NCBI GenBank assembly: GCA_905178155.1
Contig: CAJINV010000024.1
Coordinates: 243,964 to 307,963, forward strand
Direction of reading: 5' to 3'
Length of the DNA stretch: 64,000 bases
Source: Amoebophrya sp. A120
Taxonomy: Eukaryota; Protista; Dinoflagellata
The notes beneath the pieces were generated by a model. It was given only the letters and a program-made list of their open reading frames with translations. It ran no database searches and had not been told where the DNA came from. The first letter of the stretch is position 1. The number at the start of each line of letters is the position of its first letter. Made by a program: the position numbers and the translations under genes. Shown here one piece after another: positions 1-64,000 of the stretch.

Positions 1-2616
1 TTCTTTCCACGGTTTAGTGAAAGGGTCACTTTTCAGCAACAAAAATTGCTGCTCATCGCTACCTCAACCTCAACACCGACCTGCAGGCAACAGCGCCGCA
101 CACATGCTGCTTTCTACTTCAGTAGTGGCCTGCCCCAAAAGCAGCTTCAAAGCCGAACCGCACCACGTAGTCGCAACAGCGAGGGCTCCATATCCCGCGG
201 TCTCCGGAGCTCCGTGTCCCACAGACGCGGCGTTCGGGGTCGTAAATGGCTCGACTTATCGATGGAACCGAGACCAGCAGGAAAGCAATACGGAAAAGAC
301 TTCCTGATATCCGGTGTCAGGGGGGGGGGGCGAGTCCGCAGCCTTGGTTGTTCCGCCGCCCTCTTGTCTAAAGCGTACCAGAAGATCCAGATCGATTGCA
401 TTCCCCTCCGGTCTGGTCTGGAGTCGATCCATTAAGGCTGCAAGAGGTGTGTCCAGCACTCGTCTGGGTGGCAATTCAAGTCTGCTGCCGCACTCCGGCA
501 CACTCCTCGCAGGCATGGAGCAAATGAACCAAGCGAGCTATCACGACGTCTCATTGTGACAAAACAAGCAGAGGCCATCGTCAAACGAGCTCTGTTCTTT
601 GTGCGGAAAGAAGTGTAAATAAAGTGCCTGCACTCATACGAGGAAAAGTGCCTAAACTCTGCTTCATAAACATGGCGGTGCAGAAAAACCACATGATCAT
701 GTCAGGAATATCTTATACTTGTGATGCTGGGAATAAATGCTGTTCCTCAGGCAGGCAGTAGCAGCCTTGGTTCGTTGACGACCTACAAGAACGCGGCAAA
801 AGTTTAGGTCGTGATGCGTTAAAACTGAACTGCAGCTATGTTTTCGGAACCGAATGGAAATGCTCTACCTTCTACGGGGTGCATTTACATGGTTGCGAAC
901 GACTTTGACGACCGCAGCAGCTGCATTCTGTATATATTCCATTCAACTTTTCTGCCCTCTCCGACTGACCAGGAAGAACTTCTTTACTGACCGTGGGCAA
1001 AGTAAGTGCTTGTGGTTTGCAACATAACGCACAAGTGCGCCTACCGAAGACGAGAGCGAAGACATTACGACGCTGGGAGGCGTGACTAATACAAAAGCTG
1101 CTTCGTAGAGAGGCGTGGCTCAGGCAAAAGTTTCTTCGCCGAGAGACCGAGGGGGACGGCCCACCTACATACTAGCGTGATCGTGGTGCTCAATAGTGCA
1201 CCCGATCTTTAGAGATTTACCGCTACGAAGGACGCAACAAGTGTAGTTCATAGAAATACTATATCGCTCAGATTATGTTGATCTAGCTTCAGCGTTGCAA
1301 TGTGGAACAAGCTGCAGATCGGAACTTGCTTGGATCTCGAGATCACTGTTTTGGGATCTTAGTGAACCAGCTGAGTAAGTTGTGAGAGAAACTTCCTCCT
1401 GACAATGAATCAATCTTGGGCAGAACAACCCGTGTGCGAAACACAGCAAGCGCAGCCTGCTCTTGAGAAGTAAGTAGCGCGAGCCCAAATGCGCGGCTAC
1501 GCAGTTTGTCTCCTTCAAAACACACAATAGCCCGCGGACAAAGCAATCCGCTGCGGGGGGCGGAGTTCGGCGCAGCTGCGATCGCCATCGCAAAGCGCAG
1601 CCGCGGCAGGGCGCCCGGAGCCCGGTCGGGCGGGCGCCGCGGGTTCCCAATCGGGTGGCACTGGCCGCGGCGCCGTTGCTTTGCGCCGGCGGCTTCGTGG
1701 CCAGGCTTGGGCAGCGCCGCTGCTCCGCCTGCACCTTGGCCGCGGCGGCAAAGGCCCCCCGCGGCGTAGTGTAAGAACAATATGCGCGCAGTTTTTCCTG
1801 TAATAATGCCGGCGCCCGCCAAGGCAGAGACTTCTTCCAGACCCTAGATCGGCGAAGACGGTTCGCATCGTGAGAACGCGACCGCCTTTCCGTCGCCATC
1901 CTTCCGCCCGATCTCCTTCAACTCCGCGAGATATGGACACGAATTCAGCACACCCAGAATACAACCTCATGCCAGACAGGAGTGCATGCTTGGCGCACCG
2001 TCGTATCAGAGTGGAAAGTGCCCCCCTCGCTTGCGACTACATGAACATGCACAAAATTGAGCCGTGCTCGAGTCGGTACGGGATAACCAAAGCAACACGC
2101 ACACTATCACTACTTGCATGAACCGACAGCACTTACTAATACTGCTGTCAGCATATCACGTAGCACAGTCCAGCTGTACTTCGACCCACCATGACCACGC
2201 GCCTCGCTTTTGATTTCGCATGATGACCGCTTCGCATTAGACGCAAAAGAAGTGGGGGCAATGCTCATTGCGATATCGTGGCAGCGGTTGTCGCGGCGTC
2301 CTGCGGCATTCTGGGCGACGATGTTGCTTGGCAGGAACTGAGGCACGCGCGGGCTTAGAAGGCATGATCCCGCGCGCGCTTACTATCTCAGTCGCGCTTC
2401 TGCTCTTCGCGACGTGTTCCGGCTCGACGCGCAGCCTGTATTGATGAGTCCAAGGCTGCGCTTGTATTCCGGCTCGACGCGAAGCAGGGCGCGCGCGGCT
2501 CGCCACCACCGGCGACCCGTGGCACTGCTCGGGCAGCGTAAACGCACAATAGCTAGGCTAAGCACTTTTGAATTACTGTGGAATTAGAGTGCGGTGGACG
2601 AATTGCAATGCGGAAC

Positions 2617-2676
2617 CGCTCACCACGACGGAGAACTCGCTCACCACGTCGGAGAACTCGCTCACCACGTCGGAGA
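2617..2676. repeat. 21-bp tandem repeat, about 3 copies (CGCTCACCACGTCGGAGAACT)
   Basis: Directly visible tandem units. Confidence 0.85.
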
Positions 2677-2789
2677 TAGACTTTGCGCGCCCGCACTCGC
2701 GCCCAACTCATCCATGCTAGCGCTGCTCGTGAAAGCTCGTCTACCCGTCGCTCTAAGTCTACCATCTCTCTCATCATGATCACCATCCT

Positions 2790-3160
2790 CAGTAACACGG
2801 CCGCGCCGCCGCGGCAGAGCGCCTCCTGGAAGTGTTCACGCGAAGCGTTGACTCGTGCTTGCGAGGAGCGTCAACAACCGCCTTGGCGGGGCGTTGTGTA
2901 GCGCCGGCAAAGACCGTCGCGCCGCGCTTGCGGAGAGCGTCGCACCACGGCTGCAGAGGGAGCCGAATAGCGCCTTCGAAGAGCGCCGCGGCCGGGAACC
3001 GGATGCCGCCGCGGAGTAGCAAAGCCGGGGGACGCCCGCGAGGGGCGTCGAGCAGCGCCGCGGCGGCACGTCGAACACCACCGCGGCATCACGGCTGGAA
3101 GTGAGCGCGACAAGTGCCGGGAGGCGCTTGCGAGGAGCTCGCCGATGCTAATTTTGGGCG
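2790..3160 (+). repeat. GC-rich dispersed repeat, copy 1 (similar to about 5230-5560)
   Basis: Shared blocks such as CGCCGCCGCGGCAGAGCGCC and AGCAGCGCCGCGGCGGCACGTCGAAC...CATCACGGCTGGA.GTGAGCGCGACAAG. Confidence 0.7.
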
Positions 3161-4849
3161 CGATACCGGTGAGCGCCGCCGCGGCCGCAGTTCCGCCACG
3201 GAAGAAGGCGCTCCGCTTATTTTTCTTTGCCAGAAAATTAGTCTTGATCTCCGCAGAGACATTTTCTCCTTTGCTGTCGCTTTTGGAGACGGCTTGCTTC
3301 ACGCTGATCAGCTCACGCTGCAGCTGTTCGCGGTGTTTCCTCGCTCTGCCAAGAATGAAACCGCGCTGCAGCTCGCGCCGGCGCGGCCCCAACCCGCCGA
3401 AACTGCTACGCAGCCCGTCCTAGACCCGCAACAGAGCCCGTCGTCGCCAGAAAGAAGCGAGAAACGATAGCCGAGGCCTATCAATCTAGGCACGCGCCCG
3501 ACGTACTTATTCAATGTTGGTAATGCGACGATCTACATAGAAATATGAGCACGATAAATTGGAACGCGCACTACTTACTTACAAAGCATTCCTCTACACT
3601 CCGGGACCGCCAGGCGCTTCTCCGCAAAAAGCTGTGTCGCTCCTACGCAGAAGGGCCGTAAACCTGCTCAGTCAATCGCGGGGGAAGCGCGAACTGGCGC
3701 GCACTCACAGAGGAAAAAATCTCACTCTCGCTCCAGTTTTTCTCCCTCTTTCAAAACCGCGGTTTTATTTTTCTTTGCCCTTAAGTACTTCCACCCCGTG
3801 GTCCTCTCCGGGTCTCACTGGACGGCCTCTAGAAGACCACTCTCTCATCAACAGCACAGAAACACCCGGCGCCCAGGCGCATCCGTGTGCGGGCAGACAG
3901 CTACTCTGCGTGCTTTGTTGTCCCCAACACGTCGGAGGTTGTACGACTACAAATGATGCGCATTCTTGCAAGTAAAAAAAGAGGGCACTTCTTACGCACA
4001 CTTTCAGCATCTGGCAGCTCATCTGCCGTCCTCAGTGCCGCCATCTCTACATAGTCGGTGTTGTTTGTACGCAGTTGTAACTAAGTACCATCAGTAGTGC
4101 TAGCGGTTTTTTCTTTCGGCAATATCAAGAAATTGAAAATGTTTTATTTCCATCAACGAAATCGAAAGTTACGCCTGCTTACAAGCTTCGTGTCTGTTGC
4201 TGTGCAATTCGCTGCCCGTGCCGCATCAAGCTACAAGCTTTGTCGCAGTTTTTGATTGCAAACACCGGGCCGGCCGCGCCAAGCGGTGTCCTTGTGCTCG
4301 CAAGCGTCACACCCCACAGCTTCATCCGGAACTCCTTGTTAGAAGGTTGCTGCTAGCTTCTAGTTATGGGGTGGACTGCAAGTGGGACCGCGGGGTTTGA
4401 TTTCCGATGCAACGAAACCCTGAAAGTAATCCGCGAGGGAGAAAAGTGAAAGTTTTTCGCTCGGTCCGGAGGCCGGTCTGTCATGCTAACTTCTGCTAAT
4501 AACCTCCTTGCACAGAACATTCTACGATTGACTTGTGCAGAGAAAGCCTGTGGCCGTGCTACAAGCTACATACCGCAAAAACAAAAGAGAATTCGCAAAC
4601 ATGCGTGTCCTTGATAGATCCGCTTGTGCTCACGGCAAACGGTGGATGGTAGTTCTCACCTCGGTCACGGGTCTGCACAGTGAGGCACACCTCTCCTTTC
4701 TGACGCCGACACTCATCCGTCGCACGGCGTTCGGGCCGAGGCCGTCATCAGTGCTGGCGAGCGATTTGTCCTGCATCCGCAACTTGTGCCAGGCCGCGTC
4801 GCTACCGCCGGGGCAGTGGTTCAGCGTTCTGTGCGAAAAGCGCGCCGGC

Positions 4850-5700
4850 GTGGAACGTAGTAGCAAGATACGCCGAAGGAAAGCCCGGGAACGCGGATCG
4901 GCGGCGCCGTTTCTTTGATGCGGCGCCTCCGGGAAAACGTTCTCTCATGCGGCGCTTCAGGGCGGCGGCGCCCGCTGGCTTTCGACGGCGCCAATACGCT
5001 GCGGCGCTCCAGAAGTCCCGCGCGCGGGGGGCAGCGCCCTGGCGGCATTGGGAAGAGCTTGCGACGAACCCTGAACAGCGGGCCGCGCCGGCAGCGGGCG
5101 TCGAAGAATTCCGCGGCAGAGCTTCGGGCAGCGCCGGCGAGGGGCGTCGGGCAGCGCCGCGGCGGAGCATCGAGGGCGCCCGCGCGGGGCGCCGGGCCGC
5201 GCCGGCGGGGAGCGTCGAACACCGCCCCGGCGGAGCGTCAAACGCCGCCGCGGCAGAGCGCCGGTGAGTGTTCACGAGAAGCATCGAGGAGGCGCGGCGG
5301 GGAAGCGTCGAAAGGCGCGGCGGGAAAGCGTCGAAAACCGTCTTGCGGGGGCGCCGCGCAGCGCCGGAATAGACCGACACGCCGCGCCTGCGACGAGCGT
5401 CGCGCCGTGGCAGCAGACAGCGCCGAATAGCGCCTGCGAAGAGCGCCGGGAACGCCCGCGAGGGGCGCCAAGCAGCGCCGCGGCGGCACGTCGAACGCCA
5501 CCGCAGCATCACGGCTGGACGTGAGCGCGACAAGTTTCGGGAAGCGCTTGCGAGGAGCTCCGCGGGGCAGCGTTGAGCAAGGACGCGGCGGGGCACCGCG
5601 GCGCCGGCAAGAGGCGTTGGGTCGCGGTGGTGCGGGGTAGCGCGCCGCTTTGGGAACGAGCGAGGCGCGGTGGCCACGGCGGAACATAGTCCAGCTGCGG
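4850..5700. repeat. GC-rich degenerate minisatellite-like region, includes copy 2 of the 2790-3160 repeat
   Basis: Recurrent GCGTCGA and CGCCGCGGCGG motifs, e.g. GGCGCGGCGGG(G/A)AAGCGTCGAAA twice at about 5290-5338; overlapping low-complexity ORFs in most frames. Confidence 0.6.
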
Positions 5701-5949
5701 ACGCGCCCTCTGTGTGATCATGCGCCGCCTTACGGTCCGCTAAGTTCAACGTCCCGCACCCCGGTGGTATCCGCACCGCGCGCTCGAAGCGGGTGGGTGG
5801 GGGGGGGGGTCCCAAGGACATATGGTGTGCGGGCTCGCGGCGCACAGACCCAGTGGCCCGGTTGGAGATACTGCTCGGAAGGGACCCACCAAGGCTCCGC
5901 ACACCTATCCACCCAGACAGAGGCTGATCAGTTTAACAAAGGTGGATGC

Positions 5950-6600
5950 TAAAGGTTGGAAAATTTTTCACGTGTCGTAGAAGCTCAAAAAGTCGACGCA
6001 TTTAGTTGAAAATGGATGCAGTCCCTATAGTTTTGCAAGATCTTTTAAGCCCCTGAATCAGATTGCACATGAAGCGCACAAATGTGCACTGTTTTGCGGA
6101 AAGTAAAAAATTCAAAAAATTAGGGATGTGGTGCAGAAGCCGGAGAAGTTGGCTGATTTAGCTGCTATCTGGTGCAATCCCTCTACTTTTACATAATCGC
6201 TTATTCCATTGGATCAGTTTACACCAACGGCAGCAAAAACTTGCACAATTCCGCGAAAATCAAAATAGTAAAAATTGCAGACATGGCGCAGAAGCATGAT
6301 AAATTGGCCAATTTATCTGGAAATCAATGCGCATCATATTGTTGCGCATGATCACTAAGTGCTGTGGAACAGTTTGCCACCAGCATTGATTAATATGGCG
6401 CATTTTTATGAAGTGTAAAAATTCAAAAAATTTGCAATATGGTGTAGAAACCTGAAAAATGCACGAACTAGCCTAATAATGCATATAATCTATATAGTAT
6501 CTTCCAATCTCTTGATCCGCTGGAGCAAATTATAAAATTAGCGAAAGAATATATAGAATTTTATAAGATTAGCGAAATTGAGAAAATCACAGATGTGGTG
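5950..6600. repeat. AT-rich degenerate 156-bp tandem repeat, left part
   Basis: The TGGTGYAGAAGC-like core recurs at 5975, 6131, 6286, 6442 and 6598 (spacing 155-156 bp). Confidence 0.8.
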
Positions 6601-7426
6601 TGTATGAGTCTGGCTGTGTTTTGCGCTACTTCTGTGCCTTAACTATTTGGAAAATAGGTTTGACACTTACAGTAGTACTTGAGCGATCTTTGGGATGCTC
6701 ATATCGGTACTCTGTACTTACTTAGATTCGTTCTTGTGACACAGAAGAGAAGCTACACAAAAAGTACTATTCGGCATCGTGCAGCCTTGTCGTACAACTG
6801 AGAGCCGTACTCTCGATCGGGACTACGAGAGAACCAAATGCTTTTTTCGGGTCGTAGTTGTAGAGCCACTTGCTTCCAACACTACCTTCAAGCATGCGAC
6901 TCTCACCCCCAATCCACAGGTCTTTTTTTCGTTGGCGTAATTCTAGATTACACATCGAAAGCGCCCCTTTGGTGGTATATCCTACAACGCTGAGGACGTT
7001 GCTTGGACTCCTTGTACTTCTGATGTTTTCGCAAGAACGTATCTGATGAAAACCACTTCTATGAGCCCATTGCTCTGCTCTGCGAGCCCGCTGGTGATTC
7101 GCTCTTGTCCGGTGTGTATTGTTCTCTTCTAAGATCCCAAAGCAACCTTATCATGGCTAGTATAACCACCTTTATACTACTAGTTCTCATCTTTAGTGGA
7201 TGGCCTATTCAGTTCTTCAGCTCCGCGACTACATCGCGTAGCGCGCCGCAGCTGAGTGAGAGACAAGAGCGCATACAAGGGGATACGACCTCAGAGAGAG
7301 GCACACACCTGCTTCGAGCAGGCATGTATTCCCGGTTTCCCTCGTGGAAACGCGTGCGTGTACGCAAAAAGCGTCCACCCGATCTAGTGTCGTGTGAAGA
7401 TCTCTCTTCGGTCACAAAAACCGAAA
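6601..7426 (+). repeat. 5' LTR (826 bp)
   Basis: TGTATGAGTC...CACAAAAACCGAAA aligns without gaps to 19718-20543, with about 24 substitutions by manual count. Confidence 0.95.
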
Positions 7427-7427
7427 C

Positions 7428-7445
7428 TGGTAGCGGAGAGAGGTT
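7428..7445 (+). promoter_or_regulatory. Primer-binding site, initiator tRNA-Met type
   Basis: TGGTAGCGGAGAGAGGTT, 1 nt after the LTR. It has the layout of the complement of a eukaryotic tRNAi-Met 3' end (CCA, discriminator, 7-nt acceptor strand, T-stem strand). Confidence 0.85.
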
Positions 7446-7608
7446 GTGCTCTTCACTGACACAACCTACAGCCATCTTCGATGTGTGTTACCAGCCTATC
7501 TTATTCTCAATTAACATTGTTTTTATCTTAATCGCGAGCTTAGCGCTTGCTACATGGGGACTAGGATATACCACAGGGGCGTATGGCTATAGAAAACACA
7601 AAAGAAAC

Positions 7609-10600
7609 ATGAGTTCCGACAAGACGGAGAAGCTTGAGACCGGCGTTCCCGTTTTCTCCGGGAAGCCCCAGGACTTGAGAAAGTACACAAGCCGCGCTCG
7701 ACGTTACCTCCTCGGCCTCAAGAAGAAAGAAGTTTCCTCAGGCATCATTGATCTCCTCAATGTGGTGGAGAAGAACGACTCCGATTTGTACCTCGAGTTC
7801 ATCGACGAGTTACCCGGAGGAGAAGATGACCTCGGCACGCTCACGAGCCTGGAAGACATGATGAAGATCTGGCGCGTGGTGGCGTTTGGAAAAAGCGAAG
7901 AAAAGAACGAGGTCGTGACGAGCTTCAACGCCTTGTTGGACGTGGGTATCAGCAAGAAGAACAAGACCCAGACCAACGCCCGGAAGCTGAACGAGGTGGC
8001 CTCGGACTTCAACTGTGCCGTCGAGTGTCATGGAATTCGTGTCGAAGGCCGTCGTACGTTCCCTGGCGACATGTGCCCGGAATGCAAGATGACGCAGGTG
8101 TACCTTCGCGGTCACGGTCAGGTGGTGAAACGCGACAGCAACGGGAGCCAGGTGGTCGACGGTACTGGCAACAAGGTCATGGTCGATTGCAAGTACAAGG
8201 ACGAGGCGTTGCAATTCTATCCGACCGAATTGCTCAATGACATCCTGAAGGCCTGCATGCTCCTGCGGAAGTACAAACTCGACCCGGAGACCCTGGCTAA
8301 GGTCATGCAGAGCTGTGACATCTTGGACTACGACTCCGTGATCAACTCCCTGGCCATCCAGGACCGTGCTAAGCGAATTTATTCTGCAGGGGGTGCTAGC
8401 AGTGGAACGTCGATTTTTCGGGTCGAAGACACGGAAGAAGAAGATTCCGACTCGGAAGAAGAGTTTCTTGATTCGTACAAGATTTGCGAGGAGGACCTCG
8501 GGCACATGAGCGATGAATTGAAGGACTGCCTGCGCGACATCCTCTTCACTGGAAATCGCGCGACCACCGGCAAGGGACAAAACAATCGCCGCAGCGACCG
8601 TGCGTCCCGGTTCTGGCAGAAGAAGTTCACGAAGGGTGCCCAACGTGCTCTCGGAGGTCGGAAAGGCCGTGGCAAAGGATCCGCGCGACAAGTCGACGGT
8701 GAGGTGTACGCCGTACCGGACTTCAACGGCATCTGCTACGCGTGCAAGCAGCGTGGACACAAAGCGGCGAAGTGTCCGAAGAACAATCCCTCTGTGATTG
8801 CCGCGGTGATTGAAGAGATGAGCGATCATTTTGGAATGGTGTTCTCGGTGTCAGAAGCGAAGCCGGACAGTACCACGACGCCCGCGTCAAGCTCCTCTTC
8901 TTCTTCGTCTACGACAACCACGGGTGGAAAAAAGCATGGAATTGGCCTTGTGGACCTGCGCGAGGAAGCGCCGATGTCGGAACAGGAAAAGGCGGAAGTG
9001 GTATCTAATTTTTCATCAACAAATAAATCCAAATCCAAACATGTCTCTTACGCATATGGTGATGATTTTGAATTAGCTAAATCCCACAAAAAGGAAATCA
9101 AAAATGAACAAGAAATCGAAATCTCAACAAATGCATCCGAAAATGAAATTGAGCCTCCATCTGTAGAAGAATCTCTGGCGCCATCAATTTGTATCAAAGA
9201 ATCGAGCTGCGAACATTTTCGTTCTGTAACATCCAAATTTGCAGAGTCTTGTATTTTCGAAAATCTCTGGGAGAACGAACTTGATTTGATTTGTAATGAA
9301 CTACCTGGCACCAATGTAAATAATGCTGAGCTTGGCACTTCTTACTCGGATGACAAAGATACCTTTTTTGATGCACTGGAAGACGATGTTGAGTTCCGTG
9401 ATGTTCCAACTCGCCGTCGTATCGTTGGACAACGACAGCGGCGTCGCGAAAACGCGACCAAACGAAATGATATCCAAAAGGCTCTTGAGAAACAAAAAGA
9501 TGACGCTCTGTTCCTCGATCCTATTTGGACTCCAAAACGTGAACTCCACGAAAAGGATCGCGCGCGACACAATTGCGTTGAAATTTGTGATGAATTTCAT
9601 GTGCCTCGTGTACTAACTGCTGAGGAAACAGGGATAGAAGTTTCAAACGCGTGCGGTGAATTCAGTAAAAGTCTGAAGATATCTCGAACGATGAGTGCCG
9701 TGCTTCGTGCCGGTGAATCCGATCTCCCTTTGAGCCAAGGGATTCTCGACAGCGGGGCTAGCCTTTGCGTCATAGGAGAACGGCGACTGCTTCAGATTTT
9801 TAAGGAGCTCGAGAAACGCGGAGTTCCACGGCCAAGTATCCTTCCTTCTTCGCGAAAGATGAGATATGCGGGCGGAGGAATTGGGTCGAGCCGCGGGACC
9901 GTCATGTTGCCCGTACAGAATGCTGGTTTTACCGGAACGCTCGCGGTCGAGGTGATCGAGGGTTCCACGCCGCTTTTACTTGGTCTACCAGCGATGCGGA
10001 GCATGAGCGCGGTACTAGATTTTTGTGAAGCTAGAGTGTATGTTTCTAAGCGTAACAAATCTCACATAGTGCAACTTCTCAAACCTTCTGAAAACACCTT
10101 CGCAATTGAAATTTATCCCGAGAAGCTCCTTCGTGGTGCTGAACTCAAGCAACAACAGATTAAAAGCCAAGACCTACCTCGCTTTGTAGGATTCACAGAA
10201 GATTTTGATGCTGAAGAAGAAACAAGTGAAGGAGTACGTGAAAAGGTTGGTGATATTATTAACAGAAGATATGTGCCAGGTGAGTGGAAACTGAAGGTGA
10301 GCAACTATCATCAATTTTGTTCAAAATTGCATAAGGCATTAGGACACAACAGACAGAAAGTAGTTCTTCTGCTAAAACAAGCTTGTGCTCCAAATGATAT
10401 CGTCAAAACCTACGAGAAAATCTGTGACAGTTGTCCTGATTGTGCTCGTTATCAAGCTCATCCTCGGACACACAAAGCGTCAATCTCGAATTTGACAACA
10501 AAGGAAAATGAAATTTGGCATGCTGATTGCATATTTCCCGACTGCGGTGGGCAGAAAGTATGCTTTTACCATTGCGTCGACCGACACGTAGCGGACTCCT

Positions 10601-13600
10601 TCGTGCGGTTCATGGAGCGGATGGACAGTAGCCTGTTTGTCAAAAAGTGCATAGAATCGGGACAATATTTTCATGGCTATCCAACAGAAAAATGGACTAT
10701 GGACTTAGGGTCCAACTTTGTTGCAGAAGAAAGTAAAAAGGCTCTTCGCGAGCTTTGTGCCGAAACGTGCAAAATCGAGTGGGCACCTGCACGATGTGCG
10801 GAAGGAAATAACTATGCAGAAAGAAGAGGCGCATGGGTCAAAAAGCTCATCGAAATTACATATAATCGTTTCAAAGAGGCACTAGGTACTGAGCCTGACT
10901 TTGAAACTATTGGCTTCGAAGTGACTCGGATTATCGAAAGACTTCCAATCGACAAAAGTGGTGAGCAACCTTTTGAAAGAAGATACCAAAAGGCACCATG
11001 CCACTGGTTGCCTGTTGAGACTTTAGATTATGAAAACGGCTACACCACTGCTGAGCTGCAGAAAAACGAAGTCATTAACAGCATTATCAACGAGGCTATT
11101 CAAAAGCTGAAAGCTGAAAGTGTCATTGAGCGGGTCATGAAACATAACGTGCCTCGTGATGGTAGGAAATATGAGGTGGGGGAAAAGGTTCGATGTTTCA
11201 ATAAGCTATCAGGGCGATGGGACCTGCCGGCAACCTACTTAAGCCGAACCTGCGACAAATACGCGACCCTCCAATTCCTTGACCGCAAAGAACCTTCGCA
11301 GTTTAAATCTACCATGGTCAAGCATTGGACAGCGTCAGAAAAAGCGGAGCCACCGGAGGATCTGCAGGTCCATGAAGCTATCTCTACCCATGCTTTTCAA
11401 CAGAAGCAAGATTCGTACTTGCAAAACCATTTCCCTCGAGGAAGCGCTCCCCAGGCTGAAACAAATCTAGAACGCCAACGAATGCTAGAAGATGCGCCTA
11501 CATGTGGTCCCCATGATGACATTGGGAAACTGATAGGCATGATCGAAAACAGCTGGAGATTTCTCCGCCCCAATCAATATTCTCTTGAGTGGGGATACGT
11601 GCAGACGACTCATAACGGACGTGCAGCTTATCGTAATCCAAATCAAAACAAGCCGGTAGAAGACGCAATTAGGGAATTTGCGCGCAGTGAGCTAAATTTT
11701 ACTACCAACGCAATCAGGATTACTAAGAAGCAACACTGTGACAAATTTGCATTACTTAAACGAGACAATGAGCAGAAGCTGTTGGTCGTCAAGCAAGACG
11801 GAACATTTCGGGTGTTGGACTTTTCCTATGGACATCGGAATCAGCATGCTGACGTGAAGGGGGTGCTCCGCAGGTGGCAGTATGACTATTGTATTGCATT
11901 AGGGAGAGACCCAAACCGAACAGCAGCTGGCGCGATACCTGTTCGACCGGTGTTCTGTCGAAGTTGTAACACGAGCCGGAGTGTGCACGCAAATGAGTAT
12001 CATGATATCAAGAGTCAATATCCAAATGGAATTTTGTGTTCCAATTTGCTAGGGTGTAGTTGTCAGATTATCTCTGATCATTCACAAATTTGGAGTCGTG
12101 ATAAAACGATGGCTCGCTACAATAGACGTCAGCTTGAGATGCTGAGCGAAGGAGCCGGAGGAGGCAGTCCACCGCCATCCTCTGACCCACCGCCAACTTC
12201 AAGTAGCAGCAGCTCCGAAAGTGATGATGAAGCAGAATCTGATAGTTCCTTCGAGGAACAACAAGCTCCCGACACCCTCCCTGGACCTTCTGTACGCGGA
12301 GCTGATTACTGGGAACAGGACGGATGCGATTGGATACGACGCCACGTGGTACCCCGTACGACGATGTTTTATCCCACCGATGCCGCTGCGTCACTGCATG
12401 ATCTAGGATGTCAGCGGATCACCACGATGACGTCGTGTGCGACCGGACGGTCCGTCACACATCAAGATTCCTGGGAAGAAAGCGAAGGCGGGAAAAGCGA
12501 GTGGTTCTGGACAGGGGCAACCCGTTTCCAGAAATTGGAAAATCGGTATATTACTGGTCCTACTCGAAAGCGTACTAGAATTGGTCATGTGAATCGTGTT
12601 TCATGCATTTTTGGTGCACTTGATTTTTTTGATGAAGGTGATAAACTGACTAGTGACAATATCAGCGAAATCAAGAACTGGTGCAAATTTAACCATTTTC
12701 ACATTTGGTCAGGGAGATGCATCAAGAAAAATCCTAATCCCCGGCTAACCGCAGGCTGTCTCATCTTAGACCCAAATAATAATGTTGTAATTGGAAAACG
12801 GGATGGCCAAGGATTACATATAGGGGAATACGGGATTACTTTGCACCGGGACGATGAGTGGATTGGCGATCTCCAACATGTGTATCGTATCTCTCATGAA
12901 CAAGAAGTGTATGACCAATATGCATGCCAATTTATCCGGGAACATGGTCGTTTCGTTTCGTGCGATGACTCGAGTGAAGTTGATTTAGATGTGGCATCTG
13001 GTCCACGTGGGCATAATACGATCTACCACGTGATTAGTCCAGAAGTTGCAGATGCTCTTCTGAGATCAGGAGGAGATGATGAAATTCGCAAGGAGTCGTC
13101 GGCTTTAGGCTTCGTGCCGATATTTTTAGTTCAGAAAGAGTTGACGCAGGCTCAAGTAGATCAAGATTTGGTCGACCCTGGATTTGTACAATCTGAACTC
13201 AAGGAGTGGAAATCATTCCTCGCGAATGACTCTCTAGAGGTCATAGACCGTAGTGAAGCTACCAATATGGTCAAGCCTCGCCTCGTTCGTACTTATAAGT
13301 ACGAGGATCCAAATAACTTCGAGTTAATTACAAAAAGAAAAACGCGAGCTATTTTGCAAGGTTTTTCAGATGACCGCCTTCGTAGCGGTTTACTTACTGA
13401 TAGTCCTACAGTGTTACTATCTAATCTCAGGCTAATGATACAATTAGGAGTTCAGAAAAGATGGAATTATCGAGTTTTCGATGTTCCTACTGCTTTCCTT
13501 CGTGGAAAATTAGATCCAGGACGGGTGGAATTCGAACCACCTCCGGTGTTGAGAAAGTTGTTGAACATCGAAAATCAACCGGATAAAATTTGTAGATGCA

Positions 13601-15231
13601 AAAGTTCTGTATATGGACTTGCAGATGCACCTCGGTGCTTTTATCTGCAGTTTCGTTCTTATTTGGAAAAGAACGGATTCCAGGCATCAACAGTAGATCC
13701 CAGTGTATTTTTGTATTTCAACAAAGAACAAACTGACAACGCCAAGTCCTTCGAGGAAATTTTACAAAAGAAGTATAATAGTGCTGAAGGAAGAAGCAGT
13801 CATGATCTGATTGATTTTCTCAGTAAGGAAACGACTTCGAGTCGTGTTTTGGAAGGATTCATTGCTTTACATGTGGATGATGGATTGGCATATGGTACGG
13901 ACAGTTTCCTGGCTGGACCGATTAAGAAGCTGGCAAGTGACTGGAATATCGAGTCATTTAAAGAAGGAGACTTTAAGTATCTGGGAGGACGCATGCATCC
14001 TGAGGGGCAGGATTTGTATATTGACTTTTCAGCTCATCTGGAGAAGGCAAAGAAAGTGGAAATTCCCAAGAAGATGGTAGGCAGCAATTGGGAAGAGTAT
14101 GCAGATGATGAGCCACTGAGTAAAGTCTTGCATAGCGAATTCCGATCTCTCTTAGGGAGTCTTATGTATGTGTGCTCGCATGGTCACCCTTTGGGTGCTC
14201 ATGAAGTCCATAAAGCTTCAAGTTATGCATCCTGTCCCACGTTTGGAAATCTTCGTGATTTAAATCGAGTTTTCTACAAAATGAAAAAGACTCCAATGAG
14301 AATTCGCATCTCAGCACAGAAAAATCCCTATTTTGCAGTTTTTGGTGATGCAAGTTTCGCTACTGGTCGTGGCGCTAAGACGCCGGTGGGCCGTGCAATC
14401 TGTTTTACAAGTGATGAAGCTTTGAGCTCTGAATGTGAAAATGATGCATCAGCCTCACTCCTATTTTGGAAAACCACTAACCTCTCGCGGGTTGTTCATA
14501 GTACTAAGGCTGGCGAAACATTGTCCATTATCGAAGGAATTGACTCAGCAATTCTTTTAAGATACTTATGGTACGAGTGTACTGGTGATGTACTTGCACT
14601 TCGTGTGTACACTGACTGCAATTCCCTCGTGGAAAATATGCATAAACTCAGTATTCCAAAAGAAAAGGGTCTAGTGCTCGCAAACGAACAGCTGAAACAG
14701 TTCTTGGAAAATGATCACGGTGATCATCTACGTCATATAGATAGTCAGCATCAGTTAGCTGATTGCTTAACTAAACCATTTACCTTCGGGGTAAAACATC
14801 AGATGTTCGAAGCTTGCTGTGACGGAATCTTAAGAGGATGTAGAAATAATAAGACGATGCGAGCGAAAGCTCACAGCAAGTCTAAAAAGTGTTATACTTC
14901 AAAACACAAAAATCAAACTGACCGACTCCGTCAAACAGCAGATGGCAAAGCTACAGTATCTACAGTGCCAGGTCGTGCTGAGAGTGTAACTCTAGAAGCA
15001 CTCAAACGTCTTAACGAGCTATATGGTGAAAGTCATGATGTTTCAGATCAATATGAAATCTACGATCCACAAAACAGGACGGACTGTTCGAATACGACTA
15101 TCTCAACGCCGACGGAACCTCCGCCGAGCGGGAGTAATTCGGAAGACAGTGGTCTCGCGCCGGGAAGTCCTGTAGATGAGTTTGATAATCGAGAACCATT
15201 AGAGTCTCCACTGAGCTCTCCTTATGATTAG
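7609..15231 (+). CDS. Copia Gag-Pol polyprotein (the ORF is open further upstream, to 7105, with an ATG at 7153)
   Basis: Gag start VPVFSGKPQD; CCHC knuckle CYACKQRGHKAAKC (about 8734); protease ILDSGAS (about 9748); integrase HKALGH..CDSCPDC and D/D/E (WHADC, TMDLGSNF, NYAERR; about 10330-10830); RT (FDVPTAFL, VYGLADAPR, LHVDDG at about 13876); RNase H (GDASF, YTDCNSL, LADCLTK; 14341-14775). Confidence 0.95.
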   Translation: MSSDKTEKLETGVPVFSGKPQDLRKYTSRARRYLLGLKKKEVSSGIIDLLNVVEKNDSDLYLEFIDELPGGEDDLGTLTSLEDMMKIWRVVAFGKSEEKNEVVTSFNALLDVGISKKNKTQTNARKLNEVASDFNCAVECHGIRVEGRRTFPGDMCPECKMTQVYLRGHGQVVKRDSNGSQVVDGTGNKVMVDCKYKDEALQFYPTELLNDILKACMLLRKYKLDPETLAKVMQSCDILDYDSVINSLAIQDRAKRIYSAGGASSGTSIFRVEDTEEEDSDSEEEFLDSYKICEEDLGHMSDELKDCLRDILFTGNRATTGKGQNNRRSDRASRFWQKKFTKGAQRALGGRKGRGKGSARQVDGEVYAVPDFNGICYACKQRGHKAAKCPKNNPSVIAAVIEEMSDHFGMVFSVSEAKPDSTTTPASSSSSSSSTTTTGGKKHGIGLVDLREEAPMSEQEKAEVVSNFSSTNKSKSKHVSYAYGDDFELAKSHKKEIKNEQEIEISTNASENEIEPPSVEESLAPSICIKESSCEHFRSVTSKFAESCIFENLWENELDLICNELPGTNVNNAELGTSYSDDKDTFFDALEDDVEFRDVPTRRRIVGQRQRRRENATKRNDIQKALEKQKDDALFLDPIWTPKRELHEKDRARHNCVEICDEFHVPRVLTAEETGIEVSNACGEFSKSLKISRTMSAVLRAGESDLPLSQGILDSGASLCVIGERRLLQIFKELEKRGVPRPSILPSSRKMRYAGGGIGSSRGTVMLPVQNAGFTGTLAVEVIEGSTPLLLGLPAMRSMSAVLDFCEARVYVSKRNKSHIVQLLKPSENTFAIEIYPEKLLRGAELKQQQIKSQDLPRFVGFTEDFDAEEETSEGVREKVGDIINRRYVPGEWKLKVSNYHQFCSKLHKALGHNRQKVVLLLKQACAPNDIVKTYEKICDSCPDCARYQAHPRTHKASISNLTTKENEIWHADCIFPDCGGQKVCFYHCVDRHVADSFVRFMERMDSSLFVKKCIESGQYFHGYPTEKWTMDLGSNFVAEESKKALRELCAETCKIEWAPARCAEGNNYAERRGAWVKKLIEITYNRFKEALGTEPDFETIGFEVTRIIERLPIDKSGEQPFERRYQKAPCHWLPVETLDYENGYTTAELQKNEVINSIINEAIQKLKAESVIERVMKHNVPRDGRKYEVGEKVRCFNKLSGRWDLPATYLSRTCDKYATLQFLDRKEPSQFKSTMVKHWTASEKAEPPEDLQVHEAISTHAFQQKQDSYLQNHFPRGSAPQAETNLERQRMLEDAPTCGPHDDIGKLIGMIENSWRFLRPNQYSLEWGYVQTTHNGRAAYRNPNQNKPVEDAIREFARSELNFTTNAIRITKKQHCDKFALLKRDNEQKLLVVKQDGTFRVLDFSYGHRNQHADVKGVLRRWQYDYCIALGRDPNRTAAGAIPVRPVFCRSCNTSRSVHANEYHDIKSQYPNGILCSNLLGCSCQIISDHSQIWSRDKTMARYNRRQLEMLSEGAGGGSPPPSSDPPPTSSSSSSESDDEAESDSSFEEQQAPDTLPGPSVRGADYWEQDGCDWIRRHVVPRTTMFYPTDAAASLHDLGCQRITTMTSCATGRSVTHQDSWEESEGGKSEWFWTGATRFQKLENRYITGPTRKRTRIGHVNRVSCIFGALDFFDEGDKLTSDNISEIKNWCKFNHFHIWSGRCIKKNPNPRLTAGCLILDPNNNVVIGKRDGQGLHIGEYGITLHRDDEWIGDLQHVYRISHEQEVYDQYACQFIREHGRFVSCDDSSEVDLDVASGPRGHNTIYHVISPEVADALLRSGGDDEIRKESSALGFVPIFLVQKELTQAQVDQDLVDPGFVQSELKEWKSFLANDSLEVIDRSEATNMVKPRLVRTYKYEDPNNFELITKRKTRAILQGFSDDRLRSGLLTDSPTVLLSNLRLMIQLGVQKRWNYRVFDVPTAFLRGKLDPGRVEFEPPPVLRKLLNIENQPDKICRCKSSVYGLADAPRCFYLQFRSYLEKNGFQASTVDPSVFLYFNKEQTDNAKSFEEILQKKYNSAEGRSSHDLIDFLSKETTSSRVLEGFIALHVDDGLAYGTDSFLAGPIKKLASDWNIESFKEGDFKYLGGRMHPEGQDLYIDFSAHLEKAKKVEIPKKMVGSNWEEYADDEPLSKVLHSEFRSLLGSLMYVCSHGHPLGAHEVHKASSYASCPTFGNLRDLNRVFYKMKKTPMRIRISAQKNPYFAVFGDASFATGRGAKTPVGRAICFTSDEALSSECENDASASLLFWKTTNLSRVVHSTKAGETLSIIEGIDSAILLRYLWYECTGDVLALRVYTDCNSLVENMHKLSIPKEKGLVLANEQLKQFLENDHGDHLRHIDSQHQLADCLTKPFTFGVKHQMFEACCDGILRGCRNNKTMRAKAHSKSKKCYTSKHKNQTDRLRQTADGKATVSTVPGRAESVTLEALKRLNELYGESHDVSDQYEIYDPQNRTDCSNTTISTPTEPPPSGSNSEDSGLAPGSPVDEFDNREPLESPLSSPYD

Positions 15232-15504
15232 ACGTCACAGTTCTATTTTTCGTCCTAGCGATGAGTGTTGTTTCCTCGAGAAAAATGATTTGATATCAAT
15301 GAAAGCTTCTGTTCCTCGTGAAAGAAGCCCACATCCCGACTTCTATGTTTATTTTACCAAATTTTCCTGTTCCTCGTGAAAGGATTTCTGGTATAACGAT
15401 CCGAAGTCACAGTTGATGTTGTATCTTGATTTCTCCATGCCATGACGCAATGCACTTGTTAGGAAAGAGAGTACGTGTTCCATTACAGTTTTGCCTAGCA
15501 CAAA

Positions 15505-15762
15505 ATGCCGGAGCGTCCTCATTTTCCACAAATTGTCATCAGCGAGCTGGAGAAGGAGGTAAGGAACTACCGGGAGTTGTATTTTGAGCTTTTGCGTGAA
15601 AATGCCAAGCTGCGTGATCAAGTTAGTTCTCTTCAGCTAGACTGCTCCAGGCTAATAGAGTTAAAAACCAAATCACCTGAGAAGAACAGCGTATTGGATT
15701 TTGCATGCAAATTCTGTGGGGCAAAGTGCTCTGATATCAAAGCGCAATATTCTGTTTCGTAA
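15505..15762 (+). CDS. Retroelement accessory ORF A, 85 aa, coiled coil plus CxxC
   Basis: ATG-started ORF inside the element; heptad-like ELEKEVRNYRELYFELLRENAKLRDQVSSL followed by CKFCGAKC. Confidence 0.5.
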   Translation: MPERPHFPQIVISELEKEVRNYRELYFELLRENAKLRDQVSSLQLDCSRLIELKTKSPEKNSVLDFACKFCGAKCSDIKAQYSVS

Positions 15763-15837
15763 TTTGATGTCAATCCATGCCTTAGAACTTCGCGTTTGAC
15801 TAAAGCAAAAGGCTCTCTTAGCGATTTCCATCTTGAG

Positions 15838-16386
15838 ATGATGCGGATTCGTGCCGTCAAGTGCAAGGACCACGCTGAGGTGGTTTCCCTGCCGTCTGTT
15901 ACCGCCCGTCCCGTCACAGGACAAAACGGGTGCACGACCATGGAGTACAGCTTCATGGACAAGTACATGGAGGGCTGGACGTCCCGCAAGGTCGGCCAAG
16001 ATTACGTGCGTCTCGCAGTTCCCTGTAAGCACCGCACGTTCCTCAAGTCCTTGTTCGAGTGCCGTGGTTTGAGCAAGCCCGACGATACCGTCATCGTGAG
16101 CTGCAACATCGGCACCGCTGGTCACAACGACTACGAATTGAAGTTCTCGCAGTTGGAGTCCATCAGTGATGACGAAGCCCCCGCTACTAGAGCTGGTGCT
16201 TCGATGCAGGCTATTGCTAACAAATTAGATGAAATTGTTATGCGCCTGCAGCGCCTGGAGTTACACGTTATCGGTAGTGAGGAGGAAGAATATATGATGA
16301 TGGAGGATAAGACTGAAGGATCTCAGTCTAGTTCCACTGCTGCTAGCTCGACTTCGCGTCAGAAGCGTAACGTGCGTAAGCCGTAA
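15838..16386 (+). CDS. Retroelement accessory ORF B, about 182 aa, unknown function
   Basis: Marked C/G third-position bias over 15850-16170, short coiled coil, acidic stretch and basic C-terminus RQKRNVRKP. Confidence 0.7.
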   Translation: MMRIRAVKCKDHAEVVSLPSVTARPVTGQNGCTTMEYSFMDKYMEGWTSRKVGQDYVRLAVPCKHRTFLKSLFECRGLSKPDDTVIVSCNIGTAGHNDYELKFSQLESISDDEAPATRAGASMQAIANKLDEIVMRLQRLELHVIGSEEEEYMMMEDKTEGSQSSSTAASSTSRQKRNVRKP

Positions 16387-16695
16387 GTAGTTTTACTTTT
16401 TGCCTCGTACAAAACCAATCGATCATTCGGTGATCAGAAGTTATCGCATCTTTTAGGATTATAAGGTCGAGCTCTGCGCTGATCGAAATCCATGAAGTAG
16501 AGTGGTGTTATCAAGTCCATCTGACTATCCGAAAATCAAGTGAGAATTCTTCGAGATATCTCATATGAAGCTTCCAGATAGAATTGAAGGACTGTGCTGT
16601 GATGAAAATTTCAGATTGCGCCTCGTGTGAATCGATGAAATAAATACGAAGTTTTGACAAGATTTTATAGAATCACTTCGAAGTGATGAGATCTG

Positions 16696-17031
16696 ATGTA
16701 TTTGTTCCTCGCGAAAGCAAAACAATATCTCCATTCAAGAACAGATTCTCGCAGGCTCTTGTGTTTGATCTCAGATAAAATGTCCGCCGTTCGATTGAGA
16801 TTGTCTCTGCTTGAGCGGGATACGGCGACTCTGAAACATAAGAAATTGATGGTCTCTATTCATAATTTGAAAATGAAGCGTGTTGCGGGTAAATTACTGA
16901 AGTTTATCAAGCGCGCCAAGACATCAACAACTGCGACGTTGCAAGATTATTCTCTCGCGAAAATGGAACTTGAAGCAGCATTAGATAATCTAGATTCGGT
17001 TGCACATGTGTGGGACTTGACTCCGCAGTAA
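16696..17031 (+). CDS. Retroelement accessory ORF C, 111 aa, basic and helical
   Basis: ATG ORF whose stop lies 1 nt before the next ATG (TAAGATG). Confidence 0.5.
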   Translation: MYLFLAKAKQYLHSRTDSRRLLCLISDKMSAVRLRLSLLERDTATLKHKKLMVSIHNLKMKRVAGKLLKFIKRAKTSTTATLQDYSLAKMELEAALDNLDSVAHVWDLTPQ

Positions 17032-17032
17032 G

Positions 17033-19627
17033 ATGTCCCACGCGGACTTAATTGAACAAATTTCGCATTTGAATCTAATCAGGAGAGAACTAATTTGGAC
17101 CAACTTAGATAGCAAACTCAAAATGGCGTCTGAATCTGTTGAAGCTGTGCCGCCGCCGCCTAGTGTGGCTCCTGAAGACGATGAGAGTCTAGGTTTTGTC
17201 GATTTCTCCAAAGAAGGAGCAGTCAGTTTTCCAGCACCAGGTAACTATGATTGGAACCGTGTTTGGAATAATCACATCCTAGGAAATAAGCTTATCACTT
17301 GGGGTCCTGAAATTGAACCCGAGATAGCATCCATTATCGGTCGTACCTTGAACGGAGAGCATCTCATGCAGCCGTTTGGTATTCCCACACGTGATGTTTT
17401 TGATCAGCCTATTATCAACTATCTCAGTGCTCCGAGCTTCGTGTCGAGCAATTCCCCCGGGACTTTGTGTCCTATTGCATGTGATAGTGAGATGATTAAG
17501 AAACACATCACGCCAAATCACACAGTGATTGTGCTAGATGCATTCAACGTCTACTCTCAAACAACTGATCGCATTGCTATCCAAATTCCACCGCTTTATG
17601 TTGGTCTCGGGCCAATGATAGTCGTGCCTCCTTGTGACTCGCAAGGGTGCCAAGCTTTTAATCTTTTCGATGTGAAGCACAGTACTTTTGCAAATCGCGT
17701 TGTTTTCAACCCCCAAACCGTCTCTGAGCAATACTCCTGGGACGATTTCTACCATCACATGTTTCTTCGAGAAAAGAATGAAGGTTTAGCACCTGAGACC
17801 ACTGGTATCAACATGCACTTCACAGCTGACCAGAGTGAATCGGAATCGGCCGTGAGCGTCAACATGGAGGATGCCGAAGCAGCCGCCCTTGAGATCAAGA
17901 AGTCCACCGAGGTGCAGCCCGAAGTTGTTGGCACGCAGCCCGAAGGAACCGAGATCACCAAGAGCAAGCGCGCCTCGACCGATCCCGCGCCACAAGTCGT
18001 TCATCCTGCTGAATCGGAACCGGACTTGTCCCAGTCCGCCAGCAAGGAATCGATGAAGTCGCCCAAGGCTTCCGTCGACGCTGCGTCTATTGTTCAAGGA
18101 ACGCCAGAGGTTAGCGGTCCGAGCACTAAGATGACGCGGACAGACAAAGGCGAAGTAACGGAGCCTAAAGGAAAAGGAAAGGTCGTCTCTTCGGGAGACA
18201 AGAAAGTTTCTAAAGAGAATTCCGTTGCTGCTTCGCGCAGTTCTAAATCGAATGTTGTGGATCCGCATAAGGACACGTACTACAAGGACATTGTGAACCG
18301 ATGTACCATGTTGCAACAGATTGACTCTTCTGTCGATCCCGTCACTGCTGGCAAGCTGCGAGTTTCGTATGCTGCGTATCCCATTGAGTACGGGAATTAC
18401 GCTATTGCCTCGCGGTACATGCAGCAGTCCTATTTGCCATCTGGATACATGATGAACAGCAAGGGTTTGTGTCGAAGCAGCTATGCTGACAATGCTATTC
18501 CTGATGTGTGCGTCGTTTCTAGTTTGTCGCAGGACCACATGTACGTGTTTGATGATGAGCTCGACGAAAAGGTACGTGAAAAGTTGAGCCCGTCGGAAGA
18601 AGGGGACTTCGACTACAAGTCTGCTTACCTCAAGTGGAAATCTATCCAGATGTCCCGAGGAAAAGAGATTTGCCATGATTTCAAGGTGAAAGAGTTGCAA
18701 CTTGTTGTGACCCGCCTGTTCCAGTTAACTCCTCAGTTGACTGGTGCTGAAATCGGCCGCGTCCTCGCGAGTTCTTTTGGTTCGCTTCGTGCGACGTGTA
18801 AGTGCGGTGACAGTCGCTTCGCGCACAACAGAAGTATTTGCGGGTGTGAAAACACTTTGCGTACTATGTCACGTTTGAAGTTAGAAGGCAAGTGGCCAAA
18901 TATTCCACGTGGTCATGAGAACCCAGACGCTCGGCGAACTGAAATTCTCACTGAAACCAACTACGGAAAGTATGGTCGGGACTTCGGGTCCATCTTTTGT
19001 TATTTCTGTCACTGGATGGACACTCCAGCGAGCATTGGTAGTGTGCACACCAAAGCTTTCTGCACCGAGTCCGAGGCTTCCTTCGCGGAAGAATTTAGTC
19101 GTTGTTCCGAGCTCCGGAGACAATGCGAAAAGAGTAGTGCAGTCTACAAAGGTGAAATAGTCTGCAAAGCCGCGTTCGAGCAGCCCACGGGTGCCTGCAC
19201 CTACACGAGCCACCCGGTTGCTTCTGCCGTGTGCTCTACGGACACATTGGGAGTTCCCGCGTACTTCACTGGTGTGCACTCCGCTGATCCCCAGTTGAAG
19301 AACAAAGGTAAGGGCAAGAGCGGTTTCTTCAAACAGGACGAGAAGGTGCTGCAGCGTGGCGGCAATCAAGGTTCTGAAAATGAAGGACTACTCGTTGGAC
19401 AACACCATGGCGGTAAGAAGGGTAACAAAGGAAAAGGGAATAAGAATTTCCAGCCGAGTGCGGCATCTAGTTCTCCTCCTCCGTCTATGCAGATCGGCGC
19501 GTACGAACAAGGAGTTCTTGCTGGTCTGAAAGCCGGGAATCAAGCGAACATGAAGGGAAGTTTCCCCATGGGACCTAGTGGGAGAAAAGGAGGAAATGCT
19601 TGGTTTAACAACTGGCCTATGCAGTAG
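17033..19627 (+). CDS. Retroelement accessory ORF D, 864 aa, Cys/His motifs and K/G-rich tail
   Basis: 2.6-kb intact ORF ending about 90 nt before the 3' LTR; motifs CKCGDSRFAHNRSIC and CYFCHW..HTKAFC; KGKGK/GGKKG tail; no obvious transmembrane helix. Confidence 0.85.
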   Translation: MSHADLIEQISHLNLIRRELIWTNLDSKLKMASESVEAVPPPPSVAPEDDESLGFVDFSKEGAVSFPAPGNYDWNRVWNNHILGNKLITWGPEIEPEIASIIGRTLNGEHLMQPFGIPTRDVFDQPIINYLSAPSFVSSNSPGTLCPIACDSEMIKKHITPNHTVIVLDAFNVYSQTTDRIAIQIPPLYVGLGPMIVVPPCDSQGCQAFNLFDVKHSTFANRVVFNPQTVSEQYSWDDFYHHMFLREKNEGLAPETTGINMHFTADQSESESAVSVNMEDAEAAALEIKKSTEVQPEVVGTQPEGTEITKSKRASTDPAPQVVHPAESEPDLSQSASKESMKSPKASVDAASIVQGTPEVSGPSTKMTRTDKGEVTEPKGKGKVVSSGDKKVSKENSVAASRSSKSNVVDPHKDTYYKDIVNRCTMLQQIDSSVDPVTAGKLRVSYAAYPIEYGNYAIASRYMQQSYLPSGYMMNSKGLCRSSYADNAIPDVCVVSSLSQDHMYVFDDELDEKVREKLSPSEEGDFDYKSAYLKWKSIQMSRGKEICHDFKVKELQLVVTRLFQLTPQLTGAEIGRVLASSFGSLRATCKCGDSRFAHNRSICGCENTLRTMSRLKLEGKWPNIPRGHENPDARRTEILTETNYGKYGRDFGSIFCYFCHWMDTPASIGSVHTKAFCTESEASFAEEFSRCSELRRQCEKSSAVYKGEIVCKAAFEQPTGACTYTSHPVASAVCSTDTLGVPAYFTGVHSADPQLKNKGKGKSGFFKQDEKVLQRGGNQGSENEGLLVGQHHGGKKGNKGKGNKNFQPSAASSSPPPSMQIGAYEQGVLAGLKAGNQANMKGSFPMGPSGRKGGNAWFNNWPMQ

Positions 19628-19710
19628 TTGTCCTCAACTAGATTTGTTCTATACACCTTATAGCTTCGTACTAGTTTTTAGTTTACTTGAGAATAAGATA
19701 GTCAGGTAAC

Positions 19711-19717
19711 AAGGGGG
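19711..19717 (+). promoter_or_regulatory. Polypurine tract
   Basis: AAGGGGG immediately before the 3' LTR. Confidence 0.8.
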
Positions 19718-20543
19718 TGTATGAGTCTGGCTGTATTTTAAGCTACTTCTGTGCCTTGACTATTTGGAAAATAGGTTTGACACTTACAGTAGTATTTGAG
19801 CGATCTTTGGGATGCTCATATCGGTACTTTGTACTTACTTAGATTCGTTTTTGTGACACAGAAGAGAAGCTACACAAGAAGTACTATTCGGCATCGTACA
19901 GCCTTGTCGTACAACTGAGAGCCGTACTTTCGATCGGGACTACGAGAGAATCAAATGCTTTTTTCGGGTCGTAGTTGTAGAGCCACTTGTTTCCAACACT
20001 ACCTTCAAACGTGCGATTCTCACCCCCAATCCACAGGTCTTTTTTTCGTTGACGTAATTCTAGATTACACATCGAAAGCGCCCCTTTGGTGGTATATCCT
20101 ACAACGCTGAAGACGTTGCTTGAACTACTTGTACTTCTGATGTTTTCACAAGAACGTATCTGATGAAAACCACTTCTATGAGCCCATTGCTCTGCTCTGC
20201 GAGCCCGCTGGTGATTCGCTCTTGTCCGGTGTGTATTGTTCTCTTCTAAGATCCCAAAGCAACCGTATCATGGCTAGTATAACCACCTTTATACTACTAG
20301 TTCTCATCTTTAGTGGATGGCCTATTCAGTTCTTCAGCTCCGCGACTACATCGTGTAGTGCGCCGCAGCTGAGTGAGAGACAAGAGCGCATACAAGGGGA
20401 TACGACCTCAGAGAGAGGCACACACCTGCTTCGAGCAGGCATGTATTCCCGGTTTCCCTCGTGGAAACGCGTGCGTGTACGCAAGAAGCGTCCACCCGAT
20501 CTAGTGTCGTGTGAAGATCTCTCTTCGGTCACAAAAACCGAAA
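19718..20543 (+). repeat. 3' LTR (826 bp)
   Basis: Direct repeat of 6601-7426. Confidence 0.95.
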
Positions 20544-20850
20544 GTGTAAAATAAGACAAAGCTAGGAAATCAATGTAGGAGCATGTATATATCATATACC
20601 TTTGCAATGTCCCTTGATCTGCAGCAGCAGACTATGTTCAGTGTTGGCAGTTTTTGAATATTTTGGCAAAAGTGAAAAATTTGGAAAATTACCTTTGTGG
20701 TGCAGAACTGTATAGATGCAGAATTGAACAAATGAAAGAGATGTAGCATGCATTCTTATGATATAATGCACAATCTGTTCGATCAAATTTGGCTCCTTTG
20801 TGAAATCCAGTCTGTATTTTGGAAAATTCCAATTTTTTGGCTTGTGTGTA
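20544..20850. repeat. AT-rich 156-bp tandem repeat, right part
   Basis: Cores at 20544 (GTGTAAAA) and 20700 (GTGCAGAAC) are exactly 156 bp apart and continue the phase of the left array. Confidence 0.75.
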
Positions 20851-22196
20851 GGCCTGCCAAGCGCGCGGAGTTCGATCGGCCCAGGGGTGGCCAAGGTCGC
20901 GGCCCTCTGGTGTGCTAGGTGGGTCTGCGGAAACGTAAGGGCGGGCACCCTTGCCTGCCCGGGGCGGAGGGCCGCCAGTGGGGCGGTCCGCGGAAGGCGT
21001 TTGGAGGGCTCGGCCCCTCCTTCACTTGCAGGACCCCTCCTGTTCCAGGCATGCTGCGTGCGGTTTCCCCGATTTGCCTGTCGGGGCATTCCAGGCTCCA
21101 TCCCTGGTTGCCAGGGGGCGGCCTTCACATCTTGTTGCGATCCGGTCGAGCCGGTACGCGGAAGCGCGACCGCATACCTTCCGGGCCTGTCTGGCGCCGG
21201 TTTTGTGTGTTTGGGCAGCAAGGAAAGCTGCTCCTGGGACACAGGTTTGGGCCCAGGACGGTTTTTGTTTTCCCCGCCTCCCTCTTGCCCCCCCCCCCCC
21301 CTCCGGACGGCTCTCGGGCTCTTGCCCCGCGCGCGCGCCCGCTCTTGCGCCACCCGCCGGGCCGCGCCGTAGCGCCTCCCTTTGCGCCCACCAACTCTAA
21401 CGCCGCGCGTCTTGCCCCAATGTCCGGCGCCCTTTGGCGCCCTCGCCCCGGATGCACTGCGCGGCCGCCTCGTTGCGCCACCAGGACGCCCTCGCCGCTT
21501 GCTTCCTGCGCCCTTTCGCGTTCTCGAAGGTACTTCGTGCGTCCGCCCCGCCGTGTTTGAACCGCCTCCCCGCGAGTCTCTGCGGCGGTGCGCAGCGCGG
21601 GGGGCGCGCTCCTGCTACGGCGCAGGCTTCGCGGCCTTCTACCGGGAAGCGCTATTCGTGCGGAAGCCCGCAGCAATGGGTCCTACCTTGCCCGCGACGG
21701 CGGCGCCGGAAGCAGCGCGCAATCTTCTCCAACGTCGGCGCAGGGCGCGCAGCTGCCTTGGAATTGGAGCGAGCCCGAGCCCCTGGCACAGCCGGTCCCG
21801 CAGAAGTGCGCACGCTGTTAAGCGTTGCTGCGTTGCCTCAGCAGGGGCGGAACCCACGCGCCTATATGGGGCGCGCTATGCAAAGGCTGCGGCGCGCCGC
21901 GGCCCGGCATTTCTCGCCTTGGCCTGATTCCCACCGCCCAAAGCCCCACGAACCAGCGGGCGCGCATTTTCTTCGTAGATCATTTATTGTGTGTTCGCGT
22001 TCATGTTCCAACAAGCACCACCGGCGTTAAACGGAAGAGGTTGCAAACTGGGAACTGTCCAAGACGATCGTCGTTCTGCTTTTCTCACTGATGCTTGCAG
22101 CTGCGTGTTTTAGACGAAGTATGTTTGAGACATCATGAGCAGGATGACCGGGTGAGCAAGCAGTCTCGTGCTAAGAAGGCAAGCAGTCGCAACATC

Positions 22197-22722
22197 ATGA
22201 GCAGGATGGCGCTCCTTTTCCTGCTGCCCCGCATCCGCAGCCGGAGCTGTTGCGCGCGGCGCGTTTTCATCTTCTTCCTCGTGTTATTCCGGCAGCCTGT
22301 AACCGGTTCTGGCGGCGCAGCAGAACGAGCGGCAGTGGCTGCCTCGTGCGCAGAGTTGGCTGGTGCTGCAAGCATGATCTTCCGAACAGCGGAAGGGAGT
22401 ATTTCTGCGGGACGGCGTGGCGCCGCAGAAGATGTTGATGGTCCTCCTCCGCACGCGTTCTCCACCCACATCAAAGGTCCGCATTGCCTGCGTCGGAGCG
22501 TCTGTCTGGAACAAAATAAATCTACCGCGGTGCTGGCCACCGAGGAAAATGCAGGCCGTCCGGATGCACCAAACGAAGCTGCTCTCAAGCTGCTCTATTT
22601 TCGATTGCCGATATTAGAACAGCAGACCCCGCCGTGGCACCACTGCAGCTCCCGCCGGGGACCACCCTGTCGCAGCTGAACAATACCGAGGTCACGGGCC
22701 GCGCAAGCGTGGATCACCAAAA
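22197..22722 (+). pseudogene. Truncated copy of exon 1 of the GT61-like gene at 33864
   Basis: LLFLLPRIRSRSCCARRVF...HIKGPHCL..SVCLEQNKSTAV matches 33864-34420; frame disrupted near 22640-22680; breaks off at a dispersed repeat. Confidence 0.75.
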
Positions 22723-22727
22723 GGAGA

Positions 22728-22873
22728 CTGCGCGATGGGGTCCTCACACGTGGGGCGGCGTGAAATTTTTTTTTCCAGGTAAAAAACAAGTCTGAAGTCC
22801 TGGCAAATTTGCAAAAATGACCGGAAAATAGGTTTCCGGTTTGCTGCCCGCGGCTGCCTAAAGACCTAAACCC
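22728..22873 (+). repeat. About 145-bp dispersed repeat ending CCTAAAGACCTAAACCC, copy 1
   Basis: Near-identical to 43097-43243; homology resumes at about 22950-23030 versus about 43246-43330. Confidence 0.85.
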
Positions 22874-23070
22874 TCAGGTAGTAATGGAAATAAAGTGCTA
22901 CCTCTCAATAAACGTATTTTTATGAGTCAATCAATCACGCATTTCACTTCTCACTACAGGCTGGCCTCGAACGGAAAGATAGTGGACGGGTTTCGCGAAC
23001 AAACATATCAGAGGGAAAAATCTCCCCGTATTGCTGTTGCTGTTGGTGGTATCATCTGCAAACCGGCTTT

Positions 23071-23331
23071 TATGAATTGCAAATATGTCTGGGTCTGTAA
23101 GGATGCGAACTTGTCATGCAGATTTTACATGGCCCGTGACGTCTGTGATGTATTCCCTGGCATCACAGGTTTTCTGACTGCTTCTTGATGCGTATTCCGC
23201 ATGACAAATGACCTCTCCGCGTAGCAGAAACTGGACGCCTCTTGCTGATCATGCAATACAGATTTTTCTAGAATCCAAAGTTAGCATCACAAGTTCCAAC
23301 TTTTCAGACCCAGACACTTTTGTAGTTGATA
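23071..23331. mobile_element. Introner/MITE, family A
   Basis: TATGAATTGCAAATATGTCTGGGTCTG...CAGACCCAGACACTTTTGTAGTTGATA, direct repeat (DR) GCTTT/GCTTT; empty paralogous site at about 37616-37640. Confidence 0.92.
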
Positions 23332-24074
23332 GCTTTTTTTCGACGACAACGTATCATCTGCAGCGAGGTGAAGTACTGCGGTTCGCTGTTCGACTCGGAG
23401 GAGAGCAACGCAATGCGGTGGAAGCACGCGCCGGAACAAACGGAGCCGCGGGACAAAGCGGCTCTCGCCGCCGCCCCGCCTGCAGCGCTGTTTGGGTGGG
23501 AAAATCACGGATTGCTCAACGAGAAGTAAACGACGTACTTCCTACGTCGGCGGCAAGGAGACGCGGGACAGGCTGACACTCCAAGGCGCAGCCGAATTAT
23601 CAGCGCTGCCGCTGCTGCGGGGCAAGAAAGCAGGACAGTTGGAGGACGGCTATCCACTAGAAAAAACCCTCGCGCCGCTACTGAATGGCAACAAGGATTG
23701 GCGGCAAGCTGCACATGGTGAGGCATAATTTTCAGGGGTTCAATCATTGATCACAAAACGCAGTGTTTTTTTCGTAGTAAGTGCCACTCCTTTCGCTTTT
23801 GGTTTCAGTGCGATGAAATAAGTTCGTTTGATTTATTTCAGGAAAAATTTTTCTCTGCTCTTTCTAAAAACAAAATGTAGTGAGGCTAAAAAGTAGGACT
23901 GTGGGCTGCCAGAGGACCTGCTGCCGAGCCCGAAGTGTATTCGCCCAAGTGAGTACTACCGACCCACCAAGAACATCGAAACGGAGGCTGATGTCGTGCC
24001 GACGGAGAAAAATCAGCCTCTGGCCAAAGGTGGCACAGCCAGGGAGGACGACGGCAGTACGATCAGCGCTGCCG

Positions 24075-24885
24075 CAAGGCATTTTTCATCTTCACCCTCC
24101 TGTTCTTCCGGCAGCTTCTCACCGGTTCTGGCGGCGCAGAGGAACGTTCCGCAATGGGTTCCGCGTACGCGAAAATGGCTGCTGCAAGCATTATCTTCCC
24201 AACAGTGGAAGGGAGTATTCCTGCGGGACGGCGTGGTGCCGCACAAGATGTTGATGCTCCTCCCCCGCTGCACCCGTTCTCCGCCCACATCTGCATCAAA
24301 GGCCCGCATTGCCTGTTTCGGAACGTCTGTCTGGAACAAAGTAAATCCGCCGCGGTGCTGGCTGCCGAGGAAAGTGGAGGCCGTCCGGATGGTGCACCAA
24401 ACGATGCTGGTCTCAAGTTGCTCTATTTCCCAGCGCCGAAAGAACAGCTGACTCCGTGGGACCACTACCATCTGGAGCATCTGCAGAACCAGCCTGGGAC
24501 CTGTCTCTCGCAGCTGAATACCGAGGTCACTGGCTACGCACGGGTGGATCACCAGAAAGGGATTGCGAATGGAGTCGTCCAGGATAGCGTGCCGGTTTAT
24601 CCAACAGAAAAGATGTTGAACTGCAATACAGCAGCACTATACATACTAGCGGACGTTTGTTGTTTTTGTCATGCACCATTCCGCTGTGCAGAACAGCTAA
24701 AGCACTACTCACTTCCAGCCCGCTCGTCGCTCAAAAAAGATATAATTTGTTCTTTGTACCGCCATCGCGTGATCTATGCTGACTTGTTTCCAATTTTTTT
24801 TCCATGTATACGGTCGTGGTGGTGCCACCCCCTGACTCTACTTCCAACGATGGTCGCAGTTTCATCGACAAAATCACCTCCCCAG
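24075..24885 (+). pseudogene. Partial duplicate of exon 1, intron 1 and exon 2 of the GT61-like gene at 33864
   Basis: High identity to about 33920-34752, including the degenerate TAT..ATA intron (24598-24810). Confidence 0.8.
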
Positions 24886-25915
24886 GCCAAAGGTGGCACG
24901 ACAACCAGAGACGACGGCAGTACGATCAGCGCTGCCGCAAGGAGGGACACCAGGAGCCGACGCCGTGATGTTCTGTGACCGCAGTGTCAAAGATCGGGAA
25001 TCGGAGCACAAATCGCTGCCCCCACCGTGAGGGAAGTCGTACAAATACGCCACTGCACCGAGGAGGACGACCCAGCAGCATGTCGCCTGGAACAAAATTC
25101 CACCACTGTGGCCGGAGACAGCGCAGGCTCAGCTGGAAACCAAACGACGCCCGTAGCCTCCTGTACTTCCGATCGCCGAAAGACCAGCTGGACCCGTGGA
25201 ACCACTACAATCTGGAGCATCTTCAGCTCCCGCCGGGGACCTCCCTCTGGAAGCTGAGTACCGAGGTCACGCGCTGCGTACGGGTGGATCACCAGAAAGA
25301 GATTGCGAGTGGAGTCGTCCAACACAAGCTGCCGGGTTATCAGACAGAAAAGATGAACTGCAAGAATACAGCACCACTATACAAAACATCTCTCATTCGC
25401 CTTCGGTATACAAATCATCTGTCATGCGTTTTTCTCACGGGCACCGCTGTGCAGAACAGCTTTTGCGGCATTTCTTCCTGTTCGCTCGCTCCAAAAAGCT
25501 ACAATGTTTTCGTTGCACTAATATGAACTGAAACATGATTGCGCAGCACTGTAAAACTGATTTTCAATTTCCTTTCCATTTCCCGGCTGATGGCGTGACT
25601 TTCCCAGCTGATGGCGGACGAACAGCGACGAAAGGAAGGCGCTTCGCAGTTGCCGATGCTGTGATGCGCAATACGTACCACACGACGACTACACGGAGCG
25701 GAGAAGCTGGCGCGGCTGAATTCGGAGCGAAAATCGCTAGTGCAACAGGTTCTACACGCTGCTCTACTTCCGCCGAAGCAGGAGTTACAACCCTGCAGCC
25801 GATCATTCGCTAGTGCGTGTCTGGAGCGCTACGCCCCGCCGTACAACTACCGGGTGGTGCAGCACGGAGGCGGGCAATAAAGTGCAACTGCAGCTCCCGC
25901 CGGGGACCACCCTCT

Positions 25916-26168
25916 TATCAAATGCAAAAATGTCTGGGTCTGTAAGACTGCGAGATTTGTCATGCTTGTCTGGGATGACCGAAAAGTTTGTGATGCGTGT
26001 CCAAGAAAAGACCCTTTTGCCTGTCATGCAAAAACGCAGTTTGTCATGCCAAAAACGCAACACAAAGAAGCGCAGATATTTCTCATGCTTCGCTGTGCAT
26101 TACAGATAATTCCCGATTCCCAACGCAGCATCACAAGTTTCCAGACCCAGACATTTTTGCATTTGATA
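25916..26168. mobile_element. Introner/MITE, family A
   Basis: TATCAAATGCAAAAATGTCTGGGTCTG...CAGACCCAGACATTTTTGCATTTGATA; DR CCTCT/TCCCT; empty site at about 34355-34378. Confidence 0.9.
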
Positions 26169-26269
26169 TCCCTCGCAGCTGAACCAGCACAAATCGCTGC
26201 CCCCACCGCGAGGGAAGTCGTTCGTGGTAGCTGCGAACTGGTGCGGTCGCGCAAAAACGAAAACCGAGG

Positions 26270-26960
26270 ATCAGAATGGTCACAGTAAAAACACCTACCT
26301 GACCGAGGATACTATCCCCGCAGAGGGCGAAACGGCGTCGCAGGTACAACGAGCGGTAAAATGGAGCCAAACTAACACGGAAGCCGATAAACAGCGCCGC
26401 GCTTTCCTAAATAAGCCGATAGCCAGATGTGATCCACCGCTGTATAGGGCGAGCGCGATGACAAGAGGTCGTGGAAAGGCAGAGAGCCACGAAGTGGAGA
26501 CCGATGCTGCCCGAGCGCTCGACAGGGAAGAGTACGCTGCCACACGACTGCTCCACGAGGAAGAACAGCGCTTCCTCGAGGGAGAAGCGGACGAGCATGG
26601 ATCGGGGCGCAACCGTGATCGTGCGCAAAACTATATGTCAAAAATGAAAATGTATCAGGCGAGCCTTTATGAAGAAAATCGAAATGGCCCGTCAACACCC
26701 ACAAATGGCAATGCAAGTAGCGCAGAGAGCTACAGCAGAACATCACACCCCGATGAACCTAAACGAGCAGACGGAGGTGCAGAAAAAAGTGGGCGCTCGG
26801 CGTCAGGTGGCCATGCCCAGGCTGCGGCTGGAACTACGACGACCAGATGCGAAAATAAATTGGCAAGACGACGAGGAGGAGGACTATACCATGCTACAAC
26901 CACACGGTAGGCAGTCTGTGGCCTTCATTCCGTTCATCTTCGGAGCGCGACTACAACGAG
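26270..26960 (+). pseudogene. Duplicated fragment of the low-complexity exon of the GT61-like gene at 47.1-55.9 kb
   Basis: EEEQRFLEGE..EHGS and YQASLYEENRNGPS peptides shared with 27911-28552 and 50084-50600. Confidence 0.75.
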
Positions 26961-27084
26961 GGCAAGTACTACTACCCGAAGATAGAAATAATCATCTGCC
27001 CGGTAAAAATGTATCGTCTGTCCGTGCTGGACCGGCGGGCGGACCGTTCCGCGATCTCGTTCTCGGACGGCGGGCGAGGCAGAA

Positions 27085-27237
27085 TATGGAATGCAAAAGT
27101 ATCGTACTAGTAGTAGTTGCATTACAAATTTGCTTAGCATGACAAATGAGATTTGTAGTGCTGTTTTACCTTGGAAAGGAGATTTGTCATGCCGAACAGC
27201 AATTACTACGAGTGCGGCATCACTTTTGCAGAGCATA
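27085..27237. mobile_element. Introner/MITE, family B
   Basis: TATGGAATGCAAAAGTATCGTACT...ACTTTTGCAGAGCATA; degenerate DR CAGAA/TAGAG. Confidence 0.75.
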
Positions 27238-27249
27238 TAGAGCGCAGTT

Positions 27250-28550
27250 CTGAGACGGTGGCTCCACACGGAACTTCTACACATGCAGCTGCTGATGTGG
27301 CCGCCACCAAAGCTGGAAATGAACAAAGCCACGTAAAAGTGCTGCCACCCAAGATGAACGGGCACCAAAGCAGTCGTGCCCAGTATGAGTACGGTCTGCT
27401 GATCCGGCGGTGGAGGCTGGACGAGGGTGACGAGAAGAACAAATCCTTCCCCTTATCGTAAGGAAAAATCCTCCCTCCCCGTATAGAAAAGGAAATTTGT
27501 GATGCTGATTTGTGACCACAGACGAGCTTCGTCTTGCGTACAAGGCAAACGGCTCCCATGTGGCCGCGCATGGTGCAGCGAGTCTGTCATGCGTTTCCGC
27601 CAATGTCAGACTTGTTTCTCATGCCCTGCTGCTAGCCGGAGGCGTAGTACCCAAATGGGCTTAGAATTATATGCCGACAAGCTCTTGGCGCAATAAAAAG
27701 CTCATTTGTGTACACGAATCCTGCAACACAAATTGTCTTTTGAATATGTGGAGGGGTCTTTTTTCACTTTGATACCCCTCCGGGTATGCGCTGGAAGAGT
27801 ATCTGCAGGAAAAACCGCGCCGGTCATCGGAAATATCCGAGCGGAGCTGCGTAGGTGGACAGTGTGAAGAAAACACGACGCAGGAGGCAGCAGATGACGT
27901 CACGGACCTCGTGCCCGAGAAGCATGGTCACAGTAAAAGCCACGACGACCATATCGTCGCAGGCAGCGGTAAAATGACGCAACTAAACACGGAAGTCGCA
28001 GATCTCGCCTCCCTAGCGGAGATCACGATAGCCAGAAATGATCCGCCGTATAGAACCACCAGCGCGAAGATGACAGGAGGTCGTGGACAGGCACAACCAA
28101 AACGCCACGAAATAGCAGAGACCGATGCTGGTCGTGCAAGACCAATCGACAGGGAAGAGGACGCTGCCACGCTGCTCGATGCGGAGGAGGAACAGCGCTT
28201 CCTCGAGGGAGAGGACGACGAGCATGGATCTTCGGGGCGCCACTACCGTGATCGTGCGCAAGAGTATATGAAAAAAATGGAACAGATATACCAGGCAAGC
28301 CTTTATGAAGAAAATCGAAATGGCCCGTCAACTTCACCCACAAATGGCAATGCAAATAGCGCAGAGACGAGCTACAGCAGAACACCACACGCACACCCCG
28401 ATAAAGAACGAGCAGACGGAGGTGCAGAAAGAAGTGGGCGCTCGACGTCAGGTGGCCAGGGCAAGGCTGCGTCTGGAACTACGACGACCAGATGCGAAAA
28501 TAAATTGGCAAGACGACGAGGAGGAGGGCTACACCCTGCTACAACACGGT
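27250..28550 (+). pseudogene. Second duplicated fragment of the 49.4-50.5 kb exons
   Basis: VLPPKMNGHQSS..YEYGLLIRRWRLDEGDEK and downstream peptides match 49410-50550. Confidence 0.8.
27454..27774. mobile_element. Introner/MITE, family D
   Basis: TATCGTAAGGAAAAATCCTCCCTCC...GGAGGGGTCTTTTTTCACTTTGATA; DR CCCCT/CCCCT; empty site at 49781-49800. Confidence 0.9.
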
Positions 28551-29037
28551 AGCTCCGCGATCTCGTTCTCGGACGGCGGGCGAGGCAGAATCTATGTGAA
28601 CAGAATCTATGTTGTACAGTAATCGAAAGAACCAGCACCGGAAAGACGGAATCACGACTCGGAAGAAACCTGATTCAAGAATCGAACGGAATCCTGATCC
28701 AAGAATCGTCGAACGCGCCAGACAGTCCTCCACTCGAAAGAACACTCGTGGCTTAGGGGCACAGGCGGGGGAATAGACATCTTCACCTTCCTCAAAAATT
28801 TTGAACTCGAAAAAGAAAACTGTGTTGAACCTCTGCTACTTTTTTATCTGACGCAAGCCAAAGGGGGCCACAAGAATGTGAGACTATGAATAAAAGATTT
28901 TGGATCGATACAACAACGGTGAATAGCCCCGTCCCGCGAGTTTATGTCTTTTGCTGTTTCGAAAAACCTTTGGCTCCGAAAATGTCTATTTTTCTTTGCC
29001 TGCACGTGTTACCTCCCACTTGAGTACCCCGACCAGC

Positions 29038-29095
<58 letters not shown>

Positions 29096-29602
29096 TTACC
29101 CAACAAAATTGTCGTTGTCTTCACACAAGTGACCACCACTCTATGCCTCTACTAGGTGGTACCGGGGGGCAGGAAAAAAGGCCGCGATACACAGCTCAAG
29201 AAGGGTGGAACTACACGGTCCACTTCTTTTCTCCACCTGTACTTGCACAGTGCAGGAACTGTACAATCGAAGAACGAACAAGACGAGCTGGCGCGGCGCT
29301 GATATTTGCATTCCCAGTTGAGGCTGGAAAGTGAATTTTGAAGTTTGACGCCTTTCGGAGGTATTCAGCAACGGTGTTAAAAATCGTTTGATGCTTTGCA
29401 TGGCACCAGTTCTTTATTCTGTATCTGATTCTTTTTCCGGGGGAGCAATTTTCCATCTATCTCCATCTATCACTTTCACTTGTGTAAAGACCTAAACGTA
29501 CATTAGCGGTAGAGTCGACTGGCGACGTCGCTCTTAGTCAGGAGGCTCTTGACCGCTGGAGGCTGTTTGGAGGAACAAGCGGAGCACGCGGCGCGTCGCA
29601 GC
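28551..29602 (+). repeat. About 1.05-kb segmental duplication, copy 1
   Basis: Aligns to 30618-31755 with indels. Confidence 0.9.
29038..29094. repeat. (AGT)19 microsatellite
   Basis: Perfect trinucleotide run, absent from the paralogous position near 31245. Confidence 0.95.
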
Positions 29603-29759
29603 ACCAGGACCGGATGCCGTGTTCTATGACTACGGCGGCAATCGAGAGTTTCGGACAATTCCGCGACCCCGTTCTCCGAGTCTCAACGAGGAACGGACGC
29701 TCCGCCACGGAGTAGCGCAGTAAGGGTTGCTGTCGCGAACCGTATCTCGCGTCCCCGGC

Positions 29760-30240
29760 TGACCTGCACAAGAACGCACGAGCGAACCCGCTAAAACAAA
29801 GGCGCCATGGGAAAGTATGCTCTTCGCGCGAGCGCGATCTCAGACCGACCGCAAGCTGCAATAGGCGCAGCATGCCGTAGTGCAGCACAGGCCGCTGCTA
29901 CGAGCAGTAGTATCGCGTCCCCGACCAACCCGCGCGAGACCAACGAGGCCGCTCCACTATCTAAAAGGCGCCATGGGAAAGTATGCTCTTCGCGCGAGCG
30001 CGATCTCAGACCGACCGCAAGCTGCAATAGGCGCAGCATGGCGCACTGCAGCACAGGCGGCTGCTGCGGGCCGTAGTGTCGCGTCCCCGACCAACCCGCG
30101 CGAGACCAACGAGGCCGCTCCACTATCCAAAAGGCGCCATGGGAACATATGCACTTCGCGCGATCGCGATCTCAGACCGACCGCAACCTGTGATACGCGC
30201 AGCATGGCGGACTGCAGCATAGGCGGCTGCTGGGAGCTGT
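29760..30240. repeat. 166-bp tandem repeat, about 3 copies
   Basis: GGCGCCATGGGAA at 29801, 29967 and 30133. Confidence 0.9.
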
Positions 30241-30462
30241 AGTCTCGCGGGAAAAGCGGGCGTTCTTGTGGACCCAGCACAAGGAACCGACCGCAAGACC
30301 ACGTGGTGGGCACAGAGAGATGGGCGCCGACTTTCTGCCACGTTCAGGACCTGGCGCCGTGTTCTAAGTAAGACTACACTCCCAGGGCGAGGAATGTGAC
30401 TGCTCTAAGTAGGTATGGTGCGCTTGCAATTCGAATTCGCTTCGCTATTTTGTTTTTATCGT

Positions 30463-30617
30463 CCCCCGTTGTGCCCCCGACGAGCCAGGCCTTTGCATTT
30501 TTACAACCCCCTTCGCCGTTTTTGCCCGCGGCAAAAATGACGCCCCCCAGAGTTATAGTCTGCAAATTCTGACGCTGACCCCCCGCCCTGTAGAGCCATT
30601 TGAATCTCTAGAAAGTC
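30463..30617 (+). repeat. About 150-bp dispersed repeat, copy 1 (copy 2 at 32279-32423)
   Basis: GTGCCCCC..GACGAGCCAGGCCTTTGCATTTTTAC...ATAGTCTGCAAATTCTGAC...GAGCCATTT..AT.T.TAGAAAGTC shared by both copies. Confidence 0.85.
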
Positions 30618-31755
30618 AGCTCCGCGATCTCGTTCTCGGGCAGTTCCGCGACTTCGGTCTCGGACGGCGGCAGCGGAAGAATCGAAAGAACCAGCACCGG
30701 AAAGACGGAATCGGTCGGAAGAAACCTGATTCAAGAATCGAACGGAATCCTGATCCAAGAATCGTCGAACGCGCCAGACAGTCCTCCACTCGAAAGAACA
30801 CTCGTGGCTTAGGGGCACAGGCGGGGGAATAGACATCTTCACCTTCCTCAAAAATTTTGAACTCGAAAAAGAAAATTATGTTGAACCTCTGCTACTTTTT
30901 TATCGGACACAAGCCAAAGGGGACCACAAGAATTGAGGAGCAGAGTTGAAGGTCTATTAACAGTACTTGCGATTATTTGTAGAAGTCTAGCGACATTTTT
31001 ATGTCGGAGTGACACGGGGCATAGCTTGTGGGTCGTGGGGTTCCAAGCCGATACGGTATCGAGCCAAAATCCGCAAAAATGCGCTGTGAGACTATGAATA
31101 AAAGATTTTGGATCGATACAACAAATCGGTGAATAGCCCCGTCCCGCGAGTTTATGTCTTTTGTTGTTCCGAAGAACCTTTGGCTCCGAAAATGTCTATT
31201 TTTCTTTGCCTGCACGTGTTACCTCCCACTTGAGTACCCCGACCAGCAGAATTGTCGTTGTCTTCACACAAGTGACCGCCACTCTATGCCTCTACTAGGT
31301 GGTACCGGGGGGCAGGAAAAAGGGCGCGATACAGGTACAGATTGATGAAGAAGGCAGCTCAAGAAGGGTGGAGCTACACGGTCCACTTCTTTTCTCCACC
31401 TGTACTTGCACAGTGCAGGAACTGTACTTACAATCCAAGAACGAACAAGACGAGCTGGTGCGGCGCGGATATTTGCATTCCCAGTTGAGGCTGGAAAGTG
31501 AATTTTGAAGTTTGACGCCTTTCGGAGGTAAGCAACGGTGTTCATCGTTTGATGCTATGCATGGCACCAGTTCTTTCTGTATCTCATTCTTTTTCCGAGG
31601 GAGCAATTTTCTATCTATCTCCATCTATCACTTTCACTTGTGTAAAGACAAACGTACATTAGCGGTAGAGTCAACTGGCGACGAGGCTGGCTCTTAGTCA
31701 GGAGGCTCTCCGCTGGAGGCTATGGGAGGAAGCGGAGCACGCGGCGGGTCGCAGC
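30618..31755 (+). repeat. About 1.1-kb segmental duplication, copy 2
   Basis: Aligns to 28551-29602. Confidence 0.9.
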
Positions 31756-33863
31756 TTTTTACAACCAGCACCTCGTCGACAGGATTTCGATTTACGGCGA
31801 AATACACCGTACTACACACACAGGGGCTGCTGGCACCAGAGGCGAAGGGTTTTTTCTTGTGGGCCGCCAAGTTCCTCTCAAGCGATGCCGGGGCTGCGTG
31901 TGTGTATTGAGACGATGGCGTTTATATGTATGTGTACGGGTCTGCTTTGTCCCCAGCCCTATGTTGACTCACTTGCAAACAAAAGCACTGTCCGTTGAAC
32001 AGACCGAGTTCAAGCACTACAGAAAAGGCGCGCCGCGCCACTAAAAGCTGCAGGGTGGCTTGTCATGCTGGGTCTGCCAGCAAAGTGCTGACTTTTGTAT
32101 GCAAATTCAAGACGCGGAGGAACGCGGTGTGAGCCACTGTGTATCTCATGAATGCACTCGATACAAGCAAGCTGCGCAAACACGGGGCCCTGGCGATCCG
32201 GCCTTGCGCAAATCTGGAGCCGCCCGAGCAGGCGCGAGCAGGAAACCGACTGTGCTTGTGGACCCACAAGCCACAAGGCCCCCGCTGTGCCCCCCGACGA
32301 GCCAGGCCTTTGCATTTTTACGACCCCCTCGCCATTTTTGCCGGCGGCAAAAACTACGGCGCCCCCCAGAATAGTCTGCAAATTCTGACCCCCCTGTTGA
32401 GCCATTTTAATTTATAGAAAGTCGCCCGGTTATTTTTAGGCTTGTGTGGTCAGCAACTACTTCGATTTCCAACTCGCCTTTTCAGGAACAAGCGGCAGCA
32501 CAAGGACGGCCGCAGCCGGGGCCGGAAAATCTAGGTATCCCGTCTCGCCTAAAAATATTTTCGTCTTTTAATTATAATTTGTGGCCCAAAAGCAGGTTCA
32601 GAGCAGCAGAGCGGCCGAGCGGAGCTGTGGCAGACGTGGCGCTACTTTTGTATATTTTCGTACGAGGACGAATAGAACCTGTATCTGCGCTGCGCTTGTT
32701 ACTGCCCTCAAGTTTATTCCATTTGCATTTCCGTAATTGATGATGAAAATGTACCGAAGTAGCCACAGTTCGTCCGCTTTATCATGTTTTGTATGCATAA
32801 AATTCATCTAAAAGGCCGGCGCTCTTCTTGAGTTTCTTAGCTTGTAAAAAAGTAGTTTTGCGATAGGGTACTATTAAGCACTCTAGTGGTTAATGAGCTT
32901 TCTTCTCGCACTGGCGCTCGAGCCATGATGCGTGCTGCTCTACGAAGAAGGTCTTCCTGCGAGGTTTGTCGTGTGTTCAAAAAAGATAGTAAAGCTGCGT
33001 ATCAAAAAATGCAAATGGCGAAGAGGCGATAGTGGATCATCATCATAGAGAATCAAATTGCTGCGTAATAAAGGACGTGTACCTCCTCTGAAAGAGATAA
33101 TGAGTAAATACTCCGTCGTGATAAAGTTGGATGTTTGTGTTGTGAGAACAAAAACTGCTCTTCACATTATGATTTTTCGACGTGCGCAAATGCCGGCAGG
33201 AGGCACGCGCGTCTTTCGGCACTCCATCGGTGAGAAGCCGATGCTGAATTTTTGTACTTCATAAAAAAATTTTTGATTGCAGCAGGAGCACTCGATAACA
33301 GTAAAAGTGCGAAAACAACCTTTAGTGCCGTGCAAAAACGGCTCTGCACGGCAAAAGTCGTGAGCGGTGACTGGAGCGGCCCTGGAGGAGCGTCGCGAAG
33401 CACAAGCCATCGGCGGTTCCTCCCGTTTTTTTCCTGCGAACTACGGAGGCAGACGGGGACTGCAACAGCTATGGCGTTTGCAGTATCAACATCTTCTTTC
33501 TTCACCAACACGGCCGCTTTCTTCACCAACACTTTGACGACGCCACAGAGGAAGTGCTGATCGACCAGCTGCTCATACACGACTAGCCACACGTAGAGGA
33601 AGAAATCGCCCAGCATGACGTCGTCGCAAGCGGGTGTTGCTCCGCAAGACATCACTTTGGTGCCGCAGCTGCTGTGCGTGCCTGAACCGTCGCTGACTTC
33701 CGTCCAGGACAACAGCGCGGCGAATTCATCTCGGCAATCCGGGACGAGGAGTGAGTGTTCTGCGACCATGACGGCGTACGGCAATCCGTCGTGGTGGAGC
33801 CACGTGATCATCTTGGAGGCGCTGTAAGCTCACGCGGTTTCTTCACTTCGGAACGTGAGCGGG

Positions 33864-36800
33864 ATGACGCTCCTTTTCCTGCCACCCCGCATCCGCAGCA
33901 GGAGCTGTTGTGCGCGGCGCGTTTTCAACATCTTCACCCTCCTGTTCATCTTCCGGCAGCTTCTTGTAACCCGTTCTGGCGGCGCAGAAGAACGACCCGC
34001 AGTGGCTGCGTCGTACGCAAAATTAGCTGCTGCTGCAAGCATTATCTTCCCAACAGCGGAAGGGAGTATTGTTCCTGCGGAGCAACGGCGTGGTGTCGCA
34101 GAAGGTGTTGATGCTCCTCCCCCACTGCACCCGTTCTCCGCCCACATCTGCATCAAAGGCCCGCATTGCCTGTTTCGGAACGTCTGTCTGGAACAAAATA
34201 AATCCACCGCGGTGCCGGCCGCCGGGGAAAGTGCAGGCCGTCCGGATGGTGCGCCAAACGACGCTGCTGCTCTCAAGCTGCTCTATTTTCGATCGCCGAA
34301 AGAACAGCTGACCCCGTGGGACCACTACAATCTGGAGCATCTGCAGCTCCAGCCGGGGACCTCCCTCTCGCAGCTGAATACCGAGGTCACCGGCTACGCA
34401 CGGGTGGATCACCAGAAAGGGATTGCGAGTGGAGTGGTCCAGGATAACCTGCCGGTTTATCAAACAGAAAAGATGTTGAACTGCAATACAGCAGCACTAT
34501 GTAACATACTAGCGGACGTTCGTTGTTTTTGTCATTCACCATACCGCTGTGCAGAACAGCAACAGCTACAGCACTACTTCCTGCCCGCTCGTCGCTCAAA
34601 AAAGAAATAGTTTGTTCGTTGTACAGCCATCGCGTGATCTATGCTGACTTGTTTCCAATTTTTTTCCCCCCCATACGGTCGTGGTGGTGCCACCCCCTGA
34701 TTCTACCTCCGACGACGGTCGCAGTTTCTTCGACAGAATCACCTCCCCAGGATATCCTGAGTAAAAACGTACCCACACCATAGTCAAGATGGGAAACCGG
34801 CTAGACAAATCCACAAGTTTTGGCTGTTTTGCATGACAAATTTGGATTCGTAGTGTAGTGCTGTTTGAGCTAGCTCAGCAGCATCACAGATCTAGCATAC
34901 CATGCTGATTGGAGCATGACAAATTGCAAAACACGACTAGAAAATGCTTCTCATGAGGCTCCGCATGAGAAACATTTTCAGCATGCAGATTTGCATTACA
35001 ACTCTGGTGTGGGTACGTTTTTACTCAGGATACAGGAGCTGCCCTCTTCACCCCCGGCACGGCGATTCTTCTTCGCCCCTTCAAAAACCTACTATCAAAT
35101 GCAAAAATGTCTAGGTCTGGGAGATTCTGAGACTTGTCATGCACGTTTTGCATGAGCCATGATGTCTGTGATGCATGCCGTAGCATCACAGACTTTTCGA
35201 CGGATTCTTGACGCCTATTTCGCATGACAAATGCCCTATCCGCGTAGCAAAAATTACATTCCCTTTGCTACTCATGCAATACAAATGTTTTTGGAATCCA
35301 AATGCAGCATCACAAGTTGCATTCTTCAAGACCCAGACAGTTTTGCATTTCATACCTACTCGAGCGGCACTACGGTAACCTCTTCCTCGACGAAGCGCTA
35401 TCGGTGTTCCGTATCTTGGACCAATGGGGCCTGCTGCCGAGGAGCCGTGACGCTGATATTAGCCGAGACAACCACGCGAAAATGACCGAGGAAGCGGAGC
35501 ATGCTGAGGCCGGCGCGGGACAAACCACTGCGGTCTTCGACCATGATGGTGAGGTTTTTCCCACATCGACACGTTCACCTCAACTGCAGCTTGATCGTCG
35601 GAAAGAGGAAAATCCGACCGCGAAGAACGACGTTTCTGTCCTGCTGGACGTGTCTGCGACGACGGAAGAGGAACTCAGCGTGCGGAAGCAGCTGTTTTTG
35701 CGACGCGAGGACAAGTATCCATCTCGCAAATATGTCTGGGTCTGGAACGTGGTAACTTGTCATGCAAAGTCTGAAACGTGCAAAAATCTGTATTGCATGA
35801 GCGGCAAACCTATGCACTGTTCTAAACGCGGTCATATTTGCAATGCATAAGAAGGCTCAACGTCGATCTAGTACTACTTCTACTTTTCTTCGGGTCCCGC
35901 TCGCGGAGTCTGTACGACTTACAGGGACTACTACCAGCGGTGGTCTGGGATTGCATATCAAATGCAAAAGTGTCTGGGTCTGGAAGAATGCAAGATTTGT
36001 CATGCATATTTCTCATGACGCATTTTAGTCTGTGATGTATGCCCTAGCATTACAGATTTTTAGAACCCTGCCTGATGCACCTTCCGCATGAGAAGTGCCC
36101 TGTCCGTGTAGCACACATTATACCCCTCTTGCTGGTCATGCAATACAAATTTTTTTAGAGTCCAAGAACAGCATGACAAGTTGCAAACTTCTGGACCCAG
36201 ACATTTTTGCAGTTGATATTGCACTCTTCTTCGCAACAAACAACCCCGCCCTCCGCCACCACGACCTACGAGTGCTTCGAGCGACTCGTGACCGGCTGGG
36301 AGGGCCTGGGGTTCTCGCGCGACGAGGAGGTCGACGAGTTATCGAAAGCAAACATGTCTGGGTCTGGAAAACTGCCAGGTTTGTGTTGCATATTCTCCAT
36401 CAGCCACGAAGCCTGTAATGCATGGCCTAGTATCACAGATTTTTAGAAGGCTTTGTGATGCTAATTCCGCATGAGAGATAAGCACCCAATCCACGTGCAA
36501 CAAACTGGCCTCGTCTTGCTGGTCATGCAACACAGATTTGTTTAGAATCCAGAGACAGCATCACAAGTTGGATCCTTCCAGACCCAGACATTTTTGCATT
36601 TGATACGAGTTTCTGCGCATCAAAAAGCGCGACGGCAGCGAGGAGTACTTGAACTCGCTGTTCAACTCGGACGACGGCAACGCCATGTGGTGGAGAGACG
36701 TGCTGGACTCGGCGCCGGACAAAGCGGCCCTCGCCGCCGCCTATGCAATGCAAAAGTGTCGTACTCGTAGCAAATGCATTTATGCATTACAAATCTCGTT

Positions 36801-39800
36801 CTATTTGAAAATCAGCATTACAAATTCAAATTGTAGCGCTGGGCTAATTTGTGATGCAATTTATACTAGTACGATACGGTTTTTGCAGTTCATATCGCCC
36901 CGCCGGCCGCGCCGTTTGAGTGGAAAAATCACGGGTTGCTAAACGAAAAGAAATATCAAATGCAAAAATGTCTGGGTCTGGGAGAATGCAACTTGTCATG
37001 CTGAAGCTGAATCATACAAAAATCTGTGTTGCATGATTACCAAAAGTCGTCCAGTTTTGACCAAGTCGGGAGGGGGTTTCTCATGCAGGATAGGCATGAG
37101 AGAGGTCGCGCAGAATCTTCCCTGCTAGGTCCTGCATTCCAGAACTCATGGGTCATGGAAAAGCTGCATGACAAATCGCTCACTCTTCCAGACCCAGACG
37201 TTTTTACATTTGATAAGAAAGCGACGTACTACTTCGGTGGCAAGGAGACGCGGGACAGGCTGGCGCTCGATCACAGTGCAGCCGAGAAAGTAGACCTGCC
37301 GCTGCCGCGTGGCAAAAACGCAGGACATTCAGAGGACGGGTACTTACAGTAGAGCTAGAAGACGCCTTCGTTCTGTTACAACTGCGGGATTGCATCGAGA
37401 ATGTGAATGCAATTTTTTTATCGTATTGTAAGTATCAATCCCTTCGCTTCGCTCCTCGATTGCACGAAGGTTGGATTATTTCAAGGTGAAAACTTTTTCC
37501 ACTACAAATACAATGCAGTCAGGATAAAAAGGATAGTGGGCTGCCACGACACCTGCCTAGCCCTAGCAGCGCAGCCACAACGAGGGTGGACGAAAATAAA
37601 ATCGCCAGCTACACCAACCGGCTTTTTTTCGACGACAACATGGATGTCGTGCTGCACGAAGTCCCCCGGGAGGTGCCGAAAGAGGCCGGCGTCATTTTCC
37701 CAGCCGACGGCGGACCACAAACAACGGCGACAGTTTTAGCGCGTGGCGGAAAACCCGCCACTGCGGTAGAGGAAAACGAAAACCGCTACTACACGACGAC
37801 ACGAAAGAACGAAAACAGCGATCATCCACCAGCAGCTGAATTCGAAGATAAAATCGCTGCGACGTGGTCAACTACTGCACGTTCCTCCGCCGAAGAAGCT
37901 ACAACTTTGCAGCCGATCATTCGACACCGCACTTCTCTTCGTGAAAATCTAGTGAACTACGCCCCGTTCCGGGTGGTGCAGCACGGTATGCATTGCAAAA
38001 ATACCGTACTCGTATTGCAGTCATGCATTACAAATTTTTTTCTGGACGTAAATCCGCATTACAAATTTTATCTGTCATGCGGAGGAAATTTGCAATGCAT
38101 TTATACGAGTGCGATACTTTTGCACAGGATACACGGGGGCAATAAGGTGCCAGACCTGCGGAAATTCCGCGACTTCGTCGTCGGACGGCGGGCGATATCA
38201 ACTGTAAAAATGTCTGGGTCTGGAAGATTCTGACACTTGTCATGCACGTTTTGCATGAGCCATGATGTCTGTAATGCACACCCTAGCAATACAGATTTTT
38301 AGAGGGCTTCTTGATGCGTATTCCGCATGACAAATGCCTTCTCAGCGTAGCAAGAATTGCATTTCCTTTGGTACTCATGCAATACAGACTTTTTTGGAAT
38401 CCAAATGCAGCATCACAAGTTGCATTCTTCCAGACCCAGACATTTTTACATTTGATAGGCGCGGCACGAAAAACCAGGAGACACTGCTACTGCTGCCGCA
38501 GTAGATGACGGCGCTTCTAGGACGATAGATCACGAACTTTCAACATCTCAACCGCGACGAACCCTACAAGTGCTGGTCTCTGTCGTCGGCGGCGAAAACC
38601 AGATCGGGTCGGTGACAAAATGGAGTGATAGTACCTACAACAGGTGGGGCGATGCAACGTCAAGTGGGGATCTAGTACCTCACCGTGCGAACGCGACGAC
38701 TTCATCTGCCCAAGAGGACTTCCGAGGATTCCTCGCGGAGGCTCTCCAGCTGGCACTGGAGGAGGAGCCAGGTGGTCCATCTGAAAAAAACGACGGAAAC
38801 TACTCGGCACGATCGCGCCGTCAAGAAAAATCGGAGTACAACGCGAGGTCTAGTACTTCCAGGACGGCTACGACAGCCCGGGAAGCCGCCAACAGTGCGA
38901 CCTCATTCCGCATCAGAGTCGTGGACTCTTGCGACTTCCTCGCGGAGGACAGAGGCACAGGGAGCGCAGGAGCCTCCGGGGCACAAAACGACGAAAATAT
39001 AGAACACAGGCCTACTGCCTCTATCGGACCGCTGTCGGAGGGTGCTACAACAGAGCGTATGATCGACTTCTCAGGCACAGAAGTACTATCGTCTTCGGAA
39101 TCTTCACATGCGACGGCGCAAAAGTCGTGGGAAAGCCAGTTCTCGTCTGGGACGGCAGAACAGCGGTTCTCGGGTTCTGTGGATGTGCTCGTCAACCTAG
39201 ACGCGGAATTCTCTTCCGAAGGAGCCTCCGCGCAGTGTGCGATACAACGGGAGTCGTCACCACTAGAGCCGGAAAGGAGTCGTGCCGCCGCTCTGACGGC
39301 CGCAGAGGTTCTGGCGCAACAGCTTCTGGTACCAAAGGTGCAGCGTATTTTCTTGTGGCTCGCCACGTCCCTCCCAGGCGAGGCCGGGGCTTTGTATGAA
39401 TATTGAATAAAGCGGCGTTTTTTATACCACGTATGCGGTACTATTTTTCGGTCCCCGGCCCCACGACTCTTTGCTCGATTAGAAGTCTTCTTGCAAGCTC
39501 GCAACCCTGTGAGTGCTTCGTGCAATTCCTGAATTCAAGCACTACTACCGTAGCAGTGCTTCACGCCGCAAAAAGCTGCAAAGCGGCTTGCCGAGCTGGT
39601 TCTTCTACCAGCAAAAAACATTTTTGTATTTTTCTATATGGCCTAGATATTTTTTATCGGAGGAACGTTGAGCACCCGCCACTGTGTATTTATTTACATT
39701 TGATACAAGCTGCTCAAAGACGGGGCCCTGGCTATCCTGCCCTACGTCAGTCTGGAGCCGCCGGAACAGGTGCGAGGAAGTCGACTGTTCCAACGGAACT

Positions 39801-41798
39801 ACAAAGGACCACCGCCCGCGACAGATGGGCACAGAGAGATGGATCACGCCAACTCCCTCCCACCACCAGGACCACCCGAAAATGCCGTGTTCTATGACTA
39901 CAGCGTCAATCGGGAGTCGGAGCATAAAATGCTGCCGCCACCGCTATGGCCTGCTCAACCGTTACAGTCTCAAATCGGTTACCATAGAATCTGGAATTGG
40001 TCTTGCATAATGAGCATGACAGACTCGCAGACCACTCCACTTTCTGCAACACAAATTTCGGCAGATTGTAGTGCGGTTTGGGGCTCCGGGACTTGTCATG
40101 CGCAGTCCTATGCGACTTGGCTAGATTATGCACTTCTTGCATCACAGATTTCCAAATTCTATTGTAACGCTTGGGATTGCAACGTTTGAGCAGGTCATAA
40201 CCGCAAGGAAAGTCGTTCGTGGTGGCGAACTGGCTCGCGCACAAAGGCCGCCTGCGTATTATGGATTGCAAAATTGTCGGGGTCTGGAAGAGTACGAGGT
40301 TTGTCATGCATATTTCTCATGACTCATGATTCCTGTAATGCATGACCTAGCATCACAGATTTTTAGAAGGCTTCCTGATGCCTATTCCGCATGACAAATG
40401 CGCTCCCCGCGTAGCACAAACGGGACGCCTCTTGCCGGTCATGCAATACAAATCTTTTTAGAATCCAAACACAGCATCACAAGTTGCGACCTTCCAGAGA
40501 CCCAGACATATTTGCATTTTATACGTATCGTGCAGCTGCCACTGTATCTAGCGGCGTCGGGTGGAAATTATGGATTGTAAAAATGTCTGGGTCTGGAAGA
40601 ATGCGAGATTTGTCATGCATATTTCGGATCACGCAAATGGCGTCTGATGCAGGCAAAAGCATCACAGGTTTTGATCACGCCTCATGATGCCTGTCCCGCA
40701 TGAGAAACTTCCTACTTGCGTGCCAACAAATGGACAGCTTTTGGCGCTCATGCAACACAAATTTTTGTGTGTTCCAGAGTTTGCATCACAAGTTCCAACC
40801 CTTCCATACCCAGACATTTTTACATTTGATAGAAATGCGCCGACGAGGACAGCGAGTGGACCGCGGGACAACGACAAACGCAAAGCGAGGCAAAGTCCTC
40901 CTTCCCGCGAAAAGAACGAGGAAATAATGCGTGGCGTAACAACTACTGGAACCTCGTCTACGCAGACGAAGCCACGAGCGGTACAACTACCCGATCATCA
41001 CGCAGCACCGTCAGAACAACTCCTCCCGTGGTCAGAGGAGTCTGGAGAGGGGGCCAGTAACGAACTGCGCCTCGCCTACACGACCGAGTTCTCCGCGCAC
41101 GAGCAGCTGCTGAATGCACGCGGGTTGCTGCAAAAAATGCAAGTCGAGGACCAATCGGCGGTCGCGCAGGAACTACACCACGACGAGCAGGGAGTCATAC
41201 TAGAGCCTGCTAGTACATCAAAAGCAGATGTGGACCGCCACGAAGATGCCACACCGCGGGCAGCCGAAAGGAAACGTGCCCTAGAAGTAGAGCATCAAGA
41301 AATACCGCTGGTGCATTGCCCACGAGATCTTCATGCTGGCAAGAAAAACGTCGGAGCGGAATGCGCTGCGTCGATCTGGGCGCGGCAATATCAACTGCAA
41401 AAATGTCTGGGTCTGGAAGAGCGTAAACTTGTCATGTAGGTTTTCCATGACCCATGGCCATGAGGTCTGGAATGCGGGACCTAGCATGACAGACTCTGTG
41501 AGGTCTCAGTCATGCCTATCCTGAATGAGAAACTGCCACCCGACTTGGTCGAAAGTGGACAGTTTTTGGCGCTCATGCAACACAGATTTTTGCATGACTC
41601 GGATTCAGCATGACAAGTTGCGACCGTCCAGGCCCAGACACTTTTGCAATCCATAGGCAAGGCTGCGTCACGAGACCGCAAGACTACACCAGGTATTACG
41701 CATCATTATATGTAGATGTTTTTATTTTCCTGGCCTTACTTTGTTGCAATTCAGTGCCGAACTTTACCCCCAACGGTATGATAAGCGCGCAGGTGTGA
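33864..41798 (+). CDS. Glycosyltransferase family 61-like type II membrane protein (gene A), split by at least 14 TAT..ATA introns
   Basis: Hand-spliced exons 33864-34457, 34681-34752, 35038-35092, 35360-35715, 35855-35955, 36224-36339, 36611-36741, 36900-36953 and 37221-about 37349 are all in frame. These are followed by about 37586-37986, 38137-38195, 38463-about 39345, about 39711-39944, 40205-40259, 40529-40568, 40837-41388 and 41661 onward. Motifs: CLFRNVC, HYGNLFLDEALSVFRIL, CFERLVTG, LRKFRDFV, GALAILPY; N-terminal hydrophobic anchor. Junctions near 37350-37580 (stop at 37350) and 39345-39705 and the 3' end are unresolved. Confidence 0.72.
34458..34675. mobile_element. Degenerate introner-derived intron
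   Basis: TATCAAAC...CCATA, DR CGGTT/CGGTC; removal joins DNLPV to VVVPPPD in frame; inverted repeat largely eroded. Confidence 0.75.
34753..35032. mobile_element. Introner, family C
   Basis: TATCCTGAGTAAAAACGTACCCACACCA...TGGTGTGGGTACGTTTTTACTCAGGATA (perfect 28-bp TIR), DR CAGGA. Confidence 0.95.
35093..35354. mobile_element. Introner, family A
   Basis: DR CCTAC; join gives PFKNLLERHYGN. Confidence 0.93.
35716..35849. mobile_element. Introner, family A, internally deleted (134 bp)
   Basis: TATCC...TGCATA, DR ACAAG/AGAAG; join gives REDKAQRR. Confidence 0.8.
35956..36218. mobile_element. Introner, family A
   Basis: DR TTGCA; join gives GLGLHSSSQQ. Confidence 0.93.
36340..36605. mobile_element. 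Introner, family A
   Basis: DR CGAGT; join gives EVDEFLRIK. Confidence 0.93.
36742..36894. mobile_element. Introner, family B
   Basis: TATGCAATGCAAAAGTGTCGTACTCGTA...TACTAGTACGATACGGTTTTTGCAGTTCATA; DR CCGCC/TCGCC; empty paralog at about 23465-23480. Confidence 0.9.
36954..37215. mobile_element. Introner, family A (opposite orientation to 35093)
   Basis: DR AGAAA; join gives NEKKATYYFGG; empty paralog at about 23520-23540. Confidence 0.93.
37987..38131. mobile_element. Introner, family B
   Basis: DR CACGG; join gives VQHGGNKVPDLRKFRDF; empty paralog at about 25860-25884. Confidence 0.92.
38196..38457. mobile_element. Introner, family A
   Basis: DR GGCGA/GGCGC; join gives GRRARHEKPG, in frame with ORF 38570. 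Confidence 0.92.
39945..40199. mobile_element. Introner, family G
   Basis: TATGGCCTGCTCAACCGTTAC...GCAACGTTTGAGCAGGTCATA; DR ACCGC; join gives MLPPPQGKSF. Confidence 0.88.
40260..40523. mobile_element. Introner, family A
   Basis: DR CGTAT; join gives GRLRIVQLP. Confidence 0.92.
40569..40831. mobile_element. Introner, family A
   Basis: DR GAAAT; join gives SGGNAPTR. Confidence 0.92.
41389..41655. mobile_element. Introner, family A
   Basis: DR GGCAA; join gives WARQGCVTR. Confidence 0.92.
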
Positions 41799-43096
41799 TA
41801 AGGATGGAATTGAGTAGCGGGCCGATTCTGAAGACAGTGAGGACTTTTAGCTAGAATTTACCGGCGCAAGAGTACCATGCGTGATAAGCTTATGCTGCAC
41901 GGCATGGCTTCACATGTAGTTTTTCTGGTACCGCTGATGACAGGATCAGGTTCAGTCTAGGAAAACACAAGCGAACAGCTGATGTTTGTGTATTCATGGC
42001 CCCGCGCCGCTCGCGGGCTGGACGGTTGAGCTGATGCACGCGCGGTGGCAACAACAGCTAGGTCTCTGTGATGGCTTAAGGCTGCTTGTGTACAGTATAC
42101 AAAAGATGAGCTGCGTTTTTGTATCTATACTACACAAAAGCTCAGTTTTGAAGTAGGACGTGGAGGGGCCTTGCTTGGGCGGCTCACCACCGCCTGTGCT
42201 GGTTCCCATTTGTGCAGCTTTGTTTTATTGCGGAATTTCCACTTCTTCCTTTTCCTTGTTGCACGCATCTGTAGTCCTCTGTTGCATGTCCGAAAGCGAA
42301 CGCGCAAGAACAGTGCGGCTCCTTCATGCTTGCAGGCAGAGCCAGGCTTCCGGTGCAGGTGCAGCTTCCACAGCATGAAGGCTGGAAAGAAGTCTGCCGG
42401 GTGGAATTTCAGTTCGCTTGGCGCGCTTTGTATCACAGTAATACGGCCCGGTCTCGTGAGCTCTTAGGACTGCTGTGTTTGAAGACAGTATGGTAAGCAT
42501 TCACGACTTTTGCTTAAGTATCTAGATTCGTTTCCGTGTAGTTCGACAGGATTCTCGTATGCATAATTCACGACTTCTGCTTTTCGGGCTTCCGTGTTTG
42601 AGAGGATTGCTCCGGGCTTTCATGACATTTACTTGTCTAGTACCTTTTCGGTTGTGACGTACCAACGCAAACTGGTGAAATTCGGTTCTACCATGTTTGT
42701 GTTTTTTCTAAAGTACTTGCTTGCTTTCAGTTGCAACTGAAATCCGTCGTTACCTAGGGGCGGTTTCGCCCGCTTCACAACGGGAACGCAGTTGAGGGTG
42801 CTTCGGCGGCCGAAGGTTTTTTGACATCGACATAAATGACTGTCGGTAGGTTTTTGTTGCTTGCACAGGCTTAGGTCTTCATTGGCTACCTCGAGCGCGC
42901 GCAGTTTTTCAAGTAGAAAAAGTAGGTTAGAAGCAGCCGGGGTGCAAGTAGAGGACAACAGCTAGAATTCGAGCGGGCTGAGTGCTTGCGCACTTCTAGG
43001 GTGTAACACCGGTAATATCAACCGTGCCCATGCTAGCGGGGCATAGACGAACGTGACGGGGAGCTGCGCAGTCGGATTTTGCAACCCCCCCTCTAG

Positions 43097-43243
43097 CTGC
43101 ACGATGGGGTCCTCAAACGTGGGGCGGCGTGAATTTTTTTTTTCCATGTAAAAAACAAGTCTGAAGTCCTGGCAAATTTGCAAAAATGACCGGAAAATAG
43201 GTTTCCGGCTTGGCTGCCCGTGGCTGCCTAAAGACCTAAACCC
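43097..43243 (+). repeat. About 145-bp dispersed repeat ending CCTAAAGACCTAAACCC, copy 2
   Basis: Matches 22728-22873. Confidence 0.85.
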
Positions 43244-43301
43244 ATTACACTACAGGCTGGCCTCGAACAGAAAGATAGTGGACTGGTTTCGCGAACAAAC
43301 A

Positions 43302-43629
43302 TATCAAGTTGAAAAATCCCCCCTCCCCCTATCAAAACGAAGGCTCTGATGCTGGATTTGCGTGCACAAATCAAATTTCTATAGCTGGAGAGCACTACAG
43401 GGCAAATATCAAGCCAGAGCAGAGAGGTTTTGGGTTAGGCACTTAGCATGAGAAACGTCTGTGCTCTAGCTCTAGGCCCAACAGCATCACAAACCGCCTG
43501 CATGGTGCGCCGGTGCCTGTGGGGTTGCCTGCTTGCAACATAGGCGGAATTTGTGGTCGCGAATCAGCAACACAAACTTTCGGAGACGTACCTTGTCAAT
43601 ATGGGGAGGGGGGATTTTTCCTCGCAAAA
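43302..43629. mobile_element. Introner, family D, eroded right end
   Basis: TATCAAGTTGAAAAATCCCCCCTCCCC...GGGGAGGGGGGATTTTTCCTCGCAAAA; DR AAACA/AAACC. Confidence 0.75.
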
Positions 43630-43652
43630 AAACCGCAGACCAACTAATGGAC

Positions 43653-43960
43653 TATGAGTCGAAATGTGTCTAAGTCTGGACTTGCCATTCGAAAGTTCAA
43701 GGACAAGAAGATAAGTAGAATCTGTGATGCGTGTATACAACGCGTGGCGGCCATTTTTATTTTTGTCGTCTTCGACGAGCACGAGGCCCGTTTCAGTTTG
43801 TCATGCGCTTACTTTACGAAAGATGCCGCAATAAGCCTCGCAAAACTTCTTCTTATGTATGCTCCTGTGCCGTCGTCCCGTACAAGCGGGGTAAGTACTC
43901 CACCGCGACGCAAGTATCAGCAATACAAATTTCTCGAGCCAGACATATTTGTATTTGATA
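43653..43960. mobile_element. Old family-A-like introner
   Basis: TATGAGTCGAAATGTGTCTAAGTCTGGA...CCAGACATATTTGTATTTGATA; DR TGGAC/TCGAT. With the preceding element also removed, the frame reads KIVDWFREQTADQLMDMVFRNLCPHF (an orphan gene fragment). Confidence 0.7.
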
Positions 43961-46519
43961 TCGATATGGTTTTCCGCAATTTGTGCCCGCACTTCTTTCC
44001 GGCTTTGGTTCGTTTCTTTAAAAGGTACGAAAACTCGCCTTTCTGTGTATATTAAATCTGCTATCGTGCAGTAGTAGCTCTCGCCCCCACAGAGTAAGAT
44101 TACTGATGGTGCATGTGCACTGTCGCGCCGTACGATCAATGTGCGAGAGTGGCAATTAGAGCTAGATTATGAATAGATATGAGCTCCTCGAGCAACAGTT
44201 CTTATCAAAAACCGGAACCAATCGTGCCAAAGCGGCTGGAAAATGCTGGTGCGGTTTCTCATAGTATAATCTAAGACGCGGCGTTACGATCCGCAGTACA
44301 GACATACCTTCAAAGCTGAGCAGCAGAGCAAGGCCTGGCCTCGTAGCAAGCCTTAGGCGGAGTGCTGGCTTCATGTAGATATCGCGCTGAGGCTGATAAG
44401 CTGCAGTTTTGGCTGCATGTTTTTAATTGGCACATTCACAGGCGCAGCCATAGCCTGATACTCGAAAGCCATGTTTTAGAAGGCAGGCAGCCCTATTAGC
44501 TGCGTTTGTACTAATAACATGATATCAGTTGTTTAATACTCACTTGCTGCTCGGCTCTGATTGTGTGTTGATTCATTCCAATATGCTGTATGGGGAACGC
44601 GAAAACAAGCGAAGTTCCGCATCGGATGCTATGCGGACGAGGATTAGTATCAAACCAAAATTCACGCAAGACGTAATCAGTCTTTTTCAAAAAGCGTGTA
44701 GCTTCCACGCTGCGAGCCAGAGTAAAACATATAATCAAAAGCGTAGAGTACAGAACTTTAGCTCCGATGGTACGATGTGCGGCACCAGAAGCAATTTGTC
44801 ATGCACAAATCAGAATGATTTACGTCTCTGCGGCGTTTCGTTCACATCTATACTCCCCGCAGCTTCAATACATTTGATCACCTGGACGTATGAAGTGTAA
44901 TACAGAAGTCGCCTTTGTAGTTTTCGATGTCAGTTGCAATCTCACCGCCCGTATACAAATTATTTCAATTGGTAAGCCCGAGCACCCGCTCATGGTCAGG
45001 CCCAGTGCTGTCTACAAGCTACAGTATTGCACTCCTTGGTCGTAATTGCATGTAGTATCGCCTCCCTAGCCCAGTCCTGTCGTACCGCGCTAGTAGTATC
45101 GAAAATATTAAAGGCTGATATTTTTAGGTACTGCTTTATGCAAATCTGTACAGTGAAAGAACAACAAAAAATCTTCGCTATACTGCTACAACTCCATTTC
45201 ACTATACTCTACACATCTTCTTTTCCATAGTATCGAATACTGCGTGTGATCCTGCGTTTTCCATAATTGATCCTGCGTGTGATCCTGCGTTTGTTTGAGA
45301 ACGGATACTACCCCTTTCCAAATCAAAACATTTTAGGACCCGGGGGGACAGGAAGAGCCCCCCGGTAGCGCTAGTCTCACATGGGTGCACACATAAGGAC
45401 GTTGACGAAGAAACACACACACACACGGCGGTCAAAAAACACAAACAATATGCGTCCAGCACAAACTGCCCTGACTCGCTCACCGGATGGATGCGCCGCC
45501 GAGGTCCGTCGCTGCAGTAGCTTAAATAATAATAGCTATAATAGAAAGAAAAATATAGAAATAGTAGCGGCAAAGCTATCTGTAGCGCTTTCCTGGTAGA
45601 ACAGCCGCGCCACGCCGCTGAGCGGGAGACGGCCTGTCCAGTGAGTGAGTGCCCCGTCAACTGCTCGCCGGGGCGCTGCGTGGAAGAGCAGCGTCGCCGC
45701 ATGTCGAGCCGGGGAACTAGTTTGCTTTCGATTGCCTTTTTATTTTTTTTTTTTTAAGTTCCCCGTCATCTCAATTCCCCCTTAACTTGCCGCCTTACTC
45801 TTCACGGACATGGGGGATGACATCAGCGCGTAGAACGGTTTGAATCAGACTCGGGCTACAAGGCCACAGGTAAACTATCCCAGTGTCTTCCGGCCGGCCT
45901 TGACGCAATCTGACTACTAAAAACCTCGCGGTAGCTGGGGGGCGTTCTAGTCTTCGGTCTAGTTCGTCGCCCTCTACCAGGCCTGTACTACCTGAAAGCA
46001 GAACTTCGGCTAGGGCAACAAGATCACATCAAGCAGCATCCGCGAGCAGCATCCGACCCGAGAGTAGTCAGCCGGGCCATTTCTGAAGGCGCTGCGAGGT
46101 GGGCGGAGAGGCATCACGCTAGCAGTTGGACGGGAGCAAGGCCAGCGTTCTTCTGTGTGATGTTCGTCGTATACTGTCCTGCCTAGTTCAACTATGTAGG
46201 TTATCTCTCTCTCTCTCTTGGTCGTAATTGCATGATGCTGAAATTGTTTGACATAATAGTGGCCCCGCGCAGGAACGTCCTGTGCCTGCAGGTGCAGGAG
46301 CACACTGAAAATTTGTATTTCTTCCAGGCCACACGACCAGACCACGAAGCTTTTTCGTATATATGGATTCTCCAACATCGGTCGTTTTGGTGGAGTTGCT
46401 CTGACAGTGAAGTTTTTGGTCGTTCTAAAAATTACATTTTCATATTCCCTGTCCGATGAGATATCGACCTTCAGCGAGCCAGCCAGTCAAGCACCGGACG
46501 CGGCGCCGTATCGAAGAAG

Positions 46520-46850
46520 AATTGTAGTTCCCCCCTGCTCCCAGAAAGAGCAGAAGGCCGCTTTTGTATTGCGAGCACCATTCTCATGGGCATCCCCCCT
46601 GTAGTTCCCCCCTGTATCCCAGAAAGGGCGGCCGTTTTTGTATTGCGAACACCATTCTCATGGGCATCCCCCCTGTAGTTCCCCCCTGTACCCCAGAAAG
46701 GGAAGGCCGTTTTTGTATTGCGTGCACCATTTTCATGGGCATCCCCCCTGTATTGCGAACAAGAACTGCAGGCCCCCTCTGCTCCCAGAAAAAGAAGTCC
46801 ATTTTTGTATTGCGAGCACCATTCTCATGGGAACAAACATGAGCATCCCC
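46520..46850. repeat. About 73-75-bp tandem repeat, about 4 copies
   Basis: TTTTGTATTGCG..CACCATTCTCATGGG-like motif at about 46562, 46636, 46711 and 46803. Confidence 0.88.
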
Positions 46851-47104
46851 CTCTTGCCCAAGAAGTAGGCAAGCAACATAAATGCTTCAGGTGGAAAAGA
46901 TTCGCCGCGAAGTATATCTCTGCTGGAAAAAAAGGCCGAGCACGAGAGCCCACTGCAATGCTTGCCATGTAAAGAAGGCGAAGGTGCAGCAACCTACGCC
47001 GAAGCTCTGGACACGTCGCCCTTTCGTGTAAGAAGACAAGAGCTTTTACATTTAGAAAGTAGGCATGAGAATTAGAGACTTTCCCCAGTTATGATAGATA
47101 CCGG

Positions 47105-50100
47105 GGGTGGGGCGCCGCTTATCATCCTGATACCACGAAAAGGAGCTTCCTGCACAACCAGCTGCGGTTCCGGCCGCCGAATAAGATTATGAGTTGCAAA
47201 AGTATCGGCTACTAGTATAGATTGCAATACAAAAAATTGGGTCACGCAGCGTTGTAGATTAAATTTGTAATGCGGATTTCCCTGAACAACTAGATTTGTA
47301 ATGCATAAGGCCTGAACAACTAGACTTCTCATGCTCGGGAAATTTGTAATGCGTTTGTACGAGTACGATACTTCTGCAATGCATAGGAAGTCCAGCAAGT
47401 CCATGAAACTGTCAAAGTAGGCACCATTTTCATTTTCGCTATATTCTTCAGAATCGGCAAAATCAGAGTCAGAACTGCCGCTGCTGAAGTCCTCTAAGTA
47501 ATCGTGTATTTCCCCATCTCGTACCTCTACCTGTTCTGGCGCCCCCTTCGCGTCGTGGTTCCCGTCAGTGTCAACACCAGCTTTGGGCTCTCCAGCGTCG
47601 TCACCAGCACGACCTTTCTCTTCCTCATTCGCCGCAGGAGCTACAGTGGCTTCCTTCATAATATCCTTCGCAGCCTTCTTCTCCGCATCCTTTTTCGCCT
47701 TTCTCTCAGCGGTTCTAGCCTTTTTAGCCGCATTTTTTTTCTCTTCCATTTCCCGCTCCAGGAGGTCCTCTGCCGCTGCTTCTTGCAATTTCTTGTCTTT
47801 GAAATCCAAAAACTCTTCGAAATGAAGCTTCAACTGTTTCATTTTCGGAATCTTCTCGGCTTCGAACTCTTCCCTCTGTTCCATCAATTGCTTCAAACCG
47901 TCGAGCGATAGAGGTTTGATCCTTTGGAACTGCTTATCGGTAACCTTGTTCTTCAGCATGACATGAAGCGCTAGTTTCTGCGGAGGCGGCTTGCGTAGCA
48001 AAGCGAAAAGTCGCTTCTTCTCCTGCTCGACTTGTTTTCTCTTCTCTTCTTTCTCGCTTCGTAACGCGATCTGACTGGCGGTTTTTTCTTTGTCTGAGGA
48101 ATCTTCACCTTCGGACGAGCGACCATTTTCATCATCATCTCCATCGCGGTTGTCCCTCTTGCGGGCGACTTTGGAGCCGATTTCTAGTAGTTCTTGTTCC
48201 ACGCTCTGTGGTTTATTTTGTCCTTCATCTCCGTGGTCTTCATCTTCTTTTTCGTCTTCGCTGCTTCCTGGCTGGACTCGCTCTTGCTCGATTTTTGAAG
48301 TCGTGGCCCTCTGGCAGCTCCCGGAGGTGGTCGTCGTGGTCACCCCGACCTGGTCCTCTATTTGCCACCAATTCTTCTCGTAATTCCATTTCCACTCCAC
48401 GCCGTCTGGTAAAAGCGCATTGTCTTCTCCGACATTTTTCCCAGTACCTGCGTGTTCCTGAAACTCCGAGGACCGCCACGCCGCATGGTTTTCGGAAACG
48501 ACGAGTTCCTCCGTTGGCCTTGGCTGTTTGTGTAGTTTTTCCACTCTCGCGGAGCGGTTCTTGTCAGCGGATCGTCGTCATCCGAGTCGCAATCAGAGAC
48601 GAAAAAGTCGTGACCGCGTGAAGGGTGGCGGTTGTTGACAACGGGCGGATCAACATTCAGGTTGTTCGCCTGCTCGTCCATCTTCGACGCTAGATTGTGC
48701 TGCTCCACAGAGTCGCCAGCCATGGTGGCGCCAAGACTTAAATTCAATTTGAATTTGATATCAATGGATCAGGAACTCGTTTTTGAAATTCAAATCTGTG
48801 ATGGGATGAATCGCGATGTCCAATGAGAATGACCACGCTGTGCTTTTTACAACATCTTTACCTAATCCTAGCACATAGACATCATACGATAGCTGCGGAA
48901 GCTGCCCTCATATAATCTTTTCTTCTTTTGTAGTTGTTTGTCCATTACTACTACATCTTCATCCGCTAGGCTAAAAAGAAGGAGAAAATGTAATGCGGAT
49001 TTCCCTGAACAACTAGATTTGTAATGCATAACTGCAAATTTAGTACGAGTTGTCGATCCTTTTGCACTGCATAAAGATCCGCTGGTTTCCCGGACTAGTC
49101 GGGTTCAGATCTACAACTGGGTCGCCTGCGTCTCCCGTGCAGCAGCACATGCGAGGCTGTAGTACTACGTCTCGTCCTGCGGGCAGAACCGCCGAGGGAG
49201 ATGAGCCTGCTCGTCGTGAGGCAAGCTCACGAAGAGCTATGAGTGTGCCTTCTGGTGGTCTTCCCGGAGATAGTGGTACAACGAGAACGAGGAGTCGGAG
49301 GAGCTCCCCCAGAGGCAAAAAACCATCTTCGGGCTGCGGCACCGTGCTGACGCTGCTGTCGACGGCGCGGAGACTGAAATCGGCGGCGGAAGTGGAAGAG
49401 GAAAGTTCTGAGAAGGCACACAGAACTTCTACACATGCAACTGCTGTGGCCACCAAAGCAGGAAAGAGCCACGCAGAAGTGCTGCCACCCAAGATGAACG
49501 GGCACCAAAGCAGTGACCGGTATGAGTACGGTCTGCTGATTCGGCGGTTATGCAATGCAAAAGCATCGCACTAGTATAAATTGCAGTACAAATTAGCCCA
49601 GCCTACAAATTGAATTTGTAATGCTGGTTTACCTTGAGACAGAGATCGCCGCAAGGTCGCAGCGCGGGGACTCTGTCCCCGCGCCATGACCTTGTTTGTG
49701 ATGCATAAACGCGATTGCTACGAGTGCGATACTTTTGCACAGGATAGCGGTGGAGGCTGGACGAGGGTGACGAGAAGAGCAAATCCTTCCCCTCCGGGTA
49801 TGCCCTGGAAGAGTATCTGCAGGAGGAGCCGCGCCGAAGATCATCGGAAACATCCGAGCGGAGCGTAAGTGGACAATGTGACACGACGCAGGAGGCAGCA
49901 GATGACGTCACGGGCCTCCTGCCCGAGAAGCATGGTCACAGTAGAAGCCACGACGATGATCATATCGTCGCAGGCAGCGGTAAAATAACGCAACGAAACA
50001 CGGAAGAAGGCGAAGATCACGCCTCCCTAGCGGAGATCACGATAGCCAGAAATGATCCGCCGTACAGGGCCACGAGCGCGAAGATGACAGGAGGTCGGGG

Positions 50101-53100
50101 AAAGCCAAAACCAAAACGCCACGAAGTACCAGAGATCGATGCTGGTCGTGCAAGACCAATCGACAGGGAAGAGGACGCTGCCACACTGCTCGACGCGGAG
50201 GAGGAACAGCGCTTCCTCGAGGGAGAGGAGGACGAGCATGGTTCGGAGACCGAGCGTGATCATGCGCAAAACCAGAAGTATATGTCACAAATGGAAATAT
50301 ATCAGGCGCGCCTTTATAAAGAAAATCGAAATGGCCCGTCAAATTCACCCACAAATGGCAATGCAAATAGCGCACAGATGAGCTACAGCAGAACACCACA
50401 AGCCAGAGATAACCGAGCAGACGGAGGTGCAGAAAAAAGTGGGCGCTCGGAGTCAGGTGGCCATGGCCAGGCTGCGGCTGGAACGACGAACAGATGCGAA
50501 TCTACTTCGCAGAACGACGAGGAGGAGGAGGAGACCATGCTACAACGCAGTAGCCAGTCGGTGGCCTTCATCCCGTTCGGAGCGCGACTACAAGAACGAG
50601 GACAGCATCAACGACAGACACAGATAACCGAAGATGCTGCGGTCGTCGATACAAAAACCGAAGCTGCAGCTGCTGCTTCTGAAAAAACCGCATCTGTCGA
50701 GGAAGTCGCGATCCCCATGGCGCGGGTCGGGTTTGCGGCGGACGTGGCGACGAAAATCGCAAGGCTAATCGCCAAACACGCAGGTGAGCGGGAAAAGGAC
50801 GGGGTGCTCAACTGGATCGGGAATGAAAGCCGCGACCAGGCAAATCCCCCGACAACTGGAGATCATGGTCGGAGAGGTGCGGAAAAATATAGTCGTGGTG
50901 CGAAGGACGACAAGAGTTCGAAGAACGCGGAACACGAAGATCCGGAGGCGGGTGAGGCTGCGACCGGAGGTGCAGCTTTGCCTCGTGGTAGGAAGAACGA
51001 CCCGATCGGGCAGGAGGACAACGCCTTTGGTACACCGGAGCAAGAAAATGACCGCCGGGAGCACCACCACGGCGACGTAGTAGACCCCGAAAAATCATAC
51101 TCTTCGTCCTTCCACTGCCTCAAAGGCCCGAACTGCCTGTTCCGTAATGTCTGCCTGAAGGGATTCACCTACGACTCTAGCATATACATTGCAAAAGTAC
51201 TATGACTACCGTGCAACTTCGTGCGTGAATTGCAATACAAATTTCATTTCCAAATAAAAAGAAGAAACGCAAATTGTGATGCTGAGTCGCATCGGGCTAC
51301 CAATCTGTCATGCATGATTGCAATTACTACGTAGGCGGTACTAGGAGTACTTTTGCACTGGATACACCAACCCACTCGACGATTTCCGATCCAGAATACG
51401 GGAGGTGCATTTCGAGTACTTTTTGCCCGAAGATGACACGACTTCCGCTGAAGTGGACGATGTATCCTGTGCAAAAGTATCGCACTCGTATAAATGCAAT
51501 ACAAATTTCCTCAGCATGAGAAATAAAATTTGTAATGCAGATTTTCGTTGGAAACAAGATTTGTAATGCAAGACTTGCATTTGTACGAGTACGATACTTT
51601 TGCAAAGGATACGATGACCACTCCCACGACGATTGGGAGACCCACAGCGATGCGGATACACGGTACATTTTTCAAAATCTGTATCTGATGCCAAATTATC
51701 CAAACATCATTCCCAATCTCCGCCACCTGGTGGCGAAAGCGCGGTTTCACCGGGCGCGTGGTGCTCCCGGGAAGCGGCGGCTCCAAGAACGGGGCAAGAG
51801 GGCGCTAGGTTCAGGACGACATCCAGATGAAGTTGTGCATCCTCGCGGTGCTCTCGCCGATTCCTCGAAAAGCACTCCCAAAACCGCCGTCTTCGTGCAG
51901 CGTGCCGGCGGGTTCACACACAACGTCGGCCACGTGATTCTTGACGAGATTCTGACGGTGTTTCAGGCCATGCTGAAGCACGATAGAATCGGAAGCGACG
52001 ATCGGGAGATCCAGATATCAAATGCAAAAATGTCTGGATGTCTAGCAACTTGTGTTGCTGATACTTGAATTGCAAACTTGCTGCTTGTACTGCATAACAG
52101 CATGAGAAATTTCGCGGGGCTTATTCCAAATTCATTCGTATTTAGCATGACAAAGTACCATATTCCGCACGACAAAAAAACTGGCCAATGGTATTCATGC
52201 ATTACAGATCTTTTTGTCCTTGAAGTCCTGCATCACAAATCCAGGTCCAGACATATTTGCAGTGCATACCAGATTCTACTGCACGAAAAGCAGTCCATGA
52301 ACATCAATGCGTTCGCGCAGCTGCTCGCGACCACGCCCGGTATTGTGAGGAAAAATGTCCCCACCCCAGAGTTGTCATGCAAGCCTGCATGCGAAAAACG
52401 TTTCTCATGCGGAGCCCCATGAGAAGCATTTTCTATTCGTCATTGGGAATTTGTGATGCTAGAATCATCATAGTATTGTGGATCTGTGATGCTTCTCCTG
52501 AATCAGCTAAACAGGATTACACTACGGAGACAAACTTGTCATGCGAAATAACCAAATCTGGTGGATTTGTCTACGCTGATTTCGCATCTTGACTCTGGTG
52601 TGGGGACGTTTTTACTCAGGATACCCGGGAAGACTACTTCATCTACACCCGCAGGTGGTTTTACCGGCGCTTCTACCGCTGCTGGTGGAACTTCCAACGT
52701 TTTCGACTGGACGGACATCGATTTGACCACCGAAGTGGATTTTTCTGCACCCGCTTTGAAATCGTCGGAAATAAAAGTTCACCGTTGCTTTCCGGAGCTC
52801 ATCCTCGGTTGGGCCCGGTTCCAGGGCTACTGGCACTTAGGGTTTGCCGAGCTGCAGCAGTACTTTCTGCTTCCAAGACACAGCATCATATGACAGTGCA
52901 CAACTTCCCATCGTCCCCCTCATTTGTATAGCATGAACGCCAATACAAGCATTAGCAAGAGTGCCGGCTTTGCATGACAACGTTTGCACTGGAGTGTAGT
53001 CCTATTTTGGCGGCTACCAGCAGAACTTGTCATGCATAAGAGTGCCAAGAGGAAAAGAGTGGATTGAGTATTTTGCATGAGAAATGAGGGGGAACGGGAG

Positions 53101-55879
53101 TTCTTGTGCACTGTCACACATCACCGCGGGCATCCAGAAGTACCAGGACCTGCTGAAATTCAAGGAGTACGTATCGTGAGGAAAAAACTGTGTAAGTGTA
53201 AATCTGTGATGCAGAACATGCAACAGAGTTACGCCTGTCATGCCAGACAGCCACGCAGTCCTCTTTTCATGTGTGTTTTCCCTAATCAACCACGCATGAC
53301 AGGTTTTCTCTGTCATGTGGAGCAAATTTGTGATGCTGTCAGCCAAAGAAAGTTACACTAACACAGTTTTTTTCTTGGATATTACGTGTGGCGGAGGTTT
53401 GGGATTGCGAAGAGGGAGAACATATCCTGAGTAAAAACGTCTCCTCTCGATTCCTTTCTGAAAATTCGAAATTTCTCTGTGCTTTAAATTTGGTCTTTTC
53501 CAGTACATAAACACCCCAGAGTTGTCATGCAAATCTACATGCTGAAAATGTTTCTCATGCGGAGCTCCATGAGAAGCATTTTCTAGTCGTGTTTTTCAAT
53601 TTGTCATGCTCCAATCAGCATGGTAAGCTAGATCTGTGATGCTGCTGAGCTAGCTCAAACAGCACTACACTACGAATCCAAATTTGTCATGCAAAACAGC
53701 CAAAACTTGCGGATTTGTCTAGCCGGTTCCCCATCCTGCCTCTGGTGTGAGTACGTTTTTACTCAGGATAGAACAAAGAACGGGATTATGCCGGCGCGGG
53801 CGGGGTACTGGTTCCTGGTGCAGCATCTTCGACAAGAGCTAGTGCGCCCCCTACTTCCGTGCTGTACAACATTACCATCGTGCTGAAAAACCGGCATTCC
53901 GCCGAAAACTGCTGCGTCATGACCAACGCAGACCAACTGAAACGGTATTTGCTGCGAAGGTTCTTCAGGAGTAAGAGTTCAGGAGCCACCAGCACCGCTG
54001 CAGGACCAACTACATTCCGCGAGGACACGGAAAGAATGAAAGATGTTGCACCTGTTCCTACGTCGCATGGCTTTCAAGTTGAAGAATTGTCTGGGCTGCA
54101 ACTACAGCGCGCAAGCATCGACCAAGTGCTGCTGCTCAACTGGTCGGATTTGAAGGGCAGCTGGCAGAAGCAAGTGGAGGTTATGGCGTACACGGATATT
54201 CTGCTATCCTTCCCCGGCGCGGACGTCTGCAGCTCGGTGTTTATGCCCACAGTGAGTGGCTTTATTCTCCCCGATCGACTGCTGGGCTGGGCGCCAGAGG
54301 AAAAAGACACGCTCGAGCTGGTGCGGCAAGACGTCAAGCAGGAGAAGCGGAAGCGAGGTCTGAGCGAACAGAGCCACGAGGTGCTGCAAGTGGACGCCTT
54401 TGGAAAAATCGTCGTGAGCAGTAGCGGCGGCGGCGAGAATTCGCAAGGTCGTCGTAGTGCTCTGCATCAGAAGCTCAATCTCGAACAGCAGGTGAAGCTG
54501 TTTTACCAGCGCCGGTTTCACCGCTTTTTGAAGGTGACCGCGACCTCCAGTGCAGTTGAAGAGGAACAATTTGGGGAGGATAGTGGGCAGTTTCCTGCGG
54601 GTAGTCCAGGCGAGAGCGCAGGATCCCCCACTTCCAGCGTCGTCGACTACATGCGGCAGCATTTGCAGTATCAAATGCAAATATGTCTGGGTCTGGAAGA
54701 TTGCAACTTGTCATGCTAAGTCTGAATCAGGCAAAAGACTGTGTTGCATGATTGCCAAAAGCTGTGCACTTTTGACCTAATCGAGAGGCAGTTTCTCATG
54801 CAGGATAAGCATTGGAAAGGTAAAGGTTATTTCGCAGAATCTGTCATGCTATGTCCTGCATACCACACTTCATGGGTTATGGAAAATCTGCATCACAAAT
54901 CTAACAATCTTCCAGACCCAGACACTTTTGCAATCCATATGCAGCAGCACGAGGTGAATTCCCACGGAATCTCGGCCAAGGGTTGGGAGGGCCTTGGCTT
55001 CATCGACATGGTCTTCACGCACCGGCTACCAAATGTAAAAATGTCTGGGTCTGGAAGAATGCAACTTGTCATGCTAAATCTGAAGCATCCATAAATGTGT
55101 GTTGCATGATAGTACCAAAAGTCGTCCAGTTTTGACCAAGTCGGGAGGGTGTTTCTCATGCAGGATGGGCATGAGAGATATAATCGCCCGGAATCTGTCA
55201 TGCTAGGTCCTGCATTCCAGACCTCATGGGTCATGGAAAAGCTGCATGACAAATCGCGAATTCTTCCAGACCCAGACATTTTTACATTTGATACCGGCCC
55301 TACCTCAACATCAAGCTGATGCCCCAGTACGTGGCGGGCGTCACGTATGAAAGTGCACAACATCCTGTCCCCCTCATTTGTCATGCAAATTGCCAAATCC
55401 AAGCTGTGCATTTTGGCAGTGTCTGCATGACAAGTCCTGGTACTTAGCCCAAACAGCACTGCAATCCAGTGTGAATTTGTCATGCAAAACCGGCACTCTT
55501 GCTGATGCTTGTCTTGCCGTTCATGCTATACAAATGAGGGGGAGGGGGAGTTGTGCACTGTCATATCACGAACACCAGCGTGGCGCGGCCGACGTTCGTT
55601 TTGTCGCCGCGAAAATCGGTCTTCGAGCAGGTGCCCTCGCCGCGGGACCGGCACAGTACTGCGGAGTTCGACAACGTCATGTACCGGAAAGCCAACCCGT
55701 CCGCGGTGATTCCCCCGGAGTTTCCGCACGAGGAATTTTTCCGCTACGAATCGGTCATCAACGGCAGCATCTTCTGGCCGAAGAACACGGTGATCCGAAA
55801 TGTCCATCAGGGCGGCTTCCAGAAAATCGGCGACCTCGTGGAGAGTCTGCTGGACTACTTTCAGCGGATCAAGGGCTGA
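47105..55879 (+). CDS. Glycosyltransferase family 61-like protein (gene B), 12 TAT..ATA-type introns, 5' end unresolved
   Basis: Hand-spliced in-frame exons: about 47105-47187, 49079-49548, 49752-51182, 51370-51462, 51617-52015, 52274-52340, 52629-52888, 53124-53171, 53387-53422, 53776-54668, 54945-55026, 55299-55345, 55571-55879. Motifs: CLFRNVCL, HNVGHVILDEILTVF, RCFPELILGW, LLKFKEYVW, ITIVLKNR..MTNADQL, QVEVMAYTDILLSFPGA..SVFMP. Confidence 0.82.
47188..49073. mobile_element. Composite family-B introner (1886 bp) carrying a captured gene fragment
   Basis: Left end TATGAGTTGCAAAAGTATCG and right end CGATCCTTTTGCACTGCATA share DR AAGAT. A 43-bp internal segment is duplicated at about 47266 and 48989. 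Removal joins RPPNK to IRWFPG in frame. Confidence 0.8.
47386..48723 (-). pseudogene. Captured 5' part of a charged coiled-coil protein gene, frameshifted
   Basis: ATG at 48723 (MAGDSVEQ...) shifts near 48550 into the long K/E-rich frame of ORF 47072-48544. That frame runs into a family-B terminus at 47385 whose flank (GGAAG) has no matching partner here. Confidence 0.65.
49549..49746. mobile_element. Introner, family B
   Basis: DR GCGGT; empty paralog at about 27400-27420. Confidence 0.92.
51183..51364. mobile_element. Introner, family B-like
   Basis: TATACATTGCAAAAGTACT...AGTACTTTTGCACTGGATA; DR TAGCA/CACCA; join gives DSSNPLDDFR. Confidence 0.85.
51463..51611. mobile_element. Introner, family B
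   Basis: DR CGATG; join gives EVDDDHSH. Confidence 0.93.
52016..52268. mobile_element. Introner, family A-like
   Basis: DR CCAGA; join gives REIQILLHE. Confidence 0.9.
52341..52623. mobile_element. Introner, family C
   Basis: DR CCCGG; join gives ATTPGKTT. Confidence 0.92.
52889..53118. mobile_element. Introner, family E
   Basis: TATGACAGTGCACAA...TTGTGCACTGTCACA (ends ACA); DR CATCA; join gives HSITAGIQKY. Confidence 0.9.
53172..53381. mobile_element. Introner, family F
   Basis: TATCGTGAGGAAAAAACTGTGT...ACACAGTTTTTTTCTTGGATA; DR GTACG/TTACG; join gives FKEYVWRRFG. Confidence 0.88.
53423..53770. mobile_element. Introner, family C (reverse complement of 34753 over most of its length)
   Basis: DR GAACA; join gives KRENKERDY. 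Confidence 0.93.
54669..54939. mobile_element. Introner, family A
   Basis: DR TGCAG; join gives QHLQQHEV. Confidence 0.93.
55027..55293. mobile_element. Introner, family A (starts TAC)
   Basis: DR CCGGC; join gives FTHRPYLNI. Confidence 0.92.
55346..55565. mobile_element. Introner, family E (opposite orientation to 52889)
   Basis: DR TCACG; join gives AGVTNTSV. Confidence 0.92.
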
Positions 55880-56808
55880 GATTGGATGAAACACGTGTCG
55901 GGAAACAGCAACAGATGGCGCAGCGCTATGGCACTGAAAATTTGCGACCGCGAGGACCTGTAATGAGTATAATGAATTAAGCATCTAAAAAAAATGCTAC
56001 TGAGTAAAAACAAAGCACAATCTAAAAAGACTCAGAGTCGCGAACAGATTACAACAATCATCAAAGCATCGAAAAGTTACAATCATCAAAGCATCGAAAA
56101 GATTACAATTATTACGGCGTTTGTTGCCAAAGACGCGCAAGAGCAATACAAGATATCTGTATCTGATTTTATGACACTCTTCTTTTCTCGACTAAGTTCT
56201 GATGGCAGGAGTGTGCCGACGTCCGATGGTACCCCGGTAGTGTGCCGACGTCCGATTTGATCGGGCGTAAGAGTTCTTGCTGTAGTTCATGATCGAAAAG
56301 TAGATCACAAGTAATCGGCGGCTCAATCGGCAGTTCTTCGGCACACGAACTATTGAACGAGATTTCTCTATCGTCGGACTCGTATTAAGCGTGCTCGTGT
56401 CTATAAGTTCGAACTCTTCGATGCTGTCGTGTTGGGGCTATCTCGTCGCTCGTGGACTTACTCGACAAAGTAAAGTCGTGTCGCTTGAGTAGATTTCGAC
56501 CTTCGTTCGCAGAACCACAAACAACTTCAACCTCCTCGAGAGGGAGGTGAAAGTATCACTCTGGGTCGCTCGTAGAATTTCAGTTTCACGGATCGGAACC
56601 GTCAGTCGCGTGAAATTGCAAGGAAGGCTTGCGAGTGACGACTCATACACCTGAATTAGCGAGAACGCCATGATCTTCATGAAGTAGAAACGCAACGACG
56701 TTTCAACAATTACAAAAACCTAGAAAACCACGTCAACCGAGAGAGCGATCATTTTTTTTTACAGTTTGATATTTCCAGCGGGAAAATAACTGCTTACGGA
56801 ACACGAAG

Positions 56809-59479
56809 ATGGCAACACCAGGTTCTGCGGATCATGCGCAGTCCTCGAGGCCGTTGGAGGTTTCTCCTGCGTCCGAACGGCAGATGTTGATCGAAGCTCG
56901 CAAAAAATTGCAAAAGCAGGTCACAGACATGGAGCAGCACGCGGAAAATCAGCGGGGCCGCTTCAACGCGTACCAGCAACTGCACGCGAAACGCCTCGAC
57001 TGGCTGATATCAACTGTAAAAGTGTCTGGGTCTGGAAACTTGTGATGCTGGGTGGCGCATGATTGAAGCGCTTCCAATGGCAGCCAAGCATGACAAGTTT
57101 TTGAGAGGCCTTCTGATGCCTAGCATGCATGACAAATTGCGTTTTTGCATGACAAAGAAAGCTTCTCTTTTGCTGCTTATGCAAGACAGATTTTCCAGGA
57201 ATGCATGACACGCATTACAAGTTCCACTTTTCCAGACCCAGACATTTTTACATTTGATAGCTGACGGCGTTTTTCAAGACCGACATGGTGCTGCTCGACA
57301 TATGGCACAACTGGAACGCGCAGTTCGACAAGATTGTTGGATTAGTGGTAGCCCTCGACAAGTCGTCGGAAGAACAACCGCAAGAACAGGCGGAAGAAGT
57401 AGTAGTACCAGACGAAGATAGGGCGTATTTGAATCAGATGACTGCAGGATCTTCTTCATCTGCAACAATGCGAACAAACCCACACGCGGCCAGTTTGATG
57501 TTCCGGCGTGAAGGTGGATATAATAAGAAGAACGTCTGCGATTTATTGCGGGGTAAAATACTGACCACTCCCCGGAAGATTTTCGCGGAGTTGCGGATGG
57601 GAATGGAAGAGTCGTTGCACCAATCCACGACACAGCAAGAACTTGGCGCATCTTCAACTGCGGTCACGACCAAGACAGTAGACCGACTCTACCCCGCCGA
57701 CAACATTTGGCGGCTCGACAACTGGCTGACCGTCGACGCCCCGGAGGCTTCGTCGAAGTTGCATTCGGCGATACAAAAAACCACCGACATTTGGCTCAAG
57801 GAAAAAGGTCCCGTGTTCTGGGAAAAGTGGACTGCGTTCCAGAAGGCTGCTCAGGGCCTTCTGGGCAAGGCCCGGGAGTTGCAAACTGCGGAACGCGCTC
57901 TGCTGGACGTCGAAGTGCGGGGCCGCAAGTACGCTGAAATTCTACAACTTCCAGAAGATGATCCCTACGAAGTGCAGCGCGCGCTCGAGAAGGCGCTCGG
58001 AGAGAAATCGCGAGCGCTGCGGGACGCGCAGTGGAAAAGTGACAAGCACATCATGTTGCTCGAGGAGTCTTTGCAGCGGCGCGGCAAAGAGGTGGAAAAG
58101 TACGCTTTGTTGGAGGTTAACATGCAGTACGAACTGCAGGCCGCCGCCGCCAAGGTTTCGGCGTACGAGCAAGAATTACGGACGCACAGACGCAACGCTG
58201 AAGCCGTGCGACAACGCGACCTGGACGTGGAGGAGTTCGAGGTGACGAAGCTCCGGAAGTCAGCCTTGGAAGACGACCTAGCCCGGGAGAATGACCGGAA
58301 AAATGTGCTCGTGGACAAGTTGCACGACTCGGAGCAGGAGAAGAAAATGCTGGAGCAGCGGGTCGCCGAGTTAACACGAAAATTGGAGCGAAAAGTATGA
58401 AGTACAAATATCGATCTGGGTCTGGAAGATGGATGCAATAAACCTGTCATGCAGAATTTTTATGCGCGACGATGTCTGGAATTATGCAGGACGAAGCATG
58501 ACAGACTCCGCGAGGTCTCCGTCTCTATCATGCCTAGTATCCTGCATGAGAAACTCCCTCTCATGTTGGTCAAAAAAAGGCAACCTTTGGTGATCACGCA
58601 AGATGACAGATTTTTGTGTGACCCACTACAGGACGCATACCAAGTTCCATCCATCCAGACCGAGACATATTTGCGATGCATAAAAAGCCAAGCTCGACGA
58701 CGTTGACGCGCATTTGGAAAGCATAGGCTTCGGTCAGTGCGAAATCTGCTGTGACGCGTACGTGGCACAAGGTATGACGGTGGCACGTGGTCCAAACAAG
58801 TTGTAGCCTGCTGCGGTCCAACGCAAACGGATTAGATGGCTTTGTTGCATGATTTTTGTTTTTTATGCAGATCTTCAGCACAGAATGAACTTTCAGTGTC
58901 AGCAATAACCACCTGGCATGTTGAATGAATGTAGGTAGCCAAAATCCGTTCGCAAAAGGCACTACAGCTTGTCACGAGTAATTTTTCCTCGGCACGACGC
59001 ACGTGAACCAACGGCCGATGTGCTTCTCCTGCGGCCACGGAGCGTGTGCGAGCTGCGTGGACCTTCTGCGGGGGTGCGGTCGGGATCTGTGCCCAAAGTG
59101 CCGCGAGCCGGGGGTACTGCAGGATGCAGTCGTGAATTACGGACTGGAGGCCGCGCTAGAAACCCTGGGGCGGTGCGCCGTCCCTGCACCTCCGTCGCGC
59201 AGTGCCGAGTTGGCGACGCCGACCTTGCCCATGGGGCGTGGCCAGCTGCTACGAACCTTTGCTCGGAGATTGTGTTGCCGACAGACGCTGAATGTTCTCG
59301 CCCTGATAGTGGGTTGGGTGTGGGACCATGCCTGTGCCTTATGGTGTTGTTTCTGGCTCGCTGCTGTTTCTGGCTCGTCAGCGATGTGTTGTTTCTGGCT
59401 CTCGGTGTTGTTTCTGGCTTTCGCTGAATTGTTTGCTTTAAGTACCCTGACTATAATTCTTGAAGCGGTCACGGTTTAA
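56809..59479 (+). CDS. Coiled-coil RING-finger protein (putative E3 ligase) with hydrophobic C-terminus
   Basis: Exons 56809-57007, 57265-58395, 58688-about 58772 and about 58992-59479. RING is CEICCD...CFSCGHGACASC...CPKCR, split by the third intron, whose 3' edge is approximate. Confidence 0.8.
57008..57259. mobile_element. Introner, family A
   Basis: DR GCTGA; join gives LDWLTAFFKTDM. Confidence 0.93.
58396..58682. mobile_element. Introner, family A (diverged)
   Basis: DR AAAAG; join gives LERKAKLDD. Confidence 0.88.
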
Positions 59480-60444
59480 AAATAAATACCAAAATCTGTT
59501 AAAGCACTCGAAAGCAAAGCTTATTGAAGAAATTTTCATTGTCGATCATGATTTGGACACCTACAAGTACAAGTACGTGTTGGTTTCTATTGAAGGCGAA
59601 AAACTATATAGTTATGGAGTATACCCTTGCAGCAGTTGTAAACATAGTGCTGCACTCGATTGTGTACGATAGGCCAGGACGGCTTTTGCAGTTGTTTCAA
59701 GTAGAATCACCGTGCCAAAAACCAAAATGAAGATGTGACTTTCAAGAGCTCCCTCGATACAGCTCAAGGAAAACTACCAACCAAGAAGAAGTTGCTCACT
59801 TCGTATGGAGGTAAGCCGAGGTGCCAAATCCAACGCTTTGAGCATCACTTTTTGCACATTCTTTTTCTTGCTGACGAGAAAGTTGTGATCTTGGGCTCAC
59901 TGCCGAAGAGGAGATGTTTTTGAAAGGGAAAAACCGATACTGAACTGCCGAAAAAATGCGCTACCACGCATCTCATGTAACACCTGTGTGCCAGCACCTA
60001 GCATCCAATATTACGTCGCTAATCGGTTCGTTTTTCACTTCTTCATTGAGCGACGTTTTTGATGCGAGCGAGGAATACACACAAACCGTGTTGCTATTGT
60101 TAGGAGCGATCCGAACCGAGCGTCGAGAGTGACCGCTAATTCGACGAATTGACGTCAATTTTTGCAATTCATCGGCCAAAAACTTCGCGTTGCACAATTC
60201 GTTGAATCGCGTTAGGTAGATTCCTTTCTTGGAGATGGTTTTGTGCTTTTGCGTTTTCAGGATAAAGTATTTATTGCGCTAGTCCAATAATTCTTGACTG
60301 CTTAGTACCTCTACCTACAAGAACTTTATTTTTTTTTTGGCGATTCCGTTTTCGTTTTCGAGCTCTAGCTCTACTTTTCTGCCAACAAACCCGAGCTGTT
60401 GTGTTTTTGCAGCAGGAAGGACACTAAGCCTCTTCTCATCCAAA

Positions 60445-61704
60445 ATGCCGAGCAACCCTAAGCTAGACTTCGGGGCCCTGGGAGCAATCCCCCTGGACGA
60501 GGAGTCCTGTGTGATTTCGCGCACGGCGTTGCAACAGCTGCAGGACGAGAACAAGGAATTGCACGGGCTGCTCCGATGCTGGAATCCGCGGGCTGCTCCG
60601 AATGCTCGCTGCGAGCATGCTGAGAAGCAGAGGCTGGAGTTACTGAATACGCACCTCCAGGTGCGTATTCTGCAGAAATACATGCAGGAATACAAACGCG
60701 AGTCGGAGGTTCTGCAGATACGAGTGGTCGATGAGAGAAAGAAGTATAGCCTTCTTCTGCGGGAGAAGGAAACGGAAATGAAGAACCTCCGCGAACGTCA
60801 CGATCGGCTGATCCAGAGTAATTACCAGGTCGTAGACACGTTGCGGAAAACGGAACGAGCGCTGCGGGAGCTGTGCGAAGACGGAGTGCTCATCGCAACA
60901 CGCCGGAAAGACGTACAGAGGCAGAAGACGAAGGCCCTCGAAAAGGAGATTGCGGCGTTAAAGCAAAAACTCGGGGAGCAAGAACAACAACGCACAACAA
61001 CCCGGTGCAGCCGGAGGTGCAGGACACGAAATCCAGCCGCTTTGTCCAGTGGTGCGACACCCGAGATCGATGCGGACGAGCCGTACCCGAAACAAGCTGG
61101 CGGTGTCTACGAGGACTGCTGCGAGGACTACGAGGCTCGAGCCGTACCCGAAACAAGCTGGCGGTGGACCGCCAGGCTGGAGCACCAGCCTGGCGGTGTC
61201 TGCGCGTTGTGCTGCGAGGACTACGAGGCCCAGCGTATGCTCAAAACAAACTTTTCTGGTCTGCTGGCATTGTAAAGTGGCGGATCGGTGGCGTGGAAGC
61301 GCATGAGCTAGCATTTACACAGGCACAAAAATTACTTGATACTTTTGATTATGACTGCAACACTGCCGATGTTGTGACATGTTCCTCGATCGTTCTGTGG
61401 TGCTCGCGCTCCTGACCGTTCCCATTTCTACCGCAGCTGGCATGCCGAATCGCTCTTGTGTTTGTGCATAAAGAACGAAAGCAAGCGCCCGATGGTGTTT
61501 TGCTGCGGCCACGGGGCCGGCAAGGGGTGCGTCGATTACCTTTGCGACCTGAACCGATGGAACTGTCCGGTGTGCAGGAAACCTGATGCCCTACTGCATG
61601 CAGTTCCGTGCTTCGTCCTCGAGGAGGCTATGGGTTCTGATGTTCGAGTCCCTCCAGCCCTCCAGCACTCCCCGGACCCACCCCCCGTGATTCGAGGCCT
61701 TTAG
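60445..61704 (+). CDS. Second coiled-coil RING-like protein (paralog; one RING Cys replaced)
   Basis: Exons 60445-61235 and 61476-61704; CALCCED...CCGHGAGKGC...CPVCR; internal duplication at about 61078-61230. Confidence 0.72.
61236..61470. mobile_element. Old introner-derived intron
   Basis: TATGCTCAAAAC...GTTTGTGCATA; degenerate DR CAGCG/AAGAA; removing the element plus 5 nt is in frame. Confidence 0.7.
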
Positions 61705-62559
61705 GCGGCGAAGGATGACCCAGTCTTATTTTTTGATGTTGATCCCAACGAAAACGAAGACGGACACCACAAGAACTCCTCCCACCCTTTCCTTTGTGGG
61801 AGTACCGACTAACTAACTGTAGTAACTTGACGACCATTGAACGAGCGCCCTAGCTAGTCGCAAGGATCTTGAATTTTTGGAGAAAACAAAGAGCATGCTC
61901 TTGAGCAGAAAGAAGTTTGCTATTTCAGGCAGCACCAGCGCTGGAATGTTTTGCTTTACCGCGACACGGCTTCTCGTAAACTTTTTCTGCAGCGACCAGC
62001 CACTGTGTGTTCCTATATGGACTTGATGACACTAAGGCTTAGAAAAAAAAGAACACAAGCGAATTTTTATTCAAACGAATACTCTTCGAACCAAAAATAT
62101 ATTTTTGATAAAAAATATTCGTTTGGTAACGCATTGAGTGGCGTCGCGAACGACATTGGACACCGTACAGTGTGGATGCCACAGCGTTTGCGCCCTCCGG
62201 GCGATCGAGCACAGAGGAGTCGCGCCGCGAGCCCTTCTTCTTCTATCTTGAACACATTCACAGAGCTTTACTTCAGTTGCCGTTCCTTTCTTCAGTTGCG
62301 CACTTGTTTCTCTTTCTGCTGTGAAATTTGCATTCGTTTCCGGGCCCCTTCGGGAAGAATGCGGCGGAATTGTCGCAAGTAGGGCGGTTTACTTTTTGCT
62401 AGTTGTGCACGCTGGGAAGATGCGTAGTGCTATGCGAGCCGGGCGGTCGGTGGCCGGTCGCGAAAATGTATTGCGCATGCAGTAGCGGCCGCTTCGGCTT
62501 TTTGCCTTGTTCGGAAGAGCGCGAGCGCCTTTTCGTGTTATGCCAGCCTTCGCTCGGGG

Positions 62560-64000
62560 TCGGGGCCAGGAAAAAGCCTTTTGCTTATTGTGCGCGCCTG
62601 TTTCGGCGCCATCATTGGTAGTGGTGATTGTGTGCGCGTCGTGTTTTGTGCTCTGAGGGCGGGGAAAAAAAATTGGCGCGCTGCGCGCTGCGAGCGCACA
62701 GGCGCCGCGGTTTTGGTAGTTGCTTGCGATGCCCCTGTCACGTTCGGCAATCAGGGGCCGCGGCCGGCCGAGAAAAAAGATGCGGCGTGCTGCGCGCGCG
62801 CAGAAGCCCTGGCTTGCTTCGGGGATTGGGGGCTGGTCGAAAAATTTTCTTCGCGCGCTGCGCGCGCGCAGGCGCTCTGACCTGCTAGGGGCGCGACAAA
62901 AATTCTTTTTTCACGCTCAGCAGCCGGGGTCTGGCCGACGAAAAAGCTTGCGCGCGCTGAGTGTGCGCAGGCGCCTTGGCCTGGGAGCGCCCAAAATTTT
63001 TTGCAGCGCGCCCGGCAATCGGGGGCTAGCAGGAAAAGCAATTATCGCGCGCTGCGTGCGCAGACACCTAAGCACCGCACGCAGACATCTCCGTAGGCTC
63101 TTGCGTTGCCTGGGGGCGTTGACAGCTCTACTCGCGTCCGGTAGCCGGCGGCCTTCCGGGGAGTAAATGCCGCGTGCGCACAGACGCCTTGGACTGGGGG
63201 CACGGAAAGTTTTCGTCGTTTGTGAAAGCAGGGGGGTGCTGGAAAAAAATTTTTCGCGCGCTGCGCGCGCGCCGGCGCCTTGCCTAGGGGCGTCAAGCTC
63301 CCCTCGGGGGCTGGCCGGATTGATTGGCCAGCGGGCGCGGTTGCATGCAAATTTTTTTCGCGCCCGGAGGTCGCAGCTTTGCCAGAAGACAACTTTGCGC
63401 GCGCGCCCCGGCCTGAGAACGCGGGCAGCAAGCTCTGCTCGTGTGCGACAGCCCGTCGGGGGATGCTCTGAAAAAAAATTTCGCGCGCTGCGCGCGCGTA
63501 GGTGTCGCGGCCACATAGGGCGGAGTTTTTTTTTGTGACCGGCGCGCGAGGGTCTGGCTGAAAAAAGTGGCCAGCCCGCGCGCCCGTTCGTTGTCGCCTT
63601 GGTCTTGGATCGCGGAAAATTTTTTCGCGCCCGGCAGTCGAAAGCTGGGGGGAAAAAACTTGCCGCGCGCGCGGGCGCGGGCGCCGTTGCCTGAGAGTGC
63701 GGCGAGCACGCAGCTCTATGCTCATTCGGCAGCCGGAGCTTGGCCGGAAAAAAATTTCCAGCGCACGCTGCGAACCCGCGCGCAGGCGCTTCGGTCTGGT
63801 AGCACGAAAAATTTTTTCGCAATCCACCGGTAAGCGGGGGCTTGTCTGAAAAAAATTTTCCTGCATCGCGCGCGCCCGCTGGCGGGCGCCTTGGCAGGAG
63901 AGCGCGCCCGCGCGGAAAATTTTTTCGCGCCCGGCGATCGGTTACTGGGAGGAGGAAACATCTTCGCGCGCGAGTCGGTAATTGGGAGGGGGAAACTTCC
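62560..64000. repeat. Degenerate GC-rich repeat punctuated by A/T tracts
   Basis: AAAAA-TTTTT-CGCGC(GCTGCGCGC) motifs recur every 40-120 bp up to the window end. Confidence 0.7.

What the first reader, a model, noticed from the sequence alone, without database searches (positions are those of the whole stretch)
15232..19717. Copia element carrying a 4.5-kb cassette of four extra sense ORFs between pol and the 3' LTR
Seen: ORFs of 85, about 182, 111 and 864 aa lie inside the LTR boundaries, all on the element strand and without introners. The last two are coupled by TAAGATG. The 864-aa protein has two CCHC-like motifs (C-x-C-x6-H-x4-C and C-x2-C-x12-H-x4-C), a disordered linker and a KGKGK-rich tail, but no clear TM helix. 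Known: most Copia elements end soon after RNase H; Sireviruses add an env-like ORF. Inference: this may be an undescribed accessory module (nucleic-acid binding, anti-silencing or particle-associated), expressed by trans-splicing, subgenomic RNAs or re-initiation.
Basis: partly seen in the sequence, partly recalled or inferred. Interest (0 to 1): 0.8.

Follow-up and report, generated by a model that had tools for sequence, protein, structure and literature searches.

The report
Hairpin-tagged accessory genes in giant Copia
A 13.9-kb jumping gene carries, after its usual replication genes, four extra reading frames with no relative found in any search, and the extra region is studded with the same small hairpin as the rest of the element, so it is likely a long-standing built-in module whose largest protein probably binds the element's own RNA.

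Summary
An intact, single-copy Copia element (LTRs 6601-7426 and 19718-20543, 97% alike) has sense ORFs of 85, 182, 111 and 864 aa between pol and the PPT. Short-read contigs match them letter for letter (possibly the window's own source). ORF2 and ORF4 have clear coding signal; ORF1 and ORF3 show only coiled-coil patterns. The ORF4 and ORF2 homologue searches found nothing, folds were uninformative, and expression and dN/dS could not be tested.

New here: 35 hairpins with an xUCGx pentaloop (mostly C-YUCGN-G) and freely varying stems run through the LTR, pol and cassette (p 5e-20). Fourteen lie in the cassette, 7 inside ORF4 against 0.6 expected from synonymous shuffles; host DNA is at background. 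A 29-nt inverted repeat pairs the post-PBS leader with the cassette's PPT end. The cassette therefore likely evolved as part of the element's genome and is not a fresh capture. ORF4 most likely acts as a zinc-binding, basic-tailed RNA-handling factor (inferred).

Additional ORFs after pol are a known kind. This scan has noted hairpin arrays in other giant Copia elements. New variant; interest 0.6.

The parts
6601..7426 (+). 5' LTR (826 bp, begins TG, ends AA; flanked by a 3-4 bp target duplication, GTG or GTGT)
7428..7443 (+). Primer-binding-site-like segment starting TGG (tRNA partner not tested; no tRNA in the window)
   Evidence: sequence
7486..7514 (+). 5' arm of a 29-nt, 90% complementary long-range inverted repeat (cyclisation-like)
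7153..15231 (+). Single gag-pol ORF, 2692 aa from the first ATG (inside the LTR); likely start at 7609; order CCHC, PR, IN, ~600-aa insert, RT, RNase H; catalytic motifs intact
15272..15381 (+). Three exact copies of TTCCTCGNGAAA (15272, 15312, 15370), members of the hairpin family
15505..15762 (+). ORF1, 85 aa, coiled-coil pattern plus a CxxC..C tail; no codon signal; in frame with ORF2 across one TAA
15838..16386 (+). ORF2, 182 aa, orphan; strong coding signal, GC3 as high as gag; predicted small folded domain, short coiled coil, acidic/Ser tail
16696..17031 (+). ORF3, 111 aa (83 aa from ATG 16780), basic and helical; no codon signal; stop followed by G-ATG of ORF4
17033..19627 (+). ORF4, 864 aa (834 from ATG 17123), orphan; Cys/His motifs at residues 589-603 and 656-677, Lys/Gly-rich tail, no TM helix; carries 7 hairpins
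15275..19086 (+). 14 YUCGN-pentaloop hairpins in the cassette; loops start at 15275, 15315, 15373, 15789, 16353, 16426, 16708, 17062, 17766, 18190, 18232, 18786, 18983, 19082
6727..14789 (+). 21 further xUCGx-pentaloop hairpins in the 5' LTR and gag-pol, densest in RT-RNase H (10)
19683..19711 (+). 3' arm of the long-range inverted repeat, overlapping the polypurine tract
19704..19717 (+). Polypurine tract ending AAGGGGG
   Evidence: sequence
19718..20543 (+). 3' LTR

Best explanation
The 4.5-kb region lies inside a giant Copia element, encodes two well-supported orphan reading frames (182 and 864 aa) plus two weaker small helical ones, and carries the element's repeated hairpin; it is likely a long-resident accessory module whose 864-aa product probably binds zinc and the element's own RNA. 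Shown: boundaries, ORFs, coding signal for ORF2 and ORF4, about 35 same-loop hairpins with varying stems through LTR, pol and cassette, and a 5'-3' complementary pair closing the internal region. Inferred: (1) the full 13-kb RNA, cassette included, is the packaged and reverse-transcribed genome, and the 5'-3' pair circularises it as CYC5/CYC3 do in Ty1; (2) the hairpins are repeated protein-landing tags, like dispersed packaging signals, read by Gag or by ORF4; (3) ORF4, with two Cys/His knuckle-like motifs and a Lys/Gly-rich tail, helps select, export or condense this long RNA, with the small coiled-coil proteins as partners; (4) the cassette is expressed from shorter RNAs (spliced or spliced-leader trans-spliced) rather than by read-through from pol. 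'Integral module' is about 0.8 likely; the specific RNA-handling role of ORF4 is about 0.4.
For: Unbiased enumeration of loop words: xTCGx pentaloops with at least 3 Watson-Crick pairs at 35 of 233 sites in the element (background 2.0%, p 5.5e-20), against 3 of 238 for the reverse word and 22 of 801 in host flanks. Synonymous-codon shuffles: polyprotein 16 hairpins against a mean of 1.65 (0 of 1000 shuffles reach it); ORF4 7 against 0.61 (0 of 1000; 0 of 5000, maximum 4). Loops fall in all three codon phases, and 7 of 7 long host frames have none. Density per kb: cassette 3.1, gag-pol 2.05, host 0.15-0.25. The top-listed inverted repeat of the 12.3-kb interior (29 nt, 90%) joins 7486-7514 to 19683-19711 (BLAST E 4.7e-4). 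Coding signal: ORF4 scores +48.6 bits in frame and is negative in the five other frames; ORF2 z 5.2. One unbranched 12,392-nt contig with no differences spans the interior. The closest relative (P0001, 42% over RT-RNase H) sits on a 14,710-nt contig with 6.9 kb beyond its ORF, which would fit a similar cassette but was not seen.
Against: No homologue of ORF4 or ORF2, so conservation and function are unshown. Neither Cys/His motif matches a Pfam zinc finger. Models have pLDDT 33 and 40. ORF2 is not enriched for hairpins (1 against 0.27; 234 of 1000 shuffles) and the gag region has 1 of 29 sites. G-U against A-C appositions are 7 against 6 and 8 against 7, so the data do not show that the sense RNA, rather than DNA, is what folds. 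ORF1 and ORF3 lack codon signal. There is one copy only and no RNA test. The motif was first seen in the spacers and at one ORF4 site (17766), so the remaining ORF4 and pol counts are the independent part.
Confidence: 0.5

Rival explanations
1. Integral module, but acting on DNA or chromatin: ORF4 or ORF2 is an anti-silencing or transcription factor that reads the repeats as DNA (CpG-containing imperfect palindromes or cDNA hairpins).
For: Every loop holds a CpG; the strand test is flat; four exact TTCCTCGNGAAA copies sit ahead of ORF1 and at the start of ORF3 (0.04 expected), much as palindromic RM boxes cluster ahead of Sirevirus env (PMC2829016, section 9).
Against: Stem letters vary freely while pairing is kept (all four pair types at stem positions 2 and 3), which a sequence-specific double-strand binder would not require. 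The loop word is strand-biased, with 42 C-YTCGN-G on + and 6 on -.
Confidence: 0.2
2. The cassette is a passenger: host or foreign coding sequence transduced recently, with no role for the element.
For: Single copy; aORFs found in one or a few copies are often transductions (PMC7264820 abstract); distant relatives appear to lack it; GC3-rich patches resemble host-like codon use.
Against: ORF4's synonymous sites carry the element's hairpin far above expectation while host frames carry none. There is no match elsewhere in the window, and no other contig of run X1 lay on the cassette at 85%.
Confidence: 0.08
3. ORF4 is a second, highly diverged Gag-like or capsid-associated protein, or the remnant of a nested retroelement absorbed long ago.
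For: The order of predicted helical region, two CCHC-like motifs and Lys/Gly-rich patch resembles Gag-NC; these elements' Gags have similar KGKGK patches.
Against: A profile of 24 Gag regions scored ORF4 below several of its own shuffles and below its reversal (E 25), a low-power test. There are no internal LTRs or TIRs in the cassette.
Confidence: 0.12
4. The locus is being kept by the host (early domestication), with the 5' LTR and ORFs under selection after insertion.
For: The LTRs differ by 2.9%, yet polyprotein and ORF4 have no stops (about 3.5-7 expected if neutral). In 17 of 21 transitions the G/C is in the 5' LTR (p 0.007).
Against: All replication signals are intact. The LTR differences may predate or accompany insertion. 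The single TAA between ORF1 and ORF2 could be one such hit. RNA runs gave no test.
Confidence: 0.07
5. ORF4 is an env-like entry protein.
For: Its position and size match env-like sense aORFs (PMC7264820).
Against: No signal peptide or TM segment is evident in any of the four ORFs (best hydropathy 1.57), and the tail is basic.
Confidence: 0.03

Closest known systems
Sense additional ORFs between pol and the 3' LTR (aORF-3S; Sirevirus, Athila and Bagy2 env-like ORFs; PMC7264820, parts 1-2 of 3 read; PMC2829016, abstract and section 9 read)
   Same: Same place and strand; orphan product; repeated palindromic motifs cluster ahead of the extra ORF, as Sirevirus RM boxes do.
   Different: Up to four ORFs rather than one; no TM segment; a protist element; the repeats are variable-stem hairpins spread through the coding sequence rather than fixed-sequence boxes in LTR and linker; no PPT array seen.
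Non-env ORF3s of bdelloid rotifer LTR retrotransposons (GDSL esterase, DEDDy exonuclease; PMC5408684, abstract and passages)
   Same: Non-envelope accessory ORF after pol, proposed to have auxiliary roles; the paper states that ORF3s are typically expressed from spliced messages.
   Different: Those ORFs have recognisable enzyme homologues; these have none, and the Cys/His motifs match no Pfam family.
Multiple dispersed packaging signals of ssRNA viruses (PMC6281560, abstract only)
   Same: Many genome-wide stem-loops that share a loop motif while the stems vary, overlaid on coding sequence.
   Different: Here in an LTR retrotransposon; binding partner and role in assembly are untested.
Ty1 CYC5/CYC3 genome cyclisation (PMC7969010, passages)
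   Same: Complementary segments next to the PBS and next to the 3' PPT.
   Different: A 29-nt arm across 12 kb that includes the cassette; predicted only.
Dinoflagellate Ty1-copia elements (SmTCL1-4, PMC5776459, passages; P0002-P0009; L002)
   Same: Single long gag-pol ORF, IN before RT, large inserts.
   Different: Only 24-29% identical in RT-RNase H. The passages read mention no extra ORFs. L002 has neither a long sense ORF after pol nor the hairpin.

Membership tests
Ty1/Copia LTR retrotransposon | Direct LTRs with PBS and PPT | tested here: met
   826-bp LTRs at 97%; TGG-led segment 1 nt after the 5' LTR; purine tract before the 3' LTR
Ty1/Copia LTR retrotransposon | Order PR-IN-RT-RNase H with a Copia-type RT | tested here: met
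   rve at 1116-1201, RVT_2 at 2042-2187; protease, RT and RNase H motifs
Ty1/Copia LTR retrotransposon | TG...CA termini and 5-bp target duplication (typical values, recalled) | tested here: not met
   The termini read TG...AA with a 3-4 bp duplication; a departure from the norm, while the enzymes are clearly Copia
Sirevirus | Plant host, Sirevirus RT clade, multiple PPTs, CGG-CCG RM boxes | tested here: not met
   The nearest RTs are unnamed records and one EukProt 'Skav' gene model; the repeats are YTCGN hairpins, not CGG-CCG boxes; no RT tree was built
env-like aORF-3S | Sense ORF between pol and the 3' LTR | tested here: met
env-like aORF-3S | Transmembrane segment | tested here: not met
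   Best hydropathy 1.57, against 2.48 for the hydrophobic segment of the polyprotein extension
Conserved (functional) aORF | Present and under purifying selection in most family copies | not testable with these tools
   One copy in run X1; no genome held; the DNA of P0001 could not be reached
Retroviral-type CCHC zinc knuckle (C-x2-C-x4-H-x4-C) | Canonical spacing or Pfam match in ORF4 | tested here: not met
   Spacings are C-x-C-x6-H-x4-C and C-x2-C-x12-H-x4-C; no Pfam hit
Gag-like second capsid ORF | Similarity to Gag or a capsid fold | tested here: inconclusive
   No Gag-profile score; the model is too poor to test the fold
Dispersed packaging signals | Many stem-loops with a shared loop and variable stems, beyond protein-coding needs | tested here: met
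Dispersed packaging signals | Fold in the genomic RNA strand | tested here: inconclusive
   G-U against A-C appositions 7 against 6
Dispersed packaging signals | Bound by capsid protein and needed for assembly | not testable with these tools
   Needs binding and packaging assays

The most novel reading that the evidence does not exclude
A protist Copia lineage has evolved a complex-retrovirus-like layout: a multi-gene accessory cassette encoding a new zinc-binding RNA reader (ORF4) that recognises about 35 C-YUCGN-G hairpins written along its own 13-kb genome, giving the element a private RNA barcode and a dedicated, non-Gag reader for export or packaging.
Probability: 0.2. Interest if true: 0.85.

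Novelty: new variant of a known kind. Interest (0 to 1): 0.6.

Why it matters
Extra ORFs after pol are known mainly from plants and animals, and their origin and function are mostly unresolved (PMC7264820). Here a sequence-internal signature separates 'part of the element' from 'captured passenger' even in a single copy, which is a reusable test. How LTR retrotransposons pick out their own RNA is also open. An element with about 35 same-loop hairpins and an orphan Cys/His protein in the same genome gives a defined RNA ligand and two candidate readers (Gag, ORF4) that can be tested in a simple binding assay.

Tried and rejected
Homologue searches. ORF4: none among 7,991 scored candidates of 475-1,512 aa; 0 at E up to 0.001 among 1.84 billion representatives; no pattern match in viral contigs. 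The one metagenome scan returned 1 locus from 6 pattern matches, an 11-residue chance match in a prokaryote-like contig (L001), rejected. ORF2: 0 of 65 candidates at E up to 10. ORF1 and ORF3 were not searched against these collections. Exact look-up: 0 of 7 window proteins are in the collection. Pfam, PHROGs and NCBIfam gave only sub-threshold hits (best: PHROG E 0.0017 on ORF1's coiled coil). PDB sequences gave nothing meaningful. ESM Atlas: best 0.87 for ORF4 405-760, with a zf-CCHC cluster at 0.84, both below the 0.9 lead level, and no usable hit for residues 60-265.

Folds. Single-sequence models had pLDDT 33.5 and 40.2. The Foldseek rows (three rows at E below 0.001 but TM 0.05 and rmsd above 55) and VIA-align (best Z 4.0, none at 5 or more) are noise.

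Expression. No RNA holder was listed. X4-X6 gave 0 reads on 6400-20800. X3, X7, X8 and X4 gave nothing on 15001-20336, but X7, X8 and X4 showed only diverged repeats or paralogues of the flanking host DNA and X3 only patchy pieces, so this is no test.

Relatives' DNA. The RT alignment found nothing confirmed in viral contigs (0 of 118) and one distant Copia in a MAG contig (1 of 13, L002).

Other. Rfam gave one chance row (E 0.75). My first hairpin model (bulged G, 3-bp stem, 5-nt loop; 4 in the two spacers, 0 of 3000 nulls with 3 or more) was replaced by the simpler loop-word model. The null for the longest inverted repeat was flawed because it counted self-overlapping palindromes, and it is not used. 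In the same call one other window (12270, -38.5 kcal/mol) paired with the pre-PPT piece slightly better than the leader (-36.1), so energy alone does not single out the leader pairing. Whole-spacer folding z-scores are unremarkable (-0.63, +0.68).

Literature. Searches listed no paper describing a multi-ORF cassette in a protist Copia or dispersed same-loop hairpins in an LTR retrotransposon (searches returned 0 papers). The library lacks most subscription papers, and supplements were not read.
Full report
1. The element. The window holds one complete LTR element of 13,943 bp. The LTRs are 6601-7426 and 19718-20543: 826 bp, 24 substitutions, no indels. A TGG-led PBS-like segment begins at 7428, and a purine tract ending AAGGGGG abuts the 3' LTR. 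The ends read TG...AA and the duplication is only GTG or GTGT, which is atypical for Copia (typical values recalled). The empty site reads like a motif repeated in the flanking host DNA, so the two LTRs bound one insertion. One ORF (7153-15231) encodes a zinc knuckle, protease, integrase, a long insert, a Copia-type RT and RNase H. GC3 jumps at the ATG at 7609, the likely Gag start. Only 9 polyproteins scored at E up to 1e-10 among 3,781 candidates: P0001 at 42% and eight at 23-29%, one of them named as a EukProt 'Skav' gene model. A compact-genomed dinoflagellate relative such as Amoebophrya is my inference. PMC7789003 (passages) reports few TEs, some LTR elements and spliced leaders in that genus.

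2. The observation. The four ORFs, the TAAGATG junction, the two Cys/His motifs, the KGKGK patches and the lack of a TM helix are all as described. Run X1 covers 7397-19788 in a single 12,392-nt contig with no differences, at depth 43.8 against 44.7-47.6 for the flanks. The frames are therefore not long-read errors and the element has no close sister copy in that run, though X1 may be the window's own source. The 864-aa frame is far beyond chance (longest of 1000 resampled regions 278 aa) and scores as coding only in its own frame (+48.6 bits; the five other frames -52 to -131). ORF2 is also coding (z 5.2) and its GC3 reaches 0.85, like gag. ORF1 and ORF3 have no codon signal (z 0.9 and -0.1), but each has a heptad pattern better than almost all of its shuffles (2 and 4 of 300 reach it). 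ORF1 and ORF2 share a frame and are separated by one TAA and 25 open codons, so they are either two genes or one interrupted gene. ATGs at 16780 and 17123 are preceded by AAA and may be the real starts of ORF3 and ORF4, which would make the TAAGATG coupling incidental.

3. No homologues, no fold. ORF4 found nothing in the 5.8-billion-protein search, in 1.84 billion representatives or in viral contigs; the single metagenome hit is spurious. ORF2 found nothing. Family libraries, PDB sequences, the Atlas and fold searches gave only sub-threshold rows. A profile of 24 Gag regions does not recognise ORF4. The RNA runs gave no test.

4. A hairpin written through the whole element. A repeat search of the cassette showed TTCCTCGNGAAA four times, all in the cassette (15272, 15312, 15370, 16705; 0.04 expected in 64 kb). 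Two copies fold as hairpins with the same loop on different lower stems. Widening the scan showed the same loop on unrelated stems across the element. I then enumerated all 64 central loop words without choosing one. In 6601-19717, xTCGx pentaloops close a stem of at least 3 Watson-Crick pairs at 35 of 233 sites, against a 2.0% background (p 5.5e-20); the next word has p 0.004. The reverse word scores 3 of 238, and host flanks 22 of 801. Loops of 4 and 6 nt show no enriched word; the 3- and 7-nt signals are the same sites read one pair in or out. The closing pair is C-G in 30 of 40 listed hairpins (33 with Watson-Crick stems plus 7 that need G-U), and the next pairs use all four types. Shuffling synonymous codons while keeping the protein gives 1.65 hairpins in the polyprotein against 16 observed, and 0.61 in ORF4 against 7 observed (0 of 1000 each; 0 of 5000 for ORF4). 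One of ORF4's seven (17766) was seen before the test; six would still exceed the maximum of 4 in 5000 shuffles. The loops lie in all three codon phases, and seven long host frames have none. Densities per kb are 3.1 in the cassette, 2.05 in gag-pol and 0.15-0.25 in the host. Against this: ORF2 (1 against 0.27) and the GC3-rich gag part (1 of 29 sites) are not enriched. G-U and A-C appositions are equal (7 against 6), so RNA rather than DNA folding is inferred, not shown. The two distant Copia pieces in L002 lack the motif (0 of 18 and 1 of 57 sites).

5. A 5'-3' pairing. The top-listed inverted repeat of the interior joins 7486-7514, 43 nt after the PBS-like segment, to 19683-19711, overlapping the PPT (29 nt, 90%; E 4.7e-4). 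The positions match the CYC5/CYC3 cyclisation sites of Ty1 (PMC7969010, passages). By energy alone another window pairs as well, so the argument rests on position and contiguity.

6. What this means. A recently captured host sequence would not carry the element's hairpin in its synonymous sites. The cassette has therefore likely been replicated as part of this genome long enough for selection on the nucleic acid to write the tag into ORF4 while keeping the frame open, and ORF4 has been under selection as protein at the same time. Indirect comparison agrees but is weak. Full-length listed members of the P0002 cluster lie on contigs of 8.1-9.0 kb, and 9 of the 15 listed members of the P0003 cluster on contigs of 7.8-8.1 kb, with no room for a cassette if those contigs run LTR to LTR (15 of 27 and 15 of 21 read members listed). 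L002 has no sense ORF above 128 aa in the 4.7 kb after pol (its LTR was not mapped). P0001's contig has 6.9 kb to spare, unseen.

7. Mechanism (inferred). The full RNA is circularised by the 5'-3' helix and marked by about 35 loops that a protein reads, as with dispersed packaging signals (PMC6281560, abstract). Gag is the default reader. ORF4, with two Cys/His motifs, further Cys residues up to 734, a disordered linker and a Lys/Gly-rich tail, is the most plausible second RNA-binding factor, for selection, export or condensation of an unusually long genome. ORF1-3 each have a short coiled coil and would be partners. Expression most likely comes from shorter RNAs: ORF3s of LTR elements are typically made from spliced messages (PMC5408684, passage), and pyrimidine-rich stretches ending in AG lie 0-6 nt before the ATGs at 15505, 15838 and 16780 (suggestive only, no statistic). 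Re-initiation at TAAGATG is possible but unsupported. Rivals: a DNA- or chromatin-acting factor (0.2), a Gag-like second structural protein or absorbed element (0.12), a passenger (0.08), domestication (0.07), env (0.03).

8. Unexplained. The LTRs differ by 2.9%, yet 3,404 codons of polyprotein and ORF4 contain no stop (about 3.5-7 expected if neutral), and 17 of 21 transitions leave G/C in the 5' LTR (p 0.007). Either the differences did not accumulate neutrally after insertion, or the 5' part is under selection.

9. Known and new. Additional ORFs between pol and the 3' LTR are a known class (PMC7264820, parts 1-2 read; PMC5408684). My searches listed no description of a multi-ORF sense cassette in a protist Copia or of dispersed same-loop hairpins in an LTR element; subscription papers and supplements were not seen. 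This scan's own unchecked notes describe hairpin arrays with other loops in giant Copia elements of dinoflagellates and green algae. I consulted them after finding the motif; they are not independent support, but they show the array is not unique to this element. Verdict: real, a new variant of a known kind, function unproven; interest 0.6.

Noticed in passing
window 7153-7608: The polyprotein frame is open for 152 codons upstream of the likely Gag start, beginning inside the LTR, and holds two hydrophobic segments (hydropathy 1.95 at residue 1, 2.48 at 116). P0002 and P0009 also have N-terminal hydrophobic segments. There is no codon signal (z 0.04). A possible membrane-anchored Gag isoform.
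   Followed up: partly
window about 11590-12130 (polyprotein 1480-1660): The insert between integrase and RT is shared with P0001 (E 2.7e-5). The P0001 copy weakly matches zf-CW (E 0.058), a histone-mark reader (recalled): a possible targeting domain.
   Followed up: partly
window 6601-7426 against 19718-20543: LTR differences are one-sided: 17 of 21 transitions have G/C in the 5' LTR (p 0.007), while the long ORFs are intact.
   Followed up: partly
window 6598-6600 and 20544-20546: Non-canonical termini (TG...AA) and a 3-4 bp target duplication, inserted in an AT-rich host repeat.
   Followed up: partly
window 14803-15231: The polyprotein runs 151 residues past the last RNase H motif, against 27-89 in the seven relatives where the motif was found.
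   Followed up: no
window 23070-57260 (e.g. 23070-23331, 25915-26170, 34753-35354): High-copy host repeats, many as inverted pairs, interrupt host reading frames and draw very deep coverage; consistent with introner-like elements. None lies in the retroelement.
   Followed up: no
L002 9338-11539 (- strand): A second Copia-like element in a contig filed as a bacterial MAG. The stretch before its integrase looks like a cytosine-methyltransferase domain (recalled motifs, not tested), and the contig is probably eukaryotic contamination.
   Followed up: no

Follow-up and report, generated by a model that had tools for sequence, protein, structure and literature searches.

Introners of Amoebophrya sp. 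A120 are skipped in contigs that likely derive from RNA, and we consider it probable that they are cut one base before their TAT start and four bases after their ATA end, most likely by a modified spliceosome. The class of element is already known; what is new is a testable cutting rule, which rests on few junctions. About 65% of the RNA-supported introns of A120 are non-canonical, and their removal has been left unexplained (PMC7789003). From an exact border one can predict where the excised RNA starts and stops, a possible branch location and the spacer changes that should break removal. Such a border would also account for exons taking up thousands of insertions without harm, and it suggests convergence with Euglena.

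Elements in four genes

The window, i.e., the whole stretch of 64,000 nucleotides analysed, was screened for sequences with a perfect 5-bp direct repeat, 14/20 inverted-repeat matches and complementary end triplets. All 19 matches (19/19) had the ends TAT...ATA. When the threshold was relaxed to 12/20, these ends were present in 21 of the 202 matches, compared with none or one per window in 20 Markov-shuffled windows. By hand, 32 intervening sequences were identified between positions 33864 and 61704 (Table 1). A perfect 5-bp repeat flanks 22 of them (22/30 of the window elements), five have a repeat with one mismatch and one has a repeat with two; two decayed elements (61236 and 39330) lack an intact repeat and keep TAY...ATA. 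One further sequence has only a G-TAT start (58772-59000) and one is a plain GT-AG intron (37340-37518). The TAT/TAC...ATA/ACA elements thus number 30, spread over four genes, and are 134-376 bp long, plus one of 1886 bp.

A previous sequence-only reading had described the genes of this region as being broken by TAT...ATA elements with 5-bp repeats, and the scan, the shuffled windows and the hand census bear this out. The repeats it named (CAGGA, CCTAC, TTGCA, CGAGT, AGAAA, CACGG, ACCGC, CCCGG and CATCA) are all present. Its count of about 30 was right, but its length range (mostly 134-350 bp) was too narrow; the TAT start also held as a rule, with TAC occurring twice among the elements (55027 and 39330) and not once. 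As it had proposed, deletion of an element with one repeat copy restores the frame: all four frames are open once each element plus 5 nt is taken out. It had also reported rebuilt GT61 and RING motifs, for which the Pfam matches are weak (RING, E 0.006; GT61, E 0.036) and both below the curated cut-offs. No match was returned when the full-length product of gene 2 was searched for, and gene 4 corresponds with 100% identity to database protein P0002, named Amoebophrya sp. A120.

Table 1. Genes, elements and other introns between positions 33864 and 61704, including the long element upstream of gene 2. Repeats are given as left/right copy where they differ.
Feature	Position	Strand	Repeat	Remarks
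Gene 1	33864..41798	+		1336 aa once 16 introns are taken out; motif resembling GT61, by eye only
Element	34458..34675	.	CGGTT/CGGTC	Weakly paired ends; joint 34452-34676 (4 bases shared)
Element	34753..35032	.	CAGGA	Inverted repeat 20/20; strict scan, contig joint
Element	35093..35354	.	CCTAC	Strict scan, contig joint
Element	35716..35849	.	ACAAG/AGAAG	Joint 35712-35852; cut after base 2 or later
Element	35956..36218	.	TTGCA	Strict scan, contig joint
Element	36340..36605	.	CGAGT	Strict scan, contig joint
Element	36742..36894	.	CCGCC/TCGCC	Earliest possible cut after base 1; paralog empty site near 23470
Element	36954..37215	.	AGAAA	Orientation opposite to 38196; contig joint
Canonical GT-AG intron	37340..37518	+		GTAC start; absent from the X6 contig of gene 1 (record arithmetic)
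Element	37987..38131	.	CACGG	Strict scan, contig joint
Element	38196..38457	.	GGCGA/GGCGC	Joint 38190-38458 (4 bases shared)
Decayed element TAC...ATA	39330..39705	.	TCTGG/CAAGC	Contig pieces 38458-39327 and 39709-39939
Element	39945..40199	.	ACCGC	Strict scan, contig joint
Element	40260..40523	.	CGTAT	Strict scan, contig joint
Element	40569..40831	.	GAAAT	Strict scan, contig joint
Element	41389..41655	.	GGCAA	Strict scan, contig joint
Long element	47188..49073	.	AAGAT	1886 bp
Gene 2	49149..55879	+		1354 aa once 11 elements are taken out; GT61 match weak; X3 contig, 4503 nt
Element	49549..49746	.	GCGGT	Paralog near 27405 has a clean empty site
Element	51183..51364	.	TAGCA/CACCA	Earliest possible cut after base 3 (record coordinates)
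Element	51463..51611	.	CGATG	Strict scan, X3 contig
Element	52016..52268	.	CCAGA	Strict scan, sum of exons
Element	52341..52623	.	CCCGG	Strict scan, sum of exons
Element TAT...ACA	52889..53118	.	CATCA	Relaxed scan, sum of exons
Element	53172..53381	.	GTACG/TTACG	By hand, sum of exons
Element	53423..53770	.	GAACA	Strict scan, X3 contig
Element	54669..54939	.	TGCAG	Strict scan, X3 contig
Element TAC...ATA	55027..55293	.	CCGGC	Relaxed scan, sum of exons
Element	55346..55565	.	TCACG	Strict scan, X3 contig
Gene 3	56809..59479	+		630 aa; coiled-coil-like, RING-like cysteines by eye; X3 contig, 2424 nt
Element	57008..57259	.	GCTGA	Strict scan, X3 contig
Element	58396..58682	.	AAAAG	Relaxed scan, X3 contig
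Old GT...GC intron	58772..59000	+		G-TAT start, no repeat
Gene 4	60445..61704	+		339 aa; weak RING match (Pfam E 0.006)
Decayed element	61236..61470	.	CAGCG/AAGAA	

The elements are transposons with a 5-bp duplication

A wider set of 312 elements was collected repeat-blind from 138 other loci. The repeat was a perfect 5 bp in 217/312, 4 bp in two and 6 bp in none, and 204 of the 219 end-blind matches in these loci were TAT...ATA. Insertion duplicates 5 bp, of any target sequence and in either orientation. Target preference was absent from 202 elements, the composition of repeat base 5 (A61 C43 G65 T33) being similar to that of the other positions; the two orientations are about equally frequent in the main family (37 vs 36), and both are spliced in the window. 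Three of five paralog empty sites fit best at 5 nt, those of 36954 and 37987 being the ones that did not, and a 3-bp repeat arises when each element end is placed one base further out than it should be.

Positions 11-14 are A in 81-94% of 258 elements, so that the ends carry a TAT-N7-AAA terminal repeat. The ends form long stems, with 88% pairing at positions 8-24 and 66% at positions 4-7, and copies at other loci are up to 97.9% identical, which places the elements in repeated families. Variants of the terminal triplets were too few to show extra constraint or asymmetry.

Seven long candidates for an autonomous element were detected in 409 kb, of which L072 was read, and none was shown to be autonomous. 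No transposase was found among the sequences searched, and viral contigs gave 0 matches. A Copia-type element (7024-15231) was rejected as mobiliser, since its flanking repeats, as aligned, have neither TAT/ATA nor TG/CA ends. The 1886-bp element consists of a short element that has taken up a 1.7-kb insert bounded by exact direct repeats of 43 nt, and its broken antisense ORF has no Pfam match or homolog.

Likely-RNA contigs skip each element plus 5 nt

The contigs X3-X6 come from one study with two samples, and their RNA type is only guessed; in the raw RNA runs X9 and X10, only two reads each matched the locus. All 16 gene 1 junctions are joined in a single likely-RNA contig of 3732 nt (X6). 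Of these joints, 14/16 are listed and 2/16 follow from record coordinates, and each skips the element plus 5 nt. Genes 2 and 3 are present in two contigs, in which two joints are adjacent and 12 are established by exact exon sums. The junction mapping that the sequence-only reading had put forward as a check, applied here to contigs, gave the outcome it expected at the listed junctions. Removal was also precise for element 34458-34675, despite an end pairing of -6.6 kcal/mol and no G. In the X3 contig, 47 nt precede position 49074 and 47442-49004 are uncovered, the joint itself not being among the listed ones; splicing likely removes the 1886-bp element from the gene 2 5' leader.

Cutting register and splice signals

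Copies with mutated repeats bound the position of the cut. In the 34458 element, base 5 in the mRNA comes from the right repeat copy, which places the cut after base 4 or earlier, and base 5 likewise comes from the right copy for the 38196 element in X3, X5 and X6. The 51183 element requires a cut after base 3 or later, and the decayed element 39330 one after base 3 or 4. The likely-RNA junctions thus leave two positions for the cut, after repeat base 3 and after repeat base 4. Three cases appear to favour base 4: intron 58772-59000, whose cut lies unambiguously one base before TAT; element 39330, where a cut after base 4 would give a GT-AG intron (39329-39709); and the 61236 element, for which P0002 fits only a cut after base 4 (1/6 registers). 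The last two outcomes were predicted before the tests. As all three start with G, they may be GT-donor cases or reflect annotation bias. Introns 58772-59000 and 61236 have their codon position in common, and their sequence similarity is not above that of shuffles (score 22, shuffled mean 20). Assuming a single register, these few junctions would fix the border as N-TAT...ATA-NNNN. In Table S4 of PMC7789003, 9/9 of the top A120 non-canonical pairs start with N-T; these match the register and were not counted, because aligner donor preference could cause them.

At this register, 1/30 window elements has GT-AG. The earlier statement that GT-AG is not consistently present holds in general, the decayed element at 39329-39709 being the exception. 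GC-AG is possible in some register for two window elements (for 38196 and 41389, GC-AG is also possible with a cut after base 1) and AT-AC for two. At other loci, G at +1 (82/258 elements) and AG at the end (21/258) were at background levels. Weak hairpins had more G+1 among the 32 introns of the window (p 0.02; p 0.06 without two old introns); a gain of G+1 or AG was unsupported in the 258 elements at other loci (p 0.47; motif test p 0.85), which are recognisable, hence young, and whose strand comes from a codon model with a leave-one-out agreement of 179/229. This failure removes one argument for a spliceosomal continuum.

Proposed mechanism and alternatives

We propose that A120 introners are short non-coding inverted-repeat transposons with a 5-bp duplication, and that their excision from pre-mRNA would take place at a constant distance from each of their ends. 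Removal of the element plus exactly 5 nt restores the old exon. After the cut, the left repeat would keep its bases 1-4 and the right repeat its base 5, giving an intron N-UAU...AUA-NNNN. The inverted repeats may bring the ends together, and the ends would then act as a ruler replacing G+1 and AG. Such end-guided removal fits the fixed register, with hairpin pairing as a putative requirement. UAY at +2 to +4 seems to copy local GUAY donors, a resemblance that makes a U1-less spliceosome the simplest candidate catalyst. U1 is undetected in A25 and A120, in which the other snRNAs are present, and 15% of the canonical introns of A120 have the same repeat layout (PMC7789003); a strain with canonical introns has U1. 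We lean, at roughly even confidence, towards a putative modified, U1-less spliceosome over a dedicated nuclease-ligase.

It is possible, with a confidence of about one third, that a dedicated structure-specific nuclease and an RNA ligase would remove the hairpin in the same register and release a circle or a linear piece, a route that has been put forward for euglenid nonconventional introns. The lack of G+1, AG and orientation bias and the long stems formed by the ends would suit such enzymes, as would the case of Euglena, which has fixed spacers, paired ends and circular products, and for which the authors favour non-spliceosomal factors. However, U1 loss tracks the introner-rich strains, positions +2 to +4 agree with the GUAY donors found locally, the same register makes one decayed element GT-AG, and a weakly paired element is removed nonetheless.

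We regard it as unlikely that removal is exact in length while the cut slides within the repeat, or falls after base 3, with no single register. Most junctions are ambiguous, the RNA bounds come from different elements, family tables contain mixed ends, and PMC7789003 describes the splice sites as variable relative to the hairpin. Nevertheless, a single register accommodates all informative junctions (8/8), with none in conflict, and each listed joint has one form, variants being listed only where differences are at least 20%.

A hairpin with a direct repeat is a classic substrate for reverse-transcriptase template switching, and the evidence comes wholly from cDNA-derived contigs. Template switches between the short repeats at the hairpin foot, instead of splicing, are nonetheless very improbable as the origin of the skips: these also occur with repeats matching at 1/5, 3/5 or 0/5 positions and with weak pairing, 16 are found within one contig, and long frames appear only after removal.

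Ciliate IESs are removed from somatic DNA and have a TA boundary. Excision of the A120 elements from DNA in some life stage, to which the sequence-only reading had given less weight than to RNA splicing, is the least credible alternative: although loss of an element with one repeat copy is the expected product of precise excision, and rare variants could be dropped by contigs (joints were listed for only 15/611 when the DNA run was included, a listing swamped by other copies), contigs of DNA run X1 keep the elements (one across 58541-62000 and another across 50421-51486, without gaps), they extend over complete elements at single-copy depth, the GT-AG intron too is missing from the skipping contig, X3 does not cover the intergenic bins, and the A120 repeat is arbitrary and not TA. 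RNA splicing, which that reading had preferred, agrees with this retention in DNA and with the skipping of element plus one repeat copy in likely-RNA contigs.

Comparison with known systems

The elements are the published A120 introners (Farhat et al. 2021, PMC7789003), a link that the sequence-only reading had made; it underplayed that this genome had already been reported to have inverted repeats starting with TAT as well as 5-bp repeats. Both descriptions concern the same organism and share inverted repeats of TAT, seven variable bases and an A run, short direct repeats at the border, and RNA-supported non-canonical junctions (with the run type guessed here). Whereas PMC7789003 gives repeats of 3-5 nt, variable both in position and in length, and does not set the border, we find 5 bp and place the border at -1/+4. 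In A25, the ends start with TTA. Literature searches did not find the duplication fixed at 5 bp instead of a 3-5 range, the placement of the border, or background levels of G+1 and AG with both orientations spliced.

U2 spliceosomal introns require GU/GC...AG, which the A120 elements do not have. The TIR introners of Micromonas, Aureococcus, Symbiodinium and Polarella are likewise non-autonomous DNA transposons that turn into introns and have inverted repeats as well as target duplications, but they carry or co-opt GT/GC and AG (PMC9860276, PMC11282704), neither of which the A120 elements need. Fritillaria borealis, in the account given by a review (PMC11282704), also has transposon-derived introns, which are removed by an adapted U2 spliceosome with the preferred ends AG-AC and AG-AT; compared with that account, both end positions are free in A120.

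Euglenid nonconventional introns have CAG...CTG, spacers of 3 and 5 nt, a purine at the start of the next exon and a circular product that has been shown (Nomura et al. 2025, PMC12501133; review PMC11282704). Like the A120 elements, they are likely MITE-derived, with paired ends, no GT-AG, and fixed spacers that are shorter on the 5' side; in contrast, A120 has TAT...ATA with 1-nt and 4-nt spacers, and shows no bias towards purines. The Euglena spacers (3+5) would correspond to an 8-bp duplication. We tentatively suggest, with somewhat less than even confidence, that A120 has a general transposon-erasing code. Under this code, every N-UAU...AUA-NNNN hairpin of up to at least 1.9 kb, whichever way it is oriented, would be cut out with exactly one target duplication, without need of G+1, AG or a strand-specific branch point. 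Taken with the 3+5 rule of Euglena, rulers whose spacers add up to the duplication length of the transposon would then have arisen twice, independently.

Identity of the elements and prior descriptions

Gene 4 is identical to the database protein P0002, which carries the label Amoebophrya sp. A120. For this strain, the available part of Farhat et al. 2021 (PMC7789003) describes introners with inverted repeats of 8–20 nt, which begin with TAT followed by seven variable positions and a run of A, and with direct repeats of 3–5 nt (5 bp in one example). The link to Amoebophrya introners made by the sequence-only reading is therefore correct, and the element class was already known. In the same text U1 was undetected, and the position of the introner border is described as one that “remains unknown”. 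Gozashti et al. 2025 (PMC12130899) report mixed ends and duplications of 2–5 bp for A120, as judged from the text and from 21 of 58 A120 rows of one supplement. Searches of the open-licence literature yielded no paper fixing a −1/+4 border; the accessible parts of PMC13326754 and bioRxiv 2022.06.08.495308 held no relevant content.

Elements and reading frames in the window

Ends were ignored in a scan of the window that required a perfect 5-bp direct repeat, at least 14/20 inverted-repeat matches and complementary end triplets. All 19 matches had TAT...ATA ends; at a threshold of 12/20 these ends were present in 21 of 202 matches, and shuffled windows (n = 20) gave 0–1 each. Manual curation of 33864–61704 resulted in 32 intervening sequences, of which 30 are elements; the other two are an old intron of the G-TAT type and a GT-AG intron. 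The direct repeats of the 30 elements are perfect in 22 cases, have one mismatch in five and two in one, and are more decayed in two, which bears out the earlier description of TAT...ATA elements with 5-bp repeats in four genes. Also as claimed, deleting each element plus one repeat copy leaves all four genes open (see table), although in short genes the frame by itself does not separate 5 nt from 2 or 8. The boundary at 34458 was set by the reading frame and that at 39330 from RNA. The RING and GT61 motifs proposed for these genes do give Pfam matches, but both score under the cut-offs.

Genes and other features of the window
Feature	Coordinates	Remarks
Gene 1	33864–41798	open frame 1336 aa after deletion of element + 5 nt
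Gene 2	49149–55879	1354 aa, likewise
Gene 3	56809–59479	630 aa, likewise
Gene 4	60445–61704	339 aa, likewise
Direct repeats, 833 nt	6597–7429; 19714–20546	96.9% identical; ends not TG...CA as aligned; enclose the two ORFs below
ORF, 2735 aa	7024–15231	Copia-type retroelement with an RVT_2 match (E 3e-17); matches to integrase and zinc knuckle are weak; introner-free
ORF, 868 aa	17021–19627	no family
Fragmented paralogs of genes 1 and 2	22100–32300	own elements at 23071–23331, 25916–26168, 27085–27237, 27454–27774; empty sites for other elements
AGT microsatellite	~29035–29095	long
Element-like stretch	43302–43960	659 bp; TAT...ATA ends; no flanking repeat; outside genes 1–4
Tandem repeat	46556–46870	74-nt unit, four copies
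Large element	47188–49073	short element holding captured 1.7 kb, in which an antisense, frameshifted ORF rich in K/E belongs to no known family; DNA contigs reveal a second, variant copy that differs by in-frame indels; seems to be spliced whole
Exact direct repeats, 43 nt	47266–47308; 48989–49031	inside the large element, flanking the captured 1.7 kb

Elements are skipped in likely-RNA contigs and retained in DNA contigs

Contigs were available from a DNA run (X1) and from runs guessed to be RNA (X3–X6); the latter come from one study, with rare forms dropped, and raw RNA runs gave virtually no reads on the stretch. In X6, all 16 junctions of gene 1 are joined in one contig of 3732 nt. Fourteen are listed as joints skipping the element plus 5 nt (15 of 17 joints listed), and two, including the GT-AG intron, follow from record coordinates. 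The junctions of genes 2 and 3 are likewise joined in two X3 contigs, two as seen from adjacent pieces and 12 from exact agreement of the exon sums (89, 410, 129 and 89 nt). A joint for gene 4 was absent from those listed (15 of 611 in one comparison). X3 has zero cover in intergenic bins. Cover by X1 is even along the stretch, and each listed contig of this run crosses either whole elements (50421–51486; 58541–62000) or element–exon borders, at a depth of 21–30. Thus, the element plus 5 nt is removed in the likely-RNA contigs of genes 1–3 and elements are retained in the DNA contigs; of the two routes considered earlier, RNA splicing agrees with the skips, whereas precise DNA excision is made unlikely by the DNA contigs. 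These are known elements, confirmed as introns.

Position of the cut

An mRNA base at a position where the repeat copies disagree can be traced to its copy of origin (bases 1–5, left to right). The right copy is the source of base 5 at 34458 (in X6) and at 38196 (in X3, X5 and X6), as had been predicted beforehand, and the left copy supplies base 1 at 36742, base 2 at 35716 and base 3 at 51183. At 39330, only a cut after base 3 or 4 fits. If a single register holds, the RNA evidence therefore leaves base 3 or base 4. Base 4 is favoured by three cases: at 58772, an old intron, the cut lies exactly one base before TAT; a base-4 cut at 39329–39709 produces a GT-AG intron; and at 61236, P0002 fits only the base-4 register of six. 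The A120 annotation rests on transcript alignments, and so would P0002, provided that it stems from that annotation. In all three cases TAT is preceded by G, so the rule extends less securely to other copies. With a base-4 cut, the intron sequence would be N-UAU...AUA-NNNN, and we consider one register at −1/+4 probable. Thin but consistent evidence thus points to a cutting rule that is new and testable.

Duplication length and end signals

At least 138 loci (409 kb) carrying these families were detected by a pattern scan, all from one other assembly, with identities of up to 97.9%. Among the matches listed, 217 of 312 elements detected while ignoring repeats have a perfect 5-bp repeat and 32 have one mismatch; exact repeats of 3, 4 and 6 bp number 4, 2 and 0, and in most of the 48 elements with 3–5 mismatches the end seems to have been placed wrongly, within the inverted repeat. 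TAT...ATA ends are present in 204 of the 219 listed elements detected while ignoring ends, and 202 listed oriented elements display no target preference. Paralogs at 23–28 kb provide empty sites; three of five score best, ungapped, at 5 nt, one at 6, and one is without fit. The duplication is thus 5 bp long. No autonomous copy was shown among the candidates listed in the window and the 138 loci. One locus element of the 262-bp family (L072:476–2934) carries an insertion of ~2.2 kb close to the left end, and this insertion contains an open frame of 415 codons.

Mismatches between repeat copies in these loci number 18, 13, 6, 7 and 10 at positions 1–5 (p 0.07, or p 0.03 after post hoc inclusion of six window cases). 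The dip falls at the bases adjoining the inferred cuts.

The set analyzed for end signals comprised 258 oriented elements out of 310 that had been snapped; unsnapped elements (73), unoriented ones (44) and those with at least three mismatches (8) were left out. Among the matches listed, G at +1 (82/258) and AG at the end (21/258) are both near background, in line with the earlier claim of no consistent GT-AG. Families occur in both orientations (37 versus 36 among those listed), and both are spliced within the window. Removal thus needs neither GT-AG nor a given orientation. Common to the elements are TAT, a weakly paired zone at 4–7, an A run at 11–14 and a stem further in; the fixed U+2, A+3, A−5 and A−7 are not independent evidence, because the element definition fixes them. 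A hint in the window that weak hairpins gain G+1 was rejected, as it was not seen in the loci. In a single case, L002, the only listed oriented element with C for T at its first base, the preceding G would make a GC donor.

Comparison with known splicing systems

The element ends may position the cut, with a modified spliceosome as the favoured putative catalyst. It is favoured because U1 is undetected in two introner-rich strains and present in a canonical-intron strain (available part of PMC12005148), because UAY matches the GUAC donors of the window, and because Fritillaria offers a precedent (via the accessible text of the review PMC11282704). The strongest rival would be a separate machine like that of Euglena, where, in the available part of PMC12501133, removal requires or favours spacers of 3 and 5 nt around CAG...CTG and yields circular products. 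A modified spliceosome remains our preferred reading. In PMC7789003, all nine top non-canonical pairs of A25 in Table S4 start with TT and the inverted repeats of this strain start with TTA, a hint that A25 may have its own fixed 5' register. Euglena introns combine CAG...CTG with 3 and 5 nt spacers, whereas the A120 elements combine TAT...ATA with a probable −1/+4 register.
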